IMG/VR virus record: IMGVR_UViG_3300003322_000628
Location: 259-64,258 of that record
DNA length: 64,000 bases
Direction: 5' to 3' (one strand)
DNA from: a virus
Lineage: Duplodnaviria; Caudoviricetes
The translations under genes were made by a program, and so were the position numbers. Shown piece by piece: positions 1 to 64,000 of this stretch. The notes under the pieces were generated by a model that saw only the letters and a program-made list of their open reading frames with translations, did not search any database and had not been told where the DNA came from. Positions within the stretch are counted from its first letter, which is position 1; the number at the start of each line of letters is the position of its first letter.

Positions 1-38
1 GCAGCCATCGCCGCCCAACAGCGGCAGGGTGGTTCACC

Positions 39-245
39 GTGAGTTGGGAGTGCCCTTATTGCGGATCGACACATGGGTGCCTGCGAATGCCGACGTTCCG
101 AGCATCGCTTCCGAGGATTCCAATCCGCGAACGCACATTCAGCGAATTGGTAGACGGTTGCACGCCGGAAGAAATCGCAGAACTCGAAGCGCATCTTTAC
201 CAGTTTCGGTTGCGAACAAAGCTTGCGAAGGACGCCAAGCCATGA
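39..245 (+). CDS. hypothetical early protein with CPYC knuckle
   Basis: GTG start overlaps the previous stop and its stop overlaps the next ATG; GC-rich. Confidence 0.5.
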   Translation: MSWECPYCGSTHGCLRMPTFRASLPRIPIRERTFSELVDGCTPEEIAELEAHLYQFRLRTKLAKDAKP

Positions 246-496
246 CCAACGAACTCCGCACCAACGACGAACCGCAGCGCATCCTGTTGGAGGCGTCCGA
301 GCGGATCAAGGCGTGCTATCCGAACGGCACGCGCGTTGAAGTGAGATACCCGCGAGGAACAGTGATCGGAACGGTGCGATACATCGGACTCAGGACGCAC
401 GGCACGGATGGTAGGCCGGAGTTGTTCGTAATCGACTCCGACCTTGGAGAGTGGCCCTTCTCCCCTGCTGTCAATCCCCACCGGGTGCTGCCATGA
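242..496 (+). CDS. hypothetical early protein
   Basis: ATG at 242 with ATGA coupling to neighbours. Confidence 0.55.
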   Translation: MTNELRTNDEPQRILLEASERIKACYPNGTRVEVRYPRGTVIGTVRYIGLRTHGTDGRPELFVIDSDLGEWPFSPAVNPHRVLP

Positions 497-858
497 ACAG
501 CAAGAGCACGAACAACGAATCCCCCGCCGCGCTGTTGCCGATGGCGAACGATCCGCCGTTGGTGAAACTCACGGCGATGTTGCAGGCGCTGGAGTTCGAG
601 CCTGCCGCTGTGAACCTCAGTGCGGAAGTTCTAGCAGCCGCGTGCAGGGCTATCGCACGACAGGCGAAGGATACCGTAGCCCTTCGCGCCGAGAACGAGA
701 CGTTGCGGACGGTTGTGGAAAGCAAGTTTCCACTGACGGACGAGGACGTAAAACAAATCATGGATGAATTTGTTAAGCATATAAACACAACGCGTGTGAG
801 ACGCACGCTGCGACGCGGCGCAAAAATTGCGCTGCAATCCTTCATCCGCAGCAAGTAG
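493..858 (+). CDS. hypothetical early protein
   Basis: ATG at 493 overlaps the upstream TGA; part of ORF 451..858. Confidence 0.55.
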   Translation: MNSKSTNNESPAALLPMANDPPLVKLTAMLQALEFEPAAVNLSAEVLAAACRAIARQAKDTVALRAENETLRTVVESKFPLTDEDVKQIMDEFVKHINTTRVRRTLRRGAKIALQSFIRSK

Positions 859-861
859 GCT

Positions 862-875
862 TTGCTAACTAGCAA
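862..875. repeat. palindrome TTGCTA-AC-TAGCAA abutting RBS
   Basis: TTTGCTAACTAGCAAA then GGAG, ATG at 887. Confidence 0.9.
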
Positions 876-886
876 AGGAGATAAAA

Positions 887-1237
887 ATGAATAAGTGTGA
901 CTTGGAAGAAATGAGGCAAGTTGCCATTGAAGCTTTTTTGAAGGAAGCAGAAAAGCCGTGGAAGAGAGATGGAAGCAGGTTTGTACGCGGTCGCATGCAG
1001 CTCACTGTGCACAAGCACGAGCGCGCCTATCTTGATGTTGGGCGCGAGTACATAGGCCCCCTTACAGGGGCAGCTCTAAAGGCAGCGCTAGCACTCTGCG
1101 CCAAAGTTGAGCAAGAGTACAGAGAAAGAGAGCTTCGCAAACGTTGCGAGGATTTGCAAACAGCCCTGTTCGGAAACGCGTTTACGCGTGCGTGGAGACG
1201 CGTAAAACACTGGCTTTGGTGCATCGTTACGGAGTAA
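887..1237 (+). CDS. hypothetical protein
   Basis: AAGGAG RBS, 116 aa. Confidence 0.7.
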   Translation: MNKCDLEEMRQVAIEAFLKEAEKPWKRDGSRFVRGRMQLTVHKHERAYLDVGREYIGPLTGAALKAALALCAKVEQEYRERELRKRCEDLQTALFGNAFTRAWRRVKHWLWCIVTE

Positions 1238-1488
1238 TGCCCATGTACTTCATGATGAAGCCCGTTTTCTGTCCTCTCACGCATCGCTATTGCGGAATGC
1301 AGCGCACTGGCAAGCCCATTAAGGACGGAAGCGTCGTGGCTAAGCTTCTTAAGAGGCTTGCAAAGAAATTCTCAGGGCCTCAAGTGCCTTACGCTGTTGA
1401 TGAGCATAACGTAATTGTGGCCTATCCCCCAACGCCGTCTATTCCGGATGGCTTTTTTGCTAAGGAGCAAACGTATGAAGCAGCGTAA
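1237..1488 (+). CDS. hypothetical protein
   Basis: TAATG coupling at 1237. Confidence 0.5.
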   Translation: MPMYFMMKPVFCPLTHRYCGMQRTGKPIKDGSVVAKLLKRLAKKFSGPQVPYAVDEHNVIVAYPPTPSIPDGFFAKEQTYEAA

Positions 1489-1825
1489 AACGGGTGTGCC
1501 GTACAAGAGTACGAAGGAAGGCGTGGAAGAGCACTATTTCCACATCCGCGTTCCTGTGGAAGTGGATGGTGAAGTTGTTTCGCACAAAAGCGTCGGCACG
1601 GTGTTCATGCGGCGAGAGCATCCAGATGCTCCTATGTTCGCTTCCGTTGCCCGCGTGTCCAAGGGCGATAATTTCAGTAGGTCACAGGGCCGCTCCATCG
1701 CTCGCCGCAAGTGGTTTGACGGAATCGAAGCCGAGGACATTGAAAGCGAAGCGCGCATTGCCGCCGTCTTAACACCTACATTCGAGGAAGCAGAGCGCAT
1801 CTTCCATGACAGGAGTGTCAAGTGA
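1475..1825 (+). CDS. conserved phage hypothetical protein
   Basis: AAGGAG RBS inside a degenerate palindrome copy (1457-1470); AxxSxxDNFSRxxGRxIA motif. Confidence 0.65.
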   Translation: MKQRKTGVPYKSTKEGVEEHYFHIRVPVEVDGEVVSHKSVGTVFMRREHPDAPMFASVARVSKGDNFSRSQGRSIARRKWFDGIEAEDIESEARIAAVLTPTFEEAERIFHDRSVK

Positions 1826-2211
1826 TGAACGAACAACTACAAAACACCGTGAATGAAATCCTGCAAAAAGCCATTGCAGGCGCTACGCAGGCCGGGGAGT
1901 TTCTGAAGGATCAGATTCCTGACGTTGTTCAACAGCTTTTGACGTGGAAGCTGACCGAAAGTGCTGTCGAAGGAGTGGGCTGTGTTGTTGGCGTTGTGGC
2001 GCTGGGCATTGCTTACAAAAAGTTTTGCAAATTGATTGCACGCATGGACACTGACTATTTTGCGAGGAGCCTAGCCGGCGCCTTCAGCGGTGGAGGCGTA
2101 GTCGTTTTGTCTGTTGCATCCCTTTCAAATCTACTCGAAGTTCTCAAGATTTGGCTCGCTCCGAAGGTGTGGCTGCTTGAATACGCTGCCAGCCTTGTGA
2201 AGGGCCACTAA
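1822..2211 (+). CDS. membrane protein
   Basis: two hydrophobic segments; C-terminal IWLAPKVWLLEYAASL. Confidence 0.7.
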   Translation: MMNEQLQNTVNEILQKAIAGATQAGEFLKDQIPDVVQQLLTWKLTESAVEGVGCVVGVVALGIAYKKFCKLIARMDTDYFARSLAGAFSGGGVVVLSVASLSNLLEVLKIWLAPKVWLLEYAASLVKGH

Positions 2212-2212
2212 C

Positions 2213-2587
2213 ATGGCCACTGCAAGCCGAGAGCAAATCGAGCAAGTTGCCCGAGAACTGGCCGCCTGCCAGCGCTATACCGACCAGTATGTTGCTGCTG
2301 GTGCGACCGTGGAACAGCAGCAGTATTATGCTACATGTACGCTAAAGCTCCATCCAATTCCATACAACGGTAGAACAGACGCGGAAATAAGGCATGATGT
2401 GCAGGCGTTTCTGCTGATTGGACTTGTAGGAGCGGCCTTAGGGGCCTTTATCGACAGGGAATTCTTCAAAGAGAAGTATTGGGGCCTTAATATGCTCGCT
2501 GCAGCCCTTGGCTTTTTCTTGTTTCCCCTGAGCTTAGCCCTTATCGCACTATTGTGCTACTTTATCAAGTGGGTTGTGGTTGGCTAA
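2213..2587 (+). CDS. membrane protein
   Basis: two C-terminal hydrophobic helices. Confidence 0.6.
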   Translation: MATASREQIEQVARELAACQRYTDQYVAAGATVEQQQYYATCTLKLHPIPYNGRTDAEIRHDVQAFLLIGLVGAALGAFIDREFFKEKYWGLNMLAAALGFFLFPLSLALIALLCYFIKWVVVG

Positions 2588-2596
2588 GGAGTAGAC

Positions 2597-3244
2597 ATGT
2601 ACGGCAAACTTCCTGACGTTTTGGGCCGCTATCACGTCGATGTGCGTGAAGTGATGTACTATCTCTACCTGCCTATCTCCTTGGCGGGCTCCAATCAAAT
2701 TGCGCTGCCTCCACAGCTCCTGCCTTTCTCGGAGCTTGTTGGCGCGTGTCGTATTGATGAGCCGGAACGCTTCCGTGATGAGAACGTGTATGTCACGATT
2801 AAGCGTATGTTTGTTGGCGGCGGTGTTACGCCCAATCGTCCGGGCTGGCACGCTGACGGCTTCCTCACCAGCGATTTGAATTACGTTTGGTACGACTGCG
2901 TACCGACGGTGTTCAACAACAGCAAATTCGTGATTGCTCCCGACCATATCGAGAGCTTGCGGCAGTTTGCTGAGCAGGCGTTGCCGGAGAACAACGTCGT
3001 CTATCCAAACGAGACGTTGCTTAAGCTGGACAGTCATGTCGTACACGCTGTGGGCGAAGCCGTTGAACAGCAGATGCGCACGTTCTTCAAGCTGAGCATT
3101 TCTCCGGACAAGTACAACCTCAAGGACAACTCACACAACTATCTGCTTGATTATCATTGGCAGATGTTCGATCGGGCTAAGGTGAGGAACAGCCCCCAGC
3201 ACGCGCAGAAAGACAGCGCTCCAGAGGACGACCACTTCAAGTAA
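2597..3244 (+). CDS. putative 2OG-Fe(II) dioxygenase-like protein
   Basis: PGWHADG (HxD), distal H (VVHAV) and RTF; AAGGAG RBS. Confidence 0.65.
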   Translation: MYGKLPDVLGRYHVDVREVMYYLYLPISLAGSNQIALPPQLLPFSELVGACRIDEPERFRDENVYVTIKRMFVGGGVTPNRPGWHADGFLTSDLNYVWYDCVPTVFNNSKFVIAPDHIESLRQFAEQALPENNVVYPNETLLKLDSHVVHAVGEAVEQQMRTFFKLSISPDKYNLKDNSHNYLLDYHWQMFDRAKVRNSPQHAQKDSAPEDDHFK

Positions 3245-3250
3245 TACCAC

Positions 3251-3327
3251 GCGCCCGTAGCTCAGCTGGATAGAGCACGAGCCTTCTAAGCTTGTGGTCG
3301 GGGGTTCGAGTCCCTCCGGGCGTGCCA
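3251..3327 (+). tRNA. tRNA-Arg(UCU)
   Basis: cloverleaf; loop CTTCTAA; GTTCGAGTCC; encoded CCA. Confidence 0.95.
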
Positions 3328-3331
3328 ATTT

Positions 3332-3345
3332 TTGCTAACTAGCAA
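3332..3345. repeat. palindrome TTGCTA-AC-TAGCAA between tRNAs
   Basis: perfect copy in the tRNA spacer. Confidence 0.9.
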
Positions 3346-3352
3346 CGAACAA

Positions 3353-3428
3353 GGGCGTGTAGCTCAAAGGTTAGAGCAGGCGACTCATAATCGCTTGGTT
3401 GCAGGTTCGACCCCTGCCGCGCCCACCA
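3353..3428 (+). tRNA. tRNA-Ile2(CAU), lysidine-type (less likely elongator Met)
   Basis: anticodon arm GGCGA-CTCATAA-TCGCT as in bacterial ileX; G1-C72 paired so not initiator; CCA end. Confidence 0.9.
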
Positions 3429-3446
3429 TGTTCAGGAGAACAGAAA

Positions 3447-3833
3447 ATGAAGTTTAAATTTGACGCGAATGGCCTAATAGAAGGCAAATACACTTTTGCT
3501 ATGCCTAAGGCGGCGCTCGCCAAATGGCTTAACGGACTTCGCAACAAAGGCTACAAGCAGGGCAGAGGTATGTTAGGGTGTGATAGCACTGGGTATTGCT
3601 GTCTGGGAGTTCTTGAAAAAGAACTAGATGGTTTTGTACGGTGCCCAGACGCCTCAAGATCGTCCCAAGACTTTTTTGAAAGACACGGCATCGAGACGGG
3701 CCCATATGAGAAGTGCAACCCCATGCTTGTGTTTGGCACGACAAGGTTCTCAGCTATTGCAGCTAATGACGCTAAAAATAAGAATTTTGCGCAGATTGCG
3801 GATGCGATCGAGCGCAGTTGCAAAGCCTACTGA
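3447..3833 (+). CDS. conserved phage hypothetical protein (CCLGV family)
   Basis: AGGAG RBS; WLxGLRxxGYKQGRGxL...CCLGV...ND..NFAQIADAIE. Confidence 0.7.
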   Translation: MKFKFDANGLIEGKYTFAMPKAALAKWLNGLRNKGYKQGRGMLGCDSTGYCCLGVLEKELDGFVRCPDASRSSQDFFERHGIETGPYEKCNPMLVFGTTRFSAIAANDAKNKNFAQIADAIERSCKAY

Positions 3834-3849
3834 TAGGAGAATAGCATGA

Positions 3850-4086
3850 ATGAATAGCTATCTGGATTACAGCAACGCGAGTGGCTTCGCTGTTGGGGAT
3901 AGGGTAAGGATTACTCGCATAGCGAGCAGCTACGAAGGTGGTTGGGCTGCTCCTTGGGGGCAGGCTATGGACGCGATGGTAGAGGACACTGTTTACACTA
4001 TCGACAGGGCGGATTCTGGGCAAGGCTTCCGAATGCAGGGTAGTAGGTATACGTTCCCTTTCTTTGTGCTTGAACATGCGGACTAA
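3850..4086 (+). CDS. hypothetical SH3/KOW-like protein
   Basis: FAVGDRVRI motif; AGGAG upstream. Confidence 0.55.
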   Translation: MNSYLDYSNASGFAVGDRVRITRIASSYEGGWAAPWGQAMDAMVEDTVYTIDRADSGQGFRMQGSRYTFPFFVLEHAD

Positions 4087-4384
4087 ACAGCGCATCGAAG
4101 CATTCGCGTATGACAAGCGCGGACGTTTGCTTGCCATAGGACACAATTCCTACACCAAAACACATCCCCTGCAGAAGCGTTATGCTGCAAAAACAGGCAA
4201 GCCGGACAGGATTTTTCTGCATGCCGAAACTGTAGCGCTACTGAAGGCTAGTAAGCGCGGTAAGGTGTACAGGCTTGTGGTTAAGCGCTACGGTAAGAAA
4301 GGGCAGGAATTGTTGGCAGCACCTTGCGAATGCTGCAGAGAAGCTATACAGCAGTTTGACGTGAAAGTGGTACAGCACACTTAG
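4076..4384 (+). CDS. cytidine/dCMP deaminase-like Zn protein
   Basis: HAE and PCECC motifs; N-terminal GHN. Confidence 0.8.
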   Translation: MRTKQRIEAFAYDKRGRLLAIGHNSYTKTHPLQKRYAAKTGKPDRIFLHAETVALLKASKRGKVYRLVVKRYGKKGQELLAAPCECCREAIQQFDVKVVQHT

Positions 4385-4401
4385 ACCTATGAGGTTTGAA
4401 C

Positions 4402-4713
4402 ATGAAAACAACGGCTGAAAAGATTGCTGTAATGCAGGCATATGAAGATGGCAAGACGATTCAGGTCAGCATGCGTGGGTTCGCATCGGGCGTAACGCCG
4501 TGTGAATTGTCGAAAAAGTCTGTAAAAAACCCTCTTTGGGACTGGGAGACTTACGACTACAACATCAAGAAAGAGCCGCGTACGTTCTACGTAAACGAAT
4601 ACAAAGACGGAAGCTTTGGTGCGGCACACTCATCTGCTGACCGGGCCGCTATTATTCTAGCTAACACATACTGTGGCGGCAGAACAATCAAGGTTGTGGA
4701 AGTATTGGACTAG
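4402..4713 (+). CDS. phage hypothetical protein (GKxIQ/YxIKxEPR family)
   Basis: similar to 7377..7661. Confidence 0.65.
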   Translation: MKTTAEKIAVMQAYEDGKTIQVSMRGFASGVTPCELSKKSVKNPLWDWETYDYNIKKEPRTFYVNEYKDGSFGAAHSSADRAAIILANTYCGGRTIKVVEVLD

Positions 4714-5029
4714 CCATGCTAGAGCAAGACGTGGCTGCGTTTGCCAAAGCTGTGCTTTGCGGGGCCAATCCCGAAGATTGCAAGCCTATTCTCGAAGGCT
4801 ACGACTTTAAATCCAAGCAAGGCGCATATACGTGCGCCGAATGCAGGGCTCGCATTTCCATGCCCATGAGGGAGACAGGCTGACATGACGTACAAGCAGG
4901 CGCGAGCGCGGCAGAAGCTGCATAAGCTGTACGACAGCAAAAACAAGCAGGAGGAAGAGCCCGCCTATTTTCCTGTTGTTGTGTGGACGTTGTTGTTCAG
5001 CTCCATCATGTTCTTCGTATTCATCTGCA

Positions 5030-5043
5030 TTGCTAAGTAGCAA
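5030..5043. repeat. palindrome TTGCTA-AG-TAGCAA abutting RBS
   Basis: followed by AGGAG and ATG 5054. Confidence 0.9.
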
Positions 5044-5053
5044 AGGAGAAAGC

Positions 5054-5329
5054 ATGAAAGCTCTTACGTTTGGCGAAATCCCCGTCGGCACCACGTTCCG
5101 CGCCCTGCGCAATGATGTAATTGGTCGCGGCCCTGAGGCGCGCATCGTAAACAACAATGGCATCTACACGAAAGTTGGCTCTCAGGTGGCTGTGGACGTG
5201 AGTCACGGCAACAAGGAGTGTATTTTCTTGTTGGGCATGCCTGTGCGCGAAATCAAGACGGTTATGCATATCGATTACAAATCTCTCGAAGCTTACAAAG
5301 TGAGCCAGAAGGGGAGGGTTGCTGCGTGA
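5054..5329 (+). CDS. hypothetical protein
   Basis: AAGGAG RBS; LTFGEIPVGTTF start. Confidence 0.65.
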   Translation: MKALTFGEIPVGTTFRALRNDVIGRGPEARIVNNNGIYTKVGSQVAVDVSHGNKECIFLLGMPVREIKTVMHIDYKSLEAYKVSQKGRVAA

Positions 5330-5748
5330 GAATTGGGTCTCTTGTAAAAATCGGAGAGGCAGAGCATTTTATCTCTGTTGATCTTGGTTTGTGGTCGTGC
5401 TACTGCGGAGGCGTAATTGTAAACTCCCAAGCAAAGTTTCCTAGCAGTCCAAGCTACGCTCATGTGTTTGAGACTTATGGGATTAAAGATCGCACCGTCC
5501 GTACGGCTGAGGAGTTTGGAAAGTGGCTTGTCGAACAGGCAGCAGAAAAATCCTTGTGTGCAATAGCCATGCCCTCGCATTGGGAAATTTCCCAATGCCT
5601 ACTAAAAGCTCCCTCTGCGTGGGAAAGCGAGGGCTACAAGTACACGGCATACAGACACGGCCCATTCCGTAATTTGAATTACGACCATTCCGGACAGACG
5701 GGAACTCAGATGATTGCAATGATGGTGGTGAAGGAGAAAATTCCGTGA
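5326..5748 (+). CDS. hypothetical protein, CCG/NxxS family paralogue 1
   Basis: GTG start coupled to the upstream TGA; CYCGG and FRNLNY motifs. Confidence 0.6.
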   Translation: MRIGSLVKIGEAEHFISVDLGLWSCYCGGVIVNSQAKFPSSPSYAHVFETYGIKDRTVRTAEEFGKWLVEQAAEKSLCAIAMPSHWEISQCLLKAPSAWESEGYKYTAYRHGPFRNLNYDHSGQTGTQMIAMMVVKEKIP

Positions 5749-6173
5749 GGGTTGTGGCTAATGATTCTCAGGGCACCAAGTATGCGTGGGAGTTTTACGT
5801 CTACGGAGTAGAAGGCTTTTGTGGTGGGAACGTACTGTGCATGCTGCGATGTTTTGTGCTAACGAAGCGCGATCGCCCAGAAAGTAGTGGAGACGTGAAT
5901 TTGCTAGAAGCAATTCTAGACAGCTACACGAGCGGAATGCAGCTCCAGATTAATGACAACGAAGGGGGTATGTGGTGGACCCATCTATTCCCTCTGGTTC
6001 CTAAGGAAGGGGAACTGCGCCGTAACGAGTGCACCTACTATTTTGTGTTTTCAGCCGAAACTCGCAATCCAAATTCAGGAAATGTCTGTAAGACATTGAT
6101 TATTTCCTGCGAGCCCGATAATTTCGTCGATCCTGAAGATGACGACGAATATTACGACGACGAGGACTATTGA
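5745..6173 (+). CDS. hypothetical protein, CCG/NxxS family paralogue 2
   Basis: GFCGG and RNPNSGNVC; acidic tail. Confidence 0.65.
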   Translation: MRVVANDSQGTKYAWEFYVYGVEGFCGGNVLCMLRCFVLTKRDRPESSGDVNLLEAILDSYTSGMQLQINDNEGGMWWTHLFPLVPKEGELRRNECTYYFVFSAETRNPNSGNVCKTLIISCEPDNFVDPEDDDEYYDDEDY

Positions 6174-6580
6174 TGTTCTACTGGAAGGAAGGCAAACGAT
6201 GGAAAAGCTTTGACTTCAGTTGTCTCGGCAGCATTCCTTCTTGCTGCGGAATTGAAGATGTTGGTGAATTTTATGCTCAAACGTGGAGCACGGAAAAGAA
6301 AGCCGTGGGCGACGACTGGATCGACCGAGAAAAAATTACTAAGAGAGCCCTATTCAAAGAGCTTGTAAAGGAATGCTTGCGTAGGGGCTCTATCATCATG
6401 GCAGATAGGAAAGGCGGGGATGCGGATAGAGTTTTATTTCCTCTCGCGCCTAAGAGAGCTTTCTTTCTTACGGATGCCGGAGTAAAGTGGAAATGCAAAG
6501 CTCATTTGTCCGACTACTACCACAATAGCAACAGTGGCGCTCGCATCCGGCATTGCATTGTGACGATGGAGAAAGCATGA
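6170..6580 (+). CDS. hypothetical protein, CCG/NxxS family paralogue 3
   Basis: PSCCGI and HNSNSGARI. Confidence 0.65.
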   Translation: MMFYWKEGKRWKSFDFSCLGSIPSCCGIEDVGEFYAQTWSTEKKAVGDDWIDREKITKRALFKELVKECLRRGSIIMADRKGGDADRVLFPLAPKRAFFLTDAGVKWKCKAHLSDYYHNSNSGARIRHCIVTMEKA

Positions 6581-7380
6581 GAGTTACAATCGTAACGAAC
6601 GGCCCTAGCAATAGCGCTCGCAATCTGCAGGCGGCCTTGCGCTTGCGAGGAGGGGAAGCTTCACGTGCACGGCCAACGTCGCGCCTGTCTTGCCGCGGCA
6701 CTCGATATGTAATAAACCTCGGAGTATCGGCCGCGCTAGGTTTTCAGCAGAGGCGTTTGCTAGTTAGCAACTCACAAGAGGGAGTACGCAACTGCCAAGA
6801 TAAGCGCCTTACGTTCGATGCTCTTCGTAGAGCCAGCGTATCTTCGCTGGAGTGGGGGGAAACGCAAGAAGGGGCTGTTGCGACGTGGCTAGAGCGCGAC
6901 GGTAAAGTTGTTGTGCGTCACACAGCGACAGGCCACAGCGGAGCAGGAATTCAAATCGTGCGTAAAGGAGAGCAGATTCCAGTTGCGCCTTTATATACGC
7001 GCTACTTCAAGAAGCAGGCGGAATACCGCGTGCATGTAGCGTTTGGTAATGTTATTCTTATCCAGCAAAAGAGGAAGCGAAATGGTGTTGAGCAAGAAAA
7101 TGAACAATCTTTGGTACGCACTCATGCAAATGGATGGGTGTTCTCTACACAGGCTCTCTCTTGTAACGAGCGTGGCTATCGTGACAATCTCTGTGCTCTT
7201 GGTATTGCCGCTGCTAATGCGATAAGGGCTGCACATTGCGCTGTAGATATTCTCGTAAGCCACGAGAACGGAAACAACATGGTGGTGTGCGAAATCAATT
7301 CCGCACCAGCGCTGGAAGCCAATAGCACGCTAGCTGCATACACAGATGCATTCATTAACGAAATGAGGAAATACGCGTGA
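6577..7380 (+). CDS. ATP-grasp ligase (phiEco32/LUZ24-type)
   Basis: DKRLTF, GHSGAGI loop, EYRVHV, AVDIL...VCEINSAPAL. Confidence 0.9.
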   Translation: MRVTIVTNGPSNSARNLQAALRLRGGEASRARPTSRLSCRGTRYVINLGVSAALGFQQRRLLVSNSQEGVRNCQDKRLTFDALRRASVSSLEWGETQEGAVATWLERDGKVVVRHTATGHSGAGIQIVRKGEQIPVAPLYTRYFKKQAEYRVHVAFGNVILIQQKRKRNGVEQENEQSLVRTHANGWVFSTQALSCNERGYRDNLCALGIAAANAIRAAHCAVDILVSHENGNNMVVCEINSAPALEANSTLAAYTDAFINEMRKYA

Positions 7381-7661
7381 ACAAAGACAATGCCCATCTC
7401 TATCTGCCTCTCGTGAAGGCTCTCGCTGAAGGTAAGGTTATTCAATACCAGACAAGCATTGGGACATGGCTAGATGTTACAGATGTATCTTTCGGGGTGG
7501 GTCATTATCATTATAGAGTCAAACCAGAGCCTCGCGTTCGATGGGCTGTATACGATGAGAACGGGGAATTCCGCGTAGGTTCGCACGATAAGAAGTTGAT
7601 CGAAGGTATGCAACGGCCTAAGGACACTATGGCGAAGTTTGTAGAAGAACTGGAGGGCTGA
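7377..7661 (+). CDS. phage hypothetical protein (GKxIQ/YRVKPEPR family)
   Basis: similar to 4402..4713. Confidence 0.65.
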   Translation: MNKDNAHLYLPLVKALAEGKVIQYQTSIGTWLDVTDVSFGVGHYHYRVKPEPRVRWAVYDENGEFRVGSHDKKLIEGMQRPKDTMAKFVEELEG

Positions 7662-8104
7662 TGGAGCCCCTGATTGTTGTATTCCAGTACACAGCCAATG
7701 GCGTTAAGGTTGCGGAATGGGCGTGGCTTAAGAAAAAGAAAGATGCTATTCCTGTAGCTAGAAGTAAGAGGCCAGAAGGCTCTGCACTGCAGGCTGTGTG
7801 GACATGCGCGTGGCGCAGTGCTCCTTCGCATTACGAGCTGGCGTACGGCTATGTTACTGAGGAAAATCAGCGAGGACCCTTCAAGGACATTGCGGCTAGC
7901 ATCCGAGACAAACATCTGCGCAAGCCCAAGGACAACAAATGGACTAGAGCTGCTAAGAAAATCCTAGCCGATGCAATAGCTCCCGCTTCAACGCAGCTGG
8001 TTATTCCTCGGGAGCCGCCTAAGGAAGCTCCCAAGCCAAAACCCAAAGCCAAGCTTTGGAATCCCTATTACATTTACGAGGCCCAGAAACGTGCAGCTCA
8101 TTAA
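7661..8104 (+). CDS. hypothetical protein
   Basis: coupled ORF, GGAGG RBS. Confidence 0.6.
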   Translation: MEPLIVVFQYTANGVKVAEWAWLKKKKDAIPVARSKRPEGSALQAVWTCAWRSAPSHYELAYGYVTEENQRGPFKDIAASIRDKHLRKPKDNKWTRAAKKILADAIAPASTQLVIPREPPKEAPKPKPKAKLWNPYYIYEAQKRAAH

Positions 8105-8954
8105 GGTTGGTGCTGATCCGGAAGTTGGCATCTACAATACCGCCAAAGGCATTGTCGTCCCGGGATGCGGTAAGATTCCCGGCACCAAAGCCAAGCCACA
8201 CCCCGTTCCAAACTCAAAGATCGGTCTCAAGATTCAGGAGGACGGAGTTAGTTTGGAGTACAACTTCGATCCTGTTCCAGTGAAGGACTTCTATCGGCGC
8301 GCCTTGGACGCTGCAGCTGGCGTGCGGAAAATGGTTAGTGCGCTATTCGGCCCAGACTATGACTGGTGGATTGGTGATGGCCACACGTTCGACATGAAGC
8401 AGCTGCTTCCACATCCGCAAGCTATGTGCTTCGGGTGCGACCCAGACTATCTCGCGCATCGCCGAGGGGAAATGAGGATGCCTCTGGACGCTAACGATTT
8501 GGGAGGCAATCGCTTCTTCGCGGGCCACATCCACATCGGATACGACAGGAAGTCGTGCCTCGTTCCGGACTGGGCGATTGTGCAGGGCATGGAAGCTCTG
8601 GCGTACACGCATCTGGCCTGCCTTGGATATGACGACCAGCCTAACAGGCGCAAGTATTACGGCATTCCGGGCCTGTTCCGGCCCAAGAGCTATGGCTTGG
8701 AATACCGGACACCCTCCAACTTCTGGGTGCATCAGCCACAGCATGTGTCTACGCTGATTTCCACGGCAGAGCACATCATCAACAAGCCTGCAAAGTTTCA
8801 GGAAATCTACCGACGCATCAACTTCGATGATGTGGTGGGGTATATCAACGATCCGCGCAAGCGAGGTACGGAAGTGTTTGTTGACAGCATGGGCGATTTG
8901 CGAGACGAGCTTTTTGCGGCTCCTGAGGAGAACATCGATGGTGAGGAAAAGTAA
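8091..8954 (+). CDS. phiEco32-like COOH-NH2 ligase type 2
   Basis: VGADPE, EDGVSLEYN, FGCDPDY, GHIHIGY, RRKYYG.PG.FRPKSYGLEYRTPSNFW. Confidence 0.9.
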   Translation: MQLIKVGADPEVGIYNTAKGIVVPGCGKIPGTKAKPHPVPNSKIGLKIQEDGVSLEYNFDPVPVKDFYRRALDAAAGVRKMVSALFGPDYDWWIGDGHTFDMKQLLPHPQAMCFGCDPDYLAHRRGEMRMPLDANDLGGNRFFAGHIHIGYDRKSCLVPDWAIVQGMEALAYTHLACLGYDDQPNRRKYYGIPGLFRPKSYGLEYRTPSNFWVHQPQHVSTLISTAEHIINKPAKFQEIYRRINFDDVVGYINDPRKRGTEVFVDSMGDLRDELFAAPEENIDGEEK

Positions 8955-9571
8955 TGCACCACTACAGTAGGGATGATTTTATTTCGTACTATGGAGGCAG
9001 CTTCCTGCTCAGTCCATCCACCAATAAGGTGGTAAGAGTTTTGCAGGGCGATCCAGCCAGAGAGTCCCACGTCATTCTGACGGATAAGAGCAGCGTCCAT
9101 CTGCGAGACTTGGACTGGAAGCATGTCAAGACTCCGCAGCTCGGCTTTCGTACGCTGGAGAATGGACGCCTGCTCTACTACGTACAGAGGCGTGCGGTGC
9201 GCGAGCGCCAGAAGGGCGTAACCCCTGTGGCCATTGTCATTGACATTCCGGGCATCATGACTTCTATTGCTCAGGAGCTTGGCTATTCTCAGGACGTTGC
9301 TCGTCTAGCCCAGCTCAATGACAAGCTGGCAGAGGCTATTTTCCATCCCGAGTTTGTGTCGATGGAAGATGCGCTGGAATTGCTAGCTAGCAAACGACAT
9401 GCTGTAGCATTCGCGCTGTCTCCTGATTGGGCAATCACGCTCGGCCTGCATTCGGACAAGCGCTATCTGCTGCATTACAAGAATCGTCGAGCAGGTCATT
9501 CCGTCGATGGGAAGAAGTGGGCATTCAATGACAGCGATGTAGAATACATCTTCAATAGGAGCAAGCTATGA
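8954..9571 (+). CDS. hypothetical protein in the amidoligase cluster
   Basis: 205 aa, translationally coupled on both sides. Confidence 0.75.
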   Translation: MHHYSRDDFISYYGGSFLLSPSTNKVVRVLQGDPARESHVILTDKSSVHLRDLDWKHVKTPQLGFRTLENGRLLYYVQRRAVRERQKGVTPVAIVIDIPGIMTSIAQELGYSQDVARLAQLNDKLAEAIFHPEFVSMEDALELLASKRHAVAFALSPDWAITLGLHSDKRYLLHYKNRRAGHSVDGKKWAFNDSDVEYIFNRSKL

Positions 9572-9924
9572 TGAACCGAGTAGTGGTTTACGGAAGCCTA
9601 AAGCGCGGCTTTGGTAACCACCGATTGCTAGAGACAGCTGAGTTTGTTGGGCCGTGCGTGTTCCGAGGCACAATGTACAGTCTCGGCGGATTCCCTGCTG
9701 TGTCTCTACACGGGGACACGCAGATTGTTGGAGAGCTGTATGATGTAGATGACGCTACGCTCTCTCGTCTTGATGGCCTCGAAGGATTCCGTGGTCATGG
9801 AGAACGCAATTGGTATGAGCGAGAGAAGATTGAAACAAACAAGGGGCCTGCGTGGGTGTACACGCAGGACGCCGACCAGCAGCTTTCGTCCTATCCGATT
9901 GTCAAGAGTGGGGTGTGGGAGTGA
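9568..9924 (+). CDS. gamma-glutamylcyclotransferase (AIG2-like)
   Basis: VYGSLKRGFGNH, GELYDV, LDGLEG, YERE. Confidence 0.9.
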   Translation: MMNRVVVYGSLKRGFGNHRLLETAEFVGPCVFRGTMYSLGGFPAVSLHGDTQIVGELYDVDDATLSRLDGLEGFRGHGERNWYEREKIETNKGPAWVYTQDADQQLSSYPIVKSGVWE

Positions 9925-10295
9925 AGATTGAAATTGGAAAGACGTACGCCGTCCGCTCAGTAATTGGCGGCCACGTTGTTAATAATTTCCAAGTGCGGGC
10001 TCTTGGGCAGGACGGATGGTACTACGGCCTGTGGATGGAGACAAACGATAGTGGTGCCGCAGCCGGTAGGTTTTCTGCGGAAGGACTAACAGACAAATGC
10101 GGCTACAGACTGGCGCCCAACATCAAGAAGGTGAAGAAGTATACTGCAGTGCTATCGCCAAAAACGAAGGGCTTCAAGATACAGATGGCAGCGATGATGT
10201 TCGATACTGAACAGCAAGTTATAGAGCATTGGGCAGACTCTGCTTTTTTCAAGATCATCAAAATTGTGGAAGTAGAGTGGGAAGAGGAGGAATAA
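9921..10295 (+). CDS. hypothetical protein
   Basis: GTG start coupled; KIEIGKTY start. Confidence 0.6.
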   Translation: MKIEIGKTYAVRSVIGGHVVNNFQVRALGQDGWYYGLWMETNDSGAAAGRFSAEGLTDKCGYRLAPNIKKVKKYTAVLSPKTKGFKIQMAAMMFDTEQQVIEHWADSAFFKIIKIVEVEWEEEE

Positions 10296-11408
10296 ATGGG
10301 ACAGAACGTAGGTCAGCGATACAAGCGTACAGTCCATCGCCAGCCAGAGGTTGACGACAGCCTACCCGTGCCCTACGCCAAGGTGGGCATCGAGATCGAA
10401 GTGGAGGGCTATCGCACCAAGGAAGATTTGGGTGGATGGCTAAACCACTGGTCAATTAAGGAAGACCACAGCCTTCGCAATAATGGCATGGAGTTTGTCA
10501 CAGATCAGGGCATGGTTGGGAAGGATATCAAGCTATGCATTGAGAACATCTGCAAGCTGTTCAGGCACAACAAATACAGCGAGGGCTATCCGCGCGCCGG
10601 CATTCACTTCCACATCGACGTAACGGACTTGAACGAGCACAGCAACACGCAGCTGCTCAATCTGGTGCTTGCGTATATGCTGTTTGAGAAGGCCGTCTTT
10701 CGCTTTGCTGGCGAGTGGCGAGAGGCTTGCGGATTTTGCGATCCTCTTCTGCTTAGCCAGCGAGACTTCCCGAACATCAGCGCCTTGCTGTACGACTGGA
10801 ATAACCTGTACCCACTGAGTGAGGGCAGGTTTAGCAAGTATCAGGCCATTAACTTTCTACCGCTCGCTCGTTTTGGCACGCTTGAATTTCGCCAGCTCCC
10901 CACCACGTTTGATGCACAGCGTATCATCGACTGGCTGTGCATTTGCCTGAGCTTCAAGCAGTATGCCGTCAACTATGACGTTGATCCTGTTGATTACATG
11001 GACAAATATGGTGTTGATGGCCTTGTCAATGCTGTGTTTGGCAAGTGGCGCAGCGCTGTGGACAAATATATCGTAGACGCGGAGATTAAAGCTGCTGCTC
11101 TGGAAGTTAGAAGCCTGCGTATTGGCCGATCTTTCTCTGGCAAGAAAGCAGTTAAGCCGGTGTTGGATAGCTGGGACAAGCCAGACAATCCTTTGCTACT
11201 TAGCAAGATAGAACAGGCACCAAAAAGGCCGGCCGCTAAAAAAATAGACGCGGCTACACTAGAAGCCGTAGCTTTAGACCGGCAGCACGCTGCCGACGCT
11301 GCGCTGTTCGGCGCGGGCAGAGAAGCAGAGTGGCTGCGCTTGAACGAGCAGTTGGCGCAACAGCTACGCGGCGTGCCCGACCTCATCCCGCCGCAACGTC
11401 GTCGTTAA
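10296..11408 (+). CDS. putative amidoligase (glutamine-synthetase-like fold)
   Basis: VGIEIEVE, DHSLRNNGMEFV, AGIHFHID, KYQAIN, FGTLEFR. Confidence 0.9.
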   Translation: MGQNVGQRYKRTVHRQPEVDDSLPVPYAKVGIEIEVEGYRTKEDLGGWLNHWSIKEDHSLRNNGMEFVTDQGMVGKDIKLCIENICKLFRHNKYSEGYPRAGIHFHIDVTDLNEHSNTQLLNLVLAYMLFEKAVFRFAGEWREACGFCDPLLLSQRDFPNISALLYDWNNLYPLSEGRFSKYQAINFLPLARFGTLEFRQLPTTFDAQRIIDWLCICLSFKQYAVNYDVDPVDYMDKYGVDGLVNAVFGKWRSAVDKYIVDAEIKAAALEVRSLRIGRSFSGKKAVKPVLDSWDKPDNPLLLSKIEQAPKRPAAKKIDAATLEAVALDRQHAADAALFGAGREAEWLRLNEQLAQQLRGVPDLIPPQRRR

Positions 11409-11430
11409 TTCAATTTAAGGAGAACGTGCC

Positions 11431-12831
11431 ATTTGTGGTATTCTTGGTGTCATTAACGGCGAACAGTCGTGGAAGAAGGGCCTCGGTGAGCTGAATGCTT
11501 ACATGAAGCAGGGCTGCATCTCAGGTATTTTCCGAGGAGAGGACAGCACCGGGCTGGTTCAGATCAGCAGGAAGTTTGATTCTCGTGTTCTGAAGATGCC
11601 CTTTGACGGATACATCTTCGCTCAGCAGAAGAAGGTAAAGCAGGCATTCGATAATGTGGATAGCAATTTCGCTACTATTGTCCATCACCGCGCTGCTACT
11701 CATGGCACAGTCAGCATGGACAATTGCCATCCCTTCGAGCACAAGGCAGGCGAACGTTACGTAGTGGGAGTGCATAACGGCACCATCCACACGTTCAGTA
11801 GGAACGAAGATGGCAAGAGCTTTGATGTAGATAGCGACTGGCTCTACCATCGCATCGCTCGCGACGGCGCTATGAAGGCGCTCGGTAGCCTGAGTGGGGG
11901 CTCTTACGCCCTTGTCTGGGCGGAGAAGCCAAGCGATAAGATTTTCATGGCCGTTAATGAGCAGCGGCCGCTGGCGTTTGCTTTCGTCAGAGGGCTCAAT
12001 GCTATGGTATTGGCTAGCGAGCACGCCCATCTGTGGTATTTGGCGTGGCGGAATGGTATCGAAGTGGAACAGATTATGTATCCAGCCGTAGACACCATCT
12101 ACGAATTCGATCCCAAGGGGGATTTGCGCGACTATAAAACCCACGACATTGAGAAGATAAAGTATAAGCCACCAGCCTACTCTGCTCCTTCTTATTCATC
12201 TGCGCCACCTGTCAATCAGGTGGTGAGGCAGCACGGTGTTAATGAAATTAGAGATGTGTATGGTGCAGCTTCCAACTTGAATGAGATGGGGTTCAATCCC
12301 GGCGAGGAGTTGGAGTTTGTCCTTCACCGCAAGCTCGCGATGGCAAATAGAGCGACAGAAACATACGCGCTGTTTGGAGAAGTGATTAATCCGAGGGCTG
12401 TTGTAGAAAAGGCTGTAATCAATGGCGCTACGTCTAATGTCATTGAGAACATGACCAAATCCAAGCTTATCATGGTGAAGGCTTTGGGTACGCGAGAAAT
12501 CACAGATCGAACCACAGGAAAGGTGGTGGACAAATTTGTAATTTGCAGCACTCCGTCTTGCGATATCGAGGATGATAGTGGAGAGCAACTTGCTAACGTG
12601 GAGGATGAGAATAGCGACCCTTTCGTCATTGGGCCGCGTGGCAATCCCGTAACTAAGGAAGAATGGGAGCGCCTCACTTCCAGAGGGTGTTCCCATTGCG
12701 GCGAGCGATTTCACGTCGAAGAGGCTGGGACTATTGTCTGGACTTCTTCTGGGGATAGCCCTGTGTGTGCTCAGTGTATTCAGTGGTGGAACAACCAGTA
12801 CCCCAACAGCATGAGGGGGATGTTGAATTGA
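11431..12831 (+). CDS. class II (Ntn) glutamine amidotransferase with C-terminal Zn finger; predicted ATT start
   Basis: TAAGGAG-N8-ATT TGT GGT ATT CTT GGT gives (M)CGILG; RGEDSTG, HHRAATHG, HPF, HNGT, DSD; CSHC...CAQC. Confidence 0.88.
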   Translation: MCGILGVINGEQSWKKGLGELNAYMKQGCISGIFRGEDSTGLVQISRKFDSRVLKMPFDGYIFAQQKKVKQAFDNVDSNFATIVHHRAATHGTVSMDNCHPFEHKAGERYVVGVHNGTIHTFSRNEDGKSFDVDSDWLYHRIARDGAMKALGSLSGGSYALVWAEKPSDKIFMAVNEQRPLAFAFVRGLNAMVLASEHAHLWYLAWRNGIEVEQIMYPAVDTIYEFDPKGDLRDYKTHDIEKIKYKPPAYSAPSYSSAPPVNQVVRQHGVNEIRDVYGAASNLNEMGFNPGEELEFVLHRKLAMANRATETYALFGEVINPRAVVEKAVINGATSNVIENMTKSKLIMVKALGTREITDRTTGKVVDKFVICSTPSCDIEDDSGEQLANVEDENSDPFVIGPRGNPVTKEEWERLTSRGCSHCGERFHVEEAGTIVWTSSGDSPVCAQCIQWWNNQYPNSMRGMLN

Positions 12832-13649
12832 GCGTCGAAGTGTACAGCGTACGAGACAAGATTAGGGATATTGCTGGTGAGCTTGCTCTAGATGAGCAGG
12901 CCACCGGCCTTACATGCCCCTACTGTGCCGGCGGCAGTAGTGGAGAGAAGTCCCTGTCTGTCATTCGCAAAGCTAACAAAGCTGAATATTTCTGCCATCG
13001 CGCTAGTTGCAACATGCACGGCGCTGTCAATATGGCTGGACGAGAGCTGATAGTTGCTAAGAAGAAGGAATACCACGCGCCTCCTGAGTTTAAAATGGAG
13101 GGAGTGCCGGAGGCCGTTCTAGAAAAAATCAAGGACAGAATTTCCAAGCGCCACATTATGCTTGAGGGCGTGATGTGGTGCCCTACACAACAGAGACTGG
13201 CGATCCCAATCAGGAACAGATACAACCAGCGCATCGGGTATGTCTTTCGAGCGATAGAAAAAACTGACAAATCAAAAGCTTACATCCGCCTTACGGATTC
13301 TACGTTTCCTGTAATGAGCTGGCATCGCAAGGATGGGGACGCGTTTGGAAATTGGGGGGGCACTCCGATTGTACTTGTCGAGGACATCCCATCTGCGTAC
13401 AAAGCGACGGAGTTTATCCATGCAATAGCACTCCTTGGCACCAATCTGTCGGATAACAAGGTGGCGGACATTATCAAAATGAAGCCACGCAAAGTATTAG
13501 TGGCTCTGGATCAGGACGCCACAGCTAAAGCTGCTGCAGCGCTAGCTAGGTATGACGGTGTTCTGGACAGCATAGAACTTAGGCCGCTGACAAAAGACTT
13601 GAAGGACTGCTCCTCTGAAGAAATCAAAGAGGCGCTCCAGCTAGGTTAA
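12828..13649 (+). CDS. DNA primase (Zn ribbon + TOPRIM)
   Basis: CPYC...CHRASC; VLVED..SA; ALLGT; VALDQD; TTG start coupled to the upstream TGA. Confidence 0.88.
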   Translation: MSVEVYSVRDKIRDIAGELALDEQATGLTCPYCAGGSSGEKSLSVIRKANKAEYFCHRASCNMHGAVNMAGRELIVAKKKEYHAPPEFKMEGVPEAVLEKIKDRISKRHIMLEGVMWCPTQQRLAIPIRNRYNQRIGYVFRAIEKTDKSKAYIRLTDSTFPVMSWHRKDGDAFGNWGGTPIVLVEDIPSAYKATEFIHAIALLGTNLSDNKVADIIKMKPRKVLVALDQDATAKAAAALARYDGVLDSIELRPLTKDLKDCSSEEIKEALQLG

Positions 13650-13651
13650 CA

Positions 13652-13955
13652 ATGCCTTCCTTAAAGAAACGCCCCAAAAAAAGTTGAGGCTCTGACGTGG
13701 GCCTCTAAGGGAAAGTGTTTTTATTGTGGACAATTTATGGGAACGAGGGCCACATGGGACCATTTCCTTCCAGTTGTTAGAGGACACAGCCATAGACTGA
13801 ACATCGTGCTGGCATGCAAGAAATGCAATTGTCGTAAAGGCCATCGTAGGCCCAGCCCAAAGCAAAGGGAGAAGTTTATCTACTTCACCCACGCTTACAT
13901 AGCCCACCGCCTTTCCACTCTTTCTGGTGCAGAGCAGCCAAAGGATATCGCGTAA
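13652..13955 (+). pseudogene. HNH endonuclease (McrA-like) with frameshift in an A7 run
   Basis: CFYC...TWDHFLP...NIVLACKKCNCRKG is in a different frame from ATG 13652; A7 at 13676-13682. Confidence 0.55.
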
Positions 13956-14509
13956 TGTACGGTTTGTCGCAGGCGCATTTTGAAATTCTCCGGGACAAGT
14001 TTATTCCGCTGATTGAGGAACTTCTGAATAAGGCGGAAGTCAAAAGAGAGGGTCCCGTCGAGTTTACAATGGAGCTCGTTGAAACGGACAAAGGAAACAT
14101 CAATCACTCAAACGTTTACAGGTTTGAGCTGCGCGTACGACGCGAGACGATGGTTCCTATCAGAAAAGGCGGTTATTGGGGTTTTGTAAAACAAATTCAG
14201 CCTTGCACAGTTTTGTACTTCTACCTCAGCACTATGCCCGGCTGCTGCGGAGTGCTAATTAGCAACAGCATGTATGTTTATGAGGACTTCAGAAACAAAG
14301 GCCTAGCAACTCTGATGCAGCAATTTAAGGAGCAGTTTGCCTTTAGCGCAGGTTATACAGTGTTGCTAGCTACGGAAAAGGAAGGAAGTGGTAACAGAGG
14401 GATATTGCAAAAGAGTGGGTGGGAAATCAAAAGCTCTTTCAATAACCGGCGCTCAGCTAATCAAGTAAATATTCTGGTAAAGGAGCTAAAACCTATTGGG
14501 CCAAAATGA
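13955..14509 (+). CDS. GNAT-like acetyltransferase, CCG/NxxS family paralogue 4
   Basis: MPGCCG; VYEDFRNKGLAT (GNAT motif A); ILQKSGW; FNNRRSANQV. Confidence 0.7.
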   Translation: MYGLSQAHFEILRDKFIPLIEELLNKAEVKREGPVEFTMELVETDKGNINHSNVYRFELRVRRETMVPIRKGGYWGFVKQIQPCTVLYFYLSTMPGCCGVLISNSMYVYEDFRNKGLATLMQQFKEQFAFSAGYTVLLATEKEGSGNRGILQKSGWEIKSSFNNRRSANQVNILVKELKPIGPK

Positions 14510-15716
14510 GCCATCACTAGAGAAGAAAGTAGTTGCTGCTTCTATAAGGAGCAAAGGTGCGTTCAATCGAATCGAAGCCGCTTCAACCTTCGATGACTAC
14601 ACGCCTTACGGCAGCTACTGTCTTAAGCTTGTAAAGCGTTTTTACGAGCGCGATCCCGAGGCCTCTAAGGTAGATAGGGACGTGCTATTGGAGTGGGTGA
14701 AGGCTGACATACCTGATAAAAATCAGCCTCTCTATTCCGACTTCATCAAAGAATGCTGTGCTATTGACGTATCTTCCACAAACATCGCCGATTTGGTGGT
14801 GGACACAAAGCGCAGGAACATAAGCAACAGGCTTGCGGCTGCCCTTCTAGACAGGAAGGATCAGCCTAAAATCCTTGAGCTAATGAACTCCTACACTTCG
14901 TTGGAAGAGGCGGAGGAGGCCGAAGAGGAAGAGAATTTCTCCGAGGTAAGCATTGAAGACATGCTTCGCCAAGAAGCAGAAGGAGCAGGACTACGAATAA
15001 AGCTACTGCCTAAACAGCTCGACGAAATCTGCAAGGGTAAAACAAAGCGCGGACACCATATTGTTGTGTTCGCTAGGCCTGAGACAGGCAAGACATGCCT
15101 TACGCTTACAATGGCGTTTGGCTTTGCGTTGCAGGGCTTGGATGTAATTATCTTCGGCAACGAAGAGCCTGTCCAAGATACAATCCTTCGTGCTCAGTGC
15201 TGTTTCACTGGCATGACAGAGGAGGAAATCAAGGCCAATCCTGCACGAGCGCAGGCTTTGTTGGATAAGCGTGGGTGGAAACATCTTCGTTTCATTCCTT
15301 TGAGCCCCGGCTCGCCCAAGCAGATTGACAAGTATGTCGAACGGTATAAGCCAGACGTTGTTATTGTCGATCAGATTCGCAACCTGAATGTCGGGGCTGA
15401 GACGCGTGTAAATCAGCTTGAGATGGCAGCGACGTCGATGCGCAACATCGGCAAGCGGCGCAACTGCCTGATGATTAGCGTTACGCAGGCTGGCGACAGT
15501 GCCAACAATAAGCTTGTTCTGGATATGGGAGATATTGACTTCAGCAATACAGGAATCCCTGCCACAGCCGATTTGATGGTGGGTATGGGTGTTAACGCTG
15601 AGAAGGAGGCACAAGGACTTCGCGTGTTCAACACGCCAAAGAACAAGATTGGTGGTAGGCACCAGCACTTTCAGTGTTTGATTAAACAGCAAATCTCTAG
15701 ACTGGAGGATTTGTAA
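14496..15716 (+). CDS. DnaB-like replicative helicase
   Basis: Walker A ARPETGKT; NEE; VVIVDQ; SVTQA; KNK. Confidence 0.9.
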   Translation: MGQNEPSLEKKVVAASIRSKGAFNRIEAASTFDDYTPYGSYCLKLVKRFYERDPEASKVDRDVLLEWVKADIPDKNQPLYSDFIKECCAIDVSSTNIADLVVDTKRRNISNRLAAALLDRKDQPKILELMNSYTSLEEAEEAEEEENFSEVSIEDMLRQEAEGAGLRIKLLPKQLDEICKGKTKRGHHIVVFARPETGKTCLTLTMAFGFALQGLDVIIFGNEEPVQDTILRAQCCFTGMTEEEIKANPARAQALLDKRGWKHLRFIPLSPGSPKQIDKYVERYKPDVVIVDQIRNLNVGAETRVNQLEMAATSMRNIGKRRNCLMISVTQAGDSANNKLVLDMGDIDFSNTGIPATADLMVGMGVNAEKEAQGLRVFNTPKNKIGGRHQHFQCLIKQQISRLEDL

Positions 15717-16072
15717 TGCCGTGTCGTTGTGATTATCTGGAACCCACAGCCCGAGAGCGTGGGAGTTTGGCGGTACGGGAATTCTTGAAAGAAGTTGGAT
15801 ATGCTGTTAAGCGCAGCGGGCCTTACGGTAATGTGGACAAGCTAGATGAGGACACCGCAAAGCTCTGTTCTTTCCTTAAAGCGCAAAGCAAGGAGGTTAT
15901 TTCAGGTTTAAGTTTGGAGCTTCAAATTTGGTGGAGAGATCATCAGAAGGCAGACGCCGCTAGAAAACAGCGTGAAGAGGTACAGCGAAAGCAAGTTAGG
16001 GAGCGCGCCCTATCTAAACTCTCGGAAGAAGAACTCCGAGCACTCGGTGTGAAGAAAGGGAGGGATTGGTAA
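15716..16072 (+). CDS. hypothetical protein
   Basis: MPC start, WWRDHQKAD, ALSKLSEEELRALG phage motif. Confidence 0.7.
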   Translation: MPCRCDYLEPTARERGSLAVREFLKEVGYAVKRSGPYGNVDKLDEDTAKLCSFLKAQSKEVISGLSLELQIWWRDHQKADAARKQREEVQRKQVRERALSKLSEEELRALGVKKGRDW

Positions 16073-16515
16073 TGATTGTGTATTTCCTTCGTGGGTTGCC
16101 GGGAGCGGGTAAGAGCGCGCTTGCTAACGAGCTTCTGAATGTGCACGCTGACGCAACTATCGCTTGGGGAGATGAAGAAAAGGCTATCTCTATTGAAGCC
16201 GACGACTACTTCATTGACGAGAACGGCGAGTACAATTTCGATCCGGGCAAATTGGAAGAGGCCCATTCCTATTGTCGTGAGCGCTATCAGAAAGCTCTGC
16301 ACGAGCATGTTAATTGTATCATCGTCTCTAACGTTTCAGCCGAGAAGAAACATGTCGATTGGTATAAGGAGGAAGCAGAGCTGTACGGATACATGTTCAT
16401 TTCCCTGATTGTCGAAAACCGCGATCAGCGTAAGAGCATCCACAACGTTCCTGCCAAGAGCGTGCAGAACATGGCTCGCAAGTTTGACATTCAGCTCGGC
16501 CCTACGGAGTATTGA
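16072..16515 (+). CDS. P-loop kinase (AAA_33/polynucleotide-kinase-like)
   Basis: LRGLPGAGKS; EADDYF; IIVSN; HNVP. Confidence 0.85.
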   Translation: MIVYFLRGLPGAGKSALANELLNVHADATIAWGDEEKAISIEADDYFIDENGEYNFDPGKLEEAHSYCRERYQKALHEHVNCIIVSNVSAEKKHVDWYKEEAELYGYMFISLIVENRDQRKSIHNVPAKSVQNMARKFDIQLGPTEY

Positions 16516-16904
16516 TGAACGCACTTGAGCAGTACAACGAAATCGCTGTTAAGATTCCTGAGCTTAAGCTCTTGTTTGAAAAGGAAATTGTCGATCAAAC
16601 CAAACCTCTTGAAGAGAGATGGGATTACTGGTGCAAAGCCCCAGATGCGTTGAAGAATGAAGAGCCCTACATCAAGCGTTTCGATTCGGAAAAGCTTTTG
16701 CCGGATGGCCGAATTGATTGGTATGACGATTTTGGCATTGAGCGTCGCCGCGTAGTAGACCTGTGTGTGTTTCTCGACGAGCACGTTTTGGATGTGTGGA
16801 ATGGCGAAGAGCACTGGGCTGATGGGTGGAACGAACAGATAAGGGATGCTTTTCGAGAAGAAGTGTTGGCTAAAAACCTAGGCTCATTTGTGATGGACTG
16901 GTAG
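16512..16904 (+). CDS. hypothetical protein
   Basis: coupled ORF, 130 aa. Confidence 0.65.
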   Translation: MMNALEQYNEIAVKIPELKLLFEKEIVDQTKPLEERWDYWCKAPDALKNEEPYIKRFDSEKLLPDGRIDWYDDFGIERRRVVDLCVFLDEHVLDVWNGEEHWADGWNEQIRDAFREEVLAKNLGSFVMDW

Positions 16905-16924
16905 GTCGAAATGAGATTTCTCCT

Positions 16925-17119
16925 ATGAAAATCTGGATTGTCAGAGCTGAAGATTGGAGTCAATGCTTCTACGAAGGAGACACCCCGTCTACAGTTATCA
17001 AAGCGTTTTCCTCTGAAGAGGGGGCGCAGGCTTTTATGGCAGCAGAGAAAGCCAAATATAAAAACAAGAAGTATCGTTACAGTCTCTCTTGGGAAGTGGA
17101 GGAGATGGATGTAGAATGA
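16925..17119 (+). CDS. hypothetical protein
   Basis: coupled to the next gene. Confidence 0.55.
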   Translation: MKIWIVRAEDWSQCFYEGDTPSTVIKAFSSEEGAQAFMAAEKAKYKNKKYRYSLSWEVEEMDVE

Positions 17120-17658
17120 GAACATTCGTCATAGCAGATTTGCACTTCGGGCATGAGAAGATTGTCAAGTTTGAAAAGGAGGGCAAGCCTCTGCGTCCTT
17201 GGGATGACGTAGATGAAATGAACAAAGTATTAGTCTCCAATTGGAATGCCGTGGTTGGAGACAAGGACTTGGTGTATGTGCTCGGAGATTTCACTGTCAA
17301 TGGTAAGCACGTCTGGCTAGCGCAAGAACTGCGCGGGCGGAAGGTGTTGGTGAAGGGTAATCACGACACGGCCAAGCTTGCTGAATACGCAGAATACTTC
17401 GAGGATGTAATAGCATGCCGCGTTCTTGATTGGGCAATCCTCACACACATCCCTATCCATCCGATGGAGCTTGGTAGGTTCAAGCACAACATTCACGGCC
17501 ACTTGCATGATAAACGTGTACCTTTGATGTGCGACTCCCAACATCCCGCGCTTCTTCAGATCGTAGCCGACCCAGCCTACACATGCGTAAGCGTAGAACA
17601 GACGGGCTATAAGCCTATGGACATACAGGAGATTTATGAACGAGTCAGAGCTGGATGA
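17116..17658 (+). CDS. calcineurin-like metallophosphoesterase
   Basis: ADLHFGH, VLGDF, GNHD, THIP, HGHLH. Confidence 0.9.
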   Translation: MRTFVIADLHFGHEKIVKFEKEGKPLRPWDDVDEMNKVLVSNWNAVVGDKDLVYVLGDFTVNGKHVWLAQELRGRKVLVKGNHDTAKLAEYAEYFEDVIACRVLDWAILTHIPIHPMELGRFKHNIHGHLHDKRVPLMCDSQHPALLQIVADPAYTCVSVEQTGYKPMDIQEIYERVRAG

Positions 17659-17796
17659 ACAAATCATGAACCACCTAAGCTTCGGGCGTGGCTCCGCAGG
17701 CTGGGACGATAAGCCAGTACTAGAGCTTCGCTGGAAGGGCAGGCGAGTGGACTATCTAGATGCGTACGACTTGCGCTTTATATTGGAGAATGGCCA

Positions 17797-18042
17797 ATGA
17801 AGCCTAAGACAGCTGAGCAGATACGCCTAGAACGCAACAGGAGAGCGCTGGAGGCGCAACGAATCATGGACAGCTACTCCCGGTCGTCTCAGATAGACGA
17901 CAGCCTTGTAGCGATTGTAGAGGCCGCTCTGATAGAGACGTCCTTAGAGAGCACGCTTAACTCCAGTAGCTTCGCAGACAGCGATGCTTTCTCCGGCGGA
18001 GGAGGGGATTTCTCCGGAGGCGGTAGTAGTGGAGATTTCTGA
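17797..18042 (+). CDS. small protein with TPM-like Gly-rich tail
   Basis: ends FSGGGGDFSGGGSSGDF; GGAG RBS. Confidence 0.65.
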   Translation: MKPKTAEQIRLERNRRALEAQRIMDSYSRSSQIDDSLVAIVEAALIETSLESTLNSSSFADSDAFSGGGGDFSGGGSSGDF

Positions 18043-18161
18043 GTATGAATAGCACATTCGTGCTTCTGGCTCTAGCAGTCGCGTTGCTGTATCTTTGGTC
18101 ATCTGATGATGACGATTGGAACTGCTATGGATGAAGCTGAACAGAAGATAAACAGCTGTTT

Positions 18162-18188
18162 GAACTAAGGGAACAAGCTTTTGTCTAA
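18162..18188 (+). promoter_or_regulatory. candidate ECF/sigmaE-like promoter GAAC-N17-GTCTAA
   Basis: GAACT 18162-66, GTCTAA 18183-88, upstream of the polymerase region. Confidence 0.45.
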
Positions 18189-18462
18189 TTAAAAGCTCTT
18201 GCTCTTGCTTTGTTTTTATCTTTGCTTTATCTTGCTTTTGCTTGCGTAATACCTTAGCAAGCCTAGACTAACTACAAGAGAACAACAATAAAGAAAGCAT
18301 GGATTTACTTTGTATTCAGCTTAAGTATTTTGCTAACTAGCATTCTCATACTGAAAGGATAGATGCAATGATTCTTGGTTTGGTGCTTGGGTTTTTCCTA
18401 GGCTGTTTCTTATTCATCGTAATTGATGACATGGGTAAGCTATAGTAGTTGGAGATAATCCA

Positions 18463-18657
18463 ATGTTAGCCCATCTCAATCTTGATAGAGGTAGATTTAT
18501 GATGGCTCTATCCGACGCTATGCAGCAGCGACAGGCTACTGTCGATAGGCTTACAAGCGAACTTAGCACAGCGCAGATACGCGTAGAAGAACTTAGGGAC
18601 AAGCTAGATTTGGCTAAGCGCCTTCAAGAAGAAACTAAGAGGATTGCTAGCCTATGA
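18463..18657 (+). CDS. small coiled-coil protein
   Basis: GGAG RBS, heptad pattern. Confidence 0.55.
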   Translation: MLAHLNLDRGRFMMALSDAMQQRQATVDRLTSELSTAQIRVEELRDKLDLAKRLQEETKRIASL

Positions 18658-18913
18658 GTTTTCTACTGCTGGTTTTCGTCTTCATGCTATGTGTCGTCAT
18701 GATAGCTGACGTGTTTGATACGCCGTGACTTTGGATGTATCTTATGCTAAAAGCCAAGCACTAGTAATTAGAAGAATAGCGGACAGGCTTACGCGTATTG
18801 GAGAGAGTATCAAAAGTCATGGCATAGTAGACTTCGGGCTACATCTAAAGACAGAAGTAGGGTATTTGATGGACGCTTTAGACATGAAAGAAGATGAGAG
18901 ATAAGGAGCTGCT

Positions 18914-20779
18914 ATCGACTACGAAAACATAAGCCCAGAAGTCTACAAGACAGGTTCCTTCGTAGTTGTAGATTTCGAGACCACAATCTTAGAAAAGGGA
19001 AGTCCACTAAATCTACAGAACGATTTGGTGCTGGCCTGTTGGTACACGTCGTGGGATGGGGCCTACCACAGCAAGTTTGGCACTGAGTATGAGCAGCGTG
19101 AATTACTCCGCGACATAGCTCAGGCCGACTTTGTAATAGCTCAGAACGCAAAGTTCGAGCTTGGGTGGCTAGATAGATGTGGACTAGACTTGCATGACGT
19201 GCTCGTCTGGGACACCATGCTTGCAGAGTGGGTAGTGGCCGGCAATCGGCAATTCCCTAAAGACCTCGGCAGCATGCTCAAGAAGAGAAGTCTAGCCGGC
19301 AAGGAAGACGTTGTTGGCGGAATGATTAAGCTGGGCATCTGTCCCTCTAACATTCCCAAAGGACTGCTAAACGCCTACTGTCGTGAAGACGTTAGGGGAA
19401 CTCTTGAGCTGTTTCGCTGTCAAATACAAGAACTGGAAGAAAGACAGCAGCTCCATCTTGTCCTTGCTCGGTGCCTCCTCACTCCTGTCCTAGCAGACAT
19501 TGAGAAGCAGGGTATTGTCCTAGACAAAGATGCCGTGTATGAAGAATACCACAGAGTAATTCAGGAGAAAGATGACACAGAACGATTGCTGTCAGAGTTT
19601 GGACAAATCAACTGGAACAGCAGACAGCAAGTTGCAGAGTTGCTGTACGACCAGCTCGGATTTGATGAGCTGCGAGACAGAAGAGGTAATGTCATTCGCA
19701 CAGCTGCAGGCGCTCGTAGCACAAGCCGAGCAACCCTATCTCAGCTCAGAGGAAAAACAGCAACTCAGCGCGCCTTTCTGGAAGCGTTTGCTAAGCTGGC
19801 TCTTCTAAATACAAAAATAAGCAAGACACTTGCGTTCTTCAAGGAGATATGTGACAACCACGAGTGCAAGTTCCACGGAGCATTTAACCAAGGTAGCACT
19901 GGAACTCATCGCCTCAGCAGCTCCGGGAGGAAAATTGAAACTGACCAAGGAGATTCACTCTCCGCCCAGCTCCAAAATATTCCTAGAGAGTACAAGAAAT
20001 TCATTCGAGCTAGAGACGAGGGATGGGAAGTTTGTGAGGCTGACGGTAGCCAAATTGAATTCCGAGTGGCTGCCGACCTTGGGCATGATGAAGTAGCATA
20101 TGACGAGATTTGCAGAGATGCTGACATTCATACAGCTACAGCTACCGTCTTTTTGGAGGACGGCACTCATCCAGATTTCAAAGGACTAGACTTAAAGCAA
20201 GCAAGACAGCCCGCTAAGCCTCAGACGTTTAAACCGCTGTACGGCGGGAGAGGAAATCATCCTGCAGAAAAAGTGTACTGTGAATTCTTCCAAGACAAAT
20301 ACAAAGGAATCTATAGCACACAAACACAGTGGACGTACGACGTCTTAAGAGATAAGGAACTACGTACACCGTACGGCCTAATCTTCTACTGGCCTGACAC
20401 GCAGCTAACTCGCAGTGGATATATCACCAATAGCACGAGCATATTCAACTACCCTATTCAGGGATTTGCTACGGCTGAGATTATCCCCATCGTACTTGTT
20501 AGTTTGTGGCGTAAGCTTAGAGGATGGGATGTTCGTATTATCCTCACAGTGCATGACAGCATTATCTTGGAAGTTGGTCCATCAGTAGACAGGAGACAGC
20601 TATACGACTTGATTGCTAGAGCATTCACAGAAGATGTGTACAAGTTTCTTGAACGTGTGTATGGCTACCGCTTCACTGTGCCGTTAGGTGCGGAGATTAA
20701 GATGGGCCCCGTGTGGGGCAGTGGTAAAGGACAGAAGGTTAAGATGTTTCCAAATGAAGGAGAACTAGTTTGGCAGTAG
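18914..20779 (+). CDS. family A DNA polymerase with 3'-5' exonuclease; predicted ATC start
   Basis: ExoI VVDFETT lies upstream of TTG 19025; NAKFE, DTMLA, YCREDV; THRLSS, QNIPR, DGSQIEFR, YPIQG, TVHDS. Confidence 0.92.
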   Translation: MDYENISPEVYKTGSFVVVDFETTILEKGSPLNLQNDLVLACWYTSWDGAYHSKFGTEYEQRELLRDIAQADFVIAQNAKFELGWLDRCGLDLHDVLVWDTMLAEWVVAGNRQFPKDLGSMLKKRSLAGKEDVVGGMIKLGICPSNIPKGLLNAYCREDVRGTLELFRCQIQELEERQQLHLVLARCLLTPVLADIEKQGIVLDKDAVYEEYHRVIQEKDDTERLLSEFGQINWNSRQQVAELLYDQLGFDELRDRRGNVIRTAAGARSTSRATLSQLRGKTATQRAFLEAFAKLALLNTKISKTLAFFKEICDNHECKFHGAFNQGSTGTHRLSSSGRKIETDQGDSLSAQLQNIPREYKKFIRARDEGWEVCEADGSQIEFRVAADLGHDEVAYDEICRDADIHTATATVFLEDGTHPDFKGLDLKQARQPAKPQTFKPLYGGRGNHPAEKVYCEFFQDKYKGIYSTQTQWTYDVLRDKELRTPYGLIFYWPDTQLTRSGYITNSTSIFNYPIQGFATAEIIPIVLVSLWRKLRGWDVRIILTVHDSIILEVGPSVDRRQLYDLIARAFTEDVYKFLERVYGYRFTVPLGAEIKMGPVWGSGKGQKVKMFPNEGELVWQ

Positions 20780-21003
20780 CAAAGAAAGTAGCTTCAAAGG
20801 CTAAGAAGCCAGCAACGCCTAAGCTGTATTACCTTGGCATAAGTGATGAATATGACGGCAATTACTGGACTGGGCCGTATACCAAGGATGTTGCGATCAG
20901 AGAAGCTCGCATTCACACTGGACCAGTGAAGTTATTCAAACTAGAAGCAAATCTAATTCATGCGCAGAAGCTTGACGACAGTGTCGAGACAATTGAAATC
21001 TAA
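20770..21003 (+). CDS. hypothetical protein
   Basis: AAGGAG RBS, TTG start. Confidence 0.6.
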   Translation: MAVAKKVASKAKKPATPKLYYLGISDEYDGNYWTGPYTKDVAIREARIHTGPVKLFKLEANLIHAQKLDDSVETIEI

Positions 21004-21013
21004 GGAGAATTAA

Positions 21014-21628
21014 TTGACAGCAGTAGTAGGGTTTGTAGAGAAAGTAACTGAATACCCAAGCAAGTTCAAGGGTAAGGATAGTGCATGGGCAGCAATCGTT
21101 GATAACGTTCGCTACAGCTTCGGCTTTAGTCGCTGGCAGCCTGTAAAGGAGGGCGAATACGTAGGCTTCGAGGCATCGCAGGATGCTAAGGGCTATTGGG
21201 TAGCAGACCTATCCACAATCAAGAAGGAGCAGGCTCCTGCAAAACAGACAGGTAGTTCGTCACAACGCGCAGCAGCTAGCTCAGGCGTGGCTCCAGCTGG
21301 TGACCTTCGGCAGGACAGCATTATTTATCAGTCGCAAGGAACACGAGCAGTTGCCTTTGTTGACATGCTGCTCCGAAACAGCCTTGTGGACTTTGGCAAA
21401 GCAAAGGGCGCCCAGAAAATCGAACTCGTAGAAGTGTATGTCGATCATTACACCAAGCGATTCTTCGATGACGTTAAGCGTCTGGCTCCGCCAGAGCATG
21501 AGAGTCCTGTAGATGCAGAAGCTCCGGCAGAGGTTACAGCAATTGCTAAACCTCCACGTAAGAAGGTAGCAGCTCCTGCAGCAGAGGAAGATGAAGGGGA
21601 TTTTGCAGACGACGTGTTACCTTTTTAA
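21014..21628 (+). CDS. putative single-stranded DNA-binding protein
   Basis: beta-rich N-terminus; acidic tail ending DDVLPF. Confidence 0.7.
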   Translation: MTAVVGFVEKVTEYPSKFKGKDSAWAAIVDNVRYSFGFSRWQPVKEGEYVGFEASQDAKGYWVADLSTIKKEQAPAKQTGSSSQRAAASSGVAPAGDLRQDSIIYQSQGTRAVAFVDMLLRNSLVDFGKAKGAQKIELVEVYVDHYTKRFFDDVKRLAPPEHESPVDAEAPAEVTAIAKPPRKKVAAPAAEEDEGDFADDVLPF

Positions 21629-21659
21629 ATCAAATATTAGAAGCTAATAAGGAGATAGT

Positions 21660-21932
21660 ATGATTAAGGACGGAGGTTCTCCGGCCCCCAAGAAGATTGC
21701 TGAAGTAATTGACCGGCTGGATAAGCTCATCAATGGTACACTGTCAGGAAAGATTGGCGTGCTGGAAGGCCGGCTATTCACTGTGATGGAACATAAGGTC
21801 ACGGATGGTAAGCCAGAACAGCCTGCAAATCCAAAAACAGACCATGTAGTTACAACGCTGCTGGACCTAGAGCAGAGTTTGTATGGTTTGTCAGACCAAC
21901 TTAGTGATGTTCTGAACAGACTTCAAACGTAA
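21660..21932 (+). CDS. hypothetical protein
   Basis: TAAGGAG RBS. Confidence 0.65.
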   Translation: MIKDGGSPAPKKIAEVIDRLDKLINGTLSGKIGVLEGRLFTVMEHKVTDGKPEQPANPKTDHVVTTLLDLEQSLYGLSDQLSDVLNRLQT

Positions 21933-21936
21933 TACA

Positions 21937-22010
21937 GAGCCCTTGATGTAATGGTAGCATAACATCCTTCCAAGTTGTTTGTGTGGGTTCAAATCCCACA
22001 AGGCTCTCCA
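21937..22010 (+). tRNA. tRNA-Gly(UCC)
   Basis: loop CTTCCAA; GTTCAAATC; U discriminator + CCA; one acceptor-stem mismatch. Confidence 0.85.
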
Positions 22011-22011
22011 A

Positions 22012-22087
22012 GGGTCGTTGGTGTAATTGGCAGCACGGCAGACTCCAAATCTGTCAGGTGTGGGTTCGAGTCCTACGCGGCCCGCCA
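22012..22087 (+). tRNA. tRNA-Trp(CCA)
   Basis: loop CTCCAAA; GTTCGAGTCC; GCCA end. Confidence 0.92.
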
Positions 22088-22094
22088 ATAAAAG

Positions 22095-22124
22095 AAGGGC
22101 AGCAATGAGGCTGCCCTTTGTTGT
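22095..22124 (+). terminator. intrinsic terminator after tRNAs
   Basis: AAGGGCAGC-AATGAG-GCTGCCCTT then TGTTGT. Confidence 0.6.
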
Positions 22125-22151
22125 CTAAAACTATAAGAACAAGGAATTCTA

Positions 22152-22409
22152 TTGAGCATTTATACATACGGCAGATACGAAGTGGTTATTACACAGGAAC
22201 ACTACGAGGAAGGCCTAGGAAAGATTCCGGGCTATGGTGTCCTGAATAAGGAGACAGGCATCATGGAGCACACATCTGCCGTGCTATGCAACGCCATGAA
22301 CTGTGCTCGGATGTTTGAGCGACAGATTAAGAACATTGAGGAGATGGGAGAGGAACCCTCGCCAGAGGATTTTCCTAACGTATCCCTGTCTGATTTGCGA
22401 CCCAACTAA
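22152..22409 (+). CDS. hypothetical protein
   Basis: AAGGA RBS, TTG start. Confidence 0.6.
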   Translation: MSIYTYGRYEVVITQEHYEEGLGKIPGYGVLNKETGIMEHTSAVLCNAMNCARMFERQIKNIEEMGEEPSPEDFPNVSLSDLRPN

Positions 22410-22419
22410 GGAGAGGTTC

Positions 22420-24333
22420 ATGGACGAACCACAAATTGTCACGCCTTGGAGTAGTGTTGGATACCTTACATACAAAAGAACCTATGCTAGACGCCTCGAT
22501 GAGCAGAACGCTAGCTCTGCAACTGAAGAATGGGCAGACACTATTGATCGAATTATCAGAGGAACAGCTAAACAGCTTGACTGCGGATTTACCTTGGCAG
22601 AGCAGGAGCGGCTTCGACGACATCTGCTTGAACTTCGAGGTACTGTGGCAGGCCGGTTCCTGTGGCAACTCGGCACGGCTACGGTTGAAAAGCTGGGGCT
22701 TGCCAGCTTACAAAACTGCGCCTGCGTCTGCGTAGACGAACCAATTCGTCCATTTACGTGGACGATGGACATGTTGATGTTGGGGTGTGGTGTTGGCTTT
22801 AATATTCAGAGAGAGTATGTCTACAAACTACCCAAAGTGGATGCTGGATATATTGGTCCTGCGCGACATGATGCAGCAGATGCAGATTTCATTGTCTCAG
22901 ATACTAGAGAAGGTTGGGTCAAACTCCTCGAATATACTCTCCGAGCTGCATTCGATGGCAATGCGAAGAAAAGATTTACATACTCTACGCAGCTTGTACG
23001 TGGAGCGGGAGCCCCAATTAAGGGTTTTGGAGGAACAGCTTCCGGCCCTGAAATCTTGTGTGACGGCATTGGAAACATTAGTGCTATCTTGGCGACAAGG
23101 GCTGGAAAGCAACTCCGACCAGTAGACTGTCTCGACATTATGAACATCATCGGCGCCATTGTCGTAGCTGGTAATGTACGACGCAGTGCTGAGATAGCAA
23201 TAGGTGACATGGATGATTTTCAATATCTCCGTTCTAAACGATGGGACTTGGGAAATATCCCAAACTGGAGGTCCAACTCCAACAACTCGGTCGTGTGTAA
23301 TGATTTTGACCTACTGCCCGACGAAATCTGGAAAGGGTACATGGGCAATGGGGAACCTTTTGGACTTATCAATCTTAAGCTCGCGAGAGCAGTTGGACGA
23401 ACTGGTGAACGCCAGTATGCCGATAAGGACGTTATTGGGTTCAATCCGTGCGCGGAACAGAGTCTCGCTAATTACGAAACTTGTTGCCTTGCTGAAATCT
23501 TCCTACCCAACATCCGCAGTAAGGATGAGCTATTCGACGTGGGATCGTTGCTGTACAGGGTTTGCAAGCACAGCCTAAATCTGCCATGTCACAATAAGGA
23601 GACAGAGGAAATTGTCCATCGCAATCAGCGAATGGGTATTGGAATTACAGGATATCTTCAAGCAACGGAAGAACAGCGCGACTGGCTTTCCTCAACTTAC
23701 GATAGGCTTAGAGAATACGACGCTGCTTATTCGAGAGAACACGGCTGGCCTGCAAGTATTAAACTCACTACTATCAAGCCATCAGGAACTCTCTCACTTC
23801 TGCCCGGTGTTACACCCGGCTGCCATCCAGCATACGCAAAGTGGATGGTTAGACGGATTAGACTGTCTGCTGATAGTCCCCTCGTCGCAACTATTCGCGA
23901 GCACGGATACAAAGTGGAACCTGTGCGTGCTTTCGATGGATCAGTCGACCGTTCGACTGTGGTTGCCGAATTTCCATTCTGTTACCCGGAAGGCACTAAG
24001 CTCGCGCGTGATATGTCTGCAATCGACCAGCTTGAAGTTGTTAGGCGCCTCCAAGCAGAATGGAGTGATAATGCAGTAAGCTGCACTATCTATTACAGAA
24101 AGGAAGAGCTGCCAGCGATCAAAGAGTATCTAAGCAAATACTACAATAAACACTTCAAGAGCTTAAGCTTTTTGCTTCACAATGATCATGGCTTTGATCA
24201 AGCTCCACTAGAAGAAATAACTGAAGAGGAGTACAACAAGCTTGTCAGAAAGACACGACTTATCACAGCTGTTGATCGCGCAGAATTCGATGGAGACGAC
24301 GAGTGCGCTTCCGGCGTTTGCCCGATCAAGTGA
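22420..24333 (+). CDS. nrdJ: class II (adenosylcobalamin-dependent) ribonucleotide reductase
   Basis: YKRTYAR, LQNCA, GNVRRSA, NPCAE, TTIKPSGTLS, C-terminal CASGVCPIK; no small subunit seen. Confidence 0.92.
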   Translation: MDEPQIVTPWSSVGYLTYKRTYARRLDEQNASSATEEWADTIDRIIRGTAKQLDCGFTLAEQERLRRHLLELRGTVAGRFLWQLGTATVEKLGLASLQNCACVCVDEPIRPFTWTMDMLMLGCGVGFNIQREYVYKLPKVDAGYIGPARHDAADADFIVSDTREGWVKLLEYTLRAAFDGNAKKRFTYSTQLVRGAGAPIKGFGGTASGPEILCDGIGNISAILATRAGKQLRPVDCLDIMNIIGAIVVAGNVRRSAEIAIGDMDDFQYLRSKRWDLGNIPNWRSNSNNSVVCNDFDLLPDEIWKGYMGNGEPFGLINLKLARAVGRTGERQYADKDVIGFNPCAEQSLANYETCCLAEIFLPNIRSKDELFDVGSLLYRVCKHSLNLPCHNKETEEIVHRNQRMGIGITGYLQATEEQRDWLSSTYDRLREYDAAYSREHGWPASIKLTTIKPSGTLSLLPGVTPGCHPAYAKWMVRRIRLSADSPLVATIREHGYKVEPVRAFDGSVDRSTVVAEFPFCYPEGTKLARDMSAIDQLEVVRRLQAEWSDNAVSCTIYYRKEELPAIKEYLSKYYNKHFKSLSFLLHNDHGFDQAPLEEITEEEYNKLVRKTRLITAVDRAEFDGDDECASGVCPIK

Positions 24334-24477
24334 GGATTATGTAAACGATCTGCAATGGCGTAAGAAAATTCTAGTTGGGTATATGCAGTCCTCTATAGGG
24401 GTAGAGGACTGGCATGCTGTACGAGATGCGGTTGTTGATGTTGAACTAATCGAAAAAGAACTGGAGGTTTTGAACAG

Positions 24478-25143
24478 ATGAAATTCTTGCTATCCCTAGC
24501 TCTAATGCTATTCACCACAGCAGTCGGAGCTACAAGCTCTGATACCATTTACGCTAATGGCTTTGAGCTGTCGCCAGCTCCTTGTCTAGCTACCATCAAT
24601 CCAGATGGAACGCCGCGCACACGACTTCTTACAAGTCCTGTGGCGTATGGGGCAGCTCTAATAACTCGCCCTGCTGTGCAGCTTACTGAGTATGGCAACG
24701 TATACAGCTACAACAATGCAGCTCCGGGTCCGGTGCTACCCTTCCCCGGCCTCACTGGCTCAGCCCCACGATTCACCAACTTCAAACGCAATAGCTACAT
24801 CGCGTTGCATTTCAAGGTGCCATCCAACATGGATCCTCGAAGTTATGGAACGTGGTCAGCCCCTTCGGCTTGGCCGGGGTCGCTTCCAATAACTGTGTCC
24901 ATCAGTAGAGGATGTGGGGACTTCTCCCACTTCCTGTCCTCGCCGGGCTGCGTAGCAAAGAACGTTCCGGCTGCTGATGGTCCGATTATCACATGGACAT
25001 TTTCCACAGCGTCTCCAAATACATCGTGTGTGCTAAAGCCCGGCTTTGACTACTACATGAATATAATTCAAACAAACCCGGCCCTAACGCCAGCGTGCTC
25101 CGGGAATAAGTGCCAAGCGCCGGCAGCATGGAGGACTGGTTAA
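24478..25143 (+). CDS. secreted Cys-containing protein with DxIYANGFE motif
   Basis: signal peptide MKFLLSLALMLFTTAVGA; DTIYANGFE; ISRGCGDF...CVLKPGFDYYMN. Confidence 0.75.
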   Translation: MKFLLSLALMLFTTAVGATSSDTIYANGFELSPAPCLATINPDGTPRTRLLTSPVAYGAALITRPAVQLTEYGNVYSYNNAAPGPVLPFPGLTGSAPRFTNFKRNSYIALHFKVPSNMDPRSYGTWSAPSAWPGSLPITVSISRGCGDFSHFLSSPGCVAKNVPAADGPIITWTFSTASPNTSCVLKPGFDYYMNIIQTNPALTPACSGNKCQAPAAWRTG

Positions 25144-25287
25144 TGAAGCGAGAGCACCCTATCATAGGAACGTGGGCTTCTACGGAGGCCCTAGGCAAGG
25201 CTCTTGAAGAGCTTATGGCCAGCGCTTGTGAGCTAGCTGTGCCCCGATGGTTGTATGATTTGAACGACAGAGGTAAGGAGATCGATC

Positions 25288-25527
25288 GTGACTCAGAAGA
25301 GCTTATCTAGGCTGGAAGAAAAACATCAGAAAGACCCAAGAGTTGGATATGTAAGGTTGCAGCTGACAATAGCAAACCCCAGTAGGGAGGCTGTAACATT
25401 TGCTGGCGATATTCAAATTTGCGATAGAATCCAGACCGAACACGGAAGAGAAGACGCTGTGCTTAGCGATGCATGCAGAGCGTTGATGGGTATGATTGAT
25501 TGTCAAATGCGAAACTACAAGGAATAA
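25288..25527 (+). CDS. hypothetical protein
   Basis: TAAGGAG RBS, GTG start. Confidence 0.55.
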   Translation: MTQKSLSRLEEKHQKDPRVGYVRLQLTIANPSREAVTFAGDIQICDRIQTEHGREDAVLSDACRALMGMIDCQMRNYKE

Positions 25528-25529
25528 CA

Positions 25530-26432
25530 GTGATTAAGAGCTACCCGAAGATTCTTCCTGCTGTTAGCAAGTACGCAGACTTGATTGTTGGCCGTGACAT
25601 TCAGATTGAAGAAAAGGTAGATGGCAGCTTCTTCGGCTTTGGTGTGGACGAAGAAGGCAAGCTACATATTCGCTCTAAGGGTCAGGCAATCGAACCAACA
25701 GCCCCTAACGATTTGTTCCGCCCGGCTGTTGAGCACGTCATTACAATTCAGCACCGTCTACCCAAGGGCTACGTGTTCTATGGTGAAACGCTAAAGACCG
25801 CACGCCACAACACACTGGAGTATGCCCGGGTACCCCGCAATCACATTGCTCTGTTTGGTGTGTTCACGGATTGGGAACGCTCAGTAGCTCTGCCATACGA
25901 AGAGATGGCAGAGTGGGCTGGTAAGCTAGACATTGATGTTGTGCCTCTCATCTTCCGAGGCCAGCTGCAGAGCTTAGACCAGCTCGGCCAGCTAGTGAAG
26001 GAAGGCCGAGAAAGCTTCCTAGGCGGCCCTGCTATGGAAGGCGTGGTGGTGAAGAACTATAACATGCCTATGGAATTCTCTGGCATGATTTATCCGTTCT
26101 CTGCTTTCAAGCTTGTAAGCGAGGCCTTCAAGGAAAAGCATTCCAGCAATCCCGACTGGAAGCCACAGCGTGACGTGCTTGAGGAATGCCTAGAGCAGTA
26201 TCGCTCAGAGGCTCGCTGGATGAAGGCTATCCAGCATCTTCGTGAGAAGGGGGAGCTTGTTGGTGAGCCAAAGGATATTGGCCCGCTGATGAAGGAGCTA
26301 TGGGAGGACGTGCTTACGGAAGAGAAGGAAAACTTCAAGGAAGAGCTGTTCAACATCTTTAAGAAGCGCCTAGCCTCAAAGGTTCAGGCAGGCTTCCCAC
26401 AATTCTATAAGGAGTATTTGCTACGTGTATAA
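25530..26432 (+). CDS. RNA ligase (Rnl2-like nucleotidyltransferase)
   Basis: EEKVDGS, FYGET, ALFGV, EGVVVK, FKLV; AAGGA + GTG. Confidence 0.8.
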   Translation: MIKSYPKILPAVSKYADLIVGRDIQIEEKVDGSFFGFGVDEEGKLHIRSKGQAIEPTAPNDLFRPAVEHVITIQHRLPKGYVFYGETLKTARHNTLEYARVPRNHIALFGVFTDWERSVALPYEEMAEWAGKLDIDVVPLIFRGQLQSLDQLGQLVKEGRESFLGGPAMEGVVVKNYNMPMEFSGMIYPFSAFKLVSEAFKEKHSSNPDWKPQRDVLEECLEQYRSEARWMKAIQHLREKGELVGEPKDIGPLMKELWEDVLTEEKENFKEELFNIFKKRLASKVQAGFPQFYKEYLLRV

Positions 26433-26844
26433 AGACGAAGAGGCTTTACTACTCAATCGCGCAATTGAGAAAGTAGAAATAAACGAAGACAAGACTGCAC
26501 TGCGGTTTCACTTCAAAGAAGGAGAGCCTTGTGTCTTATACGTAAGTGGAGATTGTTGTTCTGAGTCTTGGATTGAGCATCTTGCTATGCCTTATTCTTA
26601 CAGGTTAAATACTGTAGAAAATCTGAAGGCTGTTGATGTCACATGCGTAGATATTGGAGAGGTAGTTCCTACAAGACAGGAAGTTGATCTGCTGTATTCC
26701 ATCACTGTGAAGTTTGACACAGGATCAGAAATGATTATAGAGATGCGGAACAGTAGTAATGGTTATTACGGAGGCGATTTCGGCATATGTCAGGTGAATC
26801 GTTGGGAGAAGGATTCATTTAAACCTCTCACGGAATCCTTTTGA
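26425..26844 (+). CDS. conserved phage hypothetical protein
   Basis: GDCCSESW and SNGYYGG motifs. Confidence 0.7.
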   Translation: MYKDEEALLLNRAIEKVEINEDKTALRFHFKEGEPCVLYVSGDCCSESWIEHLAMPYSYRLNTVENLKAVDVTCVDIGEVVPTRQEVDLLYSITVKFDTGSEMIIEMRNSSNGYYGGDFGICQVNRWEKDSFKPLTESF

Positions 26845-27101
26845 TTAAAGGCTTTCTGTGGGGGCTGGCCTTTTGCACAGCGCTATGGGCAGCCTACAAT
26901 ACAGGAGCGAATAGACAAGAGGCAGAGATTGTGTATACATGCAACATGTACGGTCGCTATCATTTTGATGGGACGCAGGAACTATTCTGCTCAGCTATTG
27001 TCCAAAGGAGTGAGGAGTACATGAAGCCGTCTGTTGCAGAAACAAATGCTAAACTGTACAGCAAAGAGAACAAAAACCTGCATAAGAAGGATAGGAAATA
27101 A
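26841..27101 (+). CDS. small membrane-anchored protein
   Basis: N-terminal hydrophobic helix. Confidence 0.55.
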   Translation: MIKGFLWGLAFCTALWAAYNTGANRQEAEIVYTCNMYGRYHFDGTQELFCSAIVQRSEEYMKPSVAETNAKLYSKENKNLHKKDRK

Positions 27102-27268
27102 TGCCAAGCAAATCAAAGAAGCAAGCACGCTTCATGGCAGCAATTGCTCACTCTCCTGAATTTGCCAAGAAAGCAGGAGTTCCTCAGAGTGTTGGAGAAG
27201 AGTTTAACAAGGCTGACGCAGGCAAGGGATTGCTAAGCCCTCCCAAAAAGAAGAAGGAGAAGAAGTAA
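27101..27268 (+). CDS. small basic conserved phage protein (55 aa, not in the ORF track)
   Basis: MPSKSKKQARFMAAIAHSPEFAKKAGVPQSVGEEFNKAD; TAATG coupling. Confidence 0.7.
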   Translation: MPSKSKKQARFMAAIAHSPEFAKKAGVPQSVGEEFNKADAGKGLLSPPKKKKEKK

Positions 27269-27270
27269 GT

Positions 27271-27555
27271 ATGGCAGTTCCTCTGCTAATGATGCAGACG
27301 ATTTTGAATCCCAACAAAACTAGAGGTGGGTATAGCTATGGGTATGGAGGAAGTGGCTTGTCAACTAATTGGATGCTAAAGCTAGCGTTCTTATCTGGTA
27401 TTAGTTTAGGACTAAGTGTGGTGGCTGGGCCGATAGCCTATGCGCTTAGCCCTGTAATTGTCCCAAAGCCTTGGCTATGGTGGGTTGGGCTGTCGGCGAG
27501 CACGTTTGTCGGTAGTTTTATTATCGGCATACTCTGGGACCTAGTCAGTGACTAA
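27271..27555 (+). CDS. membrane protein
   Basis: two hydrophobic helices. Confidence 0.55.
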   Translation: MAVPLLMMQTILNPNKTRGGYSYGYGGSGLSTNWMLKLAFLSGISLGLSVVAGPIAYALSPVIVPKPWLWWVGLSASTFVGSFIIGILWDLVSD

Positions 27556-27720
27556 ACCCTTCAATCAATACGCGCAGAAGCAGCTGGAAGCTCTTGTAGA
27601 GAGCACACAATTTAATACGCTAGAGCGTAAGGATATGCGCGATTTGTTCCTAGAGCTACTGGCCAGACTCCGTGCTCAGACAAAACAAATCCGAGCACTA
27701 GAGATGGTAGTGAACAAATT

Positions 27721-28554
27721 TTGACTAGCGTAGTCCGCTTAATTGATTGTGACGTAGTGTGTTACAGAGCTGCGTTCTCTGTAGAGAAGATGCGCTATCG
27801 CGTGTGGAACGAGAGCAGAGATGAAGAGCTGTTCTTTGAGAATCACAAGGAGATGCGAGAGTATTGCAATAGTTGCGACGATGACAGAGTTTGGGTGGAC
27901 AAGCAGAAAGTTGTAGAGCCCTTGGAGAACGCTCTGCAGAATACGAACAGCTTGATGCATAAGCTAACAGAGGGATTTAAATACGAAGCCTACCTAACAG
28001 GCCAAGGCAACTTCAGGCATGCTCTTGCTACCATCAAGAAGTATAAGGGCAATCGCGACGAAACTGAGAAGCCCAAGTATTACCATGAGGTAAGAGAGCA
28101 CCTAGCTAGGCGATGGGGAGCCAAGGTTGTAGATGGTATGGAGGCTGACGACGAAATCTCTATCCGCGCTCACGAACTAGCTAAGCAAGGTAAGCAGCCT
28201 TGCGTCGTGTCGAATGACAAAGACATGCGTATGATTCCAGCAATCCACTACGACTTTACAAAGGATTTGTATTTCGAGATTGGGAAGGAAGAGGCATGGC
28301 GTAATTTTTACATGCAATGTTTGATGGGAGACAGCACAGACAATATCCCCGGACTACCAGATGTGGGACCAAAGACAGCTGCAAAAATTCTAGCTAACGC
28401 CAAGGGTAAAGGAGAGATGCTAGAGGCCGTAAAGAAAGAATGGCAAAACAGATATCCTGATGGGTATCCACGAGATGACGGCAGCCTGATTACAGCAGAC
28501 GCTGCTATGAAGGAAGTTGCTTCCCTATTGTGGCTTAAGAGGACAAGAGAATGA
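27721..28554 (+). CDS. 5'-3' exonuclease (FEN/T7 gp6-like)
   Basis: LIDCD, YKGNR, EADD, DKD, GDSTDNIPGLPDVGPKTA. Confidence 0.9.
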   Translation: MTSVVRLIDCDVVCYRAAFSVEKMRYRVWNESRDEELFFENHKEMREYCNSCDDDRVWVDKQKVVEPLENALQNTNSLMHKLTEGFKYEAYLTGQGNFRHALATIKKYKGNRDETEKPKYYHEVREHLARRWGAKVVDGMEADDEISIRAHELAKQGKQPCVVSNDKDMRMIPAIHYDFTKDLYFEIGKEEAWRNFYMQCLMGDSTDNIPGLPDVGPKTAAKILANAKGKGEMLEAVKKEWQNRYPDGYPRDDGSLITADAAMKEVASLLWLKRTRE

Positions 28555-28901
28555 GTTGGCTTAAAACTGTAGGCCTTGGAGTATTTACAGGCCTAGCGTG
28601 CGTAGGCACCTACCACACAACGCACGGCGTACTGCAAAATCTTCACCATACGCGAACGCTTGTAGTGTGCACAATCCCATCCATAGGCAATGTCAAAATG
28701 CACGTAGACGATTTGCGTATCGAGTCTTATGGGTTCTCGGGTAAGGATGAGAACGGCAATAGGCAGTTTTACATGAAGAGCATGATGGAAAGTTGCTTTA
28801 GCGTAGACGAGGAAATCTTAGAGAAGAATGCGAGTAAAAACACCCAAACACCGCTGCAACGGAACAATGAGCGAAGCCCTGCCTTGGATGTCAGGATTTG
28901 A
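28551..28901 (+). CDS. hypothetical membrane-anchored protein
   Basis: N-terminal TM; 3' end overlaps the HNH gene. Confidence 0.55.
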   Translation: MSWLKTVGLGVFTGLACVGTYHTTHGVLQNLHHTRTLVVCTIPSIGNVKMHVDDLRIESYGFSGKDENGNRQFYMKSMMESCFSVDEEILEKNASKNTQTPLQRNNERSPALDVRI

Positions 28902-29412
28902 GGGCATCTACAAAATAGATGCCTATGGAAATGTTTTCAGCGTAGACAGATACGTAAAACACTCCCGCGGGGGCTTTAGAAAATGCAAGGGGCAGAAATT
29001 AAAACCATACCTAGCGAACAACGGCTATCTTGTAGTAAGTGCTTCAAAAGAAGGAAAGGACAGTCCTGTTCTAGTACATAGAAAAGTCCTAGAAACGTAT
29101 GCGGGCCCCTGCCCTCGGGGTATGGAGGCCTGCCATAAGGATGGTAATCGATTGCACAATCACGTATCTAATCTTAGATGGGATACTAGAGAAGAGAACT
29201 CTAAGGATAAGATTAAGCACGGCACAATGATTAGAGGAGAACAGAGCAACTTATCTAAACTATCTGAACAAGATGTGAGCATTGTAAGGAATCTTTACGA
29301 ACAAGGCTTAAGCGTAAATTATATAGCGCATGTGTACGGAATGTCTAAAAGCGGAATAAGGGACGTTCTGTCAGGAAAATCATGGAAGTGGCTAGATGCC
29401 AAAAATTCCTAA
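28828..29412 (+). CDS. NUMOD4-HNH homing endonuclease
   Basis: GFEGIYKI..YGNV.S; VHRKVLETY; CHKDGNRLHNHVSNLRW; C-terminal HTH. Confidence 0.85.
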   Translation: MRVKTPKHRCNGTMSEALPWMSGFEGIYKIDAYGNVFSVDRYVKHSRGGFRKCKGQKLKPYLANNGYLVVSASKEGKDSPVLVHRKVLETYAGPCPRGMEACHKDGNRLHNHVSNLRWDTREENSKDKIKHGTMIRGEQSNLSKLSEQDVSIVRNLYEQGLSVNYIAHVYGMSKSGIRDVLSGKSWKWLDAKNS

Positions 29413-29770
29413 GGATAGGCCATTTGCTAGCGGGACAATGACAAAGGCGCAGTTCTTTTCGTTTATACGTGCAGCCCTCAGACAAAAAAGTCGAAGATGG
29501 AAGCCCATATATGATTGCCTTAGTGCTGCGCGCCGACCTAGTAAGGACAAGAAAAATAAACGGCTAAAGTGGCAATTTCAGTGCAGTATGTGCAAGCGTT
29601 GGCATGCCCAGTCGGGAGTTTCTGTGGATCATATAGTGCCGTGTGGTAGTCTAAATGAACTAGAAGACTTACCGGGATTTGTGAAGCGGCTCTTTGTGGA
29701 AATTGATGGATTGAGAGTTTTGTGCCATGCATGTCACGCTAAAGTCACGCAAGAACAGAGGAGTAACTGA
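29396..29770 (+). CDS. HNH endonuclease (putative resolvase type)
   Basis: FIRAALR..SRRW; CSMC; VDHIVP; LCHACH. Confidence 0.8.
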   Translation: MPKIPKDRPFASGTMTKAQFFSFIRAALRQKSRRWKPIYDCLSAARRPSKDKKNKRLKWQFQCSMCKRWHAQSGVSVDHIVPCGSLNELEDLPGFVKRLFVEIDGLRVLCHACHAKVTQEQRSN

Positions 29771-30096
29771 TGGATAACAAAAAGTACCAGAAAGCCACTG
29801 CAAAGTTTGCTGTATATCCAAAAGATAAAGCTTTGGAATATCTCACATGTGGTTTGACTTCTGAGGCCGGCGAGGTAGCTGGCAAGATGAAGAAGGCTAT
29901 GCGCGGCGACTACGCTGGTCGTCCCGGAGATTTTCAGTATGACATGGAGGCAGAAATCGGCGACGTGCTATGGTATTGTAGCGAACTGTGTACCGCAATG
30001 GGCGTAGCACTAGAGGATGTTATGAGTCAGAACATTCTAAAGTTGGAGGATAGACAGGCTCGTGGTAAGCTTAAAGGAAGCGGCGACAATCGATGA
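29770..30096 (+). CDS. MazG-like nucleotide pyrophosphohydrolase
   Basis: GLTSEAGEVAGKMKK; EIGDVLWY; NILKL..R..RGKLKGSGDNR. Confidence 0.88.
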   Translation: MDNKKYQKATAKFAVYPKDKALEYLTCGLTSEAGEVAGKMKKAMRGDYAGRPGDFQYDMEAEIGDVLWYCSELCTAMGVALEDVMSQNILKLEDRQARGKLKGSGDNR

Positions 30097-30359
30097 GCCA
30101 TTTTGATCGGCAAGTACAAGGCAATCACTACAAGCAATTTACTATCCAGCCAATGGCGTATGCGCTGGCCAACCGTATGGGATATTGTGAAGCCACAGCA
30201 CTCAAGTACATAACTCGTTGGCAACTTAAGGGAGGCCTGTCTGACTTGGACAAAGCCATTCATTTCTTGCAGTTGCTAAAAGAGTATGCTCAAGACAATC
30301 CTGATCTATTTGGTCTTAATGACGATGGTACTGTGAAGGAGAAAAATGGAAACAGTTGA
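30093..30359 (+). CDS. DUF3310 / T7 gp1.7-like protein
   Basis: QVQGNHY, IQP, KYITRW..KGG..DLDKA. Confidence 0.8.
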   Translation: MSHFDRQVQGNHYKQFTIQPMAYALANRMGYCEATALKYITRWQLKGGLSDLDKAIHFLQLLKEYAQDNPDLFGLNDDGTVKEKNGNS

Positions 30360-30519
30360 AATCACACGGAGTGATTTGCGTTTCGTTCTTCGTGCAATCG
30401 ACACGGCTCTGCCAGAACTAGAGGCGGCCGTTCACGACGGACTTATTGATGAGAGCGTACTCATCGAGCTTTCGGAGGCTCAGGATATTTGCCTCCAATC
30501 ACTAAACGTAAGGAAATAA
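30346..30519 (+). CDS. hypothetical protein (57 aa)
   Basis: AAGGAG RBS, ATG 30346. Confidence 0.55.
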   Translation: METVEITRSDLRFVLRAIDTALPELEAAVHDGLIDESVLIELSEAQDICLQSLNVRK

Positions 30520-30522
30520 GCT

Positions 30523-31269
30523 ATCCGTATACTGTCTCTAGACATTGAAAATAGCTTTCTAGTATCCGGCACTTGGGGCTTGTGGGGACAAAACATTTCC
30601 ATAGATCAGCTTTTCGATCATGGTAAAGTATTGTGCTTTGCCGCTAAGTGGATGGACAAAAAGGCTGTCGTATTCAAACGATTCGACGAGCCCAACTTCC
30701 TCGAAACAATACATAGCCTTTTAGATGAGGCGGATGTTGTACTATCGTACAACGGTAAGCGGCATGATATTCCCATGCTGAATAGGGAATTTCTAAAGGC
30801 CGGCCTTACACCTCCAAGTCCATACAAACAGATTGATTTGTTTGAGACTGTCAAGAAGGCGTTCAAGTTTCCTAGTAACAAGCTACAGCATGTTTCAAAG
30901 GAACTTGGTATTGGTGAGAAAGTAGACCATGAAGGATTTGGCCTTTGGGTCAAATGCCTACAGGGCGATGCAGCATCTTGGGCTGTTATGAAGAAGTATA
31001 ACATCCAAGACGTAAAGCTACTTGAGAAGCTTTACAATTCGCTGCAGCCGTGGGTAGCCAACCACCCCAATCACAATCTGTACGGTAGAGTAGGGGTGTG
31101 CCCGCATTGTGGCAGTAAGCATGTACAAAGCCGAGGAACATACAAGACACAGACAGCCATCTATAAGCGACTGCATTGTCAGGATTGCGGAGCATGGAGC
31201 CGTAGCCGGTACACGGAAGTTGAAAAAGAGCTACGCGAAACCGTATACACAGGAGTTAGCCTATCGTAA
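30523..31269 (+). CDS. DnaQ/RNase H-like 3'-5' exonuclease with Zn ribbon; predicted ATC start
   Basis: (M)RILSLDIEN ExoI upstream of TTG 30580; YNGKRHD; YNIQDV; CPHC...CQDC. Confidence 0.85.
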   Translation: MRILSLDIENSFLVSGTWGLWGQNISIDQLFDHGKVLCFAAKWMDKKAVVFKRFDEPNFLETIHSLLDEADVVLSYNGKRHDIPMLNREFLKAGLTPPSPYKQIDLFETVKKAFKFPSNKLQHVSKELGIGEKVDHEGFGLWVKCLQGDAASWAVMKKYNIQDVKLLEKLYNSLQPWVANHPNHNLYGRVGVCPHCGSKHVQSRGTYKTQTAIYKRLHCQDCGAWSRSRYTEVEKELRETVYTGVSLS

Positions 31270-31535
31270 TGCACCCTAAGTTTGTTAAGCGTATCGCCGA
31301 TGTGGCAGCTGATCGAATCAAGAAATATGGCTACCAAGTAGCAAACAAGTGGGCCACGGACTTTCTATCAAAGGAAGACCTACGAGAAGTGAATAAAGAA
31401 ATCGAACGGAGGAATGGTAAGAAGGTATGACGGAACAGCTTCTAAAGCTTCTGGATGAGGCAGCATCAGAGATGCAGAAGGCAAATAATTGGGCTGGCTA
31501 TAGCAAGCTAGCTGAAGCGATGAGGCTTCTAGAAA

Positions 31536-31805
31536 ATGCCGAGAAAGCAGCCTAGCTTACCAACTCCTACGTATTGGGTAGAAAAAACCCCGGACGGGAT
31601 TCCTCCCTCCGGGGCTCTTTTGCTCATTCGAGGTTTTCGCAACTTTGAGGATGAAGAAGAAACATCTCTCTTCATCACTTTAGGAATATACTCAGACAGG
31701 CTTCAGATATTCTTAGATGAAACCGACACTGCCATAGAGCAGGGAGCTACAGTAACGCACTACCACCTAGTACATCATCCAGACGGAACATTGTTCCAGC
31801 TCTGA
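31536..31805 (+). CDS. hypothetical protein (DUF551-like pattern)
   Basis: W..P...GIY...VTHY; overlaps the convergent o-spanin end. Confidence 0.45.
   Translation: MPRKQPSLPTPTYWVEKTPDGIPPSGALLLIRGFRNFEDEEETSLFITLGIYSDRLQIFLDETDTAIEQGATVTHYHLVHHPDGTLFQL
31582..31622. terminator. bidirectional terminator at the arm convergence
   Basis: A6-CCCCGGA..GGGA-TTCC-TCCC-TCCGGGG-CTCTTTT. Confidence 0.55.
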
Positions 31806-32053
31806 ATACAATCTATCAGGCCTTTGTGTTTAGCCTGACAAATCTTGTAATCTTCCTTAACGCCCTTCGCGTGTATCTTGAATTGTAAGAGGTCTTTGCT
31901 AAGTAGCAAAGAAACATCCTCGCACTGTTCTAGATACGCCGGAGGGCATTCTATTTTCTCACGTACGATTTTAGTTGTTGTAGTCGAGCAGCTCGCTGTC
32001 ACTGAGATCGCAGCTAGCAGGCTTAGGTACCACAACTGTTTTAGTGTGTTCAA
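31775..32053 (-). CDS. o-spanin (Rz1-like lipoprotein)
   Basis: lipobox VTASC; PPAYL..C...C..KHKGL; overlaps i-spanin. Confidence 0.75.
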   Translation of the reverse strand: MNTLKQLWYLSLLAAISVTASCSTTTTKIVREKIECPPAYLEQCEDVSLLLSKDLLQFKIHAKGVKEDYKICQAKHKGLIDCIQSWNNVPSG

Positions 32054-32291
32054 TTACTTTCACCTTACCTTCTTTCAAGGAGTCGATATGTTTCTGAGCA
32101 TCCAGAGCTTCTTTTACAGCCTGTTCTTTCTCAGCCTCGTAGCGCTTTTTATCCCGTTCATTTTGCTCGGCGGCCTTATCTGCCTGAGCTTGAATGCACT
32201 CGTCTCTGCCGGCGTAATATTGATGCGTGCGATCCGTGTACCAACTACACCCAAGAACGATAGCTAATGCAATATACAGATATTTCATCAT
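31971..32291 (-). CDS. i-spanin (Rz-like)
   Basis: N-terminal TM, coiled coil, C-terminal Cys. Confidence 0.75.
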
Positions 32292-33694
32292 GATAATGTC
32301 ACCTTAGCTATGCCGCCAGCCCCCCCAGATGCTCCGACAGCTGCGCTTCCTGCAGCATAGTCTGCAAATCCTACAGTTCCTGTAGTCATATTACAAGTGA
32401 TAATTTTACCACTACCAGCACCGGGAGCCCCATTCCCGGGCAATCCTGTCCCAGTTCCAGTTCCGCCATTGCCGCCGGTGCCACCACTTGCATCAAAGAA
32501 ATCAGGCACGGAGGGTCCTGTTAATTTTCCGTACACGCAGCGGATAGGGCCTCCTCCTCCTGCGCCTCCCCCGCCGCCGCCACCAACATTACCACCAGAC
32601 GTGCCGAAGTTCGCGCCGTTACCACCATTTCCACCGACCGCAACTACTCCCCCAGACGGAGTACTGGCATCCGTTATGATTTCTCCAAACTTCAAATCCA
32701 TTCCTACGGCACCATAGGCGGGACCGCCCCCACCACCACCATTTCGTGTGCCATCCCCCGTACCACCCGTACCTCCAGATGCACCGCCACCGCCTCCGAT
32801 TCTTGAGCCCGTATCTGTGAATAGTCGAACAAAGAAACTAGCGAGAATTCCAAATCTGGTGTTTGTTCCTACAGTCCCGGATGTTCCGGGTGTACCTGTC
32901 GATCCGGCCCCGCCTTGTCCACCACGAGAACCTGTCCCGCCCCAAACATTGGATGCTGCACCAATGCTTGTCCCATTACTGGAATTGCCGGTGGCTACAC
33001 CATTAGTTGCGGCCGTGGGCGATGGGCCCGGAGTAGCAAAGTATTGGTTGCCCGTGTTAGGAATAGCACCGACCGCGCCTGCACCTGCATTGGAGGAATT
33101 ACCTCCATTACCGGAGCTTCCAGAGATTACTCCATAAAAACCGGAAGTACGATCCCAAGATTTTGCTGATAGTTCATATGTGTCAGGGCGAAGAGTAATT
33201 CCTGTTGAAATTTTCAGATTGTTAAATGCACTGTGTGCTGTCAGACGATAAGTAGAGCCTGCCAATACAGCAAATGCAAATGTATTAACGCCATCAAATG
33301 TGGCATCGCCATTCTCTTCGGTTCCTCCAAAAACCTCAGCCGGAACAGTGCCAGACGGCCCGGTTGGCCCCGTAGGGCCCGTGGCCCCGGTTGGGCCGGT
33401 AGCTCCAGTTGCTCCAGTAGCTCCTGTAGGGCCCGTAGGCCCTGTTGGACCAGCAGGTCCTGTCGCGCCTGTAGCTCCGGCTGGACCTGTAGCGCCAGTG
33501 GGACCAGTTGCCCCATCGACTCCAGCTGGGCCAGTTGGTCCTTGAACGCCCTGTCCTATTGCAGCTATTGAGGCTGCTAGTTCGTTGTCTTTAGCAGCTA
33601 GCGCATGTAGGATATCGTTGGTATAGTTGCGCTCAACGTCCGGGTTATTAGTTTTAACTAGTCGAAAGTTGCTGAGATCAATTGGAGCTGGCAT
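32288..33694 (-). CDS. collagen-like, glycine-rich tail fibre
   Basis: about 22 G-X-Y triplets (GPT/GAT) then GGxGG-rich domain. Confidence 0.8.
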
Positions 33695-33957
33695 TACATA
33701 CCCTTAGCTTTTGTCAGGAAATCATATATCTGAATTCCGAATTTGTAAAAGAACATTCCTAGACAGGACACTACGAAAGTTACTCCACCAATGAATCCTT
33801 TGTAGCGGGATATCTCTTTCTCTAGTGTAGCAAGGGTACTTGTCATAGTTTCCAAGCGCTCTATCATGTCCTGCCGCATAGAGGCAGCTGTTTCCATCTC
33901 TTGTAGAATATGGTCTATGTTTGCTTCTACAGTAGCAAGTCTCTCTGGTATAGTCAT
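33694..33957 (-). CDS. XhlA/holin-like membrane protein
   Basis: ERLATVE coiled coil + C-terminal TM; GGAGG RBS. Confidence 0.55.
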
Positions 33958-33958
33958 G

Positions 33959-34735
33959 TTAGCCTCCCGGATCACGGCCTTTAACGTAGCCCTGTCCAGA
34001 GCCACCAAATCTATTGTAGTTGCCCATAGCTGGACGTACGCCGTTAATAACGGGCGACCCATTCACCATGAAGTTGCTTACACCTGAAAGGGCGTATCCT
34101 CCACCAAAGCCTTCATTCTCTCTACGTTCTTTTAGTGTTGGTCTATCTATAGGATTGCCTTCGCTATCAATGTTGCCAGCGTAGTAATCCCCGAGTCCTG
34201 AGAAGTCCGGCAACACACTGCCGCCCTGATTGTAGTTATATCCACCATCAGATAAAGAAGGACCTCCTTGTCCAAATTGATAACCTGATGAGTAGGGACC
34301 ATAATCACTAACCCCATAGCTAACTTCGCCTGTGGAAGGATTGATGTATGTTCTACCGCCACCACTACCATCAGTGTTGATATCTCCTACAGTTATAGAC
34401 GTTCCCGGAGAAGCATCTCTATGGAATAGATTGCGCAAGCCATTGAAAGCCGGCATGACAATATGCCTATCCACCCAAGGAGCAGCCATAGCCCCTAAAG
34501 GCCCGGCAATAGCTCCTCCAATAGCCCTGTCTGCTAGATTGCGGCCGTAGCCTTTCCATGCGTTTCTATTGCCTCTAGCCATCTGAACAAGCTGACTATC
34601 AGCAAAAGGATGCTGACTATTGGCATTGTATATGGAAGGGATGGGAACAGGAGACCTAAGCCCTATCTCGGACAAGCCTCTCCCGACCCCCATGTTAAGG
34701 CCACCACCAATTATCTGGTCTCTAATATCAGCCAT
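33959..34735 (-). CDS. Gly-rich putative virion/ejection protein
   Basis: low complexity; GGAIAGPLGA segment; coupled. Confidence 0.6.
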   Translation of the reverse strand: MADIRDQIIGGGLNMGVGRGLSEIGLRSPVPIPSIYNANSQHPFADSQLVQMARGNRNAWKGYGRNLADRAIGGAIAGPLGAMAAPWVDRHIVMPAFNGLRNLFHRDASPGTSITVGDINTDGSGGGRTYINPSTGEVSYGVSDYGPYSSGYQFGQGGPSLSDGGYNYNQGGSVLPDFSGLGDYYAGNIDSEGNPIDRPTLKERRENEGFGGGYALSGVSNFMVNGSPVINGVRPAMGNYNRFGGSGQGYVKGRDPGG

Positions 34736-35093
34736 AGGGCGCGTATCCAAATGCTGGCATTACTGCCTGTTGAGGTGGGGCTCTGTTAGTAGGAGGTTGT
34801 GCCATAAAAGGCTTAGGCGCTGCTATAGGCTGCTGCGGTAACTGCTGTCCTGCGTGCAATTGCTGCAGCATCTGCATAAGCCTAGCCTGCTGACTCATGG
34901 GCGGAGCAGGGCCCTGAGCCTGCACAGGCATGGAAGCTTGCACAGGCTGCTGGTGAGGGGTGTTGAACAGCGGCATCTGAGGATTGCCTGACCTAGTAGC
35001 AAACTGCTCCATTGGTCTATTGCGCACAGCATTGCCATCAGCATACTGGCCTCTCATCTGGTACATAGCGGATTGTGGCAAACCGTATGGCAT
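34728..35093 (-). CDS. Gln/Pro-rich hypothetical protein
   Basis: AAGGA RBS; coupled to the next gene. Confidence 0.55.
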   Translation of the reverse strand: MPYGLPQSAMYQMRGQYADGNAVRNRPMEQFATRSGNPQMPLFNTPHQQPVQASMPVQAQGPAPPMSQQARLMQMLQQLHAGQQLPQQPIAAPKPFMAQPPTNRAPPQQAVMPAFGYAPYG

Positions 35094-35103
35094 ATCGTGT
35101 TCC

Positions 35104-38100
35104 TTATAGTTCGTCTACATCTACCGTTCTGTATTGACGGAGAAGAGTATTTAGCTGTGTCATGTTATAGCGAAAGCGTTCTTTTGCTTCCTGTTTCTTA
35201 TCTTGTGTAGCCCCTAGCATATCCTGCTCTAGGTCCTTCTTCAAATCAGCCGCTAGTTCTGTAACCTTAAGAGGCTCATTGCGCAGCAATGTGCTTATCA
35301 TTCCTTCGCTAATTCCAGCCGCCTTCAGGCGTGCTACCAAATCCCTCCTAGTCGCACCCTGCTCTTTGGCAGCTTCTACACCAAGCCGTAGTTTTTCATA
35401 TGGCTTCGCGGCGTCCTTAAGTGTAGATATAAACGCCTTTTCTAGTCTTTCGGGGCTACTCTCGTAATTGGCTTTCATCAAATCAGCATAGCTATTCTTG
35501 GCTTTGTTGATTTCTTTCTTAGCCGACGCGCCTACGAAACTACCGACGTCACTAGCAATGTCAAGTTTCTGTGCTCCTATACCACTAGCAACAGCGTACT
35601 TTAGAGGCGTGCTTTCTAGCTTATTGGACTGAGCAATATTAGCTGCTGTTTTAAGAACCAGAGGTTCTGTGGCTGCTATCAGATTGTCCGCCCCTTTAGC
35701 AGATACCCCAGCCTTTGTAAGCTGCTCATGCATGAAGTTGTAAGCATCCTCAGCTGTTCTAGCTGTGCTTGGTTTGCTATCATTCCATACTTTGGATAGA
35801 GCCTTCCACATTGTATTGCTAGCCCAAAGGCCAGAGATGTTGTCGAATGCCTGTTCGGCCTTGTCCTGAGCTTCCTTAGTTTTCCCATTACCAGCTAAAG
35901 CAAGAGCTTCGTACAGATGGTTGAGAGGGGTTGTAATAGGAGCATATGGATTTGGACGAGACAAATCGTAAGCATACTCGCCGTCTTCTGGATGCTCTGG
36001 ATCAGCCAGAATCATTGAATCCTGACTATTCCAAAACTTATCCTTGTCCATGTACTTCTTACGCGGGTCATCGTCTGCTAGCTGTGTCGCAGCCAATCCA
36101 GCAGCCGCAGCTGCTGCTTTAGCAATAGAAGCAGCATACTTGTTGTATGCCACCATGCTACCTCCAACCCCAGAAAGTCTAGCAATTCCATGTCTAGCTA
36201 AGTCTAGTTGTCCATTAGCAAGTCCGTCGCGTACATCCTGAACTCCTACCATGAAGTTGTTTTTAAGAGTACGAGCAACTTCTGAGTAGTAGGTAGCAAA
36301 GCGGCTCAATCCAGTTGCTTCTGTGAAGCGTAGTACAGGCGGAGCCATAGAGGGAGTGATGTTAGTGTCGTTGATACGACGTGCAACAAACTCCTTTAGC
36401 TGATCCTCTGACATGTTAATGCCGTGCTTCTCATTGTGTCCTTTCCAGAAGTCTAGCTCATTATGCCAGTTGGCCATCTTGGTATAGAGGTCCATAGCAG
36501 AATACAATTCCTTGTACCCTTCCAAGCCTAGCCTTCCTGCCTCTCTTACCTTTCCATAAAGCCATTGAACTGGGTTGGGCTTACTATAAGCCTCTTCCAT
36601 ATACTGCTTAATGCGCGAGGCTGCCTTGCTTCCGCGCAGCTCTTCCATGTGCGAGTATTCAACCAGACCGTAGCGGAAAGCATCACGAGCATCTGGAGAT
36701 AGGCCAGAGCGCCTATCAGCCAGAGTCGTGTCGATCATCATCTTGATGCCCTTACCAATGGCTGTCGGGCTAATGTTGCCATTAGACAATAGCTGCATGG
36801 GTGAGCCCACGAAGTTGTTAGCGAAGTTGCCAACGTTGCCTAGCACACTGGCGAGCTTGGTAATACCAGCGATCTTGCGAACTGGCTTAACGGCCCTAGC
36901 TGCTAGATTGGCGGCAGCGGACACGCCACTACCATCTGCAATCAAACTATCAATCCAGTCTCCCGCCGTCTTATCCATTTGGAATACACTGTCCATTGCC
37001 TTCTTAACATCAGGCGTAGTGAACAGTCCCTGAAGCGGGCCCATCTTTTCTCCAGTGATTGCTTCATCGTGCGTGCCATTTCTAGCTTCACTGAAAATCT
37101 TGCCCATGCCTTCCGCGCGCAGCTGGTTTTGAGCTGCTAGGTTGGATAGGTAGTTGTACTGTGTACGGACGGTAGCTAGATTGCGGGCAATAGGGTTCTT
37201 TAGCTCTCCCCAAAATTGGCGAAGCTCTTCTGGCACATCTCCTAGTTCTGAATAAATGCCTCCACTGCGACGAAGGTTTCCAAAGTAACGACGCTGCGTG
37301 TTCTTCTTGTCTCCAAGGCCAGCAGCTGCCATTACAATATCATCCAACACCTTGTCCTTGTCGGCCATCTTCCGCATCTTATCAGCGATAGCCCCCACCA
37401 TAGCGTCACGGCGAGTGTCACCCTTCAATCCCTTAAGCTGTGCATCTGCATCCAAGCCTGTGTGAAATTTGTATAGCTGCTCTAGTTCGTCTGTATGACG
37501 AGAGGCTAGGTTTTGTACATCGGGCAGCCATGTCTGTTCCAAATACTTACGAGCTGTGTCAAAGTCTTTGAAAGCACTCGCTTGTTCCGCCGTTGGTTCT
37601 TTGCCAGCAGCTATGGCTTTCTTGGCCTGCTCATAGAGTTTGGCCTTATCTTTCATGTAGCCTTTGATTTCATTGGCAGCGTAGGCGCGCGTCTGGTAAT
37701 TGCCGGCGCGTTCAATGATTGTCTGTCCAATCTCTTTCTGCTTAGCAGTAGCATTTGGATCAAGAGCAATCTGTTCCCCAATCTTCAAAGACCTATCGTA
37801 ATTGTTAAGCCATTCAGCCTTAACTACTTGCTGAGCAGCAGGATCGAGGCGCTTCAAAGAAGCGACGTCTCCTTCCATAGCTCTGCCAATGTCACTCTCG
37901 TTTTCTTTGGACGTAACTCTACGTAGGCGCTTAGCACTCTGTGCTGCCTCTAGCTCTCCTTCGTTGGCTATGCCCTGCTTGGTTTTCTTTGCGTAATGGA
38001 CGATAGGCTCTATACCTTTGCTACTTAGCAAAGCCTTAGCTGCAACTACGACCTTGCTGCGTGGCTTCTGAAGTTCCTCTGGACGATCGGCATTTAGTAC

Positions 38101-40653
38101 GCCTCTTCCTCTAGCTATGCTCTGTCCGGCCGACTTATCAAAAAATTCGTGGCCTCCGCTAATAACAGCGTCTAGAAGCGTGTCCATCTTAGGACTCATA
38201 CCGAGCATATTACGGATGCCAGATACGACCGCATCATACATAGTGCGCAGTCGGTGGAACTTAGCCTTATCTGAGCTAAACTCAGGTACAGCCTTCTCTA
38301 CTTCCGATAGCTTAATCTTCTTGAGCTGGTTGCGGAAAATAGGATTGGTGTACGTCTCCGTCATGAACTCGTGAAGATTGGTTACACCGTACTGCTCTGC
38401 AAATCCTTTGAAGTCTGACTTAGGTCCGGCCTTATCCTTCACTATACCAGCAGAATAATCAAAGAGCTTCTTTAGTCTACCAAAAGCTAGAGCCTGCTCA
38501 CCAGAAAGCTTTCCATCCAATCCAGCCTGTAGTGCGCGTGCTGTAATAGCGTGCGTGCCTTCATGTAAATAGGCGTGCACTGTCTGCATCTCTGGATCGA
38601 GACGAGCCTCGTGTGCCGACTGAGAGTAGTAGCCAAAGCCCGGCTGTTGATTGCTCAGGGCCTTTTGGGCAAGATAAGATGCATGTAGAGGATCGTTCTC
38701 ATCGAACGCCTTAAACTTAACATCCGCGCCACCGAGCTTCTTGTCTAGCTCTTGGAGATACTTAGCGTACTCACTAATCTCAGGATGTACTCCTGCGTCT
38801 CCGCGAGCTACGTCTCGCAATACTTCGTGGAATGTCAGGCTGCCATCGGCCAGCTTAGCCTTCCATGTTTGGGGAACGTTCTTGGTGGAAAAGAGAGGAT
38901 TGCCCATCTCAACTCCACCAGACTGTCCTTCAAGAAACGCTGCCCTACGTGCGCGAGCTTCCTGCAAACTCTGCTCTAGAGTTTTGGATTTTGAAGTTGG
39001 GGCTTCTGCCGTCTTCCGAGAATATGGAACAAAGCCTTCCTTAGAAGGTCCCCTATTAAACATGTCCTGCTGCTCAGGAAATGCAAATTGCTCTTGCGTT
39101 TGTTCTACAACCTTTGGCTGTGTTGGGTTGAACAAATCCCCTTGGGTTTCTGCGACAGCCTCAGGAGCAACGAGAGCTTCCGCGTCAGCAGTTGAGCGAA
39201 TATCTGGGTAGATATTTTCGTTCTGTAGTCCCTTAGCACGTCTTAGACCCGCATCTCTAAAAGCCTGACGCATAGCGTCATTAGGAGCTTCTTCTGTGTA
39301 ACCAGTCGGATTATCTAGTGTACCTTGTAGCGTAGCCTCTACTGGCTGCTCATTTACAGGCGTACGCACATCCCATAAATCTGGGTGCTGCGCGGCTGCT
39401 TCCGGGTTGTTGCCCGCGGCATATTGCTGCTCAAGTTCTGCAAGTCCTTGCTCTCTGGTGGCGTTATCAATGGCTTCCTGCTGCTGGCGTAAACGCTCCT
39501 GTCGCTGCTGGAAGTAGTTGCGCTCTAGAGCGGCCTGCTGATCTGGGTGACGATCAGCTCCAGAAAGAATATCCTCTGCTCTACGATATTCCGCAGTAGA
39601 GGCATCTACATGTTTGCCAAACAGATCGCCCTGTACTTGGCTTTCACCAGACTGAGTGAATAAGTCCCCCTGTTCAGGCTCCTTGCGGCGATTGATTATG
39701 TCGCTCTGCCTTTTAGCCGCCGCGCCAAAATCGTATTCTTTACTTGGACTCGCAGCTTCGACACCGGCGTCAAACGCCGCGTCTCCCGTCTTGGGGATTT
39801 CAGACTTTGGTGCCCTAGCTCGCTCCCCAAACAAACTACCAAACGCACCCATACCTGCCGCCAATGCAGCATCTTCCTTAGTAAAATCTTCCCCGCTCAA
39901 AGCCTTCTCAGCAGCTGCAATTCCGACACTTCCGGGAACTTGCACCGCAGCTCTCTTAGCTACACCAAGTAGCCCCGTAGCCCCCTTGAAAGGCAGTCCT
40001 AGAGCCAGCATAGCCTCATTAGCTGCTGTGCTCTTACCTAGCTCTTTGTACGCCTTAGGTAGACTGCCCGTCTGGTCTAGAGCCTCTCTAGCAGCCTCTG
40101 GTCCCATACCAACAATAGAGGTTGGAAGAAGCCCGCCCACGAGCGATCCTGCCGTCTTACCAGCATCCTCAACTCCAACCATCTCCTGATCGGCAGCTTT
40201 GCTCAGAGCGTCAGCTGCTTCAAATGCCTGTGTAGATTGGCGAGCCTCTGGTGGCAGAAATTGTTCCTGAGGATTTAGAGACAGCAAGCCACCTCCGGCC
40301 ACACTAAGGCCGGCTAGTCCCTTACCTAATAGGCCCCCGGTTTCTTTGGAGGCGCTGCGTAGGAAGTTGAGGCCCTGTGCTACGCGCGGATTGTCCACAT
40401 CCCCAAAGTAGTTGGTGGATACACCACTCTCCACATCTGGGAACGTGTTAGTAGCAGAGCCTGCCTGAACATTGTCCCACTGGCTAGGCGCCTTTTCTTT
40501 TGGATCGGGCTGGAGATTGAACACCGTGTCAGGAGGAGCAAGTCCCTTGCTAACAACAATTTCCTTTAGACGCGCGTTTACTTTCGCTGGGTCTTTCCCT
40601 GCGTTCATGGCGCCTATAGCCAAAGCCATGTAGTCGTCTAAAGTCTTAGCCAT
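35104..40653 (-). CDS. large internal virion (ejection) protein with zincin-like HExxH domain
   Basis: 1849 aa, Ala/Gly/Lys-rich; YLHEGTHAIT...NLHEFMTE. Confidence 0.8.
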   Translation of the reverse strand: MAKTLDDYMALAIGAMNAGKDPAKVNARLKEIVVSKGLAPPDTVFNLQPDPKEKAPSQWDNVQAGSATNTFPDVESGVSTNYFGDVDNPRVAQGLNFLRSASKETGGLLGKGLAGLSVAGGGLLSLNPQEQFLPPEARQSTQAFEAADALSKAADQEMVGVEDAGKTAGSLVGGLLPTSIVGMGPEAAREALDQTGSLPKAYKELGKSTAANEAMLALGLPFKGATGLLGVAKRAAVQVPGSVGIAAAEKALSGEDFTKEDAALAAGMGAFGSLFGERARAPKSEIPKTGDAAFDAGVEAASPSKEYDFGAAAKRQSDIINRRKEPEQGDLFTQSGESQVQGDLFGKHVDASTAEYRRAEDILSGADRHPDQQAALERNYFQQRQERLRQQQEAIDNATREQGLAELEQQYAAGNNPEAAAQHPDLWDVRTPVNEQPVEATLQGTLDNPTGYTEEAPNDAMRQAFRDAGLRRAKGLQNENIYPDIRSTADAEALVAPEAVAETQGDLFNPTQPKVVEQTQEQFAFPEQQDMFNRGPSKEGFVPYSRKTAEAPTSKSKTLEQSLQEARARRAAFLEGQSGGVEMGNPLFSTKNVPQTWKAKLADGSLTFHEVLRDVARGDAGVHPEISEYAKYLQELDKKLGGADVKFKAFDENDPLHASYLAQKALSNQQPGFGYYSQSAHEARLDPEMQTVHAYLHEGTHAITARALQAGLDGKLSGEQALAFGRLKKLFDYSAGIVKDKAGPKSDFKGFAEQYGVTNLHEFMTETYTNPIFRNQLKKIKLSEVEKAVPEFSSDKAKFHRLRTMYDAVVSGIRNMLGMSPKMDTLLDAVISGGHEFFDKSAGQSIARGRGVLNADRPEELQKPRSKVVVAAKALLSSKGIEPIVHYAKKTKQGIANEGELEAAQSAKRLRRVTSKENESDIGRAMEGDVASLKRLDPAAQQVVKAEWLNNYDRSLKIGEQIALDPNATAKQKEIGQTIIERAGNYQTRAYAANEIKGYMKDKAKLYEQAKKAIAAGKEPTAEQASAFKDFDTARKYLEQTWLPDVQNLASRHTDELEQLYKFHTGLDADAQLKGLKGDTRRDAMVGAIADKMRKMADKDKVLDDIVMAAAGLGDKKNTQRRYFGNLRRSGGIYSELGDVPEELRQFWGELKNPIARNLATVRTQYNYLSNLAAQNQLRAEGMGKIFSEARNGTHDEAITGEKMGPLQGLFTTPDVKKAMDSVFQMDKTAGDWIDSLIADGSGVSAAANLAARAVKPVRKIAGITKLASVLGNVGNFANNFVGSPMQLLSNGNISPTAIGKGIKMMIDTTLADRRSGLSPDARDAFRYGLVEYSHMEELRGSKAASRIKQYMEEAYSKPNPVQWLYGKVREAGRLGLEGYKELYSAMDLYTKMANWHNELDFWKGHNEKHGINMSEDQLKEFVARRINDTNITPSMAPPVLRFTEATGLSRFATYYSEVARTLKNNFMVGVQDVRDGLANGQLDLARHGIARLSGVGGSMVAYNKYAASIAKAAAAAAGLAATQLADDDPRKKYMDKDKFWNSQDSMILADPEHPEDGEYAYDLSRPNPYAPITTPLNHLYEALALAGNGKTKEAQDKAEQAFDNISGLWASNTMWKALSKVWNDSKPSTARTAEDAYNFMHEQLTKAGVSAKGADNLIAATEPLVLKTAANIAQSNKLESTPLKYAVASGIGAQKLDIASDVGSFVGASAKKEINKAKNSYADLMKANYESSPERLEKAFISTLKDAAKPYEKLRLGVEAAKEQGATRRDLVARLKAAGISEGMISTLLRNEPLKVTELAADLKKDLEQDMLGATQDKKQEAKERFRYNMTQLNTLLRQYRTVDVDEL

Positions 40654-41438
40654 TATTCAATGTCACCGAAAGGATTGTCTTCTTCTGTATCATCTTCTTC
40701 ACTAGCCTGAGCAGGAGCAACAAGTCCCATAGGCTGAGGAGTTTTCACAACGTTGTACATTGGACGCAGTTTGTCTTCAATCTGCTTGCGGGCTGTCTGC
40801 CGAGCCTGCCATTCCTGTAGAGCCGCCTGTGCACCCTTCTTACGCGCTGGGCTGGCGTTTGGATCGGCCAGCGTAGACTTAGCTAGTTCTGCATCGGCTG
40901 CTGTGATTGTCGTTGCATCAGGCTTGCCGTACTGCCGAGCAAATGCTTCGTCCACATTTTTCTGGAACAGGGCCTCATCAACTTCATTTACTGGCTTACG
41001 ATTGCTGACTTTAGGCTTTCCTAGATTAGCGGTTTTAGCCTGAACTAGGCTTGTCTGTGCAGCTAGTAATCCGGGCCTACCTTCAGCCATTGCCAAAGCC
41101 GCTGCTGCATTTGCCTGCTTATAAGCAGTGTCGCCTTCAAGCTTCTGCTTTAGAAGTTCCCTGCCTTCTGGAGTTTCCTGAAATACCTCTTGCATCTGTC
41201 CACGTTCATTCAAGCCCACAATGTTGCCTTCGGCCGTCTTCATGAAGTGCGTGTACTTAGGGAATGTCTTGGCAAACTCTTCTTTCTTCTGTAGAAGGTC
41301 CATCTCAAGCTTGTTAGCTAGCTCAGCTTTACGCTTGGCTAGCTCAAAGTCTTTTTCTCTGTCTTCGTCCTTGTCCCTAGACTTGACGAAGTATTCTAGG
41401 CCTGCGCCTAGACCGGCGAGGAGTCCTGCATTAGCCAT
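40653..41438 (-). CDS. putative internal virion protein
   Basis: GLLAGLGAG start, helical; position in operon. Confidence 0.65.
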   Translation of the reverse strand: MANAGLLAGLGAGLEYFVKSRDKDEDREKDFELAKRKAELANKLEMDLLQKKEEFAKTFPKYTHFMKTAEGNIVGLNERGQMQEVFQETPEGRELLKQKLEGDTAYKQANAAAALAMAEGRPGLLAAQTSLVQAKTANLGKPKVSNRKPVNEVDEALFQKNVDEAFARQYGKPDATTITAADAELAKSTLADPNASPARKKGAQAALQEWQARQTARKQIEDKLRPMYNVVKTPQPMGLVAPAQASEEDDTEEDNPFGDIE

Positions 41439-41908
41439 TATATCTCTCCTTGCATAGGCGCTACTAGTCCACCACCAGCACCATCATCTTCACCGCCGTC
41501 TGGGTTGGGGGCTTCAGCAGGAGCCGGCATACCACTACCGCCGCCTGCCTGTTCGTGCTGATTCATCAAATCCATGATTGCCTGCTTAACGGCCTGCAGC
41601 ATCTTAGGATCGCCAAATTGCTTTCCAAATGCTGACACAAGCATCTGTGCTACCTGCATAACCACATTGTCTAGCACGCCGCCCTTAGCAATCCATACAC
41701 GCCCGTCTATAGGAAGTTGGGCTTTGGCTAATGCCTGACGTGCATGGACCATCTCGATAAAGATAGCATGAGCTAGAGCATTGACAGGATCGTTCTGATT
41801 CTGCTGAATGTATTGGAGAATGTTGTCCTTGTCACCAAATACCTTATTCATAAGGAGATTGGTAACTAGTTTTACATCGCCCTTTGCACTGTCATTTTTA
41901 CCAGCCAT
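41438..41908 (-). CDS. hypothetical virion-operon protein
   Basis: coupled ORF. Confidence 0.65.
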   Translation of the reverse strand: MAGKNDSAKGDVKLVTNLLMNKVFGDKDNILQYIQQNQNDPVNALAHAIFIEMVHARQALAKAQLPIDGRVWIAKGGVLDNVVMQVAQMLVSAFGKQFGDPKMLQAVKQAIMDLMNQHEQAGGGSGMPAPAEAPNPDGGEDDGAGGGLVAPMQGEI

Positions 41909-42413
41909 TTGCTAGAGGTCCTGAAGTTGGCTTTGGCGTGAGCAAACCAAAGATATTTGTGGGATTGTTCTCTGCCTTAGACGGATCACGATAAAAGCCC
42001 TTGTACTTCTGATAGGCGTCTGATAACTGCTTACCATGCGCTTGGTAGTATTTCTCATCCTCTGCAAGCTTTGCTCTATAGAGCTGCTCGTTAAGTTGCT
42101 CCTGAAGCTTGAGCTGCTCGGCACTCTGCTTGCCCTGAGCCATACTATTCAAATACCCTGCGCCAGCCATTAGCCCGGCATTCATCAGCCCACCGTAATT
42201 AAAGCCAGAGCCATCATTCCCGCCCGTAGCAGACGGTCCGCCATAGGTGTAGTCGTTATACCCATCGTAGTTGGAGGTGTCATTAAAGTTGTAGTTGGAC
42301 AGATCATTCTGACTATTCCACCAGTCAGACATGTTGTAGTCTGTTCCAGTGTCTGTCAGGTCGGTGTCCGATCCACCAAACCAACCATCATCGTATAGGT
42401 TCCAGTCATCCAT
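41898..42413 (-). CDS. putative ejection protein
   Basis: D/N/Y-rich N-terminus, Gly/Ala segment, coiled coil. Confidence 0.6.
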   Translation of the reverse strand: MDDWNLYDDGWFGGSDTDLTDTGTDYNMSDWWNSQNDLSNYNFNDTSNYDGYNDYTYGGPSATGGNDGSGFNYGGLMNAGLMAGAGYLNSMAQGKQSAEQLKLQEQLNEQLYRAKLAEDEKYYQAHGKQLSDAYQKYKGFYRDPSKAENNPTNIFGLLTPKPTSGPLANGW

Positions 42414-43285
42414 TAGTAACTACCTCCCTGCCAAGTAGGGAGGGGCGCATAGTTGCTAGGTGTGTCATACCAAGGACTATTTTCGCTCCATCCATTTGTC
42501 GGCTGGCCTGCGTTTGTAGCGAAGCCAAATAGATTGTCATAGTAGGAATTGCTCCCCTGAGTCGCTCTATCTAGATAGCCTTGGAACGCTTCCGGGTCGT
42601 TCATCACGAAGGGATTGTCCATACCATTTAAATAGGCCTGATGCGTAAAGCTGTTGTCGCTATTCAGCATATTGGCGCCAAGATTAAATGCGCTCTGGCG
42701 TAGCTGATTACCAAACTGCTGCCGTTGCATGTAGTCTTGGAACGACCTGCCTAGTCCTGCCTGATCGCCCTCAAAGGTACGATTCTCTCTATTGTTGAGC
42801 AGGTTAAGCTCGGAGCCATACCGCGAGGCTGCTGCAGCACCAGCTGCATTAGCACGAGAGGTATAGTTGTTCAGATTAGTTGCGAGAATAGAATTCAGCG
42901 CATCCATGTTCTGCCCAGCGGCCGTGCCGTATGTGTTAGCGTCCTGTTGTGCTATTGGAGCAGCTGCCTGAATGGCGGAAGCCATAGAATTACCAGCGGC
43001 CATTCCACTATTTAATAGGCCCCTACTAGCAGCCGTACGCAGGCCCGAGGCACGAGCCTGCTGCATGTACGGAGAATTGCTAGCTAGCAAACCATTAAGC
43101 TGTGTGCTCATTAGCTCGTTGGGCTGCACGTTACGCACGTAGGCGCTATTAGCGCCTCCGCCCGCATTTGAAATGCCCGAAGGCAGGTTGGTATAGTTAC
43201 CTATGTAACTAGAGCCATACCCACCGCCATAGCCATTAGAACTGTAAACATTCTGAGGCATTGGAGTTATTTGTGGTGTGGGCAT
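42413..43285 (-). CDS. putative ejection protein
   Basis: LLASNSPYMQQAR...RGLLNS...AAAPIAQQDA motif. Confidence 0.7.
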   Translation of the reverse strand: MPTPQITPMPQNVYSSNGYGGGYGSSYIGNYTNLPSGISNAGGGANSAYVRNVQPNELMSTQLNGLLASNSPYMQQARASGLRTAASRGLLNSGMAAGNSMASAIQAAAPIAQQDANTYGTAAGQNMDALNSILATNLNNYTSRANAAGAAAASRYGSELNLLNNRENRTFEGDQAGLGRSFQDYMQRQQFGNQLRQSAFNLGANMLNSDNSFTHQAYLNGMDNPFVMNDPEAFQGYLDRATQGSNSYYDNLFGFATNAGQPTNGWSENSPWYDTPSNYAPLPTWQGGSY

Positions 43286-46200
43286 TATACATCTCCCTTA
43301 TTTTCAGTGTGCTGCACCAACATTGCCTGTAGAACGAATGGAGGGCACACTTCTGCATTCACAGGGTCTTTCGTTGTCAAAGGCTGCGTTATAGTGTTAT
43401 AGGACATAAACTTCATAGAGAAGCTTCTTCCCCTAGTAGCTAGAGCAGACATGTTAGTGGTTGGCTCAAAGTCATCAGACACCATAGCTGTTACTTCTCT
43501 AGGTAAACTAGCGTCAACAACTACGCGCTGATTGCTATACGTTTTGTCATCGTTGGATTCATAATCCTTGCCTACATGCATCTTGATAGGAGCATAGCCA
43601 AGAGACATGCCGTGTAATCTACACTTCCTAGCATTGTCGTAGTTGAATGGACTGCCGAAGAAGTTCTCATTTGAAATGATGTAGCACGGAATTCCTTTTC
43701 CATCAAATGTCCAACTTTTGCCATATTCATAGACGTAGTAGGTAGATAGGGTGGCGCTCTTTGAATAGTGACCAAGATGAATGTGCTCCGCTCCCGTACT
43801 ATCTATCCAACTCGCCTCTGCTCTAGGAACAAAGAAGCCCTTAAATAAGCCTTCGACAGGTGTATCGCTATAGATAGCAGGGGCTCGTATCGTAAAATGA
43901 GGCTGTTGATCCTGAGCTAATGTCATGCAAAGCCAGTAGCCATCCCCCATACATAGCCAGTATTGGTTTAGACTGCGATACGCTATTCCTACAACGGGAG
44001 CGCTTCCCGCACCAACAGTACCGATAGGGTTTATAACTCCCTGCAGTCTTGGCAGTAGCCAAGGACTTACTATGTAAGATAGACGTGATTTGGCAAAGTC
44101 ACCATAAGCTGAGGTTTGATCAAAGATCGAGATTCCCTTATTAGAGCAGTAGATAGGACGTCCGACGTCAGCTACTGTGTACTCAATGGCACCTTCATAA
44201 GGATTTAGCACTGTTAGAGAGAAGTTATCAATCGACGTTCCTGTCAACCCATGGATGCTGTTCTTACAGAAGATTCCCAGTGTGGTGCCTTCCATACGAG
44301 CGTATCCCACAACAGGGTCGCCTGTATCAATCTCTATTGCTCCGGCAGTACCATCGAAGTTTGTTGGCTCTCCTATGACAGAGAGTTGGTTGGAACCTGA
44401 AGCGAAGCCAAGCACCAGATGAAACTGATGATCAGATACATGTCGTGGTTTATCTTTTGTGCTGTCAATCTGAGTGTAGATTGTGTTGAAATAGAAGCCG
44501 TCGTATGTAAATGCTCGTCTAGGCCCACTTACTCCGTAAAAGGCCTCAAAGTCTTCATTGCCTGTAAAATTAGCAGTGATAAACTGATAGCGAGATTTAG
44601 CTGTCTCTAATTCTGATAGTGGCGCTAGGCCGTTGTAGACAAACGCCTGATCAGTCGCTACCACAGTGGCTACAACAACACCAGCGCCCCCGGGCTGTGT
44701 CCTAATTTCGTCTCCCGGCGACACATAATATCTAGTTCCCGAAGCCACAGGTATCACATCTGTAATTTGCACAATGCCCGACGCGTCGCTTTCGCTCCAT
44801 GACGTATCCGGGTCTAGAAACTGATATGTAAGTTTTCCTGTAACGTCATCCACTCCATTCCAAAAATAGTAGTTGGTAATGGTGATGGTGTAGTACACTT
44901 TGATCTGAACATAGTAAATGTCAATGGTGCCTGCATAGCTAGTAGTTACTTTGCTTACAAAAGGCTGCAAGAAGAAGCCAAAATTACTATCCAGATTAGA
45001 CTTCATCTGGGCTGCTGACAGGCCGAACAAGCTAGTTGGACCACCAAAAGTCAGCTGTCCCAAGTCCTGTACTGGCAATGATGCGTCTGCAGGCAGTAGC
45101 TGCGTTTGTGGGGAAGAGCCTACAACTAAAGAGCCGCTACTGGAAGGCTGCACAGCTATGGAAGCTGTACGAGGGCTACTATCCGCAAAAGTAAATCTGC
45201 CAGTAACCATAAGCTCCACGCCCTTAACTTCGATAGTAGGGTCTGCGGAGAAGCCGGCAATGTCGGTGAAGTTGCTTAGCACAATGTTACCGGGAGTAAC
45301 TAGACTGGAGCCCGAAATAACTGTATGCTCATAAGATGACAAGCTATCGTTGTTCAGGGCAGCCGCAATCGACCCCGCACCTACAGTGGAGAACGTGTAA
45401 AGTCCTCCGGGGTTAGAAGCGACTGTCGTACCAGAAGCCGCTACGCTAACAGTTGAAATTACATCAGTAGTTACGCTACCGCCCACGCCTCTATTGTAGA
45501 GTACGAAAGGGCCCTGACTTCCGCCTTCAAATTCAATAAGAAAGCCTTGGCGTAGAGGATTCCATCCCTCGCTAACACTTAAGGCCTGCGCCTGCAGATA
45601 GTTGTTTGAACGCCAGAGATTGGCATTTGTAGCAACCATGTCTACTCCACCGGGAGCGGCGGCGATATCAAGCACATTAGCGGTAATTACCGCACTGTCC
45701 TGCTCGTTTATCAAGTCATAGGAAGTGTTACTTATTGTTGCTCCAACCTTAGGAATTAGCTCTAACACCCCTGCAGCATCACTGGAGCCCCATGCTCCTG
45801 AGAGCACTGTCACCTTCGTAATGTACAAATCATCGTCGCTACTACCGCCGTTAGGGCGTAGGATGGCATTTGGAAATACTTCCGTGTTTCCATTTTCAAA
45901 ATATGCAGTCTGCAAATCCTTTACTGCATACACTTGATCTTTGTATCCCCACAATCCGATAACAGGATTGTCCGCTTTGCCGGGATACCCCACTAGATTT
46001 GTAATTGCTCTATACAGGGCGTTTCTGGCCAAAGTAAGTTCCTTGGCCCCTACAACTCCGGCCGCGGTTTGAAATTCGTCAAAGCTCTGCACATCTGTAA
46101 TAGTTAGAGTTTGACCGTCAGCTGTAATATCTATGGTGTTGCCGGCGTTTATTGCAGCAAGAATTACTCGCCAAGAGTCGAAGTCGGTTACTGAAATACT

Positions 46201-46533
46201 CGTATACGTAGAACCGTGCTCTACTACATAGCCAAACGGAGTTGTCTCCTCTTCTACAAAAGCAGCAGATCGCGCGTCTATAGTAAAGGCATCCGAAGCG
46301 TGAACAAGATACACGGTGTTTGTATAAGTTAGTGATGGAAAGGCCGCTCCATCAAATCTCTCGTATCCGTAGATACGCGAATAGCCCATACGGTCTGTGC
46401 GCTCGAAGTTGTAGCACCCACTAAGAGTGCCTCCGGCCACAGCCACTTTGGGCGTGATTAAATCCAAGCCGCCATCTAGAGCGACGGCTTGGGGCGTATA
46501 TTGATTTTGAGAGTTGGGTCCTGCCATTACCAA
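43285..46533 (-). CDS. tail nozzle / tubular protein B-like
   Basis: LDGGLDLITP...GYSRIYGYERFDG; PRHV..HQFHLVL; SVIGEP; 1082 aa. Confidence 0.7.
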   Translation of the reverse strand: MVMAGPNSQNQYTPQAVALDGGLDLITPKVAVAGGTLSGCYNFERTDRMGYSRIYGYERFDGAAFPSLTYTNTVYLVHASDAFTIDARSAAFVEEETTPFGYVVEHGSTYTSISVTDFDSWRVILAAINAGNTIDITADGQTLTITDVQSFDEFQTAAGVVGAKELTLARNALYRAITNLVGYPGKADNPVIGLWGYKDQVYAVKDLQTAYFENGNTEVFPNAILRPNGGSSDDDLYITKVTVLSGAWGSSDAAGVLELIPKVGATISNTSYDLINEQDSAVITANVLDIAAAPGGVDMVATNANLWRSNNYLQAQALSVSEGWNPLRQGFLIEFEGGSQGPFVLYNRGVGGSVTTDVISTVSVAASGTTVASNPGGLYTFSTVGAGSIAAALNNDSLSSYEHTVISGSSLVTPGNIVLSNFTDIAGFSADPTIEVKGVELMVTGRFTFADSSPRTASIAVQPSSSGSLVVGSSPQTQLLPADASLPVQDLGQLTFGGPTSLFGLSAAQMKSNLDSNFGFFLQPFVSKVTTSYAGTIDIYYVQIKVYYTITITNYYFWNGVDDVTGKLTYQFLDPDTSWSESDASGIVQITDVIPVASGTRYYVSPGDEIRTQPGGAGVVVATVVATDQAFVYNGLAPLSELETAKSRYQFITANFTGNEDFEAFYGVSGPRRAFTYDGFYFNTIYTQIDSTKDKPRHVSDHQFHLVLGFASGSNQLSVIGEPTNFDGTAGAIEIDTGDPVVGYARMEGTTLGIFCKNSIHGLTGTSIDNFSLTVLNPYEGAIEYTVADVGRPIYCSNKGISIFDQTSAYGDFAKSRLSYIVSPWLLPRLQGVINPIGTVGAGSAPVVGIAYRSLNQYWLCMGDGYWLCMTLAQDQQPHFTIRAPAIYSDTPVEGLFKGFFVPRAEASWIDSTGAEHIHLGHYSKSATLSTYYVYEYGKSWTFDGKGIPCYIISNENFFGSPFNYDNARKCRLHGMSLGYAPIKMHVGKDYESNDDKTYSNQRVVVDASLPREVTAMVSDDFEPTTNMSALATRGRSFSMKFMSYNTITQPLTTKDPVNAEVCPPFVLQAMLVQHTENKGDV

Positions 46534-48395
46534 AGCTGCCTTGGCTTGAAGTAGGGTTTTGGACGCTGCTGGATTTCAAATTCCATCAGCATGTTCTTGT
46601 AATTGCCTTTTGCTCTATTCGCTACAGAAGGCTGTTCGTCATACTCGCCGTAATACTGCAAAGCTCTCCACATCACCATATCTACGAATTCACTAGTCAT
46701 GCCCTTAGGTACATCTGTAGCATTGACAAGTTCCTGCGCTTCTCTACTGTATTGAAACTGTAGAGTGTAAGGACGATCGGGGGGCGGGAACAGTCTCCAT
46801 CTGCCGACATTATCCTCTGTGATTAGACGAGGAAGGCCGGGCTGTAGAGATGGAAAATCGTAGACGTTCTGAAAGCTAGACCATGCAATATACTGCACAG
46901 GCAAGTCACTTACAGGAGCTGGGTCTTCGTGCCTAGTAATCTTGAATGTGGTGTTATTTACTTCTCGAATAGAGCCGGGAATAAAATCTCCACCATCATC
47001 CATCTCTTCGTCCCAATTAAAGCTCTTCCAGCTGTGCACATAGTTTTGGTATGGATAGGGCTGTTCATATTCAAATGAGAAGGTAGCCAGCACAGTGTCA
47101 GTAAACGTATTGTACAAGCCTAGAGAGATAGCATAATTGGTGTCGAACGAGGTGCCATCATATCCGCTTGTTGTGTAGAAAATAGCGCCGGGGTAATTAG
47201 CTTGGCACACAGGTGCCGTGGCGAATAGCAAGCTAGACCACAGAGTGAAGCACATCTGAGAAGTTTGCTCAACGCCGTTTACCAACACCTTATAAGATAC
47301 CCCTGTCTCTGCATTTAGAGAAATATTGAGTATACCACTAGTGCCTGTCAAATCGGGGAACATCTCATCCACGGTAGCACTGATTGGAGAGATGATGTTT
47401 TTTACATTTCCTGCCTTGGTGGTCGAATAGTACGCCCAATCCAAGCTATCACCCAGATGCACATTATCTGCAATGCCTATCGTAGATGTAAAATTGACTT
47501 TGTAGTTGATTGGTGACACCGCAGCAGTAAGAATAAACTGGTTGCCAATGTCATCAAAGCGCAGTGCTCCATCTATAGTTTTTGTGCCAGCTGAAGTTGC
47601 TACGTCAAAACTAACGGCCACATTAAAAGCTGCTCCAGAAGCTGCTGCGTACGCCATTAGCGTATCAAACATGTCTCCTGATGCCTGTTTATAAGAAAGC
47701 TGAAGAGTTACAAAAGTGCCATCTACGACTTTACTGTCGATACGTCCACTAGTAAATGTATATGTGTTTGTTACAGAATGAGCTACATCTTCTACAGTGA
47801 CAGAATCTACACCATCTCCTACTTCCATAAAAGAAGCCGCTGTGTATGCGTTTGCACTGTTGAACACAGCCATCAGGCGTACGCGTCCGTCGTTCTGTCG
47901 CGTTAGGCGCTCTCCACCAGCCTTAAGACCAAAGTCTAGAACGTGAGTGCTACCGACGTCATAGTCGGAATACCTCACATCCATATAGCCTAGGTAAGAA
48001 GGAAGCTGCCCCGTAGTAATTCCCTGAGTTGATAGGGCTGGCAAGCTCTGCACGCCATCTACTGTAAGGCCGGTAATTACAGTGTCTCCATTGACGTCTA
48101 TAATTTCAGCAGGATTAATGGCAGCGGTACCTGAGCTAATTGGCTGGTGCGTGTAAAACATGATGCCGGGATTAATTGTTACAACCGCCTGACTCTGCAT
48201 CCATTCCCAATCATAACATTCCTGCTGGATGGTGCGCCAAGCTCTAGCCACCCACTTTTTAAACCGATTCATCATCGGGTCAGTGGCCGTAGTAAAATCA
48301 CTACCATCAACAGCAAAAGAGGCGAGGTCTTCCCCCGCCTCATCTATTGCGTTATTTACCAGTTGTAGGTAGGTAGTCGTTGTTTGAGTTGCCAT
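46527..48395 (-). CDS. head-tail adaptor with large insertion
   Basis: TYLQLVN...WV..AW..IQ...W.WM; FPPPDRPYTL...VMWRAL..Y..YDE. Confidence 0.7.
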   Translation of the reverse strand: MATQTTTTYLQLVNNAIDEAGEDLASFAVDGSDFTTATDPMMNRFKKWVARAWRTIQQECYDWEWMQSQAVVTINPGIMFYTHQPISSGTAAINPAEIIDVNGDTVITGLTVDGVQSLPALSTQGITTGQLPSYLGYMDVRYSDYDVGSTHVLDFGLKAGGERLTRQNDGRVRLMAVFNSANAYTAASFMEVGDGVDSVTVEDVAHSVTNTYTFTSGRIDSKVVDGTFVTLQLSYKQASGDMFDTLMAYAAASGAAFNVAVSFDVATSAGTKTIDGALRFDDIGNQFILTAAVSPINYKVNFTSTIGIADNVHLGDSLDWAYYSTTKAGNVKNIISPISATVDEMFPDLTGTSGILNISLNAETGVSYKVLVNGVEQTSQMCFTLWSSLLFATAPVCQANYPGAIFYTTSGYDGTSFDTNYAISLGLYNTFTDTVLATFSFEYEQPYPYQNYVHSWKSFNWDEEMDDGGDFIPGSIREVNNTTFKITRHEDPAPVSDLPVQYIAWSSFQNVYDFPSLQPGLPRLITEDNVGRWRLFPPPDRPYTLQFQYSREAQELVNATDVPKGMTSEFVDMVMWRALQYYGEYDEQPSVANRAKGNYKNMLMEFEIQQRPKPYFKPRQLW

Positions 48396-48414
48396 GCAAC
48401 TGGTTTCCTTTAGG

Positions 48415-49020
48415 TTAATTGCCTGAAATTGCCTTAGCTAGGTAGGCCTGCTGACGAGCCTCTTTGATATCGCTATCCTTAGGCCAGAAGCCATACTTCT
48501 CACTAAATTCTCGCTTGGCAGCGAGCTTCTTTTCACGCACTGTCTCCATGCCGGGGCGAGGATCAGGACCATCCGTACGCATTAGTTCTGTGTACACATA
48601 GCTCTGAGTTTCTCGATCCACGCGATGGATATCTGCTCCTTCACCCTCATTCTCTGGTCGGCTCTCAATAGCATCCTGAAGCACACCAACTACCTTGATT
48701 GGCACATCCACCTGAACATTCCAAGGGATGTAAATCTCATAGCCGTTAAGGCTTAGATACACCGGGATATTGCCCTGACCAGCCTGAGGCATGAGTCGAA
48801 TTCGTGCCCAACCGGGCTCTGGTCGATTGTCGCCCTTAGCAATCTGGGCAAACTCGCCCTTGCTCATATGTGCTACAATCTGATCGATAATGTCTTCTTT
48901 GGTCCATTCCCGCAGAAGCTTAATACCATACTGCTTACTAGCTGCCTGTCGCAGCTCTGGCATTGTCATCTCTTCGAGCTTATCCCGAATGAGACGCGCT
49001 GCCTGACTATTAATTGACAT
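48415..49020 (-). CDS. conserved virion-operon protein with Rho-N-like helix pair
   Basis: LEEMTMPELRQAAS; LNGY..YIP...VDVP..VV.VL.DA. Confidence 0.65.
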   Translation of the reverse strand: MSINSQAARLIRDKLEEMTMPELRQAASKQYGIKLLREWTKEDIIDQIVAHMSKGEFAQIAKGDNRPEPGWARIRLMPQAGQGNIPVYLSLNGYEIYIPWNVQVDVPIKVVGVLQDAIESRPENEGEGADIHRVDRETQSYVYTELMRTDGPDPRPGMETVREKKLAAKREFSEKYGFWPKDSDIKEARQQAYLAKAISGN

Positions 49021-49045
49021 TGTGGGTCCTCTTCTTCGCAGCTAA

Positions 49046-49066
49046 GGGGCTGCATTGCACAGCCCC
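49046..49066 (-). terminator. hairpin after capsid genes
   Basis: GGGGCTG-N7-CAGCCCC; weak U-tract. Confidence 0.4.
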
Positions 49067-49104
49067 CGCCGTTGATGATTGTTGACGCCTATATGCTTTT
49101 CAGC

Positions 49105-49689
49105 TTATGGAGCGTTGCCGCCGTAGTTGTCGACGACTGCTGGTGACGTAACCTTGCTACCCGCGAACGGATAGGTTGGATCAGTGACACCAGTGACATA
49201 GGTATTTGGATACGCATACTGATACTTGAATCGTAGAGTAGCGTTACGAATACCCGTGGTTGTAGCCGTGCCCGGACTACCCGTGAGGGTAAGGAACACG
49301 TCCTGCACAGTGGTCTGCACAGGGAAGGGAGTAACAGCAAAGCTGTCAATTGCAGTCGCTTCGCCATCGACGCGTGCTAGGTTCTTCTTGCCCGTTGTAT
49401 TGGTCTGAAGGACTGTTGCTGACGCGAGGAGGCAGGCGTCTGAGGCAGTGATGCCCAGCTTGCCATCAAGGTCTGCAGTGGCATTTGAATCGAATGCATC
49501 CATAATCAGTTCAAACTGATTTACAATTACATTCTCGCCAATCTTGCAGAAGTAAAGCTTATCGCCGCTGGCTAGAGCTACGCCATCAGGGATTGAAACG
49601 GTGCAGGTGATTTCCTCTGCATCGTTCTCGCCATCAGGACGAACTCGGCCATTCTTTAGGTAAACGGCAGACTTGTAAGTGTTAGCCAT
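49105..49689 (-). CDS. capsid decoration/cement protein
   Basis: directly after MCP, beta-rich, AAGGAG RBS. Confidence 0.6.
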   Translation of the reverse strand: MANTYKSAVYLKNGRVRPDGENDAEEITCTVSIPDGVALASGDKLYFCKIGENVIVNQFELIMDAFDSNATADLDGKLGITASDACLLASATVLQTNTTGKKNLARVDGEATAIDSFAVTPFPVQTTVQDVFLTLTGSPGTATTTGIRNATLRFKYQYAYPNTYVTGVTDPTYPFAGSKVTSPAVVDNYGGNAP

Positions 49690-49700
49690 CTATGTTCTCC

Positions 49701-50708
49701 TTAGGAAACGTTGGTAGCTGCAACTTCAAGGCGCGTCATCCACAGCTCGTTCAAGCGCACTGCTTGGAAATAAATCTTCCAAGAGACAAAGCCACGCTGG
49801 CCGAGGGGATCGCCGGGCTCGCCCATCTTGGGATTCTTGACAGCCATTTCGACTGCGTTGACACCCTTGAGTGGGACGGTACCAAACGCTTCCTTACCAA
49901 AGATGACACAGGGATAGACGTCAGCTGAGGTGCCGGAAGTTGAACGCATCGTACCCGCAGTACCACCAGCGTCAGCGAAGTAGCCTAGCTGTGGCGAGAG
50001 AATTACGCGTACTTCGTTAACCTTACCGATTTCCCAGTCGGGATCGATTGGCTTGTAAGTACCATACTTCTCAACGGAGACGAAGCTTGGAAGTGCACGG
50101 AAGTCATATTCAAGGTCAGAGTGACTGACGAGAACATAACTCGAATTAACTGGTTCGGTTGCAATGCCGGGGCCGGCCGCAAGACGCTCAGTAATCTTCT
50201 TGGTGTGGTTGCGCTTGAGCTGGAGTACAGCCGCTGCGATGATATCCTCATCAATAGGAGTATTGACGCTTGAACGCTGGGTGCCATTGGCATACCAAAC
50301 GCTGGTGCCGCCACGAGCAATACCCCACATAACAGCCTCTTTAACGGCTGCAACCTGATCGGTTAGTGCGGTCATTGCGTCATCGAGAACGCGGTCTTCA
50401 TGCAGGTCTGCAATGACGTCCGTGATCTGAATCCAGCCGCCAAACTGTGCGATAACGGTTGTGACGTCATCATACACAAGCTGGCTAGCTGCTGGCGTAA
50501 CGCCTTCAGTTAGGTTGGTTGTAGACGCAACCAGAGGACGGATACGACGCCACTTAATGGTGCCGCCCTTATTCTTTGGGAGCGGTGTAACTAGAGCAAA
50601 CTTCTCCAGAACGAGAATGGGCTCAAGACGTGACAGCATCTTAGCAACAGCTACGATACCTACGCGAGGAGACACATCCCCATAGGAGACAAATGAGCCT
50701 TCGGCCAT
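49701..50708 (-). CDS. major capsid protein, N4-gp56 family
   Basis: YGDVSPRVG; LPKNKG.TIKWRR; LTEGVTP; DPLGQRG.VSWK...LNELWM.RLE. Confidence 0.92.
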   Translation of the reverse strand: MAEGSFVSYGDVSPRVGIVAVAKMLSRLEPILVLEKFALVTPLPKNKGGTIKWRRIRPLVASTTNLTEGVTPAASQLVYDDVTTVIAQFGGWIQITDVIADLHEDRVLDDAMTALTDQVAAVKEAVMWGIARGGTSVWYANGTQRSSVNTPIDEDIIAAAVLQLKRNHTKKITERLAAGPGIATEPVNSSYVLVSHSDLEYDFRALPSFVSVEKYGTYKPIDPDWEIGKVNEVRVILSPQLGYFADAGGTAGTMRSTSGTSADVYPCVIFGKEAFGTVPLKGVNAVEMAVKNPKMGEPGDPLGQRGFVSWKIYFQAVRLNELWMTRLEVAATNVS

Positions 50709-50729
50709 ATTAGTTCCTTAGTGTGTTGG

Positions 50730-51779
50730 TTACTTTTTCATGAGTTTTCGATACTCCTCTTCTAGAATCTTCTGGGCATCGTCCACGGTTAGTGGGCCGT
50801 TGCCTTTGCCCGGTACTGGGGCAATCGGAGGACCTGAAGTTGGAGTAGTCGCAGCCAATTTAGCTTTACGCTCTGCTTCAATTTTATCGGCAGCTGACGT
50901 ATCTACTGGCTGAGTAGCTGGAGCCGGCGGGTCTGGACGCTTTGCATAGCCCAAATTAATCATGTCGTTTGCATACGCCTGAAGAACCGCAATCGCGTCT
51001 GTAGCTTCCAAACTAGTTGTTGCCAAATAGCGGATGCCCGGGGAGGCGTGCTTTTCTAGCCAGTTGCTATATGCTTCCGACGTTACAACTTCCTGAACAT
51101 TTGGTACCATGCGAGTCAGTTCATTCCACTGATTCTCAGCATACTGCTGCTGCTGTCGCTCGTAGAGCGGATCAATAGCAGTCTTATGTAACTCCTGAAA
51201 CTTGTCCTCTACGGGACGTACAGCAGCCTCTACACGAGCCTGTACCATGCCTTCGATGGCCTTGGCTAACTCAGGGTCGCTCTTAATGATTTCCTTCCAG
51301 CCTTCAGGAGTAGATGGCTGGTCTGCCGGTGCGGGCGGCTTTGAGGCCGTCGGCGACGTTGTTATCTGGGAAAGCTTTCGTTGCGCAGCGAGAAGCTTTT
51401 CCTGCATTCCTCGGACACGGCCGTCATCGGATTTAACACGATGTTCTAGCTGTGCTCTTGCATTGATCTCTGCCTGTACCTTATCTCGGAGAGATTCGGG
51501 AACATCCTTAAGCCAATCATAAGGGTCAGGTTTAGCGGGAGCAGGCTCCGGCTTCTTTTCCTCTCCATTCTTTTCTGGCTCAGGTTGGGCTGGCTCTGGC
51601 GGAGCCGCCTCTTCTTCTTTCTTTTCCTCTACCGGAACCTGAGTAGGTTCGGGTGTGGGGTCTGGTGTAGGCGCTGCTGCTTCTAGAGCCGGGAGGGCCT
51701 CACCCTTGCTAATTGCCGTATAGGACTCTGCAAACATTTTCTCTGCTTCGTCCATGCTCACCACTGTGTTATCAGACAT
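50730..51779 (-). CDS. capsid scaffolding protein
   Basis: Pro/Glu-rich, coiled coil, SDDGRV; before MCP; ATG 51779 with GAGGA. Confidence 0.8.
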   Translation of the reverse strand: MSDNTVVSMDEAEKMFAESYTAISKGEALPALEAAAPTPDPTPEPTQVPVEEKKEEEAAPPEPAQPEPEKNGEEKKPEPAPAKPDPYDWLKDVPESLRDKVQAEINARAQLEHRVKSDDGRVRGMQEKLLAAQRKLSQITTSPTASKPPAPADQPSTPEGWKEIIKSDPELAKAIEGMVQARVEAAVRPVEDKFQELHKTAIDPLYERQQQQYAENQWNELTRMVPNVQEVVTSEAYSNWLEKHASPGIRYLATTSLEATDAIAVLQAYANDMINLGYAKRPDPPAPATQPVDTSAADKIEAERKAKLAATTPTSGPPIAPVPGKGNGPLTVDDAQKILEEEYRKLMKK

Positions 51780-51972
51780 TCTTTCCTCTATTTGCGGAGA
51801 CAATCTGTCCCGGCAGGCTTAGTATGGTTTTGAGTGCGGCAATCGCCCCTTGGGCTTGCAGCAGTTCTTTGTACGTCTTGTCCGTGGACGTACACACGCT
51901 TGTATAACGAGCTAGTGATTCCTTCACTTTTTCTTCGACGTACTTCCATGTATCGTCGTTGAAATTAACCAT
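51772..51972 (-). CDS. small head-assembly protein
   Basis: W......QG.IAALK.IL.LP between portal and scaffold. Confidence 0.65.
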   Translation of the reverse strand: MVNFNDDTWKYVEEKVKESLARYTSVCTSTDKTYKELLQAQGAIAALKTILSLPGQIVSANRGKNV

Positions 51973-54230
51973 TAGATTCCGGTTCCCTCTTGCTTCTTAA
52001 CTTGCAGTTCCTGTTCCGTAAGCTTCTGATCGCGGGTCTTTAGAGCCGCATCAACTCCGCCTAGGAAACGGGTGGTTTGGTCTTTCATCTGCTCGATGTT
52101 AATCTTTGAGACAAGCTGCTGTCGATGCTGTTCATCTTGTGAAGCAAGAACGGCCATCTGTGTCTGGAAATCAAACTGAGCCTTGATTACACTAGCATTG
52201 GCCTCTTTCTCTCTAACATCATCTGTTCTCAGCTGAGCTTGATATTGCATCACTGCTTCATCATGCTTCTGCTGGGCTTCGACGTCTAGACGCCTGTTCT
52301 CTAGTTCTACTCTGGCCTTATCTACCTGCACCTTTTCCATCGCAGCCTGTGCTTTTAGCAAGTTGGGATCAGGAGGAGGAGGTGGCCGCTGAGCACGCTC
52401 TCTGGCTAGTTCTTCTGGACTCTTAACTACCTGCTTGTATGGTAGGCGAGCGTCTGCCAGACGAAGCTGGTTCCACTCATCCATCTTAATCCATTCACCA
52501 ATGGGGCTGCCCTGAGCAATTTCCATTGACATCTTTTCAATCTTTTGCTGATTGAGGCTACTCTGTAGATTGGCCGTTGAAGTGCGAACGTCGACGTCGT
52601 ATGTGCCTTTAATCAAATCATTCTCGTTATACTGCATCTCCCAGTCTAGAAGCATCTGGATGATGGTACGAGTGATTTTATCGTCCCACTGCTCGCTCTT
52701 ATAGAAGAGCGGAGAGCTGGCATTCTGCTGCATAATAGCCATTCCGGTGGCGCTATCGCCTGCTCCAGAAGGACCATTTGGAAGCATGTCATTAACCCCA
52801 GACTCACTGTCGGCCAGCTGGTTGGCTAGTAGAAATACAGCCTGCAAACCCTCGTAGTTGTTGGGAGGAACGAAAAACTGAATTGCTTTACTGGTATCTG
52901 TACCGTATTCTTTAGCAACCCACACCTTGAATGGCGTACATTCAAGTCCACCTTCTACCTGCTGAATGAGCGTCGTATCGATGATAACCTGAGGACCAGC
53001 AGAGATGCCTGCGTTATCAAGCATCATGTGATAGGTTTCATTGATTACGCGCTGCTGATCCCTCACTTCCATCGGAATACCAAATCCGAAGATAGACGCT
53101 GGGTCCTGCAGCCAAGGTACAACCGCGTATGGGCAGCGATAGCAGCCCTCTAGATTGGAGAATTCAAAGCGAATAACGCGATGATTCACCACCCAGATTT
53201 CAGCCATAAATTCGTCTTCGCCATTATCGACGGCTGGAGTACGGCCAAGTATTTCTAAATCCGAACGCTTAACAGGGCCGTGATATTCCAGCACAAGATA
53301 GCGATCTTTCAGTAGATTGATGCCCTGTGTGAGATAGGCCGGATCATTAAACGGACTATTCATGTAGGGAGTTGGGGGCTCTTCCAGCGCAGGAGCAATC
53401 TGGTCTGCTAGGAAAGCTGGATTGTACATCAGCTCACGAAGCTCAGATTTGCTGAGAGGATGCACCTCAATGGTGTCCTCTGCTTTATCAATATCTGTTA
53501 CACTGTCGTCTGGGAAGAAATACCAAGGATCAACTCGGTAAACAGAAGGTGTCGAGATTGGAGCTAGCTTAGGAACACGAATGTACTTACCGTCTGAGGT
53601 TTGGCTACGTACATATGTCTTCTTAACCTTCGTGCTATTGGTTGGGCATTTAACAATGCCTGTACCAAGAATAGCCCAATCCTTAGCTGCCTTGCGTATT
53701 TCTACACCATAGTTGCTAAGTTCTAGATGGTTGGCCATTTCGGCTTCCATCTGCTCAATCTTCCACGTAGTGATTTCATCAGGAGCCATCTGCATCTGCA
53801 TTAGCTGCTGAATCTGGGCCATCTCTACTGGATCAAACTGTTCTGGGACCTGAGGAGGGCGCAAGTCCCAGTTTTTGTCGCCGGCTGCAAACTGATAGGC
53901 AAGGATTTGCGCTACAGCAGTTTCGCATTTGCGGCGAGTGATGTTAACTTCTGGGCGGTTGTTAGACGATTTTTGTGCGTCCGGTACGCCGAGAGGGTAT
54001 TCATTGGTTAGATAGTTGTAACTAGACAAACTACCAAGATAACGACGTAGAGCTTCTAGCCACTGACTCTCCTTAACCTTACGCGTAGAGAAACGCTGCG
54101 TTAGATGGGATTCGATTGTGCGTGCTAGATTGTCATACACCGTCTGCTTGGCTTTTTGCAGCTCTTCTGCAAGCTTTTGGGCCTGCTCGGTAAGCTGTGC
54201 AATATCCTCTTCAGATAGCTGTTTAGACAT
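51972..54230 (-). CDS. portal protein
   Basis: LGTGIVK, VDPWYFFPD, FGFGIP, MLDNA, ATGMAI; C-terminal barrel coil. Confidence 0.88.
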   Translation of the reverse strand: MSKQLSEEDIAQLTEQAQKLAEELQKAKQTVYDNLARTIESHLTQRFSTRKVKESQWLEALRRYLGSLSSYNYLTNEYPLGVPDAQKSSNNRPEVNITRRKCETAVAQILAYQFAAGDKNWDLRPPQVPEQFDPVEMAQIQQLMQMQMAPDEITTWKIEQMEAEMANHLELSNYGVEIRKAAKDWAILGTGIVKCPTNSTKVKKTYVRSQTSDGKYIRVPKLAPISTPSVYRVDPWYFFPDDSVTDIDKAEDTIEVHPLSKSELRELMYNPAFLADQIAPALEEPPTPYMNSPFNDPAYLTQGINLLKDRYLVLEYHGPVKRSDLEILGRTPAVDNGEDEFMAEIWVVNHRVIRFEFSNLEGCYRCPYAVVPWLQDPASIFGFGIPMEVRDQQRVINETYHMMLDNAGISAGPQVIIDTTLIQQVEGGLECTPFKVWVAKEYGTDTSKAIQFFVPPNNYEGLQAVFLLANQLADSESGVNDMLPNGPSGAGDSATGMAIMQQNASSPLFYKSEQWDDKITRTIIQMLLDWEMQYNENDLIKGTYDVDVRTSTANLQSSLNQQKIEKMSMEIAQGSPIGEWIKMDEWNQLRLADARLPYKQVVKSPEELARERAQRPPPPPDPNLLKAQAAMEKVQVDKARVELENRRLDVEAQQKHDEAVMQYQAQLRTDDVREKEANASVIKAQFDFQTQMAVLASQDEQHRQQLVSKINIEQMKDQTTRFLGGVDAALKTRDQKLTEQELQVKKQEGTGI

Positions 54231-55872
54231 TATACCGTCGTCCTGACTTAGTTGTTTGGCCTAGTCCGGGGATTCCGGTACTGCCGGCTGGAGTTGACTG
54301 GGCGTGCTTCATTGACATAACAAGATAGCGAAGAGCGTCCATTGCATGGTCGTCTTTCTTTACAATCTTGCCTTCTTCACGCCTGTAAAGGATGTATTCG
54401 TTCTGCAGTTTGCCTGTGGTGTGTGGGAAAAATTTCAATCTACCCTGCACCATCATAGAAGTTACTGTGGCAATACCTGTCTCTACCGCATTGTCGGCTT
54501 CAATTAGACGAAGACCTAGCTGGCGATATTTGCGCAGAGCTGTGTCGCCGTCTACAGACGACAATTTAGATGCAGGATCAATTGCTCCTACCATCCAATT
54601 CCCCGCAATCTGCTTAATTCTCGCAGCGTGTACTTCAGGAGGCTGGTGTTCCACATAGTGCACGTCGTAGATGTACAGGATTCCGCTATCTGGATCAATA
54701 GCGCCAAATACAGCTGCGGTGCGGTTCCAACCAACATCCATTCCATACACTTTTTTGTAGTAGGCTGGTATTTGAAACGTCTCATTAGGCCTAAGGAGAA
54801 TGTCCTTTAGTGGCAGTGGGTACACTGCACCGTCACCTAGAGCCGGAATACCCCTACTAACTACCTCTCTTAGCTGAGGAGGCGTGGATTCAAGAAGTTC
54901 CAGCTTTGTAGTTTCATCAAGCCAAGGAATATCATCCCAACTGATGCCTACACAACCTCTGTGTTTACCTCTTGCCTGCTTCTCAAACTTTTCTGTCTTG
55001 CTTAGAGGCTCAACTCCATCCTCCATTTCCATCAAAGCTACAGCTTTTTCGATACCTTCTACACGCTCTGTCCCTGCGAGCAAGTCGCAGTTTGCAAGGT
55101 AATCGGCCAAAAGACGCGTAAGGCCTTCCTTTGGCGTGATAGTGTGGAGCAGCCTGCCGCCCTCTCTACCATTTATTGGATTGTTATCAATCTTGGCAGT
55201 ACGAAGCAAGCACTCGTTGTAAATTAGTTCTGGTGCTGGCTCATCGAGCCACACGAAGTGGCGCTTTGTACCGAAGAAGCTATGTACTTCCTGCTTGTAA
55301 CTCTTAAAACTTATCGTTGACCACTTACCAGACTTATGTAACACCTGTACTGTGTCGTACGCTCCGGGCGTTCCCTGCAGTGCGGTCTTCTTACCGATGC
55401 AATCCTTTGGAATCATACCCGTGCCTTCGGCCCCGGGGGGTCCCATAAGAGCTCTTTGCACAGTATCGCGGGTGGTTTGGCCCGTTTTGCCGACAGCCCA
55501 GATATCTACCGGGCCATCAAACATAACTCCATCATACCACTCAGGGTATTGGCCAGTGGCTAGGATAGCGCAAATCACTGCCCCTAGTTCTGTTTTACCG
55601 GAACGGTTGGCTCCTAGAAGGAGCATCTCACGGTACTTAGCCGTACCATCCATGCACGCCTTGTGCTTGGGCAGGTGCTCAACGCTATAAGGCGTTCCCG
55701 GCTGGAAACGCTTCATAAAGCCAGAGAATTCTTCTCGTTTCTCAAGCTCTTCAATAAGCTCAACCAACTCCATAAGATCAGAGTGAGAAACAGACGTCTC
55801 TTTCGATTTTGAAATGAGGGACGCTACCTTAGCTTCTATCCCTGCTGTACTTATGTTAGTTGACTGAATCAT
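54223..55872 (-). CDS. terL: terminase large subunit
   Basis: GANRSGKT; WLDEP; GMDVGW; DDHAMDALRY. Confidence 0.93.
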   Translation of the reverse strand: MIQSTNISTAGIEAKVASLISKSKETSVSHSDLMELVELIEELEKREEFSGFMKRFQPGTPYSVEHLPKHKACMDGTAKYREMLLLGANRSGKTELGAVICAILATGQYPEWYDGVMFDGPVDIWAVGKTGQTTRDTVQRALMGPPGAEGTGMIPKDCIGKKTALQGTPGAYDTVQVLHKSGKWSTISFKSYKQEVHSFFGTKRHFVWLDEPAPELIYNECLLRTAKIDNNPINGREGGRLLHTITPKEGLTRLLADYLANCDLLAGTERVEGIEKAVALMEMEDGVEPLSKTEKFEKQARGKHRGCVGISWDDIPWLDETTKLELLESTPPQLREVVSRGIPALGDGAVYPLPLKDILLRPNETFQIPAYYKKVYGMDVGWNRTAAVFGAIDPDSGILYIYDVHYVEHQPPEVHAARIKQIAGNWMVGAIDPASKLSSVDGDTALRKYRQLGLRLIEADNAVETGIATVTSMMVQGRLKFFPHTTGKLQNEYILYRREEGKIVKKDDHAMDALRYLVMSMKHAQSTPAGSTGIPGLGQTTKSGRRYNV

Positions 55873-56374
55873 TAAGTAGGGTTGTCATCTGTAGTCGGTC
55901 TGGTACCTTCTTAACTTTGTTACCGAGTTCGGCAAGTTTGTTGAGAAGTTCATCTCGGGTGAGCTGCTGTACAGGCTTACCTTCTGTCTGTTCAGCCTTG
56001 TCACTCCAGCCATACTGATTGCGCATTACTGCCCACCAGTAGTTGAAGCCGCCGTTTGCTCCGCCCTGCACAGCCTTGCGTGCTACTTTCATCCACCACG
56101 CTTTAGCTGTTTGCCTACCAAACTGTACGAGCTGGGCAAACAATTCATCGTCTGCCACTCGTTTGTGAAATTCTTTAATCGGAAGCCTTAGGGCTGCTGC
56201 AACTTCCGTATCATCTGCACCCTGAGCGTACAAATCTCGCAGCTCATCCACCCAGTGCTTACCATTCTCAAGCCTCTGGCTCTCTTCCTTCCTCGGCCTG
56301 CCCCTCTTCTTCTGGGGAATCGAAGCCGTCTCGTCCGACTGTGGGCTCGTTGTTGAAGTAGCTTCCGTTTCCAT
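55856..56374 (-). CDS. terS: terminase small subunit
   Basis: HTH then AKAWW...MRNQYGWSDK; AT-hook KKRGRPRK; precedes terL. Confidence 0.75.
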   Translation of the reverse strand: METEATSTTSPQSDETASIPQKKRGRPRKEESQRLENGKHWVDELRDLYAQGADDTEVAAALRLPIKEFHKRVADDELFAQLVQFGRQTAKAWWMKVARKAVQGGANGGFNYWWAVMRNQYGWSDKAEQTEGKPVQQLTRDELLNKLAELGNKVKKVPDRLQMTTLLNDSVN

Positions 56375-56663
56375 CTGGCACCAAATAGTGTATGATTTCT
56401 TGTGACTTGCTAATTAGCTTAGCCAGCGGAGCCACATTAAACTGGCCATCGGCCGTGGGCTCTAGTCCAACCAAGAGAGGAACAATTTCCCCCGTATCCG
56501 GGTCCATGCCATCCATGTAAGCTAGCTGGCGCATTTCTGCTGCCTGATAGAACAGTCGGAGGACATTCCCCTTAAACTCTGTTATTTCATTTGTCAAAAC
56601 AAACAGAGGGATTTCCTGTTTCTTTGGCTTGCTGTATTGTTTACGCTTGGCTCGGTTTGCCAC
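56268..56663 (-). CDS. hypothetical protein
   Basis: GAGGA RBS + GTG; overlaps terS by 107 nt. Confidence 0.6.
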   Translation of the reverse strand: MANRAKRKQYSKPKKQEIPLFVLTNEITEFKGNVLRLFYQAAEMRQLAYMDGMDPDTGEIVPLLVGLEPTADGQFNVAPLAKLISKSQEIIHYLVPDGNGSYFNNEPTVGRDGFDSPEEEGQAEEGREPEA

Positions 56664-56673
56664 AATATCCTCG

Positions 56674-56928
56674 TTAGTATGTAGGAGCTGCTTTAATTTT
56701 TTCTAGGCTCCCTGACAACGTTAGATAGTCAGATGGTAGCCCGACAGAAACAGGACGACTGTTGTTCCAATCCTGTCCCCAAAGATTGTAGGCCTTGATG
56801 ACAAGGCCTTCTGTGTCGCCATACTGGCGTGTAGCGTAGTAGAGACGCTGTAGCATGCTTGCCAAACTATCGACTGGTCCAATACTGGTTAGCCAGCCCG
56901 GCTGTTCGCCCAATCCACTTGCGTCCAT
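56674..56928 (-). CDS. hypothetical protein
   Basis: TAAGGA RBS. Confidence 0.55.
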   Translation of the reverse strand: MDASGLGEQPGWLTSIGPVDSLASMLQRLYYATRQYGDTEGLVIKAYNLWGQDWNNSRPVSVGLPSDYLTLSGSLEKIKAAPTY

Positions 56929-56937
56929 ACTAGTTCC

Positions 56938-57378
56938 TTATCGGAGAGAATACTCCCCAGTGCGCAGTCTAAAGGCTAAGCGCGCAGCGCGTGCCTTAAC
57001 TTGCCGTGCATATTTACTGTTCATCAGGTGCTGGGCCGCACTATCCCAGTCTCCTGCGTCTGCTGCTGCTAGCGTCCCGTGAAACTCGGAGAGCTTTTCT
57101 GCTCCCATGTTAAACACTAGGTTGACAAATACGCCCTTGCGGGCATCTTCTAGCGCATCAAAAAACGGAACAACTTCCTTGGCACCTGTTACAGCTTCCT
57201 CAAAATCCTGATTGAATTCCTCGTCAGCCTGAGCCTGTGTCCAGCCCGTTGCGGGCTTCTCCTTCAGAAGGTGGCCATAGCCTATTGTCCAGTTGCCCCG
57301 CGTATCCTTATACGCTTCGAGCCGAAGCCCCTCGTCGAGCTTCAGCTCTTCTTTCTCTCGTTCTTCCCAAGCTGCCAT
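56938..57378 (-). CDS. endolysin, GH24 lysozyme
   Basis: DEGLRLEAYKDTRGNWTIGYGH; FNMG; SKYARQV..RA.RL. Confidence 0.92.
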   Translation of the reverse strand: MAAWEEREKEELKLDEGLRLEAYKDTRGNWTIGYGHLLKEKPATGWTQAQADEEFNQDFEEAVTGAKEVVPFFDALEDARKGVFVNLVFNMGAEKLSEFHGTLAAADAGDWDSAAQHLMNSKYARQVKARAARLAFRLRTGEYSLR

Positions 57379-57380
57379 AT

Positions 57381-57704
57381 TTAAGCCGCTGTGTCCATTA
57401 CCGCGCCAACTGCCTGAGCTGTTTCATCTTTCACTAGCCTAAATACACCCGGTGTCTTGAGCGTGTAGCTACGCTGTGTCTGATAGAGATAGGTGCCCGA
57501 CTTGTTTCTTCGGGTTACATCGCCATCGATAAATGGCTCCCATACCCCTTCGCCAATCTCAATCTCAATCTTGGCCTTCACCCTACCTACAGCAACCGCG
57601 TCCGTATCCGGAATGAGCGTAACCGTGACAGGCGTACTTGTAACTGTAATGTCGCTGCTGGTTCCCGCTGCCGTGCTAGGCGCCAGAATTACCGTTTGTG
57701 CCAT
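57381..57704 (-). CDS. putative virion structural protein
   Basis: beta-rich, PGVFRLVK; GGAGG RBS. Confidence 0.55.
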   Translation of the reverse strand: MAQTVILAPSTAAGTSSDITVTSTPVTVTLIPDTDAVAVGRVKAKIEIEIGEGVWEPFIDGDVTRRNKSGTYLYQTQRSYTLKTPGVFRLVKDETAQAVGAVMDTAA

Positions 57705-57885
57705 TGCCGCCTCCATATCTCTTGTTTACGTAATCTTGGAATACATTACCCCCTGTATAGAACATGAGGATAAGAGGCAACACCAAGCTCAAATCTGATA
57801 CATCAATCCCTCTAAACTTCAAGGCAAATACCCCTACGAGCATTGCCAGCGTAAAGAGAAACTTCGTGGAGATAAACCTCTCCAC
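57676..57885 (-). CDS. putative holin
   Basis: two TM helices; STKF...YTGGNV. Confidence 0.6.
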   Translation of the reverse strand: MERFISTKFLFTLAMLVGVFALKFRGIDVSDLSLVLPLILMFYTGGNVFQDYVNKRYGGGNGTNGNSGA

Positions 57886-57890
57886 GTTAT

Positions 57891-58031
57891 TTACGTGATA
57901 TGGAAGAAGCCCTTAATCTTGGCTAGGCCACTCTTAAAGACTGCTACGGGTGACATGTTAGCTGCCGAAATACCGGCGAGCAGGACAGCCATAAGAGCTG
58001 CCTCTAGAATTGAAATACCTGTGGCTAGCAT
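57891..58031 (-). CDS. small hydrophobic protein (46 aa)
   Basis: MLATGISILEAALMAVLLAG...; TAATG coupling. Confidence 0.45.
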   Translation of the reverse strand: MLATGISILEAALMAVLLAGISAANMSPVAVFKSGLAKIKGFFHIT

Positions 58032-58330
58032 TAGGCTGTTACTCCTGCAGCTGAAAGCGTGGATAGGATTGCATTTACCTTAGCTGCCAAATCTGCTAGG
58101 TTGTCGCGGATATTACCGTTAATGACCCCCTGCGCTGCAAGGTCTGCAGGCGTGGTGGCTGGGATAGCAACGAGCGTGTTATTAGCTGTACCACCCGTAT
58201 TGTCCGTTAGAGCCGTGATAGCTGGCTGTTCCCCAGTAATGCCTGTGGCTCTAAACTGGGCAACGAGAGCCTTCTTTTCTGCGATGTTAAAACTACCGCA
58301 CTTGGTGATGTTGTCGAATGTACCTGACAT
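58031..58330 (-). CDS. head fibre/decoration-like protein
   Basis: C-terminal LAAKVNAILSTLSAAGV trimer motif; AAGGA RBS. Confidence 0.65.
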   Translation of the reverse strand: MSGTFDNITKCGSFNIAEKKALVAQFRATGITGEQPAITALTDNTGGTANNTLVAIPATTPADLAAQGVINGNIRDNLADLAAKVNAILSTLSAAGVTA

Positions 58331-58762
58331 ATTGATTCCTTAGATTGTCAATGTCTTCGTCTGCTCCGAGATTACAGACCTGTTTCTTTTGGGCGTAGCT
58401 TGGGCTAATGACGCTCTAGCTAGCGCTGCTATACGCTAGAGCTAAAGCCACGTTCGTGTTTGCCTATTCTAGCCAAACCCTCACTAGAGCTGTGAGCCTA
58501 ATATATACATTAGCTCTTTAGCTTTGCGTTACACTGTCAGCCTATCACTAGGCTTTTGTCTCATCTACCCCTACCTACTATCAGGAAATGGCTTTTAGGA
58601 AAAACCACCACAAACCTCGCCACACTATCGCTAGCAAATTCATAGCTCAGTGGGTATTAGGCCGGACTTAACCGGGTTCCTGTTTTGCATGTATGGCCCC
58701 AGCTCTGAAAGGGCCGGTAGCGATAGACGTCTTTACAAGCTCACCCTCTGGGTGACATAACC

Positions 58763-58792
58763 TTAGACAATCGGGTGTATGCTAAAAGTTCC
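58763..58792 (-). promoter_or_regulatory. candidate late promoter GGAACTT...ATTGTCTAAG
   Basis: matches the 59450-59478 element; points at late genes. Confidence 0.5.
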
Positions 58793-58949
58793 CCAACTTG
58801 TCCCTGTAGGCCTTCAGTAGCTCGGCTCGCCAGTAGGCTAGCCTGTCCTTGAGGCTCATTTCCTTCAGAAAGGCTTCCCTGTCCTCAGGCTCCATTCTCT
58901 CTACCTTCTCCCTAAGATAGCGCATCCTATCGTATTTCTGTTCCCTCAC
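58782..58949 (-). CDS. small charged helical protein (55 aa)
   Basis: GTG start coupled to the stop of 58946..59413. Confidence 0.5.
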   Translation of the reverse strand: MREQKYDRMRYLREKVERMEPEDREAFLKEMSLKDRLAYWRAELLKAYRDKLGNF

Positions 58950-59413
58950 AGCTTCCTTCCATCTGCTACAACCCGTCCCTCATACATTATGACAATATTA
59001 TCTAGCTTCCAAGGCTGGTTGTCGTCTATTCTCCACATCCTCACTTGCTGGGGTCTCAGGGCAAAAGCTCTAATTTCCACCCCTCCGGGTAGGCTGATAT
59101 ACCCAGCTGCTCTCCATAGCCTTCTCCATTCATCTCTCGTTAAGTTCCATTCTACGGCTTTTGTGCCTCTGGCTGCCCTTCTCTTGGCCCTAGCCCTATA
59201 GGCATTAGCCATATGTGTATATGCCCCGTCAATCGTCCTCATCCAGCGTTTAGAGACCGCTGCATGCTTTACCCTATCCCTCCCTACCCTCTTCCTCGGA
59301 CGAGGCTCCTGCGGCTTCCTACGAAGCCTGACGGGCTTCTTAATTACATCCCCTCTGTCTTTTATTTGCTTAATAATTGTCTCAATGGTTTGAGACTCGC
59401 TATCAATTTCCAT
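58946..59413 (-). CDS. basic degenerate HNH-like DNA-binding protein
   Basis: AKRR...EWNLTRDEW..LW...M.RIDD..PW..DNI; no catalytic His visible. Confidence 0.6.
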   Translation of the reverse strand: MEIDSESQTIETIIKQIKDRGDVIKKPVRLRRKPQEPRPRKRVGRDRVKHAAVSKRWMRTIDGAYTHMANAYRARAKRRAARGTKAVEWNLTRDEWRRLWRAAGYISLPGGVEIRAFALRPQQVRMWRIDDNQPWKLDNIVIMYEGRVVADGRKL

Positions 59414-59449
59414 ACGGTTCCATGTAAAAAATACTTTACATCCACCTTC

Positions 59450-59478
59450 TTAGACAATTATTTTCTCTATTTGTTCCC
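59450..59478 (-). promoter_or_regulatory. candidate late promoter GGGAAC-N17-GTCTAA
   Basis: 37 nt upstream of the first late-arm gene. Confidence 0.5.
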
Positions 59479-59818
59479 CTTCTCTACGCTGTTTTTGCTA
59501 TTTAGCATATTTATTTTGAGCGCTATAAAGTGAGCCGGAGCCCCACAGGCCGGCCGAGCATGGGACCCAATTCCAAGCTGCTACTGCCGGGGGCCAGATC
59601 GCATGGCTGTTTTTTTCTTTGCGTTCCCGGCCTGAACAGCGACGTTCACAGGCGATAGCCGAGTTTGCTAGCTAGCATGTGGGCCAAGGGCGAGGAAGGG
59701 CGAGCCCAAGCGTATAGCACACAGACAACAGGGGCAGCATGTAGGGGAATAGAGGGGTCTAGGCTTATACAGGCTATCGGCTCCGCCTGTATTGCGTCCC
59801 TGAGAGGGTAGGAATGTC

Positions 59819-59857
59819 TTAACACAATTTTAACAATTGCTTAACACTTTCTTAACA
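59819..59857. repeat. TTAACA x4 direct repeats, exact 11-bp period
   Basis: 59819, 59830, 59841, 59852. Confidence 0.85.
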
Positions 59858-59929
59858 ACCGATGTGGTATGCTGTGGAGGCTGGGCGAAATGCCCGGTGT
59901 GCGGTTGTTCCTTTACAATGTAAAGATGC

Positions 59930-59943
59930 TTGCTAGGTAGCAA
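59930..59943. repeat. palindrome TTGCTA-GG-TAGCAA just upstream of the early -35
   Basis: 7 nt before TTGACA. Confidence 0.9.
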
Positions 59944-59950
59944 CCGGCGC

Positions 59951-59978
59951 TTGACATGGCTTTGGGTTGTGCTATTCT
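59951..59978 (+). promoter_or_regulatory. sigma70 early promoter
   Basis: TTGACA-N16-TATTCT with TGn extension. Confidence 0.7.
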
Positions 59979-60026
59979 ATCCTTGCGCTGTGGGCATTCC
60001 GTCTACAGGCACTAGAGGATATTGAC

Positions 60027-60770
60027 ATGGCGAACAAGTTTGCGGAAATGGCGCTGGCTATCTCGCGCCTCACGAAGAATGCCGACCTCAAGGCGGCGGT
60101 CGATCAGGCCATTACGGGCAGCGTGTCCACGCTGGCTCTCAAGAAAGAAACGGACAGCGAGGCCAAGAGCCTGTGGAGTGCGTGGAACAAGGCGGCCAAC
60201 ATCGCTGCTGCCGACGGCTTTACGGCGTCGGACATGTCCAACCTGCTCGATATGCGCATCGCCGAACTCACGGACGGCGACGAGGGCAAGGCCAAGGCTC
60301 TGGCCACGTACAAGAGTCGCACCAGCACCCTCGTGCCGATCCTCGCCCTGCCGGATGCCGACTATGCCCAGCTCTGGGCAGAGGCGCATATCATGCGCGG
60401 CGACGAGCCGGCGCCGGTGTCGCGTGAATTCAACACGCAGGACGCTACCAAGCTTATCCGGGCTGCCAAGGGTAAGGACAACGCGGAACAAGCCGCATTC
60501 GAGGCCGCCTTCAAGCGGCTGTCGAAACTCATCCGCGATCAGGCCAAGCCGGGCGATCTGGAAGGCCTCAAGGCCGAAGAAAAGGCCGAAGCCCGCAAGG
60601 CCGCGTTCCGGTCGGCTACGCTTCTGTGTGACGAGCTGTTCACCTACGCCATGAATGGCGAGGAAGCGCCGGGAGAGGGCGGCGGAGAGCTGGACGACGA
60701 CGCAATCCACGCGCTCGTGGAACAGCACGACGCGGACGAGGCCATCGACCAGCAGGCTGCGGCCCTGTAA
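60027..60770 (+). CDS. first early protein, helical with acidic tail
   Basis: GAGGA RBS, ATG 60027; high-GC3 codons; own promoter and terminator. Confidence 0.8.
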   Translation: MANKFAEMALAISRLTKNADLKAAVDQAITGSVSTLALKKETDSEAKSLWSAWNKAANIAAADGFTASDMSNLLDMRIAELTDGDEGKAKALATYKSRTSTLVPILALPDADYAQLWAEAHIMRGDEPAPVSREFNTQDATKLIRAAKGKDNAEQAAFEAAFKRLSKLIRDQAKPGDLEGLKAEEKAEARKAAFRSATLLCDELFTYAMNGEEAPGEGGGELDDDAIHALVEQHDADEAIDQQAAAL

Positions 60771-60794
60771 TCAGAGCTAGCAGGCATCTAGAAC

Positions 60795-60820
60795 AGGCCC
60801 CCTCTTGCGAGGGGGCCTTT
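60795..60820 (+). terminator. intrinsic terminator
   Basis: AGGCCCCCTC-TTGC-GAGGGGGCCT-TT. Confidence 0.65.
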
Positions 60821-60840
60821 AGGCTTAGGTAGGGGGCACG

Positions 60841-61077
60841 ATGAACATAGACACAAGCCGCCTGCGCGCTGATTGTGCCCACGGGCGAGCCGAGCGCTTA
60901 GGCAGGGAACAGGCCCTAAAGGATATTGACAAGCTTGGCTTTGGCATTGCCTACAATCAAAGCCAAGTGTTAGATGGCGGCATGCGATTTCTTGACCCCG
61001 CGGCGTATTTCATGGCGGGATACAGGCAGGCCGTGCTAGGGTATTGGCTGGCCGGGCTTGTCGAAACCAAACGCTAG
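60841..61077 (+). CDS. hypothetical early protein
   Basis: AGGGGG RBS. Confidence 0.55.
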   Translation: MNIDTSRLRADCAHGRAERLGREQALKDIDKLGFGIAYNQSQVLDGGMRFLDPAAYFMAGYRQAVLGYWLAGLVETKR

Positions 61078-61108
61078 CTTTTGCTAGTTAGCAAAGAGGA
61101 TTTCAGCC

Positions 61109-61315
61109 ATGAAGGCAGTAGTAGGGAGGGATATGTTCTGCTACATTTTTAGCAGCGATTTGGGCAATTTCGCCGTGCTAGCCAGCAACACCGTATCGGG
61201 AGCCACGCTGCACGAACTGGCCAGTGTCTGTTTTGATAGGGTTTTGGGTGCCGGCACTAACGACAAATTCCACGGCCCGACTATGGCGTTGCCTGTTATT
61301 GGGGAAGTCAAATGA
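61109..61315 (+). CDS. hypothetical early protein
   Basis: palindrome + GAGGA RBS. Confidence 0.55.
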   Translation: MKAVVGRDMFCYIFSSDLGNFAVLASNTVSGATLHELASVCFDRVLGAGTNDKFHGPTMALPVIGEVK

Positions 61316-61383
61316 TGGCCCGAGGGCAGCGCACTGCGCGCCAAAGCCGACCAGTATGTTGCTAACTAGCAAAGGGGGATAAC

Positions 61384-61596
61384 ATGCGTACTCAATACAC
61401 AGTGCCAGCGCTCGGCTACTCCTTTCGGCAAGAGGCAGTGTGCTACGCGCGATCCGGCTCTTGCGTTGTGAGAGTGTACGACACTGGCGGCAATGAAATT
61501 GTGCAGCTGGGAAAATTCTGTGACAGAGTTGTTGCTGCAAGGCTTAAAAAGCTTGAAGTAGCGTGCCGCAACGACTTTGCTATGGGAGCACGCTGA
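61384..61596 (+). CDS. hypothetical early protein
   Basis: palindrome + GGGGGA RBS. Confidence 0.55.
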   Translation: MRTQYTVPALGYSFRQEAVCYARSGSCVVRVYDTGGNEIVQLGKFCDRVVAARLKKLEVACRNDFAMGAR

Positions 61597-61899
61597 AATG
61601 AAACCGCTGCGCGTGCAAATACAGGTGCGCCAACCCACGCAAGAGGCGTGGGAGAGAGCAAAGCAAAGCTTTGCGATCAATTGGAACGACGAATTTGCGC
61701 GATCCACAGCGAATCAAAAGATTCGAGAGGCCTTGGAGAAAGGCTATCGCGTCGATCTAATTCCAATTTCCAAATGAGCCGGCCAAGGCTCACAAATTAG
61801 CTACGAACGGCAGGCTTAGGCTTGCCGTGTTTTTGCGTTTCTGAAGAACAACAAAAAGCGTTTGCTAACTAGCAAACGCCCATCCTCTAGGGGAATCAA

Positions 61900-62103
61900 A
61901 TGCAACGCGACGTGTCCTGCGGCAAGCTGCGGGAAGGGATTGCTACAACTGGCTCAGCGCCAATGGGCAACCCCGGAAAGCGTTTCCATCTGCTAGAGAA
62001 AGCAGAGCTATTCAAGCCGGGCAGAATAAGCCTGCGCAAAAAGCGTAAGCGAAGTGATCAAAAGGCCGGGAAGATATTTACATACTCTTTCCGGCCTGCA
62101 TAA
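61900..62103 (+). CDS. small basic early protein
   Basis: AGGGGA RBS; RKKRKR. Confidence 0.5.
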   Translation: MQRDVSCGKLREGIATTGSAPMGNPGKRFHLLEKAELFKPGRISLRKKRKRSDQKAGKIFTYSFRPA

Positions 62104-62109
62104 AGAACG

Positions 62110-62134
62110 AGCCCGCCTCTGTGCGGGCTTTTTG
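62110..62134 (+). terminator. intrinsic terminator
   Basis: AGCCCGC-CTCTGT-GCGGGCT-TTTTG. Confidence 0.7.
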
Positions 62135-62168
62135 TTGGCCTATCTTTGCTAACTAGCAAAGGAGACGT

Positions 62169-62438
62169 ATGTCAGCTCAGTGCGCAGAGTACAAAAACAA
62201 TGCCCGCACCTTGCGCCGAACGGCACAAAAACAAATTCAGCAGGCTCTGCTGGATGATCGTGACGAAACTCTAGCCATTTTGGAAGAGATGGCTAGAGCG
62301 GACGCCTTTTTGGATCAATTCGATGATAATTGGTTCGGCTATGATGCTCCAATGGAATATCCGGAAGAGTATCTGGAATACTACGATCCGTATGCTGATG
62401 AGCCTATGGATATGTATGAGTATGACCCTTGGTATTGA
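62169..62438 (+). CDS. acidic, Tyr-rich early protein
   Basis: palindrome + AAGGAG RBS; D/E/Y/P-rich C-terminal half. Confidence 0.7.
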   Translation: MSAQCAEYKNNARTLRRTAQKQIQQALLDDRDETLAILEEMARADAFLDQFDDNWFGYDAPMEYPEEYLEYYDPYADEPMDMYEYDPWY

Positions 62439-62849
62439 GGAAGAAGCATGAGCATCAAGAACAAGAAAACTGGTCCTACTCCGAACAAAGAGGAATGGCA
62501 GCATCTTGCGGACAAGCGCAGGCTTTCAGAAGCATGTGTTAGCTGCAGAATACTGCATAGATGCAGTATTCTGGATGCCATGTTTGCCGTCAAGCAATAC
62601 ATTCGCGTCATCAAATGAACTTCCACATCTTTCACAAATGGAGCGAGTGGTCAAGTGTACTGTGGTCAGCGAGATACGGCCAAGTGCAACGTCGGTACTG
62701 CTCTGTCTGCAATAAATGTCACGAGCGTCTAGTATGAAAATCCAAGAGGCTCTGGATATTCTTGACGAAGCTTGTAGCCAGCGAGTGCGTCGATTCGCCA
62801 ATCTGTATTTTGTCCTGCTCGCGTATCCTCCACAAAATAGGGAGGCTAT

Positions 62850-63032
62850 ATGTTTCCTCTTGTGCACCCTGAAGCACAACACAATGCCTCGCTAGCTGAG
62901 CGAGACAAGGCGCTGTTTAACATGTTCTTCGATGATTTGCACGATTATGAGGCTGCCTTTGGCGCCCTGCACGAATTGCACATCGCGAAGAAAAGATTTG
63001 ACACGGAAACCGTAGGGACTAGCCATGCCTGA
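62850..63032 (+). CDS. hypothetical early protein
   Basis: GGAGG RBS. Confidence 0.55.
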   Translation: MFPLVHPEAQHNASLAERDKALFNMFFDDLHDYEAAFGALHELHIAKKRFDTETVGTSHA

Positions 63033-63264
63033 TTTCATGCAGTATACGAACGAACCCACACTTGATTTTCACTCGCAGCATGTTCTAAGCGAGTACGGAC
63101 AGTTCTATTCCTGCACGGATGATTTCAAGTTCTTAGCTAAGCTGCGAGCTGGCAAAGCTAAGATAAAGGAAATTGATGCTTGGTTTGAGGCAAATGAAAA
63201 CCGTCAAGTTTCTTATTTGGCTCAGGGTATTTTAGCGTCTGTATACGGAATTGATCCTCCATAG
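63025..63264 (+). CDS. hypothetical early protein
   Basis: overlaps the upstream stop. Confidence 0.55.
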   Translation: MPDFMQYTNEPTLDFHSQHVLSEYGQFYSCTDDFKFLAKLRAGKAKIKEIDAWFEANENRQVSYLAQGILASVYGIDPP

Positions 63265-63664
63265 TTGCTAGTTAGCAAACGGAGAATGTAATGAAAGTGA
63301 GTGCTCGCATCCTGCTTTCGTTTTTCTCGGCGTATGCCTTTTGCCTCGACCTGATTGCATTGGGCATATTTCTTTTGGTGTTGATGCTCATTAACGAGGC
63401 CGACTATGGCTGATTTGTTTCTGCTGATTGCTGTTGTTGTAGGCGCCGGCGTGCTGCTTTCTGTGCTTGTCCATTGGTACGATGCAGAGCCGGAACAGAA
63501 AAGTACGGAAGAGGAGTGGTTTGTATGAGAGCTTTTTACGCTATGGCTTTCTATCTCATCTGTTTGGCTGTGTCTGTATATCACGTCTCCACCAATCCCG
63601 CTCTTGCTACATGGTGGCTGGTGTTGGGGTTTTCTTTCCGTGAAGAGTGGCTGAGGGACAGAAC

Positions 63665-64000
63665 ATGAACACGCGTGAGCGGGAAGTGATGGATGCGCTG
63701 GCGACGGCGTTGGCTGGCCTCAAGGACTATGCCGAAGTCGGCATAACGCGTGGTCCCGCCAGCATCGAATGGGCCACGTCGATGCATGCCGCAGATGAAG
63801 CCCTCGCCGCCTACGACGCCCTCCTCGCCGAAGGAAGCGCGAGTAGCGAAGGATCGGAGCGGCGGCCGATAGCGGATGAGGTGGTGCTGCCGGACCTGCC
63901 AACACCGGCTGTTTACGACCGCGGCAGATTCGGCGTGATGTTTAGCGCTGAGCAGATGCTGGCCTACGCCCGTGCCGCCCTCGAATCCGCCCTCCCGCAC
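63665..64000 (+). CDS. GC-rich early protein, truncated at the window end
   Basis: open frame from ATG 63665; LPDLP...FSAEQMLAYARAAL. Confidence 0.6.
   Translation, partial: MNTREREVMDALATALAGLKDYAEVGITRGPASIEWATSMHAADEALAAYDALLAEGSASSEGSERRPIADEVVLPDLPTPAVYDRGRFGVMFSAEQMLAYARAALESALPH

Follow-up and report, generated by a model that had tools for sequence, protein, structure and literature searches.

Plasmid RK2 (KorA/KorB) and phage P1 (C1) have operators in at least 12 copies that are scattered, some of them far from promoters or within genes. The sites of KorA and KorB are palindromic and 12-13 bp long. Both sets have known repressors, RK2 being a plasmid and P1 a temperate phage. PeSL of T4-like phages is composed of a sigma70 early promoter and a variable stem-loop, is repeated in intergenic regions, and flanks small early genes.

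The L5 repressor (gp71) halts both initiation and elongation by binding more than 20 13-mer sites, which are found at promoters and in the short gaps between genes (excerpt of PMC9283540). According to the same excerpt, the L5 sites are asymmetric and monomer-bound, with an orientation that follows transcription and is required, and they serve prophage immunity. Coliphage N4 has three early promoters, read by its virion RNA polymerase, with a GC-rich heptamer hairpin centered at -11 and a 3-nt loop, with transcription starting 5 nt past the stem, while the T7 promoter spans -17 to +6 (excerpt of PMC4496689). The middle and late promoters of phiEco32 harbor AATGTA at -11.5 and employ the sigma factor gp36 with gp79 (excerpt of PMC12276001).

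The window, i.e., the whole 64-kb stretch of DNA analyzed here, is a complete, lytic-looking podophage from soil. Its relatives are Xanthomonas phage DES1, Stenotrophomonas phage StenR_269, and the closer G004 and G005. The last gene of the + arm ends at 31805 and that of the - arm at 31971, and the arms converge in between. Only one strong sigma70-like promoter is found, with its -35 hexamer TTGACA at 59951; the two genes behind it, 60027-60770 and 60841-61077, lack the motif. The signals of the early region are:

59951..59978, +, sigma70-like early promoter, TTGACA-16-TATTCT with TG, 10/12 matches
60796..60817, +, strong terminator-like hairpin 3′ of the first early gene, no motif afterwards
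61807..61828, +, intrinsic-terminator-like hairpin, 9 pairs and T run, 33 nt before motif 61862
62109..62130, +, intrinsic-terminator-like hairpin, 8 pairs and T run, 15 nt before motif 62146
1434-1452, terminator-like hairpin directly preceding motif 1457

The palindrome TTGCTA-NN-TAGCAA occurs in 15 perfect and five one-mismatch copies, compared with 0.01 and 0.31 expected from dinucleotide shuffles, and 0 of 100 shuffles attain the observed counts. All 20 positions given in the initial annotation are correct, as is its judgment that they lie far above chance. They are:

862..875, perfect, center AC, 3 nt after the stop of gene 493-858; then AGGAG, ATG 887
1457..1470, one mismatch (T9>G), in the 3′ end of gene 1243-1488
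3332..3345, perfect, 4 nt after tRNA-Arg(tct) 3251-3327, 7 nt before tRNA-Met 3353-3428
5030..5043, perfect, right-arm TAG is the stop of gene 4885-5040; then AGGAG, ATG 5054
6757..6770, perfect, inside gene 6577-7380, LLVSN
9380..9393, perfect, inside gene 8954-9571, LLASK, variable position
11193..11206, perfect, inside gene 10296-11408, LLLSK, variable position
14252..14265, one mismatch (T1>G), inside gene 13955-14509
18330..18343, one mismatch (A14>T), in the 420-nt gap 18043-18462
31896..31909, perfect, arms extended to 9 bp, in the gap where the + and - arms meet
38018..38031, perfect, inside the 1849-aa virion gene 35104-40653 (- strand)
43077..43090, perfect, inside gene 42413-43285 (- strand), LLASN
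59495..59508, one mismatch (A14>T), divergent control region, 81 nt from the first - arm gene start (59413)
59665..59678, one mismatch (A14>T), control region
59930..59943, perfect, ends 7 nt before the -35 hexamer of the early promoter
61081..61094, perfect, 3 nt after the stop of gene 60841-61077; then AGAGG, ATG 61109
61359..61372, perfect; then AGGGGG, ATG 61384
61862..61875, perfect, arms extended to 10 bp; ATG 61900
62146..62159, perfect; then AGGAG, ATG 62169
63265..63278, perfect, abuts the stop of gene 63025-63264; then ACGGAG, ATG 63291

The two 6-bp arms are exact in the perfect copies, while the central dinucleotide is free and takes six different forms (AC in five copies, GT in three, AG, CT, and GC in two each, and GG in one), as the initial annotation had described. 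Tolerating two mismatches adds just two sites (56407 and 61175) against 4.0 expected, such that the family is all-or-none and sharply bounded. The outermost base (1 or 14) is affected in four of the five mismatch copies, leaving the core TGCTA-NN-TAGCA unbroken in 19/20. A weak extension to 16 bp is afforded by T at -1 and A at +1 (13/20 each). No promoter hexamers accompany the copies, and the 14-16 bp palindrome is their sole shared element.

The interval from 59495 to 11206, which spans the join of the record, holds 15 of the 20 copies, confirming the clustering from the control region noted earlier, and 12 of the 15 perfect copies fall within 15.3 kb, or 24% of the window (binomial P = 7e-6). 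The non-coding 10% of the early/middle arm holds 13 of the 18 copies on that arm (P = 5e-10). The earlier label "genome-wide" is overstated, as the motif is essentially restricted to a single arm. Nine of the 20 copies end 4-24 nt ahead of a start codon or tRNA gene, and a copy is found within 4-33 nt after three of the four strong early terminators. The Shine-Dalgarno fusions of six perfect copies, the copy 7 nt upstream of the early -35, and the copy between two tRNA genes are all as first described. At 1457, the T9>G mismatch both eliminates an in-frame TAG and gives the ATG at 1475 an AAGGAG, so that this copy contains its own Shine-Dalgarno.

Five perfect copies lie wholly within genes by our own gene calls (6757, 9380, 11193, 38018, and 43077). 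A sixth had been claimed, but 31896 lies in a gap and 5030 overlaps a stop codon. The LLxS(K/N) encoding is read as proposed; however, all five copies are read in the sole open frame, the others containing TAG or TAA, so that this reading is forced and provides no independent evidence. Four of these genes have orthologues in the relatives, and in three of the four the residues matching the motif differ, so that tolerant protein positions carry the word. Gene 6577-7380, for example, is kept in all four relatives with other residues at the motif position, and the StenR_269 homolog of gene 10296-11408 (12726-13826) is annotated as "amidoligase". The exception is the copy at 43077, where G005 has LLAGN and the window LLASN.

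The TTGCTA word is absent from DES1 and StenR_269. Instead, these phages harbor their own gap-2 palindrome, TTTAAYRTTAAA, in 20 and 11 copies, respectively, set in the same grammar, which is new to this analysis. In StenR_269, TTTAANNTTAAA is present in 11 copies against 0.00 expected, and one 41-kb stretch of DES1 holds 15 of the 20 in its whole record against 0.20 expected. With few exceptions, these copies lie on the early/middle arm, where they occupy stop-motif-Shine-Dalgarno junctions and flank tRNA genes, which begin 4-7 nt downstream of the motif in the window, DES1, and StenR_269. The relatives also have one copy upstream of a sigma70-like early promoter. In StenR_269, this copy is at 159, 25 nt upstream of TTGACG, the immediate-early block (273-3360, 12 genes) has no internal copies, the first internal copy is at 3558, and at 24536 a terminator precedes the motif as at window positions 61807, 62109, and 1434. 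A different word with the same placement in two relatives points to a protein that controls how early and middle genes are read.

No such palindrome is found in the closer relatives G004 and G005 (syntenic, capsid protein 71% identical), hence the system is dispensable or replaceable. Relatives from soil metagenomes retain the TTGCTA word, and genes are gained and lost at the motif edges. Genes 63025-63264 and 61109-61315 are missing or replaced in these relatives with breaks at or beside a copy; the deletion of 63025-63264 stops exactly at the first base of the motif. One metagenomic relative has the inverted center (AC, not GT) before the same gene, 63291.

The window resembles the stoperators of Cluster A mycobacteriophages, as excerpted, in repeating one short site many times, at a promoter and in intergenic regions. 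It differs in that its site is fully palindromic; the families listed include no lysogeny genes, and no repressor was found. Coliphage N4 is likewise a podophage whose early transcription units are marked by inverted repeats that share conserved bases; the capsid matches of the window include N4-like phages, the capsid protein of the window is of the N4-gp56 type (annotated in the relative vB_Pun_Y3), and both have a giant, cysteine-free ejected protein. However, the window has 15-20 copies with an even 2-nt center, the arms in its relatives are AT-only, N4 geometry would place transcript starts after the Shine-Dalgarno, and the giant protein shows no likeness to gp50. With phiEco32, it shares a short lineage-specific element near gene starts, an amidoligase/COOH-NH2 ligase module, and a terminase relative, but the phiEco32 element is asymmetric and read by a recognizable sigma factor homolog, none of which was found in the window. 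The RK2 and P1 sets lack the stop-motif-Shine-Dalgarno grammar and the tRNA flanking. As in PeSL, where genes are shuffled at the repeated signal, window genes come and go at motif borders, but only the 14-16 bp palindrome is shared, without promoter hexamers.

Among the families listed for the 105 ORFs (25 of 33 Pfam, 25 of 87 PHROG), there is no phage RNA polymerase, sigma factor, integrase, repressor, or ParB-like gene, the last removing support for the parS/matS-like loading sites once suggested. Targeted scans of the window for RNA polymerase and sigma factor also found none. The four binders proposed initially (60027..60770, 58946..59413, 61900..62103, and 27101..27268) gained no support, as none has a DNA-binding signature; the 59-aa ORF 61598-61777, considered here as a further putative reader, likewise lacks one. 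No resemblance to N4 vRNAP or any PDB chain was detected for the giant virion protein, which carries a conserved HExxH motif. P0001, the product of the first early gene, is all-helical without matching the fold of any sigma factor. Apart from HNH endonucleases, no protein is common to all motif-bearing phages yet absent from G004/G005.

We tentatively favor, with somewhat less than even confidence, a stoperator-like role in which the palindrome is a double-stranded DNA site for a putative symmetric reader that limits host RNA polymerase. In this proposal, TTGCTA-NN-TAGCAA would act in cis, its reader being a protein with two-fold symmetry and most probably a homodimer encoded by the phage. The sites would mark the borders of cistrons and tRNA genes on the arm that is first transcribed by host RNA polymerase, with one flanking the sigma70-like early promoter and one at the convergent-arm junction. 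Once accumulated, the reader may occupy the sites, limit host RNA polymerase at the early promoter, and act as an elongation roadblock between cistrons, such that early and middle transcription would be shut down or partitioned. The initial annotation had also proposed a site for a dimeric DNA-binding protein and an early shut-off operator array. The symmetric site is backed by the exact arms with a free center, the inverted-center relative, the copy upstream of the early promoter, and the AT-rich sister motif, although no binder was found; the operator array has a precedent in mycobacteriophage stoperators (excerpt of PMC9283540). In contrast to stoperators, the site is symmetric and the phage lytic-looking. 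Since no integrase or repressor is among the families listed, prophage-silencing stoperator logic is not directly transferable. Further observations count against the proposal: a roadblock right after a terminator is redundant, yet three of four strong early terminators are so arranged, the distance of the promoter-proximal copy to the -35 is not fixed (7 nt versus 25 nt), and G004 and G005 do without such a palindrome.

The main rival, which we consider possible but doubtful, is a factor-dependent middle promoter or another definer of transcript starts. A very divergent sigma-like or a recruiting immediate-early product, or an ejected virion protein, would start transcription at the 3′ edge of the motif, with mRNAs beginning at the Shine-Dalgarno and tRNA precursors carrying 4-7 nt leaders. 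The earlier assertion that the site is one "rather than a promoter" is not established, because the motif begins only after a motif-free immediate-early block, follows three of four strong early terminators (and that at StenR_269 24536), and sits 4-7 nt before tRNA genes in three phages. The cascade of sigma70-like promoter, motif-free genes, and motif-preceded units is present in both the window and StenR_269, and the copy-free block (two and 12 genes, respectively) fits a promoter cascade better than a shut-off. The nine copies close to start codons or tRNA genes and the A directly after 13/20 copies are also in line with a promoter. To our knowledge, however, no class of promoter combines perfect palindromic arms with a free center. 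The center orientation is mixed at gene-proximal copies, five copies are deep within genes, host sigma70 geometry is too large for the 9-14 nt between motif and start codons, and a hairpin with a T run follows within ~5 nt after StenR_269 4473 and DES1 2481. Neither the missing polymerase and sigma factor, nor the giant protein unlike N4 vRNAP, nor the fold of P0001 helps this rival. In its favor, all-or-none conservation resembles phage-specific polymerase promoters such as that of T7 (excerpt of PMC4496689), and phiEco32 provides a precedent in that its own sigma factor recognizes just one short element, at -11.5 (excerpt of PMC12276001).

An RNA-level signal, i.e., an operator or cleavage site 5′ of the ribosome-binding site, is improbable. 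Its reader would be a phage translational repressor, of which T4 RegA is an example, or a sequence- and structure-specific endoribonuclease cutting polycistronic early RNA. The window copies could pair as hairpins of 5-10 bp (predicted -3.4 to -8.7 kcal/mol), Shine-Dalgarno sequences abut six of them and lie within the 1457 copy, and the tRNA flanks suit a processing site. In contrast, the sister motif, with AT-only arms, cannot form a stable RNA hairpin (predicted 0 to -2.3 kcal/mol). The arm sequence itself, not mere pairing, is invariant with no compensatory variants, and no Rfam family matches. Copies upstream of the early promoter are probably untranscribed, that at 59930 being outside the early transcript, and the in-gene and arm-junction copies have no ribosome-binding site to control. 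That the phage borrows the operator of a host regulator, the word tracking host and not phage lineage, is quite improbable, although DES1 and StenR_269, whose hosts are in one family, share one word despite only 58% capsid protein identity, no protein besides HNH endonucleases tracks motif presence, and the unrelated contigs L234 and L226 use TTGCTA-NN-TAGCAA in operator-like places. Scans for the word with AGGAG yielded no relatives, and their matches in bacterial genomes (16 stretches) were isolated, scattered sites, matches to the motif strings in full-text literature included none on phages or bacterial regulation, and we know of no regulator whose site is this word. Recombination or nicking sites without a role in expression, either cassette-exchange repeats or HNH endonuclease targets, are very improbable. 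The exact copies and the gene losses with breaks at or beside a copy agree with such sites, as do the HNH endonuclease genes, which alone are shared by the window with DES1 or StenR_269 while being absent from G004/G005. However, any repeated signal can incidentally give rise to exchange, and the flanks share nothing beyond ~16 bp, indicating that the copies are not pieces of a mobile element. Conserved enzyme genes contain copies of the word, and its stop-motif-Shine-Dalgarno grammar is fixed in three lineages, both of which imply that the function is linked to expression.

In the window, the palindromic word TTGCTANNTAGCAA is present in 15 perfect copies and five more with a single mismatch, whereas dinucleotide-preserving shuffles give 0.01 and 0.31, respectively. 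A pattern recount returned exactly the coordinates that the initial annotation had listed for both classes. Allowing two mismatches adds only two sites across the window against 4.0 expected, such that the word family is all-or-none. The mismatch falls on base 1 or base 14 in four of the five imperfect copies, and the core TGCTA-NN-TAGCA is unbroken in 19 of the 20. At its flanks the word extends weakly: 13 of 20 copies have T at −1, and the same number have A at +1. Both arms form a perfect palindrome, and the central dinucleotide is mixed at gene-proximal copies. The copies together would make up a dispersed single-word regulatory array.

The window spans bases 259–64258 of a 64,258-bp IMG/VR record rated complete. 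The early/middle arm consists of the + strand genes and extends from a sigma70-like promoter at 59951–59978, through the record join, as far as 31.8 kb. It encodes a phiEco32-like amidoligase/GATase/COOH-NH2 ligase cluster, a primase, a DnaB-like helicase, DNA polymerase A, a ribonucleotide reductase, an RNA ligase, and exonucleases, as well as small orphan early genes. On the − strand, the genes are structural and extend from 59.4 down to 32 kb. Strong sigma70-like sites are limited to one in 58500–64000, and none lies beside a copy in 1–12000. Other features of the genome and its control region are as follows:

6577–12831 (+), cluster of ATP-grasp, COOH-NH2 ligase, amidoligase, and glutamine amidotransferase genes, phiEco32-like and kept in all relatives; the in-gene copies 6757, 9380, and 11193, spaced 1.8–2.6 kb, all lie within it
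17116–17658 (+), metallophosphoesterase, and 25530–26432 (+), RNA ligase, in the middle arm next to four tRNA genes
59435–59615 (+), about 150 nt without an ORF, bracketed by a promoter-like TTTACA-18-TATTTT (59435–59464) and a hairpin with a T run (59592–59608); copy 59495 is inside it, and in relatives its sequence has diverged or been replaced from 59593 onward
59819–59857, divergent control region with four TTAACA hexamers at an exact 11-bp period (59819, 59830, 59841, and 59852), overlapping a leftward promoter-like site (59855–59827)
60796–60817 (+), very strong, GC-rich, terminator-like hairpin directly 3′ of the first early gene

The second early gene (60841–61077) requires read-through, as this hairpin stands in front of it. 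The TTAACA array could represent iterons, a bending element, or a second operator set, while the ORF-less stretch could be a small RNA. The metallophosphoesterase and the RNA ligase could constitute an RNA repair set.

Non-coding DNA makes up 10% of the early/middle arm and holds 13 of that arm's 18 copies (P = 5e-10). Copy 59930 ends 7 nt upstream of the −35 hexamer TTGACA, and copy 31896 is located at the junction of the convergent arms. The local claims of the initial annotation all check out, except that gene calls place five, not six, perfect copies fully inside genes. These copies do read LLxS(K/N), as had been stated; however, this reading has no alternative, as stop codons close the other frames and only the open frame is used. 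Four of these genes have orthologues in the closer uncultured relatives G004 and G005, or in Xanthomonas phage DES1 or Stenotrophomonas phage StenR_269, and in three of the four the corresponding residues differ; at copy 43077, one relative (G005) has LLAGN where the window has LLASN. The word thus overlies tolerant protein positions. As judged from these alignments, selection at the in-gene copies acts on the nucleic acid.

DES1 and StenR_269 are the nearest named relatives, with terminase identities of 46% and 41% and capsid protein identities of 48% and 45%, respectively. A scan allowing one mismatch finds no TTGCTA word in either. A de novo palindrome count shows that both carry a sister word, the gap-2 palindrome TTTAAYRTTAAA. 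StenR_269 has 11 copies against 0.00 expected; in DES1, a single 41-kb stretch has 15 (0.20 expected), and the complete record has 20. In StenR_269, G precedes the sister word in nine of 11 copies and C follows it in copies that have no Shine-Dalgarno after them, so that the full site there is also 14 bp long, GTTTAA-CG-TTAAAC.

The grammar of the sister word is that of the window's word. All 11 copies in StenR_269 and 17 of 20 in DES1 lie in the early/middle arm, and many follow the order stop codon, motif, Shine-Dalgarno (e.g., 13827 and 24567 in StenR_269; 12299, 21949, 24509, and 24931 in DES1). At the left end of StenR_269, copy 159 lies 25 nt upstream of TTGACG, in parallel to copy 59930 of the window. 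Transfer RNA genes are flanked as well: the window has tRNA-Arg, 4 nt, motif, 7 nt, tRNA-Met; StenR_269 has motif, 6 nt, tRNA-Gln and also tRNA-Arg, 2 nt, motif; and DES1 has motif, 4 nt, tRNA-Arg. The 14-bp word and its counterpart in these two cultured phages mark nearly every early/middle transcription unit, tRNA genes included. The tRNA gene that adjoins a copy in all three motif-bearing phages is tRNA-Arg(tct), at 3251–3327 in the window and at 8622–8698 (L199) and 11653–11728 (L085) in the records of the other two.

G004 and G005 are syntenic with the window, with a capsid protein 71% identical. Neither has an over-represented palindrome, and the ribosome-binding sites listed for G005 show no common word upstream. 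In the G005 contig (L218, L220), the first ~500 bases recur near-identically ~58.8 kb further on, at the other end and inside the giant gene; terminal overlap in a circularly permuted assembly is thus the probable explanation.

Among the sequencing runs listed as containing the phage, none is of RNA. Contigs of four soil-metagenome runs align with 59000–64000 at 80–99% identity in a mosaic fashion. One run has no gene 63025–63264, and the deletion stops precisely where copy 63265 begins. A second run has 36 letters in place of this gene; they contain TTGCTAACTAGCAA followed by AAAGGA, such that the word is retained with its centre inverted ahead of the same downstream gene. Gene 61109–61315 is missing in one run, starting 9 nt past copy 61081. 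These alignments indicate that the word is in use across the whole lineage and that early genes turn over at word borders.

Wider searches returned no further relative. In IMG/VR, the 16-bp form occurs in at least 111 stretches, with a single site in all among the matches listed and no relative; the word followed by AGGAG has 0 matches there, while a StenR-type word followed by GGA has 19 (one site in 17, two sites in two), none of them a relative. The word with AGGAG is found in 35 stretches of JGI metagenomes, none related to the window, and as 16 single sites in bacterial genomes, again with no relative. A full-text literature search for the motif strings gave six papers, none of them relevant. 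Phage vB_Pun_Y3, which has a related capsid protein, was set aside, as it has a lambdoid layout and the motif is absent. The Rollin record, likewise of a phage with a related capsid protein, is interrupted by runs of N and was left out of the comparison.

The level at which the word is read, DNA or RNA, can be approached from its placement and folding. Predicted RNA folding energies are −3.4 to −8.7 kcal/mol for the window copies and only 0 to −2.3 kcal/mol for those of StenR_269. Promoter-proximal copies fall outside the early transcript, and the arm sequence is fixed, with no compensatory variants. At the Rfam gathering score, the word is unmatched and only the four tRNA genes match. Together with the intergenic placement and the imposition of the word within genes, the folding, the promoter-proximal copies, and the fixed arms favor a double-stranded DNA site that is read symmetrically; an RNA-level signal is improbable.

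How such a site would act is less clear-cut, and the operator/roadblock and middle-promoter readings remain close. The former, a stoperator-like array, is tentatively favored, at somewhat less than even confidence, on the basis of the symmetry, the promoter-proximal copy, copy 31896 at the arm junction, the short-intergenic placement, the lack of a detected phage polymerase, and the precedent of phage L5. Middle promoters are a possible but less likely reading. Consistent with them, the immediate-early block is motif-free in both the window and StenR_269, three of four strong early terminators have a copy 4–33 nt after them, and the distance from motif to tRNA 5′ ends is a constant 4–7 nt. With the left arm in the role of a −10-like element, the final base of the word would be the transcription start, which would explain the abutting Shine-Dalgarno. 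Perfect symmetry and the mixed orientation of the centre argue against promoters, as do the copies followed by a terminator at 4473 in StenR_269 and 2481 in DES1. Reading of the word by a host protein is quite improbable, and its use as recombination or nicking sites slightly more so.

A more novel proposal, to which we give a real but minor chance, is that the palindromes constitute a new transcription punctuation in a family of podophages with N4-type capsids, being symmetric start signals for a reader unrecognized by current profiles. The reader would be an immediate-early protein, e.g., of the orphan family of P0001 (the first early protein, 60027–60770), or some portion of the giant ejected protein that lacks cysteine. 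Transcript starts would coincide exactly with the Shine-Dalgarno or lie 4–7 nt ahead of a tRNA, and word and reader would have co-evolved separately in each lineage.

Known systems resemble the array to different extents. T7-type promoters go with a phage genome that encodes a single-subunit RNA polymerase; unlike this, the best 25 of 33 Pfam families (sorted by E-value to 1e-5) include no RNA polymerase family. A PeSL cassette is a repeated unit containing a sigma70 early promoter, whereas copies in 1–12000 have no strong sigma70-like site beside them and the upstream flanks of the window's copies are unrelated. Promoters of phiEco32 are described as needing a gp36-like sigma factor, with AATGTA at −11.5 as their asymmetric element (PMC12276001). 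In contrast, the window's motif is symmetric, no sigma family was found among the matches listed or in targeted scans, and the predicted P0001 fold matches no sigma factor. The account of N4 in PMC4496689 has three promoters at the early end, each with a GC-rich heptamer centred at −11, a 3-nt loop, and inverted-repeat flanks. Unlike these hairpins, the word has a 2-nt centre (a 2- or 4-nt loop being possible), is repeated in 15–20 copies across 16–25 kb, and has AT-only arms in DES1 and StenR_269.

L5 stoperators are described as one short site repeated more than 20 times, at a promoter and in short intergenic spaces (PMC9283540). Likewise, the window has 20 copies that are mainly non-coding on the early/middle arm, one of them beside the early promoter. 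However, stoperators are asymmetric and oriented with transcription, while the window's site is a perfect palindrome with mixed centres. Furthermore, the L5 array is read by the immunity repressor of a temperate phage, and the window shows no sign of this lysogeny context: no integrase, repressor, or helix-turn-helix family is among the matches listed (25 of 33 Pfam and 25 of 87 PHROG families, with many ORFs being orphans) or in targeted scans. By analogy, the array would work most like L5 stoperators, minus their defining asymmetry and probably their lysogeny context.

The reader itself was sought among 105 ORFs, and the matches listed (25 of 33 Pfam and 25 of 87 PHROG families) hold no RNA polymerase, sigma factor, helix-turn-helix, or ribbon-helix-helix protein. 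Profile scans targeted at about 40 ORFs, with thresholds relaxed, added none, and no unassigned ORF on the + arm exceeds 450 aa. Four genes had been put forward as binders: 58946–59413 and 61900–62103 have no family match, 27101–27268 matches phrog_16759 (of unknown function), and P0001 gains no support as a sigma factor or DNA binder from pI, family, or fold comparison. It is acidic (pI 4.7), and its all-helical model (pLDDT 76) has no PDB match at E ≤ 0.001 and none that is sigma-like. It belongs to a small orphan family of nine representatives with no relatives found in JGI metagenomes, and ORF 3759–4469 of StenR_269 resembles it only weakly and without significance (E = 0.18 with either method). 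ORF 61598–61777 (59 aa, pI 10) was considered as a ribbon-helix-helix protein and dismissed: its only homologue is itself, it has no Pfam or PDB sequence match and no usable protein atlas match, and its AlphaFold model is beta-alpha-beta-alpha-beta (pLDDT 85) with no PDB fold at E ≤ 0.001. The StenR_269 "DNA binding protein" and its DES1 homologue are MazG-like pyrophosphohydrolases. The only proteins present in motif-bearing phages yet missing from G004 and G005 are HNH endonucleases.

The giant virion ORF at 35104–40653 (−), 1849 aa long, has no PHROG, Pfam, or PDB sequence match and no similarity to N4 gp50 (BLASTP; 4-sequence HMM), though both are cysteine-free. An HExxH motif is conserved as HEGTH near residue 697, HEAQH (DES1), HEVQH (StenR_269), and HEGDH (G004). 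From its sequence, an ejected multi-domain protein carrying a metallopeptidase seems a better description than the RNA polymerase suggested in StenR_269. The "putative vRNAP" label of the StenR_269 homologue is described as based only on size, cysteine absence, and helical content (PMC10747016).

Control of the early-to-later expression switch, in what is proposed to be a new phage family, would lie with the reader of the word. Direct tests are feasible, since StenR_269 grows in culture on a non-pathogenic soil bacterium, Stenotrophomonas rhizophila, and a sharply specific pair of reader and site would be a useful orthogonal regulatory part. To our knowledge, the regulatory code of most lytic phages outside model systems is not known. 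As promoters, the words would make up the first class with symmetric sites; as roadblocks, they would carry the stoperator principle beyond temperate mycobacteriophages, to lytic phages with Gram-negative hosts.

Similar palindromes are seen on two unrelated metagenome contigs. L234 (7280–8572) is low-GC and phage-like and has three paralogous upstream regions, each with a promoter-like TTTACA...CATAAA, then (T/G)TGCTATATAGCAA and AGGAGG. Its palindrome is the same as the window's and occupies a classic operator position; Pfam analysis of ten neighbouring ORFs found no regulator near the three promoter-like regions ending in TTGCTATATAGCAA. L226 (2253–2315) has three tandem TTTGCTACGTAGCAAA-type palindromes with a 23-bp period, an iteron- or centromere-like arrangement.

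Follow-up and report, generated by a model that had tools for sequence, protein, structure and literature searches.

The window, that is, the whole stretch of 64,000 nucleotides analyzed here, comes from an uncultured soil phage and corresponds to positions 259-64258 of an IMG/VR record of 64,258 bp that is rated 100% complete, and its G+C content is 49.6%. The + strand carries the early and replication block (approximately 1-31.4 kb) and the - strand the structural block. Throughout this work ATH denotes ATA, ATC or ATT, and ATG, GTG and TTG are called canonical starts.

A family-A DNA polymerase of 621 aa with an N-terminal 3'-5' exonuclease domain lies at 18914..20779 (+), read from the ATC codon (18914..18916, +) proposed here as its start. 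The protein matched PF00476 over residues 224-602 (E = 2.8e-33), and both Taq and Klenow polymerases align with it at E-values of about 1e-22; the alignment with the Klenow fragment begins at polymerase residue 64 and spans the sequence QNAKFE. The start region reads GAGAGA TAA GGA GCT GCT ATC GAC TAC GAA, where TAA (18902-18904) is the in-frame stop after which the frame opens. Translation of the open frame gives this stop followed by GAAIDYENISPEVYKTGSFVVVDFETTILEKGSPLNLQNDL, the last L of which is encoded by TTG 19025. The TAA belongs to the ribosome-binding site of the polymerase, since the Shine-Dalgarno (SD) sequence TAAGGAG covers 18902..18908 (+), with a predicted anti-SD duplex of -8.5 kcal/mol, and is separated by the 5-nt spacer CTGCT from the in-frame ATC; no other near-cognate codon lies at SD distance. 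The same TAA ends an upstream ORF of 59 aa (18725..18904, +) that starts with GTG, has no family assignment and shares the reading frame of the polymerase.

The first canonical start codon in the frame is TTG 19025..19027 (+), residue 38 when counted from the ATC. It has no ribosome-binding site (SD +0.2 kcal/mol) and is not taken here as the start, whereas the ORF listing opens the polymerase at this codon (19025..20779) and the public gene call P0001 (583 aa) begins beside it. The sequence FVVVDFETT (18959..18985, +), which contains the Exo I (D-x-E) motif, is located 5' of this TTG. We take VDFET (residues 19-23) and QNAKFE to be the motifs named Exo I and Exo II, respectively. D-x-E-T is conserved in 15 of the 15 rows of the protein alignment A1 that reach this region, the window included. 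In tblastn searches against isolated phages the alignments began at query residue 9 (StenR_269), 5 (VpV262) and 4 (several Vibrio phages), indicating that the homology reaches 5' of the TTG at residue 38. PF01612 was not reported for the window polymerase at E-values up to 0.01; it is on record for relatives.

This layout agrees with the preliminary description of the DNA, according to which the frame opens after TAA 18902 with no ATG, GTG or TTG before TTG 19025, the exonuclease motif lies upstream of that TTG, and TAAGGAG is found 5 nt before ATC 18914. The further claim that the polymerase requires a non-canonical start is also upheld, as ATC 18914 is the sole sensible one and its conservation in relatives (see below) argues for a functional codon. 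We therefore suggest, with good confidence, that the polymerase starts at ATC 18914 through SD-led near-cognate initiation by fMet-tRNA, and that its output would be low.

Two further probable ATH starts and the closest genome

The same pattern had been noted at 11431 (ATT) and 30523 (ATC), and at both positions the SD sequences and the alignment with the ATG codons of homologues bear this out. ATT 11431 opens a class-II (N-terminal nucleophile) glutamine amidotransferase gene (11431..12831, +; PF13522, PF13230) that sits inside an amidoligase cluster. An SD sequence TAAGGAG (11416..11422, +; -9.2 kcal/mol) is located 8 nt before the ATT, and the in-frame TAA is separated from the Cys codon only by GGA GAA CGT GCC ATT. 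The ATT is followed by TGT GGT ATT (Cys-Gly-Ile), and in the alignments it falls exactly on the annotated ATG in StenR_269 and in Vibrio phage 1.262.O, the two homologues inspected (MCGI/MCGL). The Cys next to the initiator Met is the catalytic nucleophile of class-II glutamine amidotransferases. Since in the window a Cys occupies this catalytic position directly after the ATT, as in the class-II (Ntn) enzymes, the start of the amidotransferase cannot lie downstream of ATT 11431.

The gene beginning at ATC 30523 encodes a DnaQ-like (RNase H fold) exonuclease (30523..31269, +; PF13482). Its SD sequence TAAGGA (30509..30514, +; -6.1 kcal/mol) lies 8 nt before the ATC, and an upstream ORF of 57 aa (30346..30519, +), in frame with the exonuclease, ends at the stop TAA 30517. 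The exonuclease opens with IRILSLDIEN, so that its D-I-E motif is 5' of the first canonical codon, TTG 30580. In both of the two homologues inspected, ACP17 (MKILFLDVE) and MW202481 (MKILMIDIE), the ATG aligns residue for residue with ATC 30523. The GC(T/C)-AT(C/T) context ascribed to the three sites was likewise found, the preceding codons being GCT (polymerase), GCC (amidotransferase) and GCT (exonuclease). Judging from these layouts and alignments, the polymerase and the two other enzyme genes almost certainly start at ATC or ATT codons behind good ribosome-binding sites.

The positions of the three sites were set beforehand by homology, and the duplex values found there were used as cut-offs for all ATH triplets on both strands of the window (n = 5596). 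Anti-SD duplexes of -8.5 kcal/mol or below were predicted for 1.4% of the triplets, of -9.2 or below for 1.1% and of -6.1 or below for 6.5%. The combination of SD and ATH at the three sites is more than chance.

The closest genome, G003, is the 65,201-bp record behind the polymerase loci L089/L174. Its polymerase is 72-73% identical to that of the window, and the three ATH starts are common to both genomes. The polymerase alignment with L089 (72% over 625 aligned residues) begins at codon 0 of the open frame. The amidotransferase of G003, 37-41% identical to the window's protein, reads GTC ATT TGC behind an SD. The G003 exonuclease reads TCT ATC AAC ATC TTA ATG CTC GAT, also behind an SD, and its start is ambiguous because an ATG is also present four codons after the ATC.

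A blastp comparison of all stop-to-stop ORFs of the window with those of G003 gave 106 pairs, 44 of which were flagged for similarity starting 5' of the first canonical codon. Most of the flagged pairs were shadow frames, and after inspection on the coding strands only the polymerase, the amidotransferase and the exonuclease survived. The minus-strand candidates (open frames from 34759, 35114, 46575 and 57423) all proved to have ordinary ATG starts. ATT 4967 was rejected as a fourth ATH start, the frame being non-coding there and the gene beginning at ATG 5054 after AAAGGAG. Among more distant genomes the exonuclease starts with ATG (G001, G002, G005) and the amidotransferase with ATG or TTG (G001, G002, G004-G007). 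Since these more distant kin keep ATH in the polymerase alone, their sequences indicate that only the polymerase ATH start is an old trait.

Other replication genes of the window had been described as starting with TTG. TTG starts are consistent for the primase (TTG 12828; SD -11.4), for the DnaB-like helicase, in which TTG 14496 is the first canonical codon in frame, and for the 5'-3' exonuclease (TTG 27721). The protein read from TTG 21014 matched no Pfam or PHROGs family, so that its label 'SSB' is only putative. A crude tally, made with a rough caller that miscalled some long genes, gave 37 ATG, 14 GTG and 12 TTG starts in the early block, and 24 ATG, 2 GTG and 5 TTG in the structural block. 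By this crude tally the early and replication block fits a generally weaker start set.

Start codons of the polymerase relatives

Relatives of the polymerase are numerous in the large protein database. Of the 24 aligned in A1, 10 have public models too short to include the Exo I motif, and the same is true of the 583-aa call of the window. Several of these 10 sit on contigs of 47-66 kb, and in some of the 10 the contig ends may instead explain the shortness. A single-protein query found no close polymerase kin in viral contigs; an alignment query found them. At each relative locus all codons from the preceding in-frame stop up to the Exo I motif were listed, and the starts were classified at the DNA level for all but the truncated protein hits P0005, P0007, P0015, P0021, P0022, P0024, P0025, P0026 and P0028. 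L132, which is without a canonical codon and whose frame runs off the contig end, was left out of the count.

No canonical start was present in L089/L174 (73% identity; GGGGGCGCT ATC GAC), L093 (GAGGAGCCAGCT ATA GAT), L005 (TAGGAGAAGCCT ATA), L006/L177 (TAAGGTGACACT ATA ATT), the identical loci L007, L094 and L095 (TAGGAGAAATAACT ATT) and L180 (GAAGGCGGTGCT ATA ATT). In L164 (AAGGAGGCTAAT ATT) the sole TTG stands immediately before the catalytic Asp. ATC 18914 is homologous to the ATC of GCT ATC GAC in L089/G003 and to the ATA of GCT ATA GAT in L093, and in L006 and L180 the start could be the ATA or the neighbouring ATT. In all of the ATH relatives the ATC, ATA or ATT codon lies 4-8 nt 3' of a ribosome-binding site. 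L106 is probably a further case, as its ATA has an SD of -7.4 compared with +0.4 for its TTG.

In a FastTree phylogeny of 99 distinct polymerase rows, all seven ATH rows fell into one 13-row clade (support 99), and none was found among the 86 rows outside it. A quick IQ-TREE analysis was run on 40 hand-picked rows, to which L180 and L175 had been added and in which near-identical loci had been collapsed beforehand. It placed all eight ATH rows in one 14-row clade (SH-aLRT 99), the other members being L106 and five rows with canonical starts (L090, ATG; L092, TTG; L099, L008 and L096, ATG). The alignment of homologous polymerase genes, which the preliminary description had proposed as a check, thus revealed an ATH conserved in eight rows of one clade. 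Together with G003, which has all three codons, these rows show that the non-canonical codon is conserved among relatives.

The fewest start-state changes on the tree numbered 3-4, and a single origin of the polymerase ATH start followed by reversions is possible on this topology. About one of nine lineages of the ATH subclade has G as the last base of the start codon, a share not statistically different from 25%. Selection against ATG is therefore not demonstrated, and tolerance of ATH fits as well.

Proposed initiation at ATH codons and alternative explanations

In the mechanism that we propose, the strong TAAGGAG would place the 30S subunit 5 nt 5' of AUC 18914, and fMet-tRNA would pair with the AUC through two of the three bases, possibly helped by the U at -1 via A37. 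The polymerase would begin with Met and carry the full 3'-5' exonuclease domain and, because AUH codons initiate poorly, its output per mRNA would be low. The same design would apply to the amidotransferase (AUU 11431), in which removal of the Met would expose the catalytic Cys, and to the DnaQ-like exonuclease (AUC 30523). We infer the use of AUC, the low output and any regulatory purpose from the gene layout, the homology extending up to the ATH codons and the conservation of these codons.

According to PMC5499595, fMet-tRNA reads AUU, AUC and AUA at reduced efficiency and IF3 discriminates against all three. Reported efficiencies for AUA, AUC and AUU are 0.02-3% of AUG in E. coli reporters (bioRxiv 10.1101/063800), and roughly 10%, up to 30%, of AUG for conserved AUU and AUA starts with extended SDs in Staphylococcus aureus (PMC13009471). 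Given these published efficiencies, a dosage-limiting role of the ATH starts may reasonably be proposed. The preliminary description had suggested a dosage layer on replication enzymes; the dosage part of this suggestion is retained, but the design would not be specific to replication since it includes the amidotransferase. The gating of timing by IF3 status during infection, also put forward there as a possibility, found no support in the analyses made here.

Of 13 ATH sites, 11 have a T immediately 5' of the start codon and 10 have CT at -2/-1; among the SD-led canonical starts of the window the corresponding counts are 16/73 and 1/73. The Fisher values (2.7e-5 for T and 8.6e-10 for CT) are not true probabilities because the 13 rows are kin, and shared descent may be partly responsible for the enrichment of CT. 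Pairing of a U at -1 with A37 in the initiator tRNA is described in PMC10018350, which could account for the U but not for the C at -2.

Four tRNAs were found in the window (Arg-tct, Met-cat, Gly-tcc and Trp-cca). The CAT tRNA (3353-3428) is paired at its G1:C72 end, lacks three consecutive G:C pairs in the anticodon stem, and is presumably of the elongator Met or Ile2 type and not an initiator. A phage-encoded initiator tRNA dedicated to AUH was ruled out, since this sole CAT tRNA among the four checked has no initiator features.

Two Logan contigs, of approximately 3-8x depth and used here as contigs rather than reads, bear on several of the alternatives. The contig of run X1 (approximately 3-4x), a possible source sample, had no differences from the window over 18700-19093. 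That of run X2 (2573 nt), from a separate study, showed 21 differences from the window over 18912-19500, starting at 18955, and in it the approximately 240 nt (about 242) before the polymerase start are replaced by unrelated sequence. The ATC at 18914 is unchanged in both, in line with the preliminary reading of ATC and not ATG. No RNA run holding the stretch with the polymerase start was listed in the run search.

A sequencing or assembly error hiding true ATG codons might be invoked in view of the low depth of the likely source run, but three separate errors, all falling exactly on the last base of a start codon, would then be required. The presence of ATC in an independent contig from a different study makes such an error unlikely, and a context-specific miscall of G is not supported since GCTATG occurs 59 times and GCCATG 29 times in the window (both strands). 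G003 has the same three ATH codons and further ATH polymerase codons come from several other metagenomes, so that we regard an error as practically negligible in probability. A true start at TTG 19025 or GTG 19028, and hence a polymerase whose proofreading domain does not work, would agree with the public call P0001 and with the fact that these are the first canonical codons. On the other hand, TTG 19025 is without an SD, and with such a start the Exo I D-x-E motif and the first strand of the exonuclease fold would be lost. Similarity with L089 and with distant phages extends 5' of this TTG, and in the two other enzymes downstream canonical starts would also cost the catalytic Cys and the D-x-E motif. 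A start at either codon is accordingly considered highly improbable. Stop readthrough or recoding that fuses the polymerase to ORF 18725..18904, an alternative raised in the preliminary description, would account for the shared frame of the two and of the ORF before the exonuclease gene. This alternative is not supported, because the upstream ORF varies among the relatives: some have it in frame 0, L089, L006 and L164 have it in frame +1, and others lack it. The in-frame stops vary among TAA, TAG and TGA, the in-frame upstream stretch of L089 is Cys/Arg/Trp-rich non-coding text, and the X2 contig keeps the polymerase start while the upstream ORF is replaced. Readthrough is thus judged extremely improbable.

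Translational coupling has more in its favour. In this case ribosomes ending at the stop of the upstream ORF would re-initiate at the nearby AUH, and fresh 30S binding would be minor. The distance from the upstream stop to the start is 9 nt for ATC 18914 and 3 nt for ATC 30523. Stop and start overlap in L006 (TAATT), the upstream ORF of L089 extends 13 nt into the polymerase gene, and those of L007 and L164 end 24 nt and 17 nt before the start, respectively. Re-initiation in E. coli is reported to use fMet-tRNA and IF2 and to be reduced by excess IF3 (PMC2268962). However, the nearest upstream ORF of L093 ends 94 nt off, L005 has none of at least 30 codons within 200 nt, and 22 nt separate the start of the amidotransferase from the stop of the preceding gene. 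Every site has its own strong SD, as independent initiation needs, and proximity is not diagnostic since tight gene packing is normal in phages. Re-initiation is therefore unlikely to be the principal route, although it is plausible as a contributor to SD-led initiation at the ATH codons.

Relation to known systems and significance

The infC (IF3) and pcnB genes of E. coli, both with AUU, likewise have an SD-led AUH on an intact conserved gene, and in starts of this type AUU, AUC and AUA are reported to be discriminated against by IF3, limiting output (PMC5499595; 10.1101/063800). The sites described here differ in belonging to phage genes (DNA polymerase, amidotransferase and DnaQ-like exonuclease), for which no IF3 feedback loop is evident. 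The S. aureus genes cvfC1 (AUU), ccpN (AUA), citZ (AUA) and infC (AUA) similarly have conserved AUH codons behind strong, well-spaced SDs that were missed by annotation (PMC13009471). Those starts were mapped by Ribo-Ret and reporters and concern host regulators (PMC13009471), whereas the starts of the phage enzymes are proposed from sequence alone, and CT at -2/-1 is a feature of the phage sites compared with the S. aureus set. As in infC, pcnB and ccpN, the AUH in the window stands at the start of the homologues with an SD 4-9 nt upstream and without a usable canonical codon.

Among phages, the closest annotated polymerases are those of the Stenotrophomonas phage StenR_269 and Vibrio phage VpV262 (47% and 39% identity). 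Both are likewise family-A enzymes carrying an exonuclease domain at the N-terminus, and the replication modules of the two phages, which include genes for an amidoligase and an amidotransferase, resemble that of the window. Both polymerases start with ATG, unlike the ATC of the window. At the DNA level, a single 98-nt match, to StenR_269, was the only kinship found among isolated phages.

The alignments and conservation described above suggest that the non-canonical start is very probably real, and the phenomenon is of a known kind, that of infC, pcnB and the S. aureus ccpN and cvfC1 genes. To this the present data add the -2/-1 context, another genome with all three sites, and the persistence of the trait on a phage replicase at the level of a clade. 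A literature search found no report on conserved ATH starts of phage family-A polymerases, which is not proof of absence.

The practical consequence is that public polymerase models are cut short and lose the proofreading motif, and such truncated models can lead functional and phylogenetic studies of viral polymerases astray. For the biology of these phages, a weak AUH start persists on an essential enzyme across roughly 50% protein divergence, and does so with a distinct upstream context. The ATH clade thus offers a natural test set in which start-codon strength can be set against SD strength and the -1 base, and it also suits the question of whether phages exploit IF3-dependent discrimination. 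A bolder and rather improbable reading is that this soil/rhizosphere phage clade has fixed a weak-start replicase design (strong SD, CU at -2/-1 and AUH), extended to two more enzymes in the window's genus, that would act as a sensor coupling replisome dosage to the initiation state of the host (IF3 to ribosome ratio, ppGpp, temperature), with U(-1):A37 quadruplet pairing compensating for the weak codon, rather than reflecting mere tolerance. If this reading were true, host physiology would set the phage replication rate translationally.

Start codons in the replication module

The replication module, on the plus strand, most likely proceeds largely without ATG starts, combining genes that start with TTG and three that start with an ATH codon, namely those of the family-A DNA polymerase (ATC 18914), a class-II amidotransferase (ATT 11431) and a DnaQ-like exonuclease (ATC 30523). 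TTG codons preceded by Shine-Dalgarno sequences are the most likely starts of the primase (12828), the DnaB-like helicase (14496), two unassigned genes (20770 and 21014) and the 5'-3' exonuclease (27721), all on the plus strand. In a crude tally, ATG was the start codon of most minus-strand structural genes.

Variation around and within the polymerase gene

The X2 strain, represented by a Logan contig from another study, was approximately 96% identical to the window within the polymerase. Directly upstream of this gene (18407-18912) the contig comparison revealed two replacements: 34 nt in place of 243 nt of the window, and about 242 unrelated nt in place of the approximately 240 nt carrying the 59-aa ORF. 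The polymerase start was retained in the X2 contig. Judged from these two replacements in sequence, the small genes preceding the polymerase are a swap zone next to a retained polymerase start.

The polymerase is interrupted in some relatives. The match in Xanthomonas phage DES1 (isolated-phage match H2) was split into two segments separated by an HNH nuclease gene, and several database relatives (P0016, P0060, P0061 and P0097) had 913-958 aa, far exceeding the query length. These results suggest homing-endonuclease or intein-like insertions in this polymerase family.

Accessory genes and tRNAs

A plus-strand run of ligase-, amidoligase- and amidotransferase-type genes (6577-12831) comprises a protein similar to the PHROGs 'ribosomal protein S6 glutaminyl transferase' (6577-7380; PHROGs match, no Pfam match), a phiEco32-like COOH-NH2 ligase (8091-8954), an Amidoligase_2 protein (10296-11408) and, last, the class-II amidotransferase (11431-12831). 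Stenotrophomonas phage StenR_269 likewise carries the amidoligase-amidotransferase pair. The run looks like a putative modification cassette for a small molecule, peptide or DNA.

Four phage tRNA genes, Arg(tct), one with a CAT anticodon, Gly(tcc) and Trp(cca), lie at 3251-3428 and 21937-22087 (plus strand). A bacterial-type initiator was ruled out for the CAT-anticodon tRNA because its G1:C72 end is paired; it is presumably similar to tRNA-Ile2 (lysidine-bearing, AUA-reading) or to an elongator tRNA-Met.

An RNA ligase gene (25530-26432, plus strand; PF09414, PHROG 548) lies in the early block, close to a ribonucleotide reductase gene (22420-24333) and two tRNA genes. The PF09414 ligase may serve in tRNA repair, countering host anticodon nucleases.
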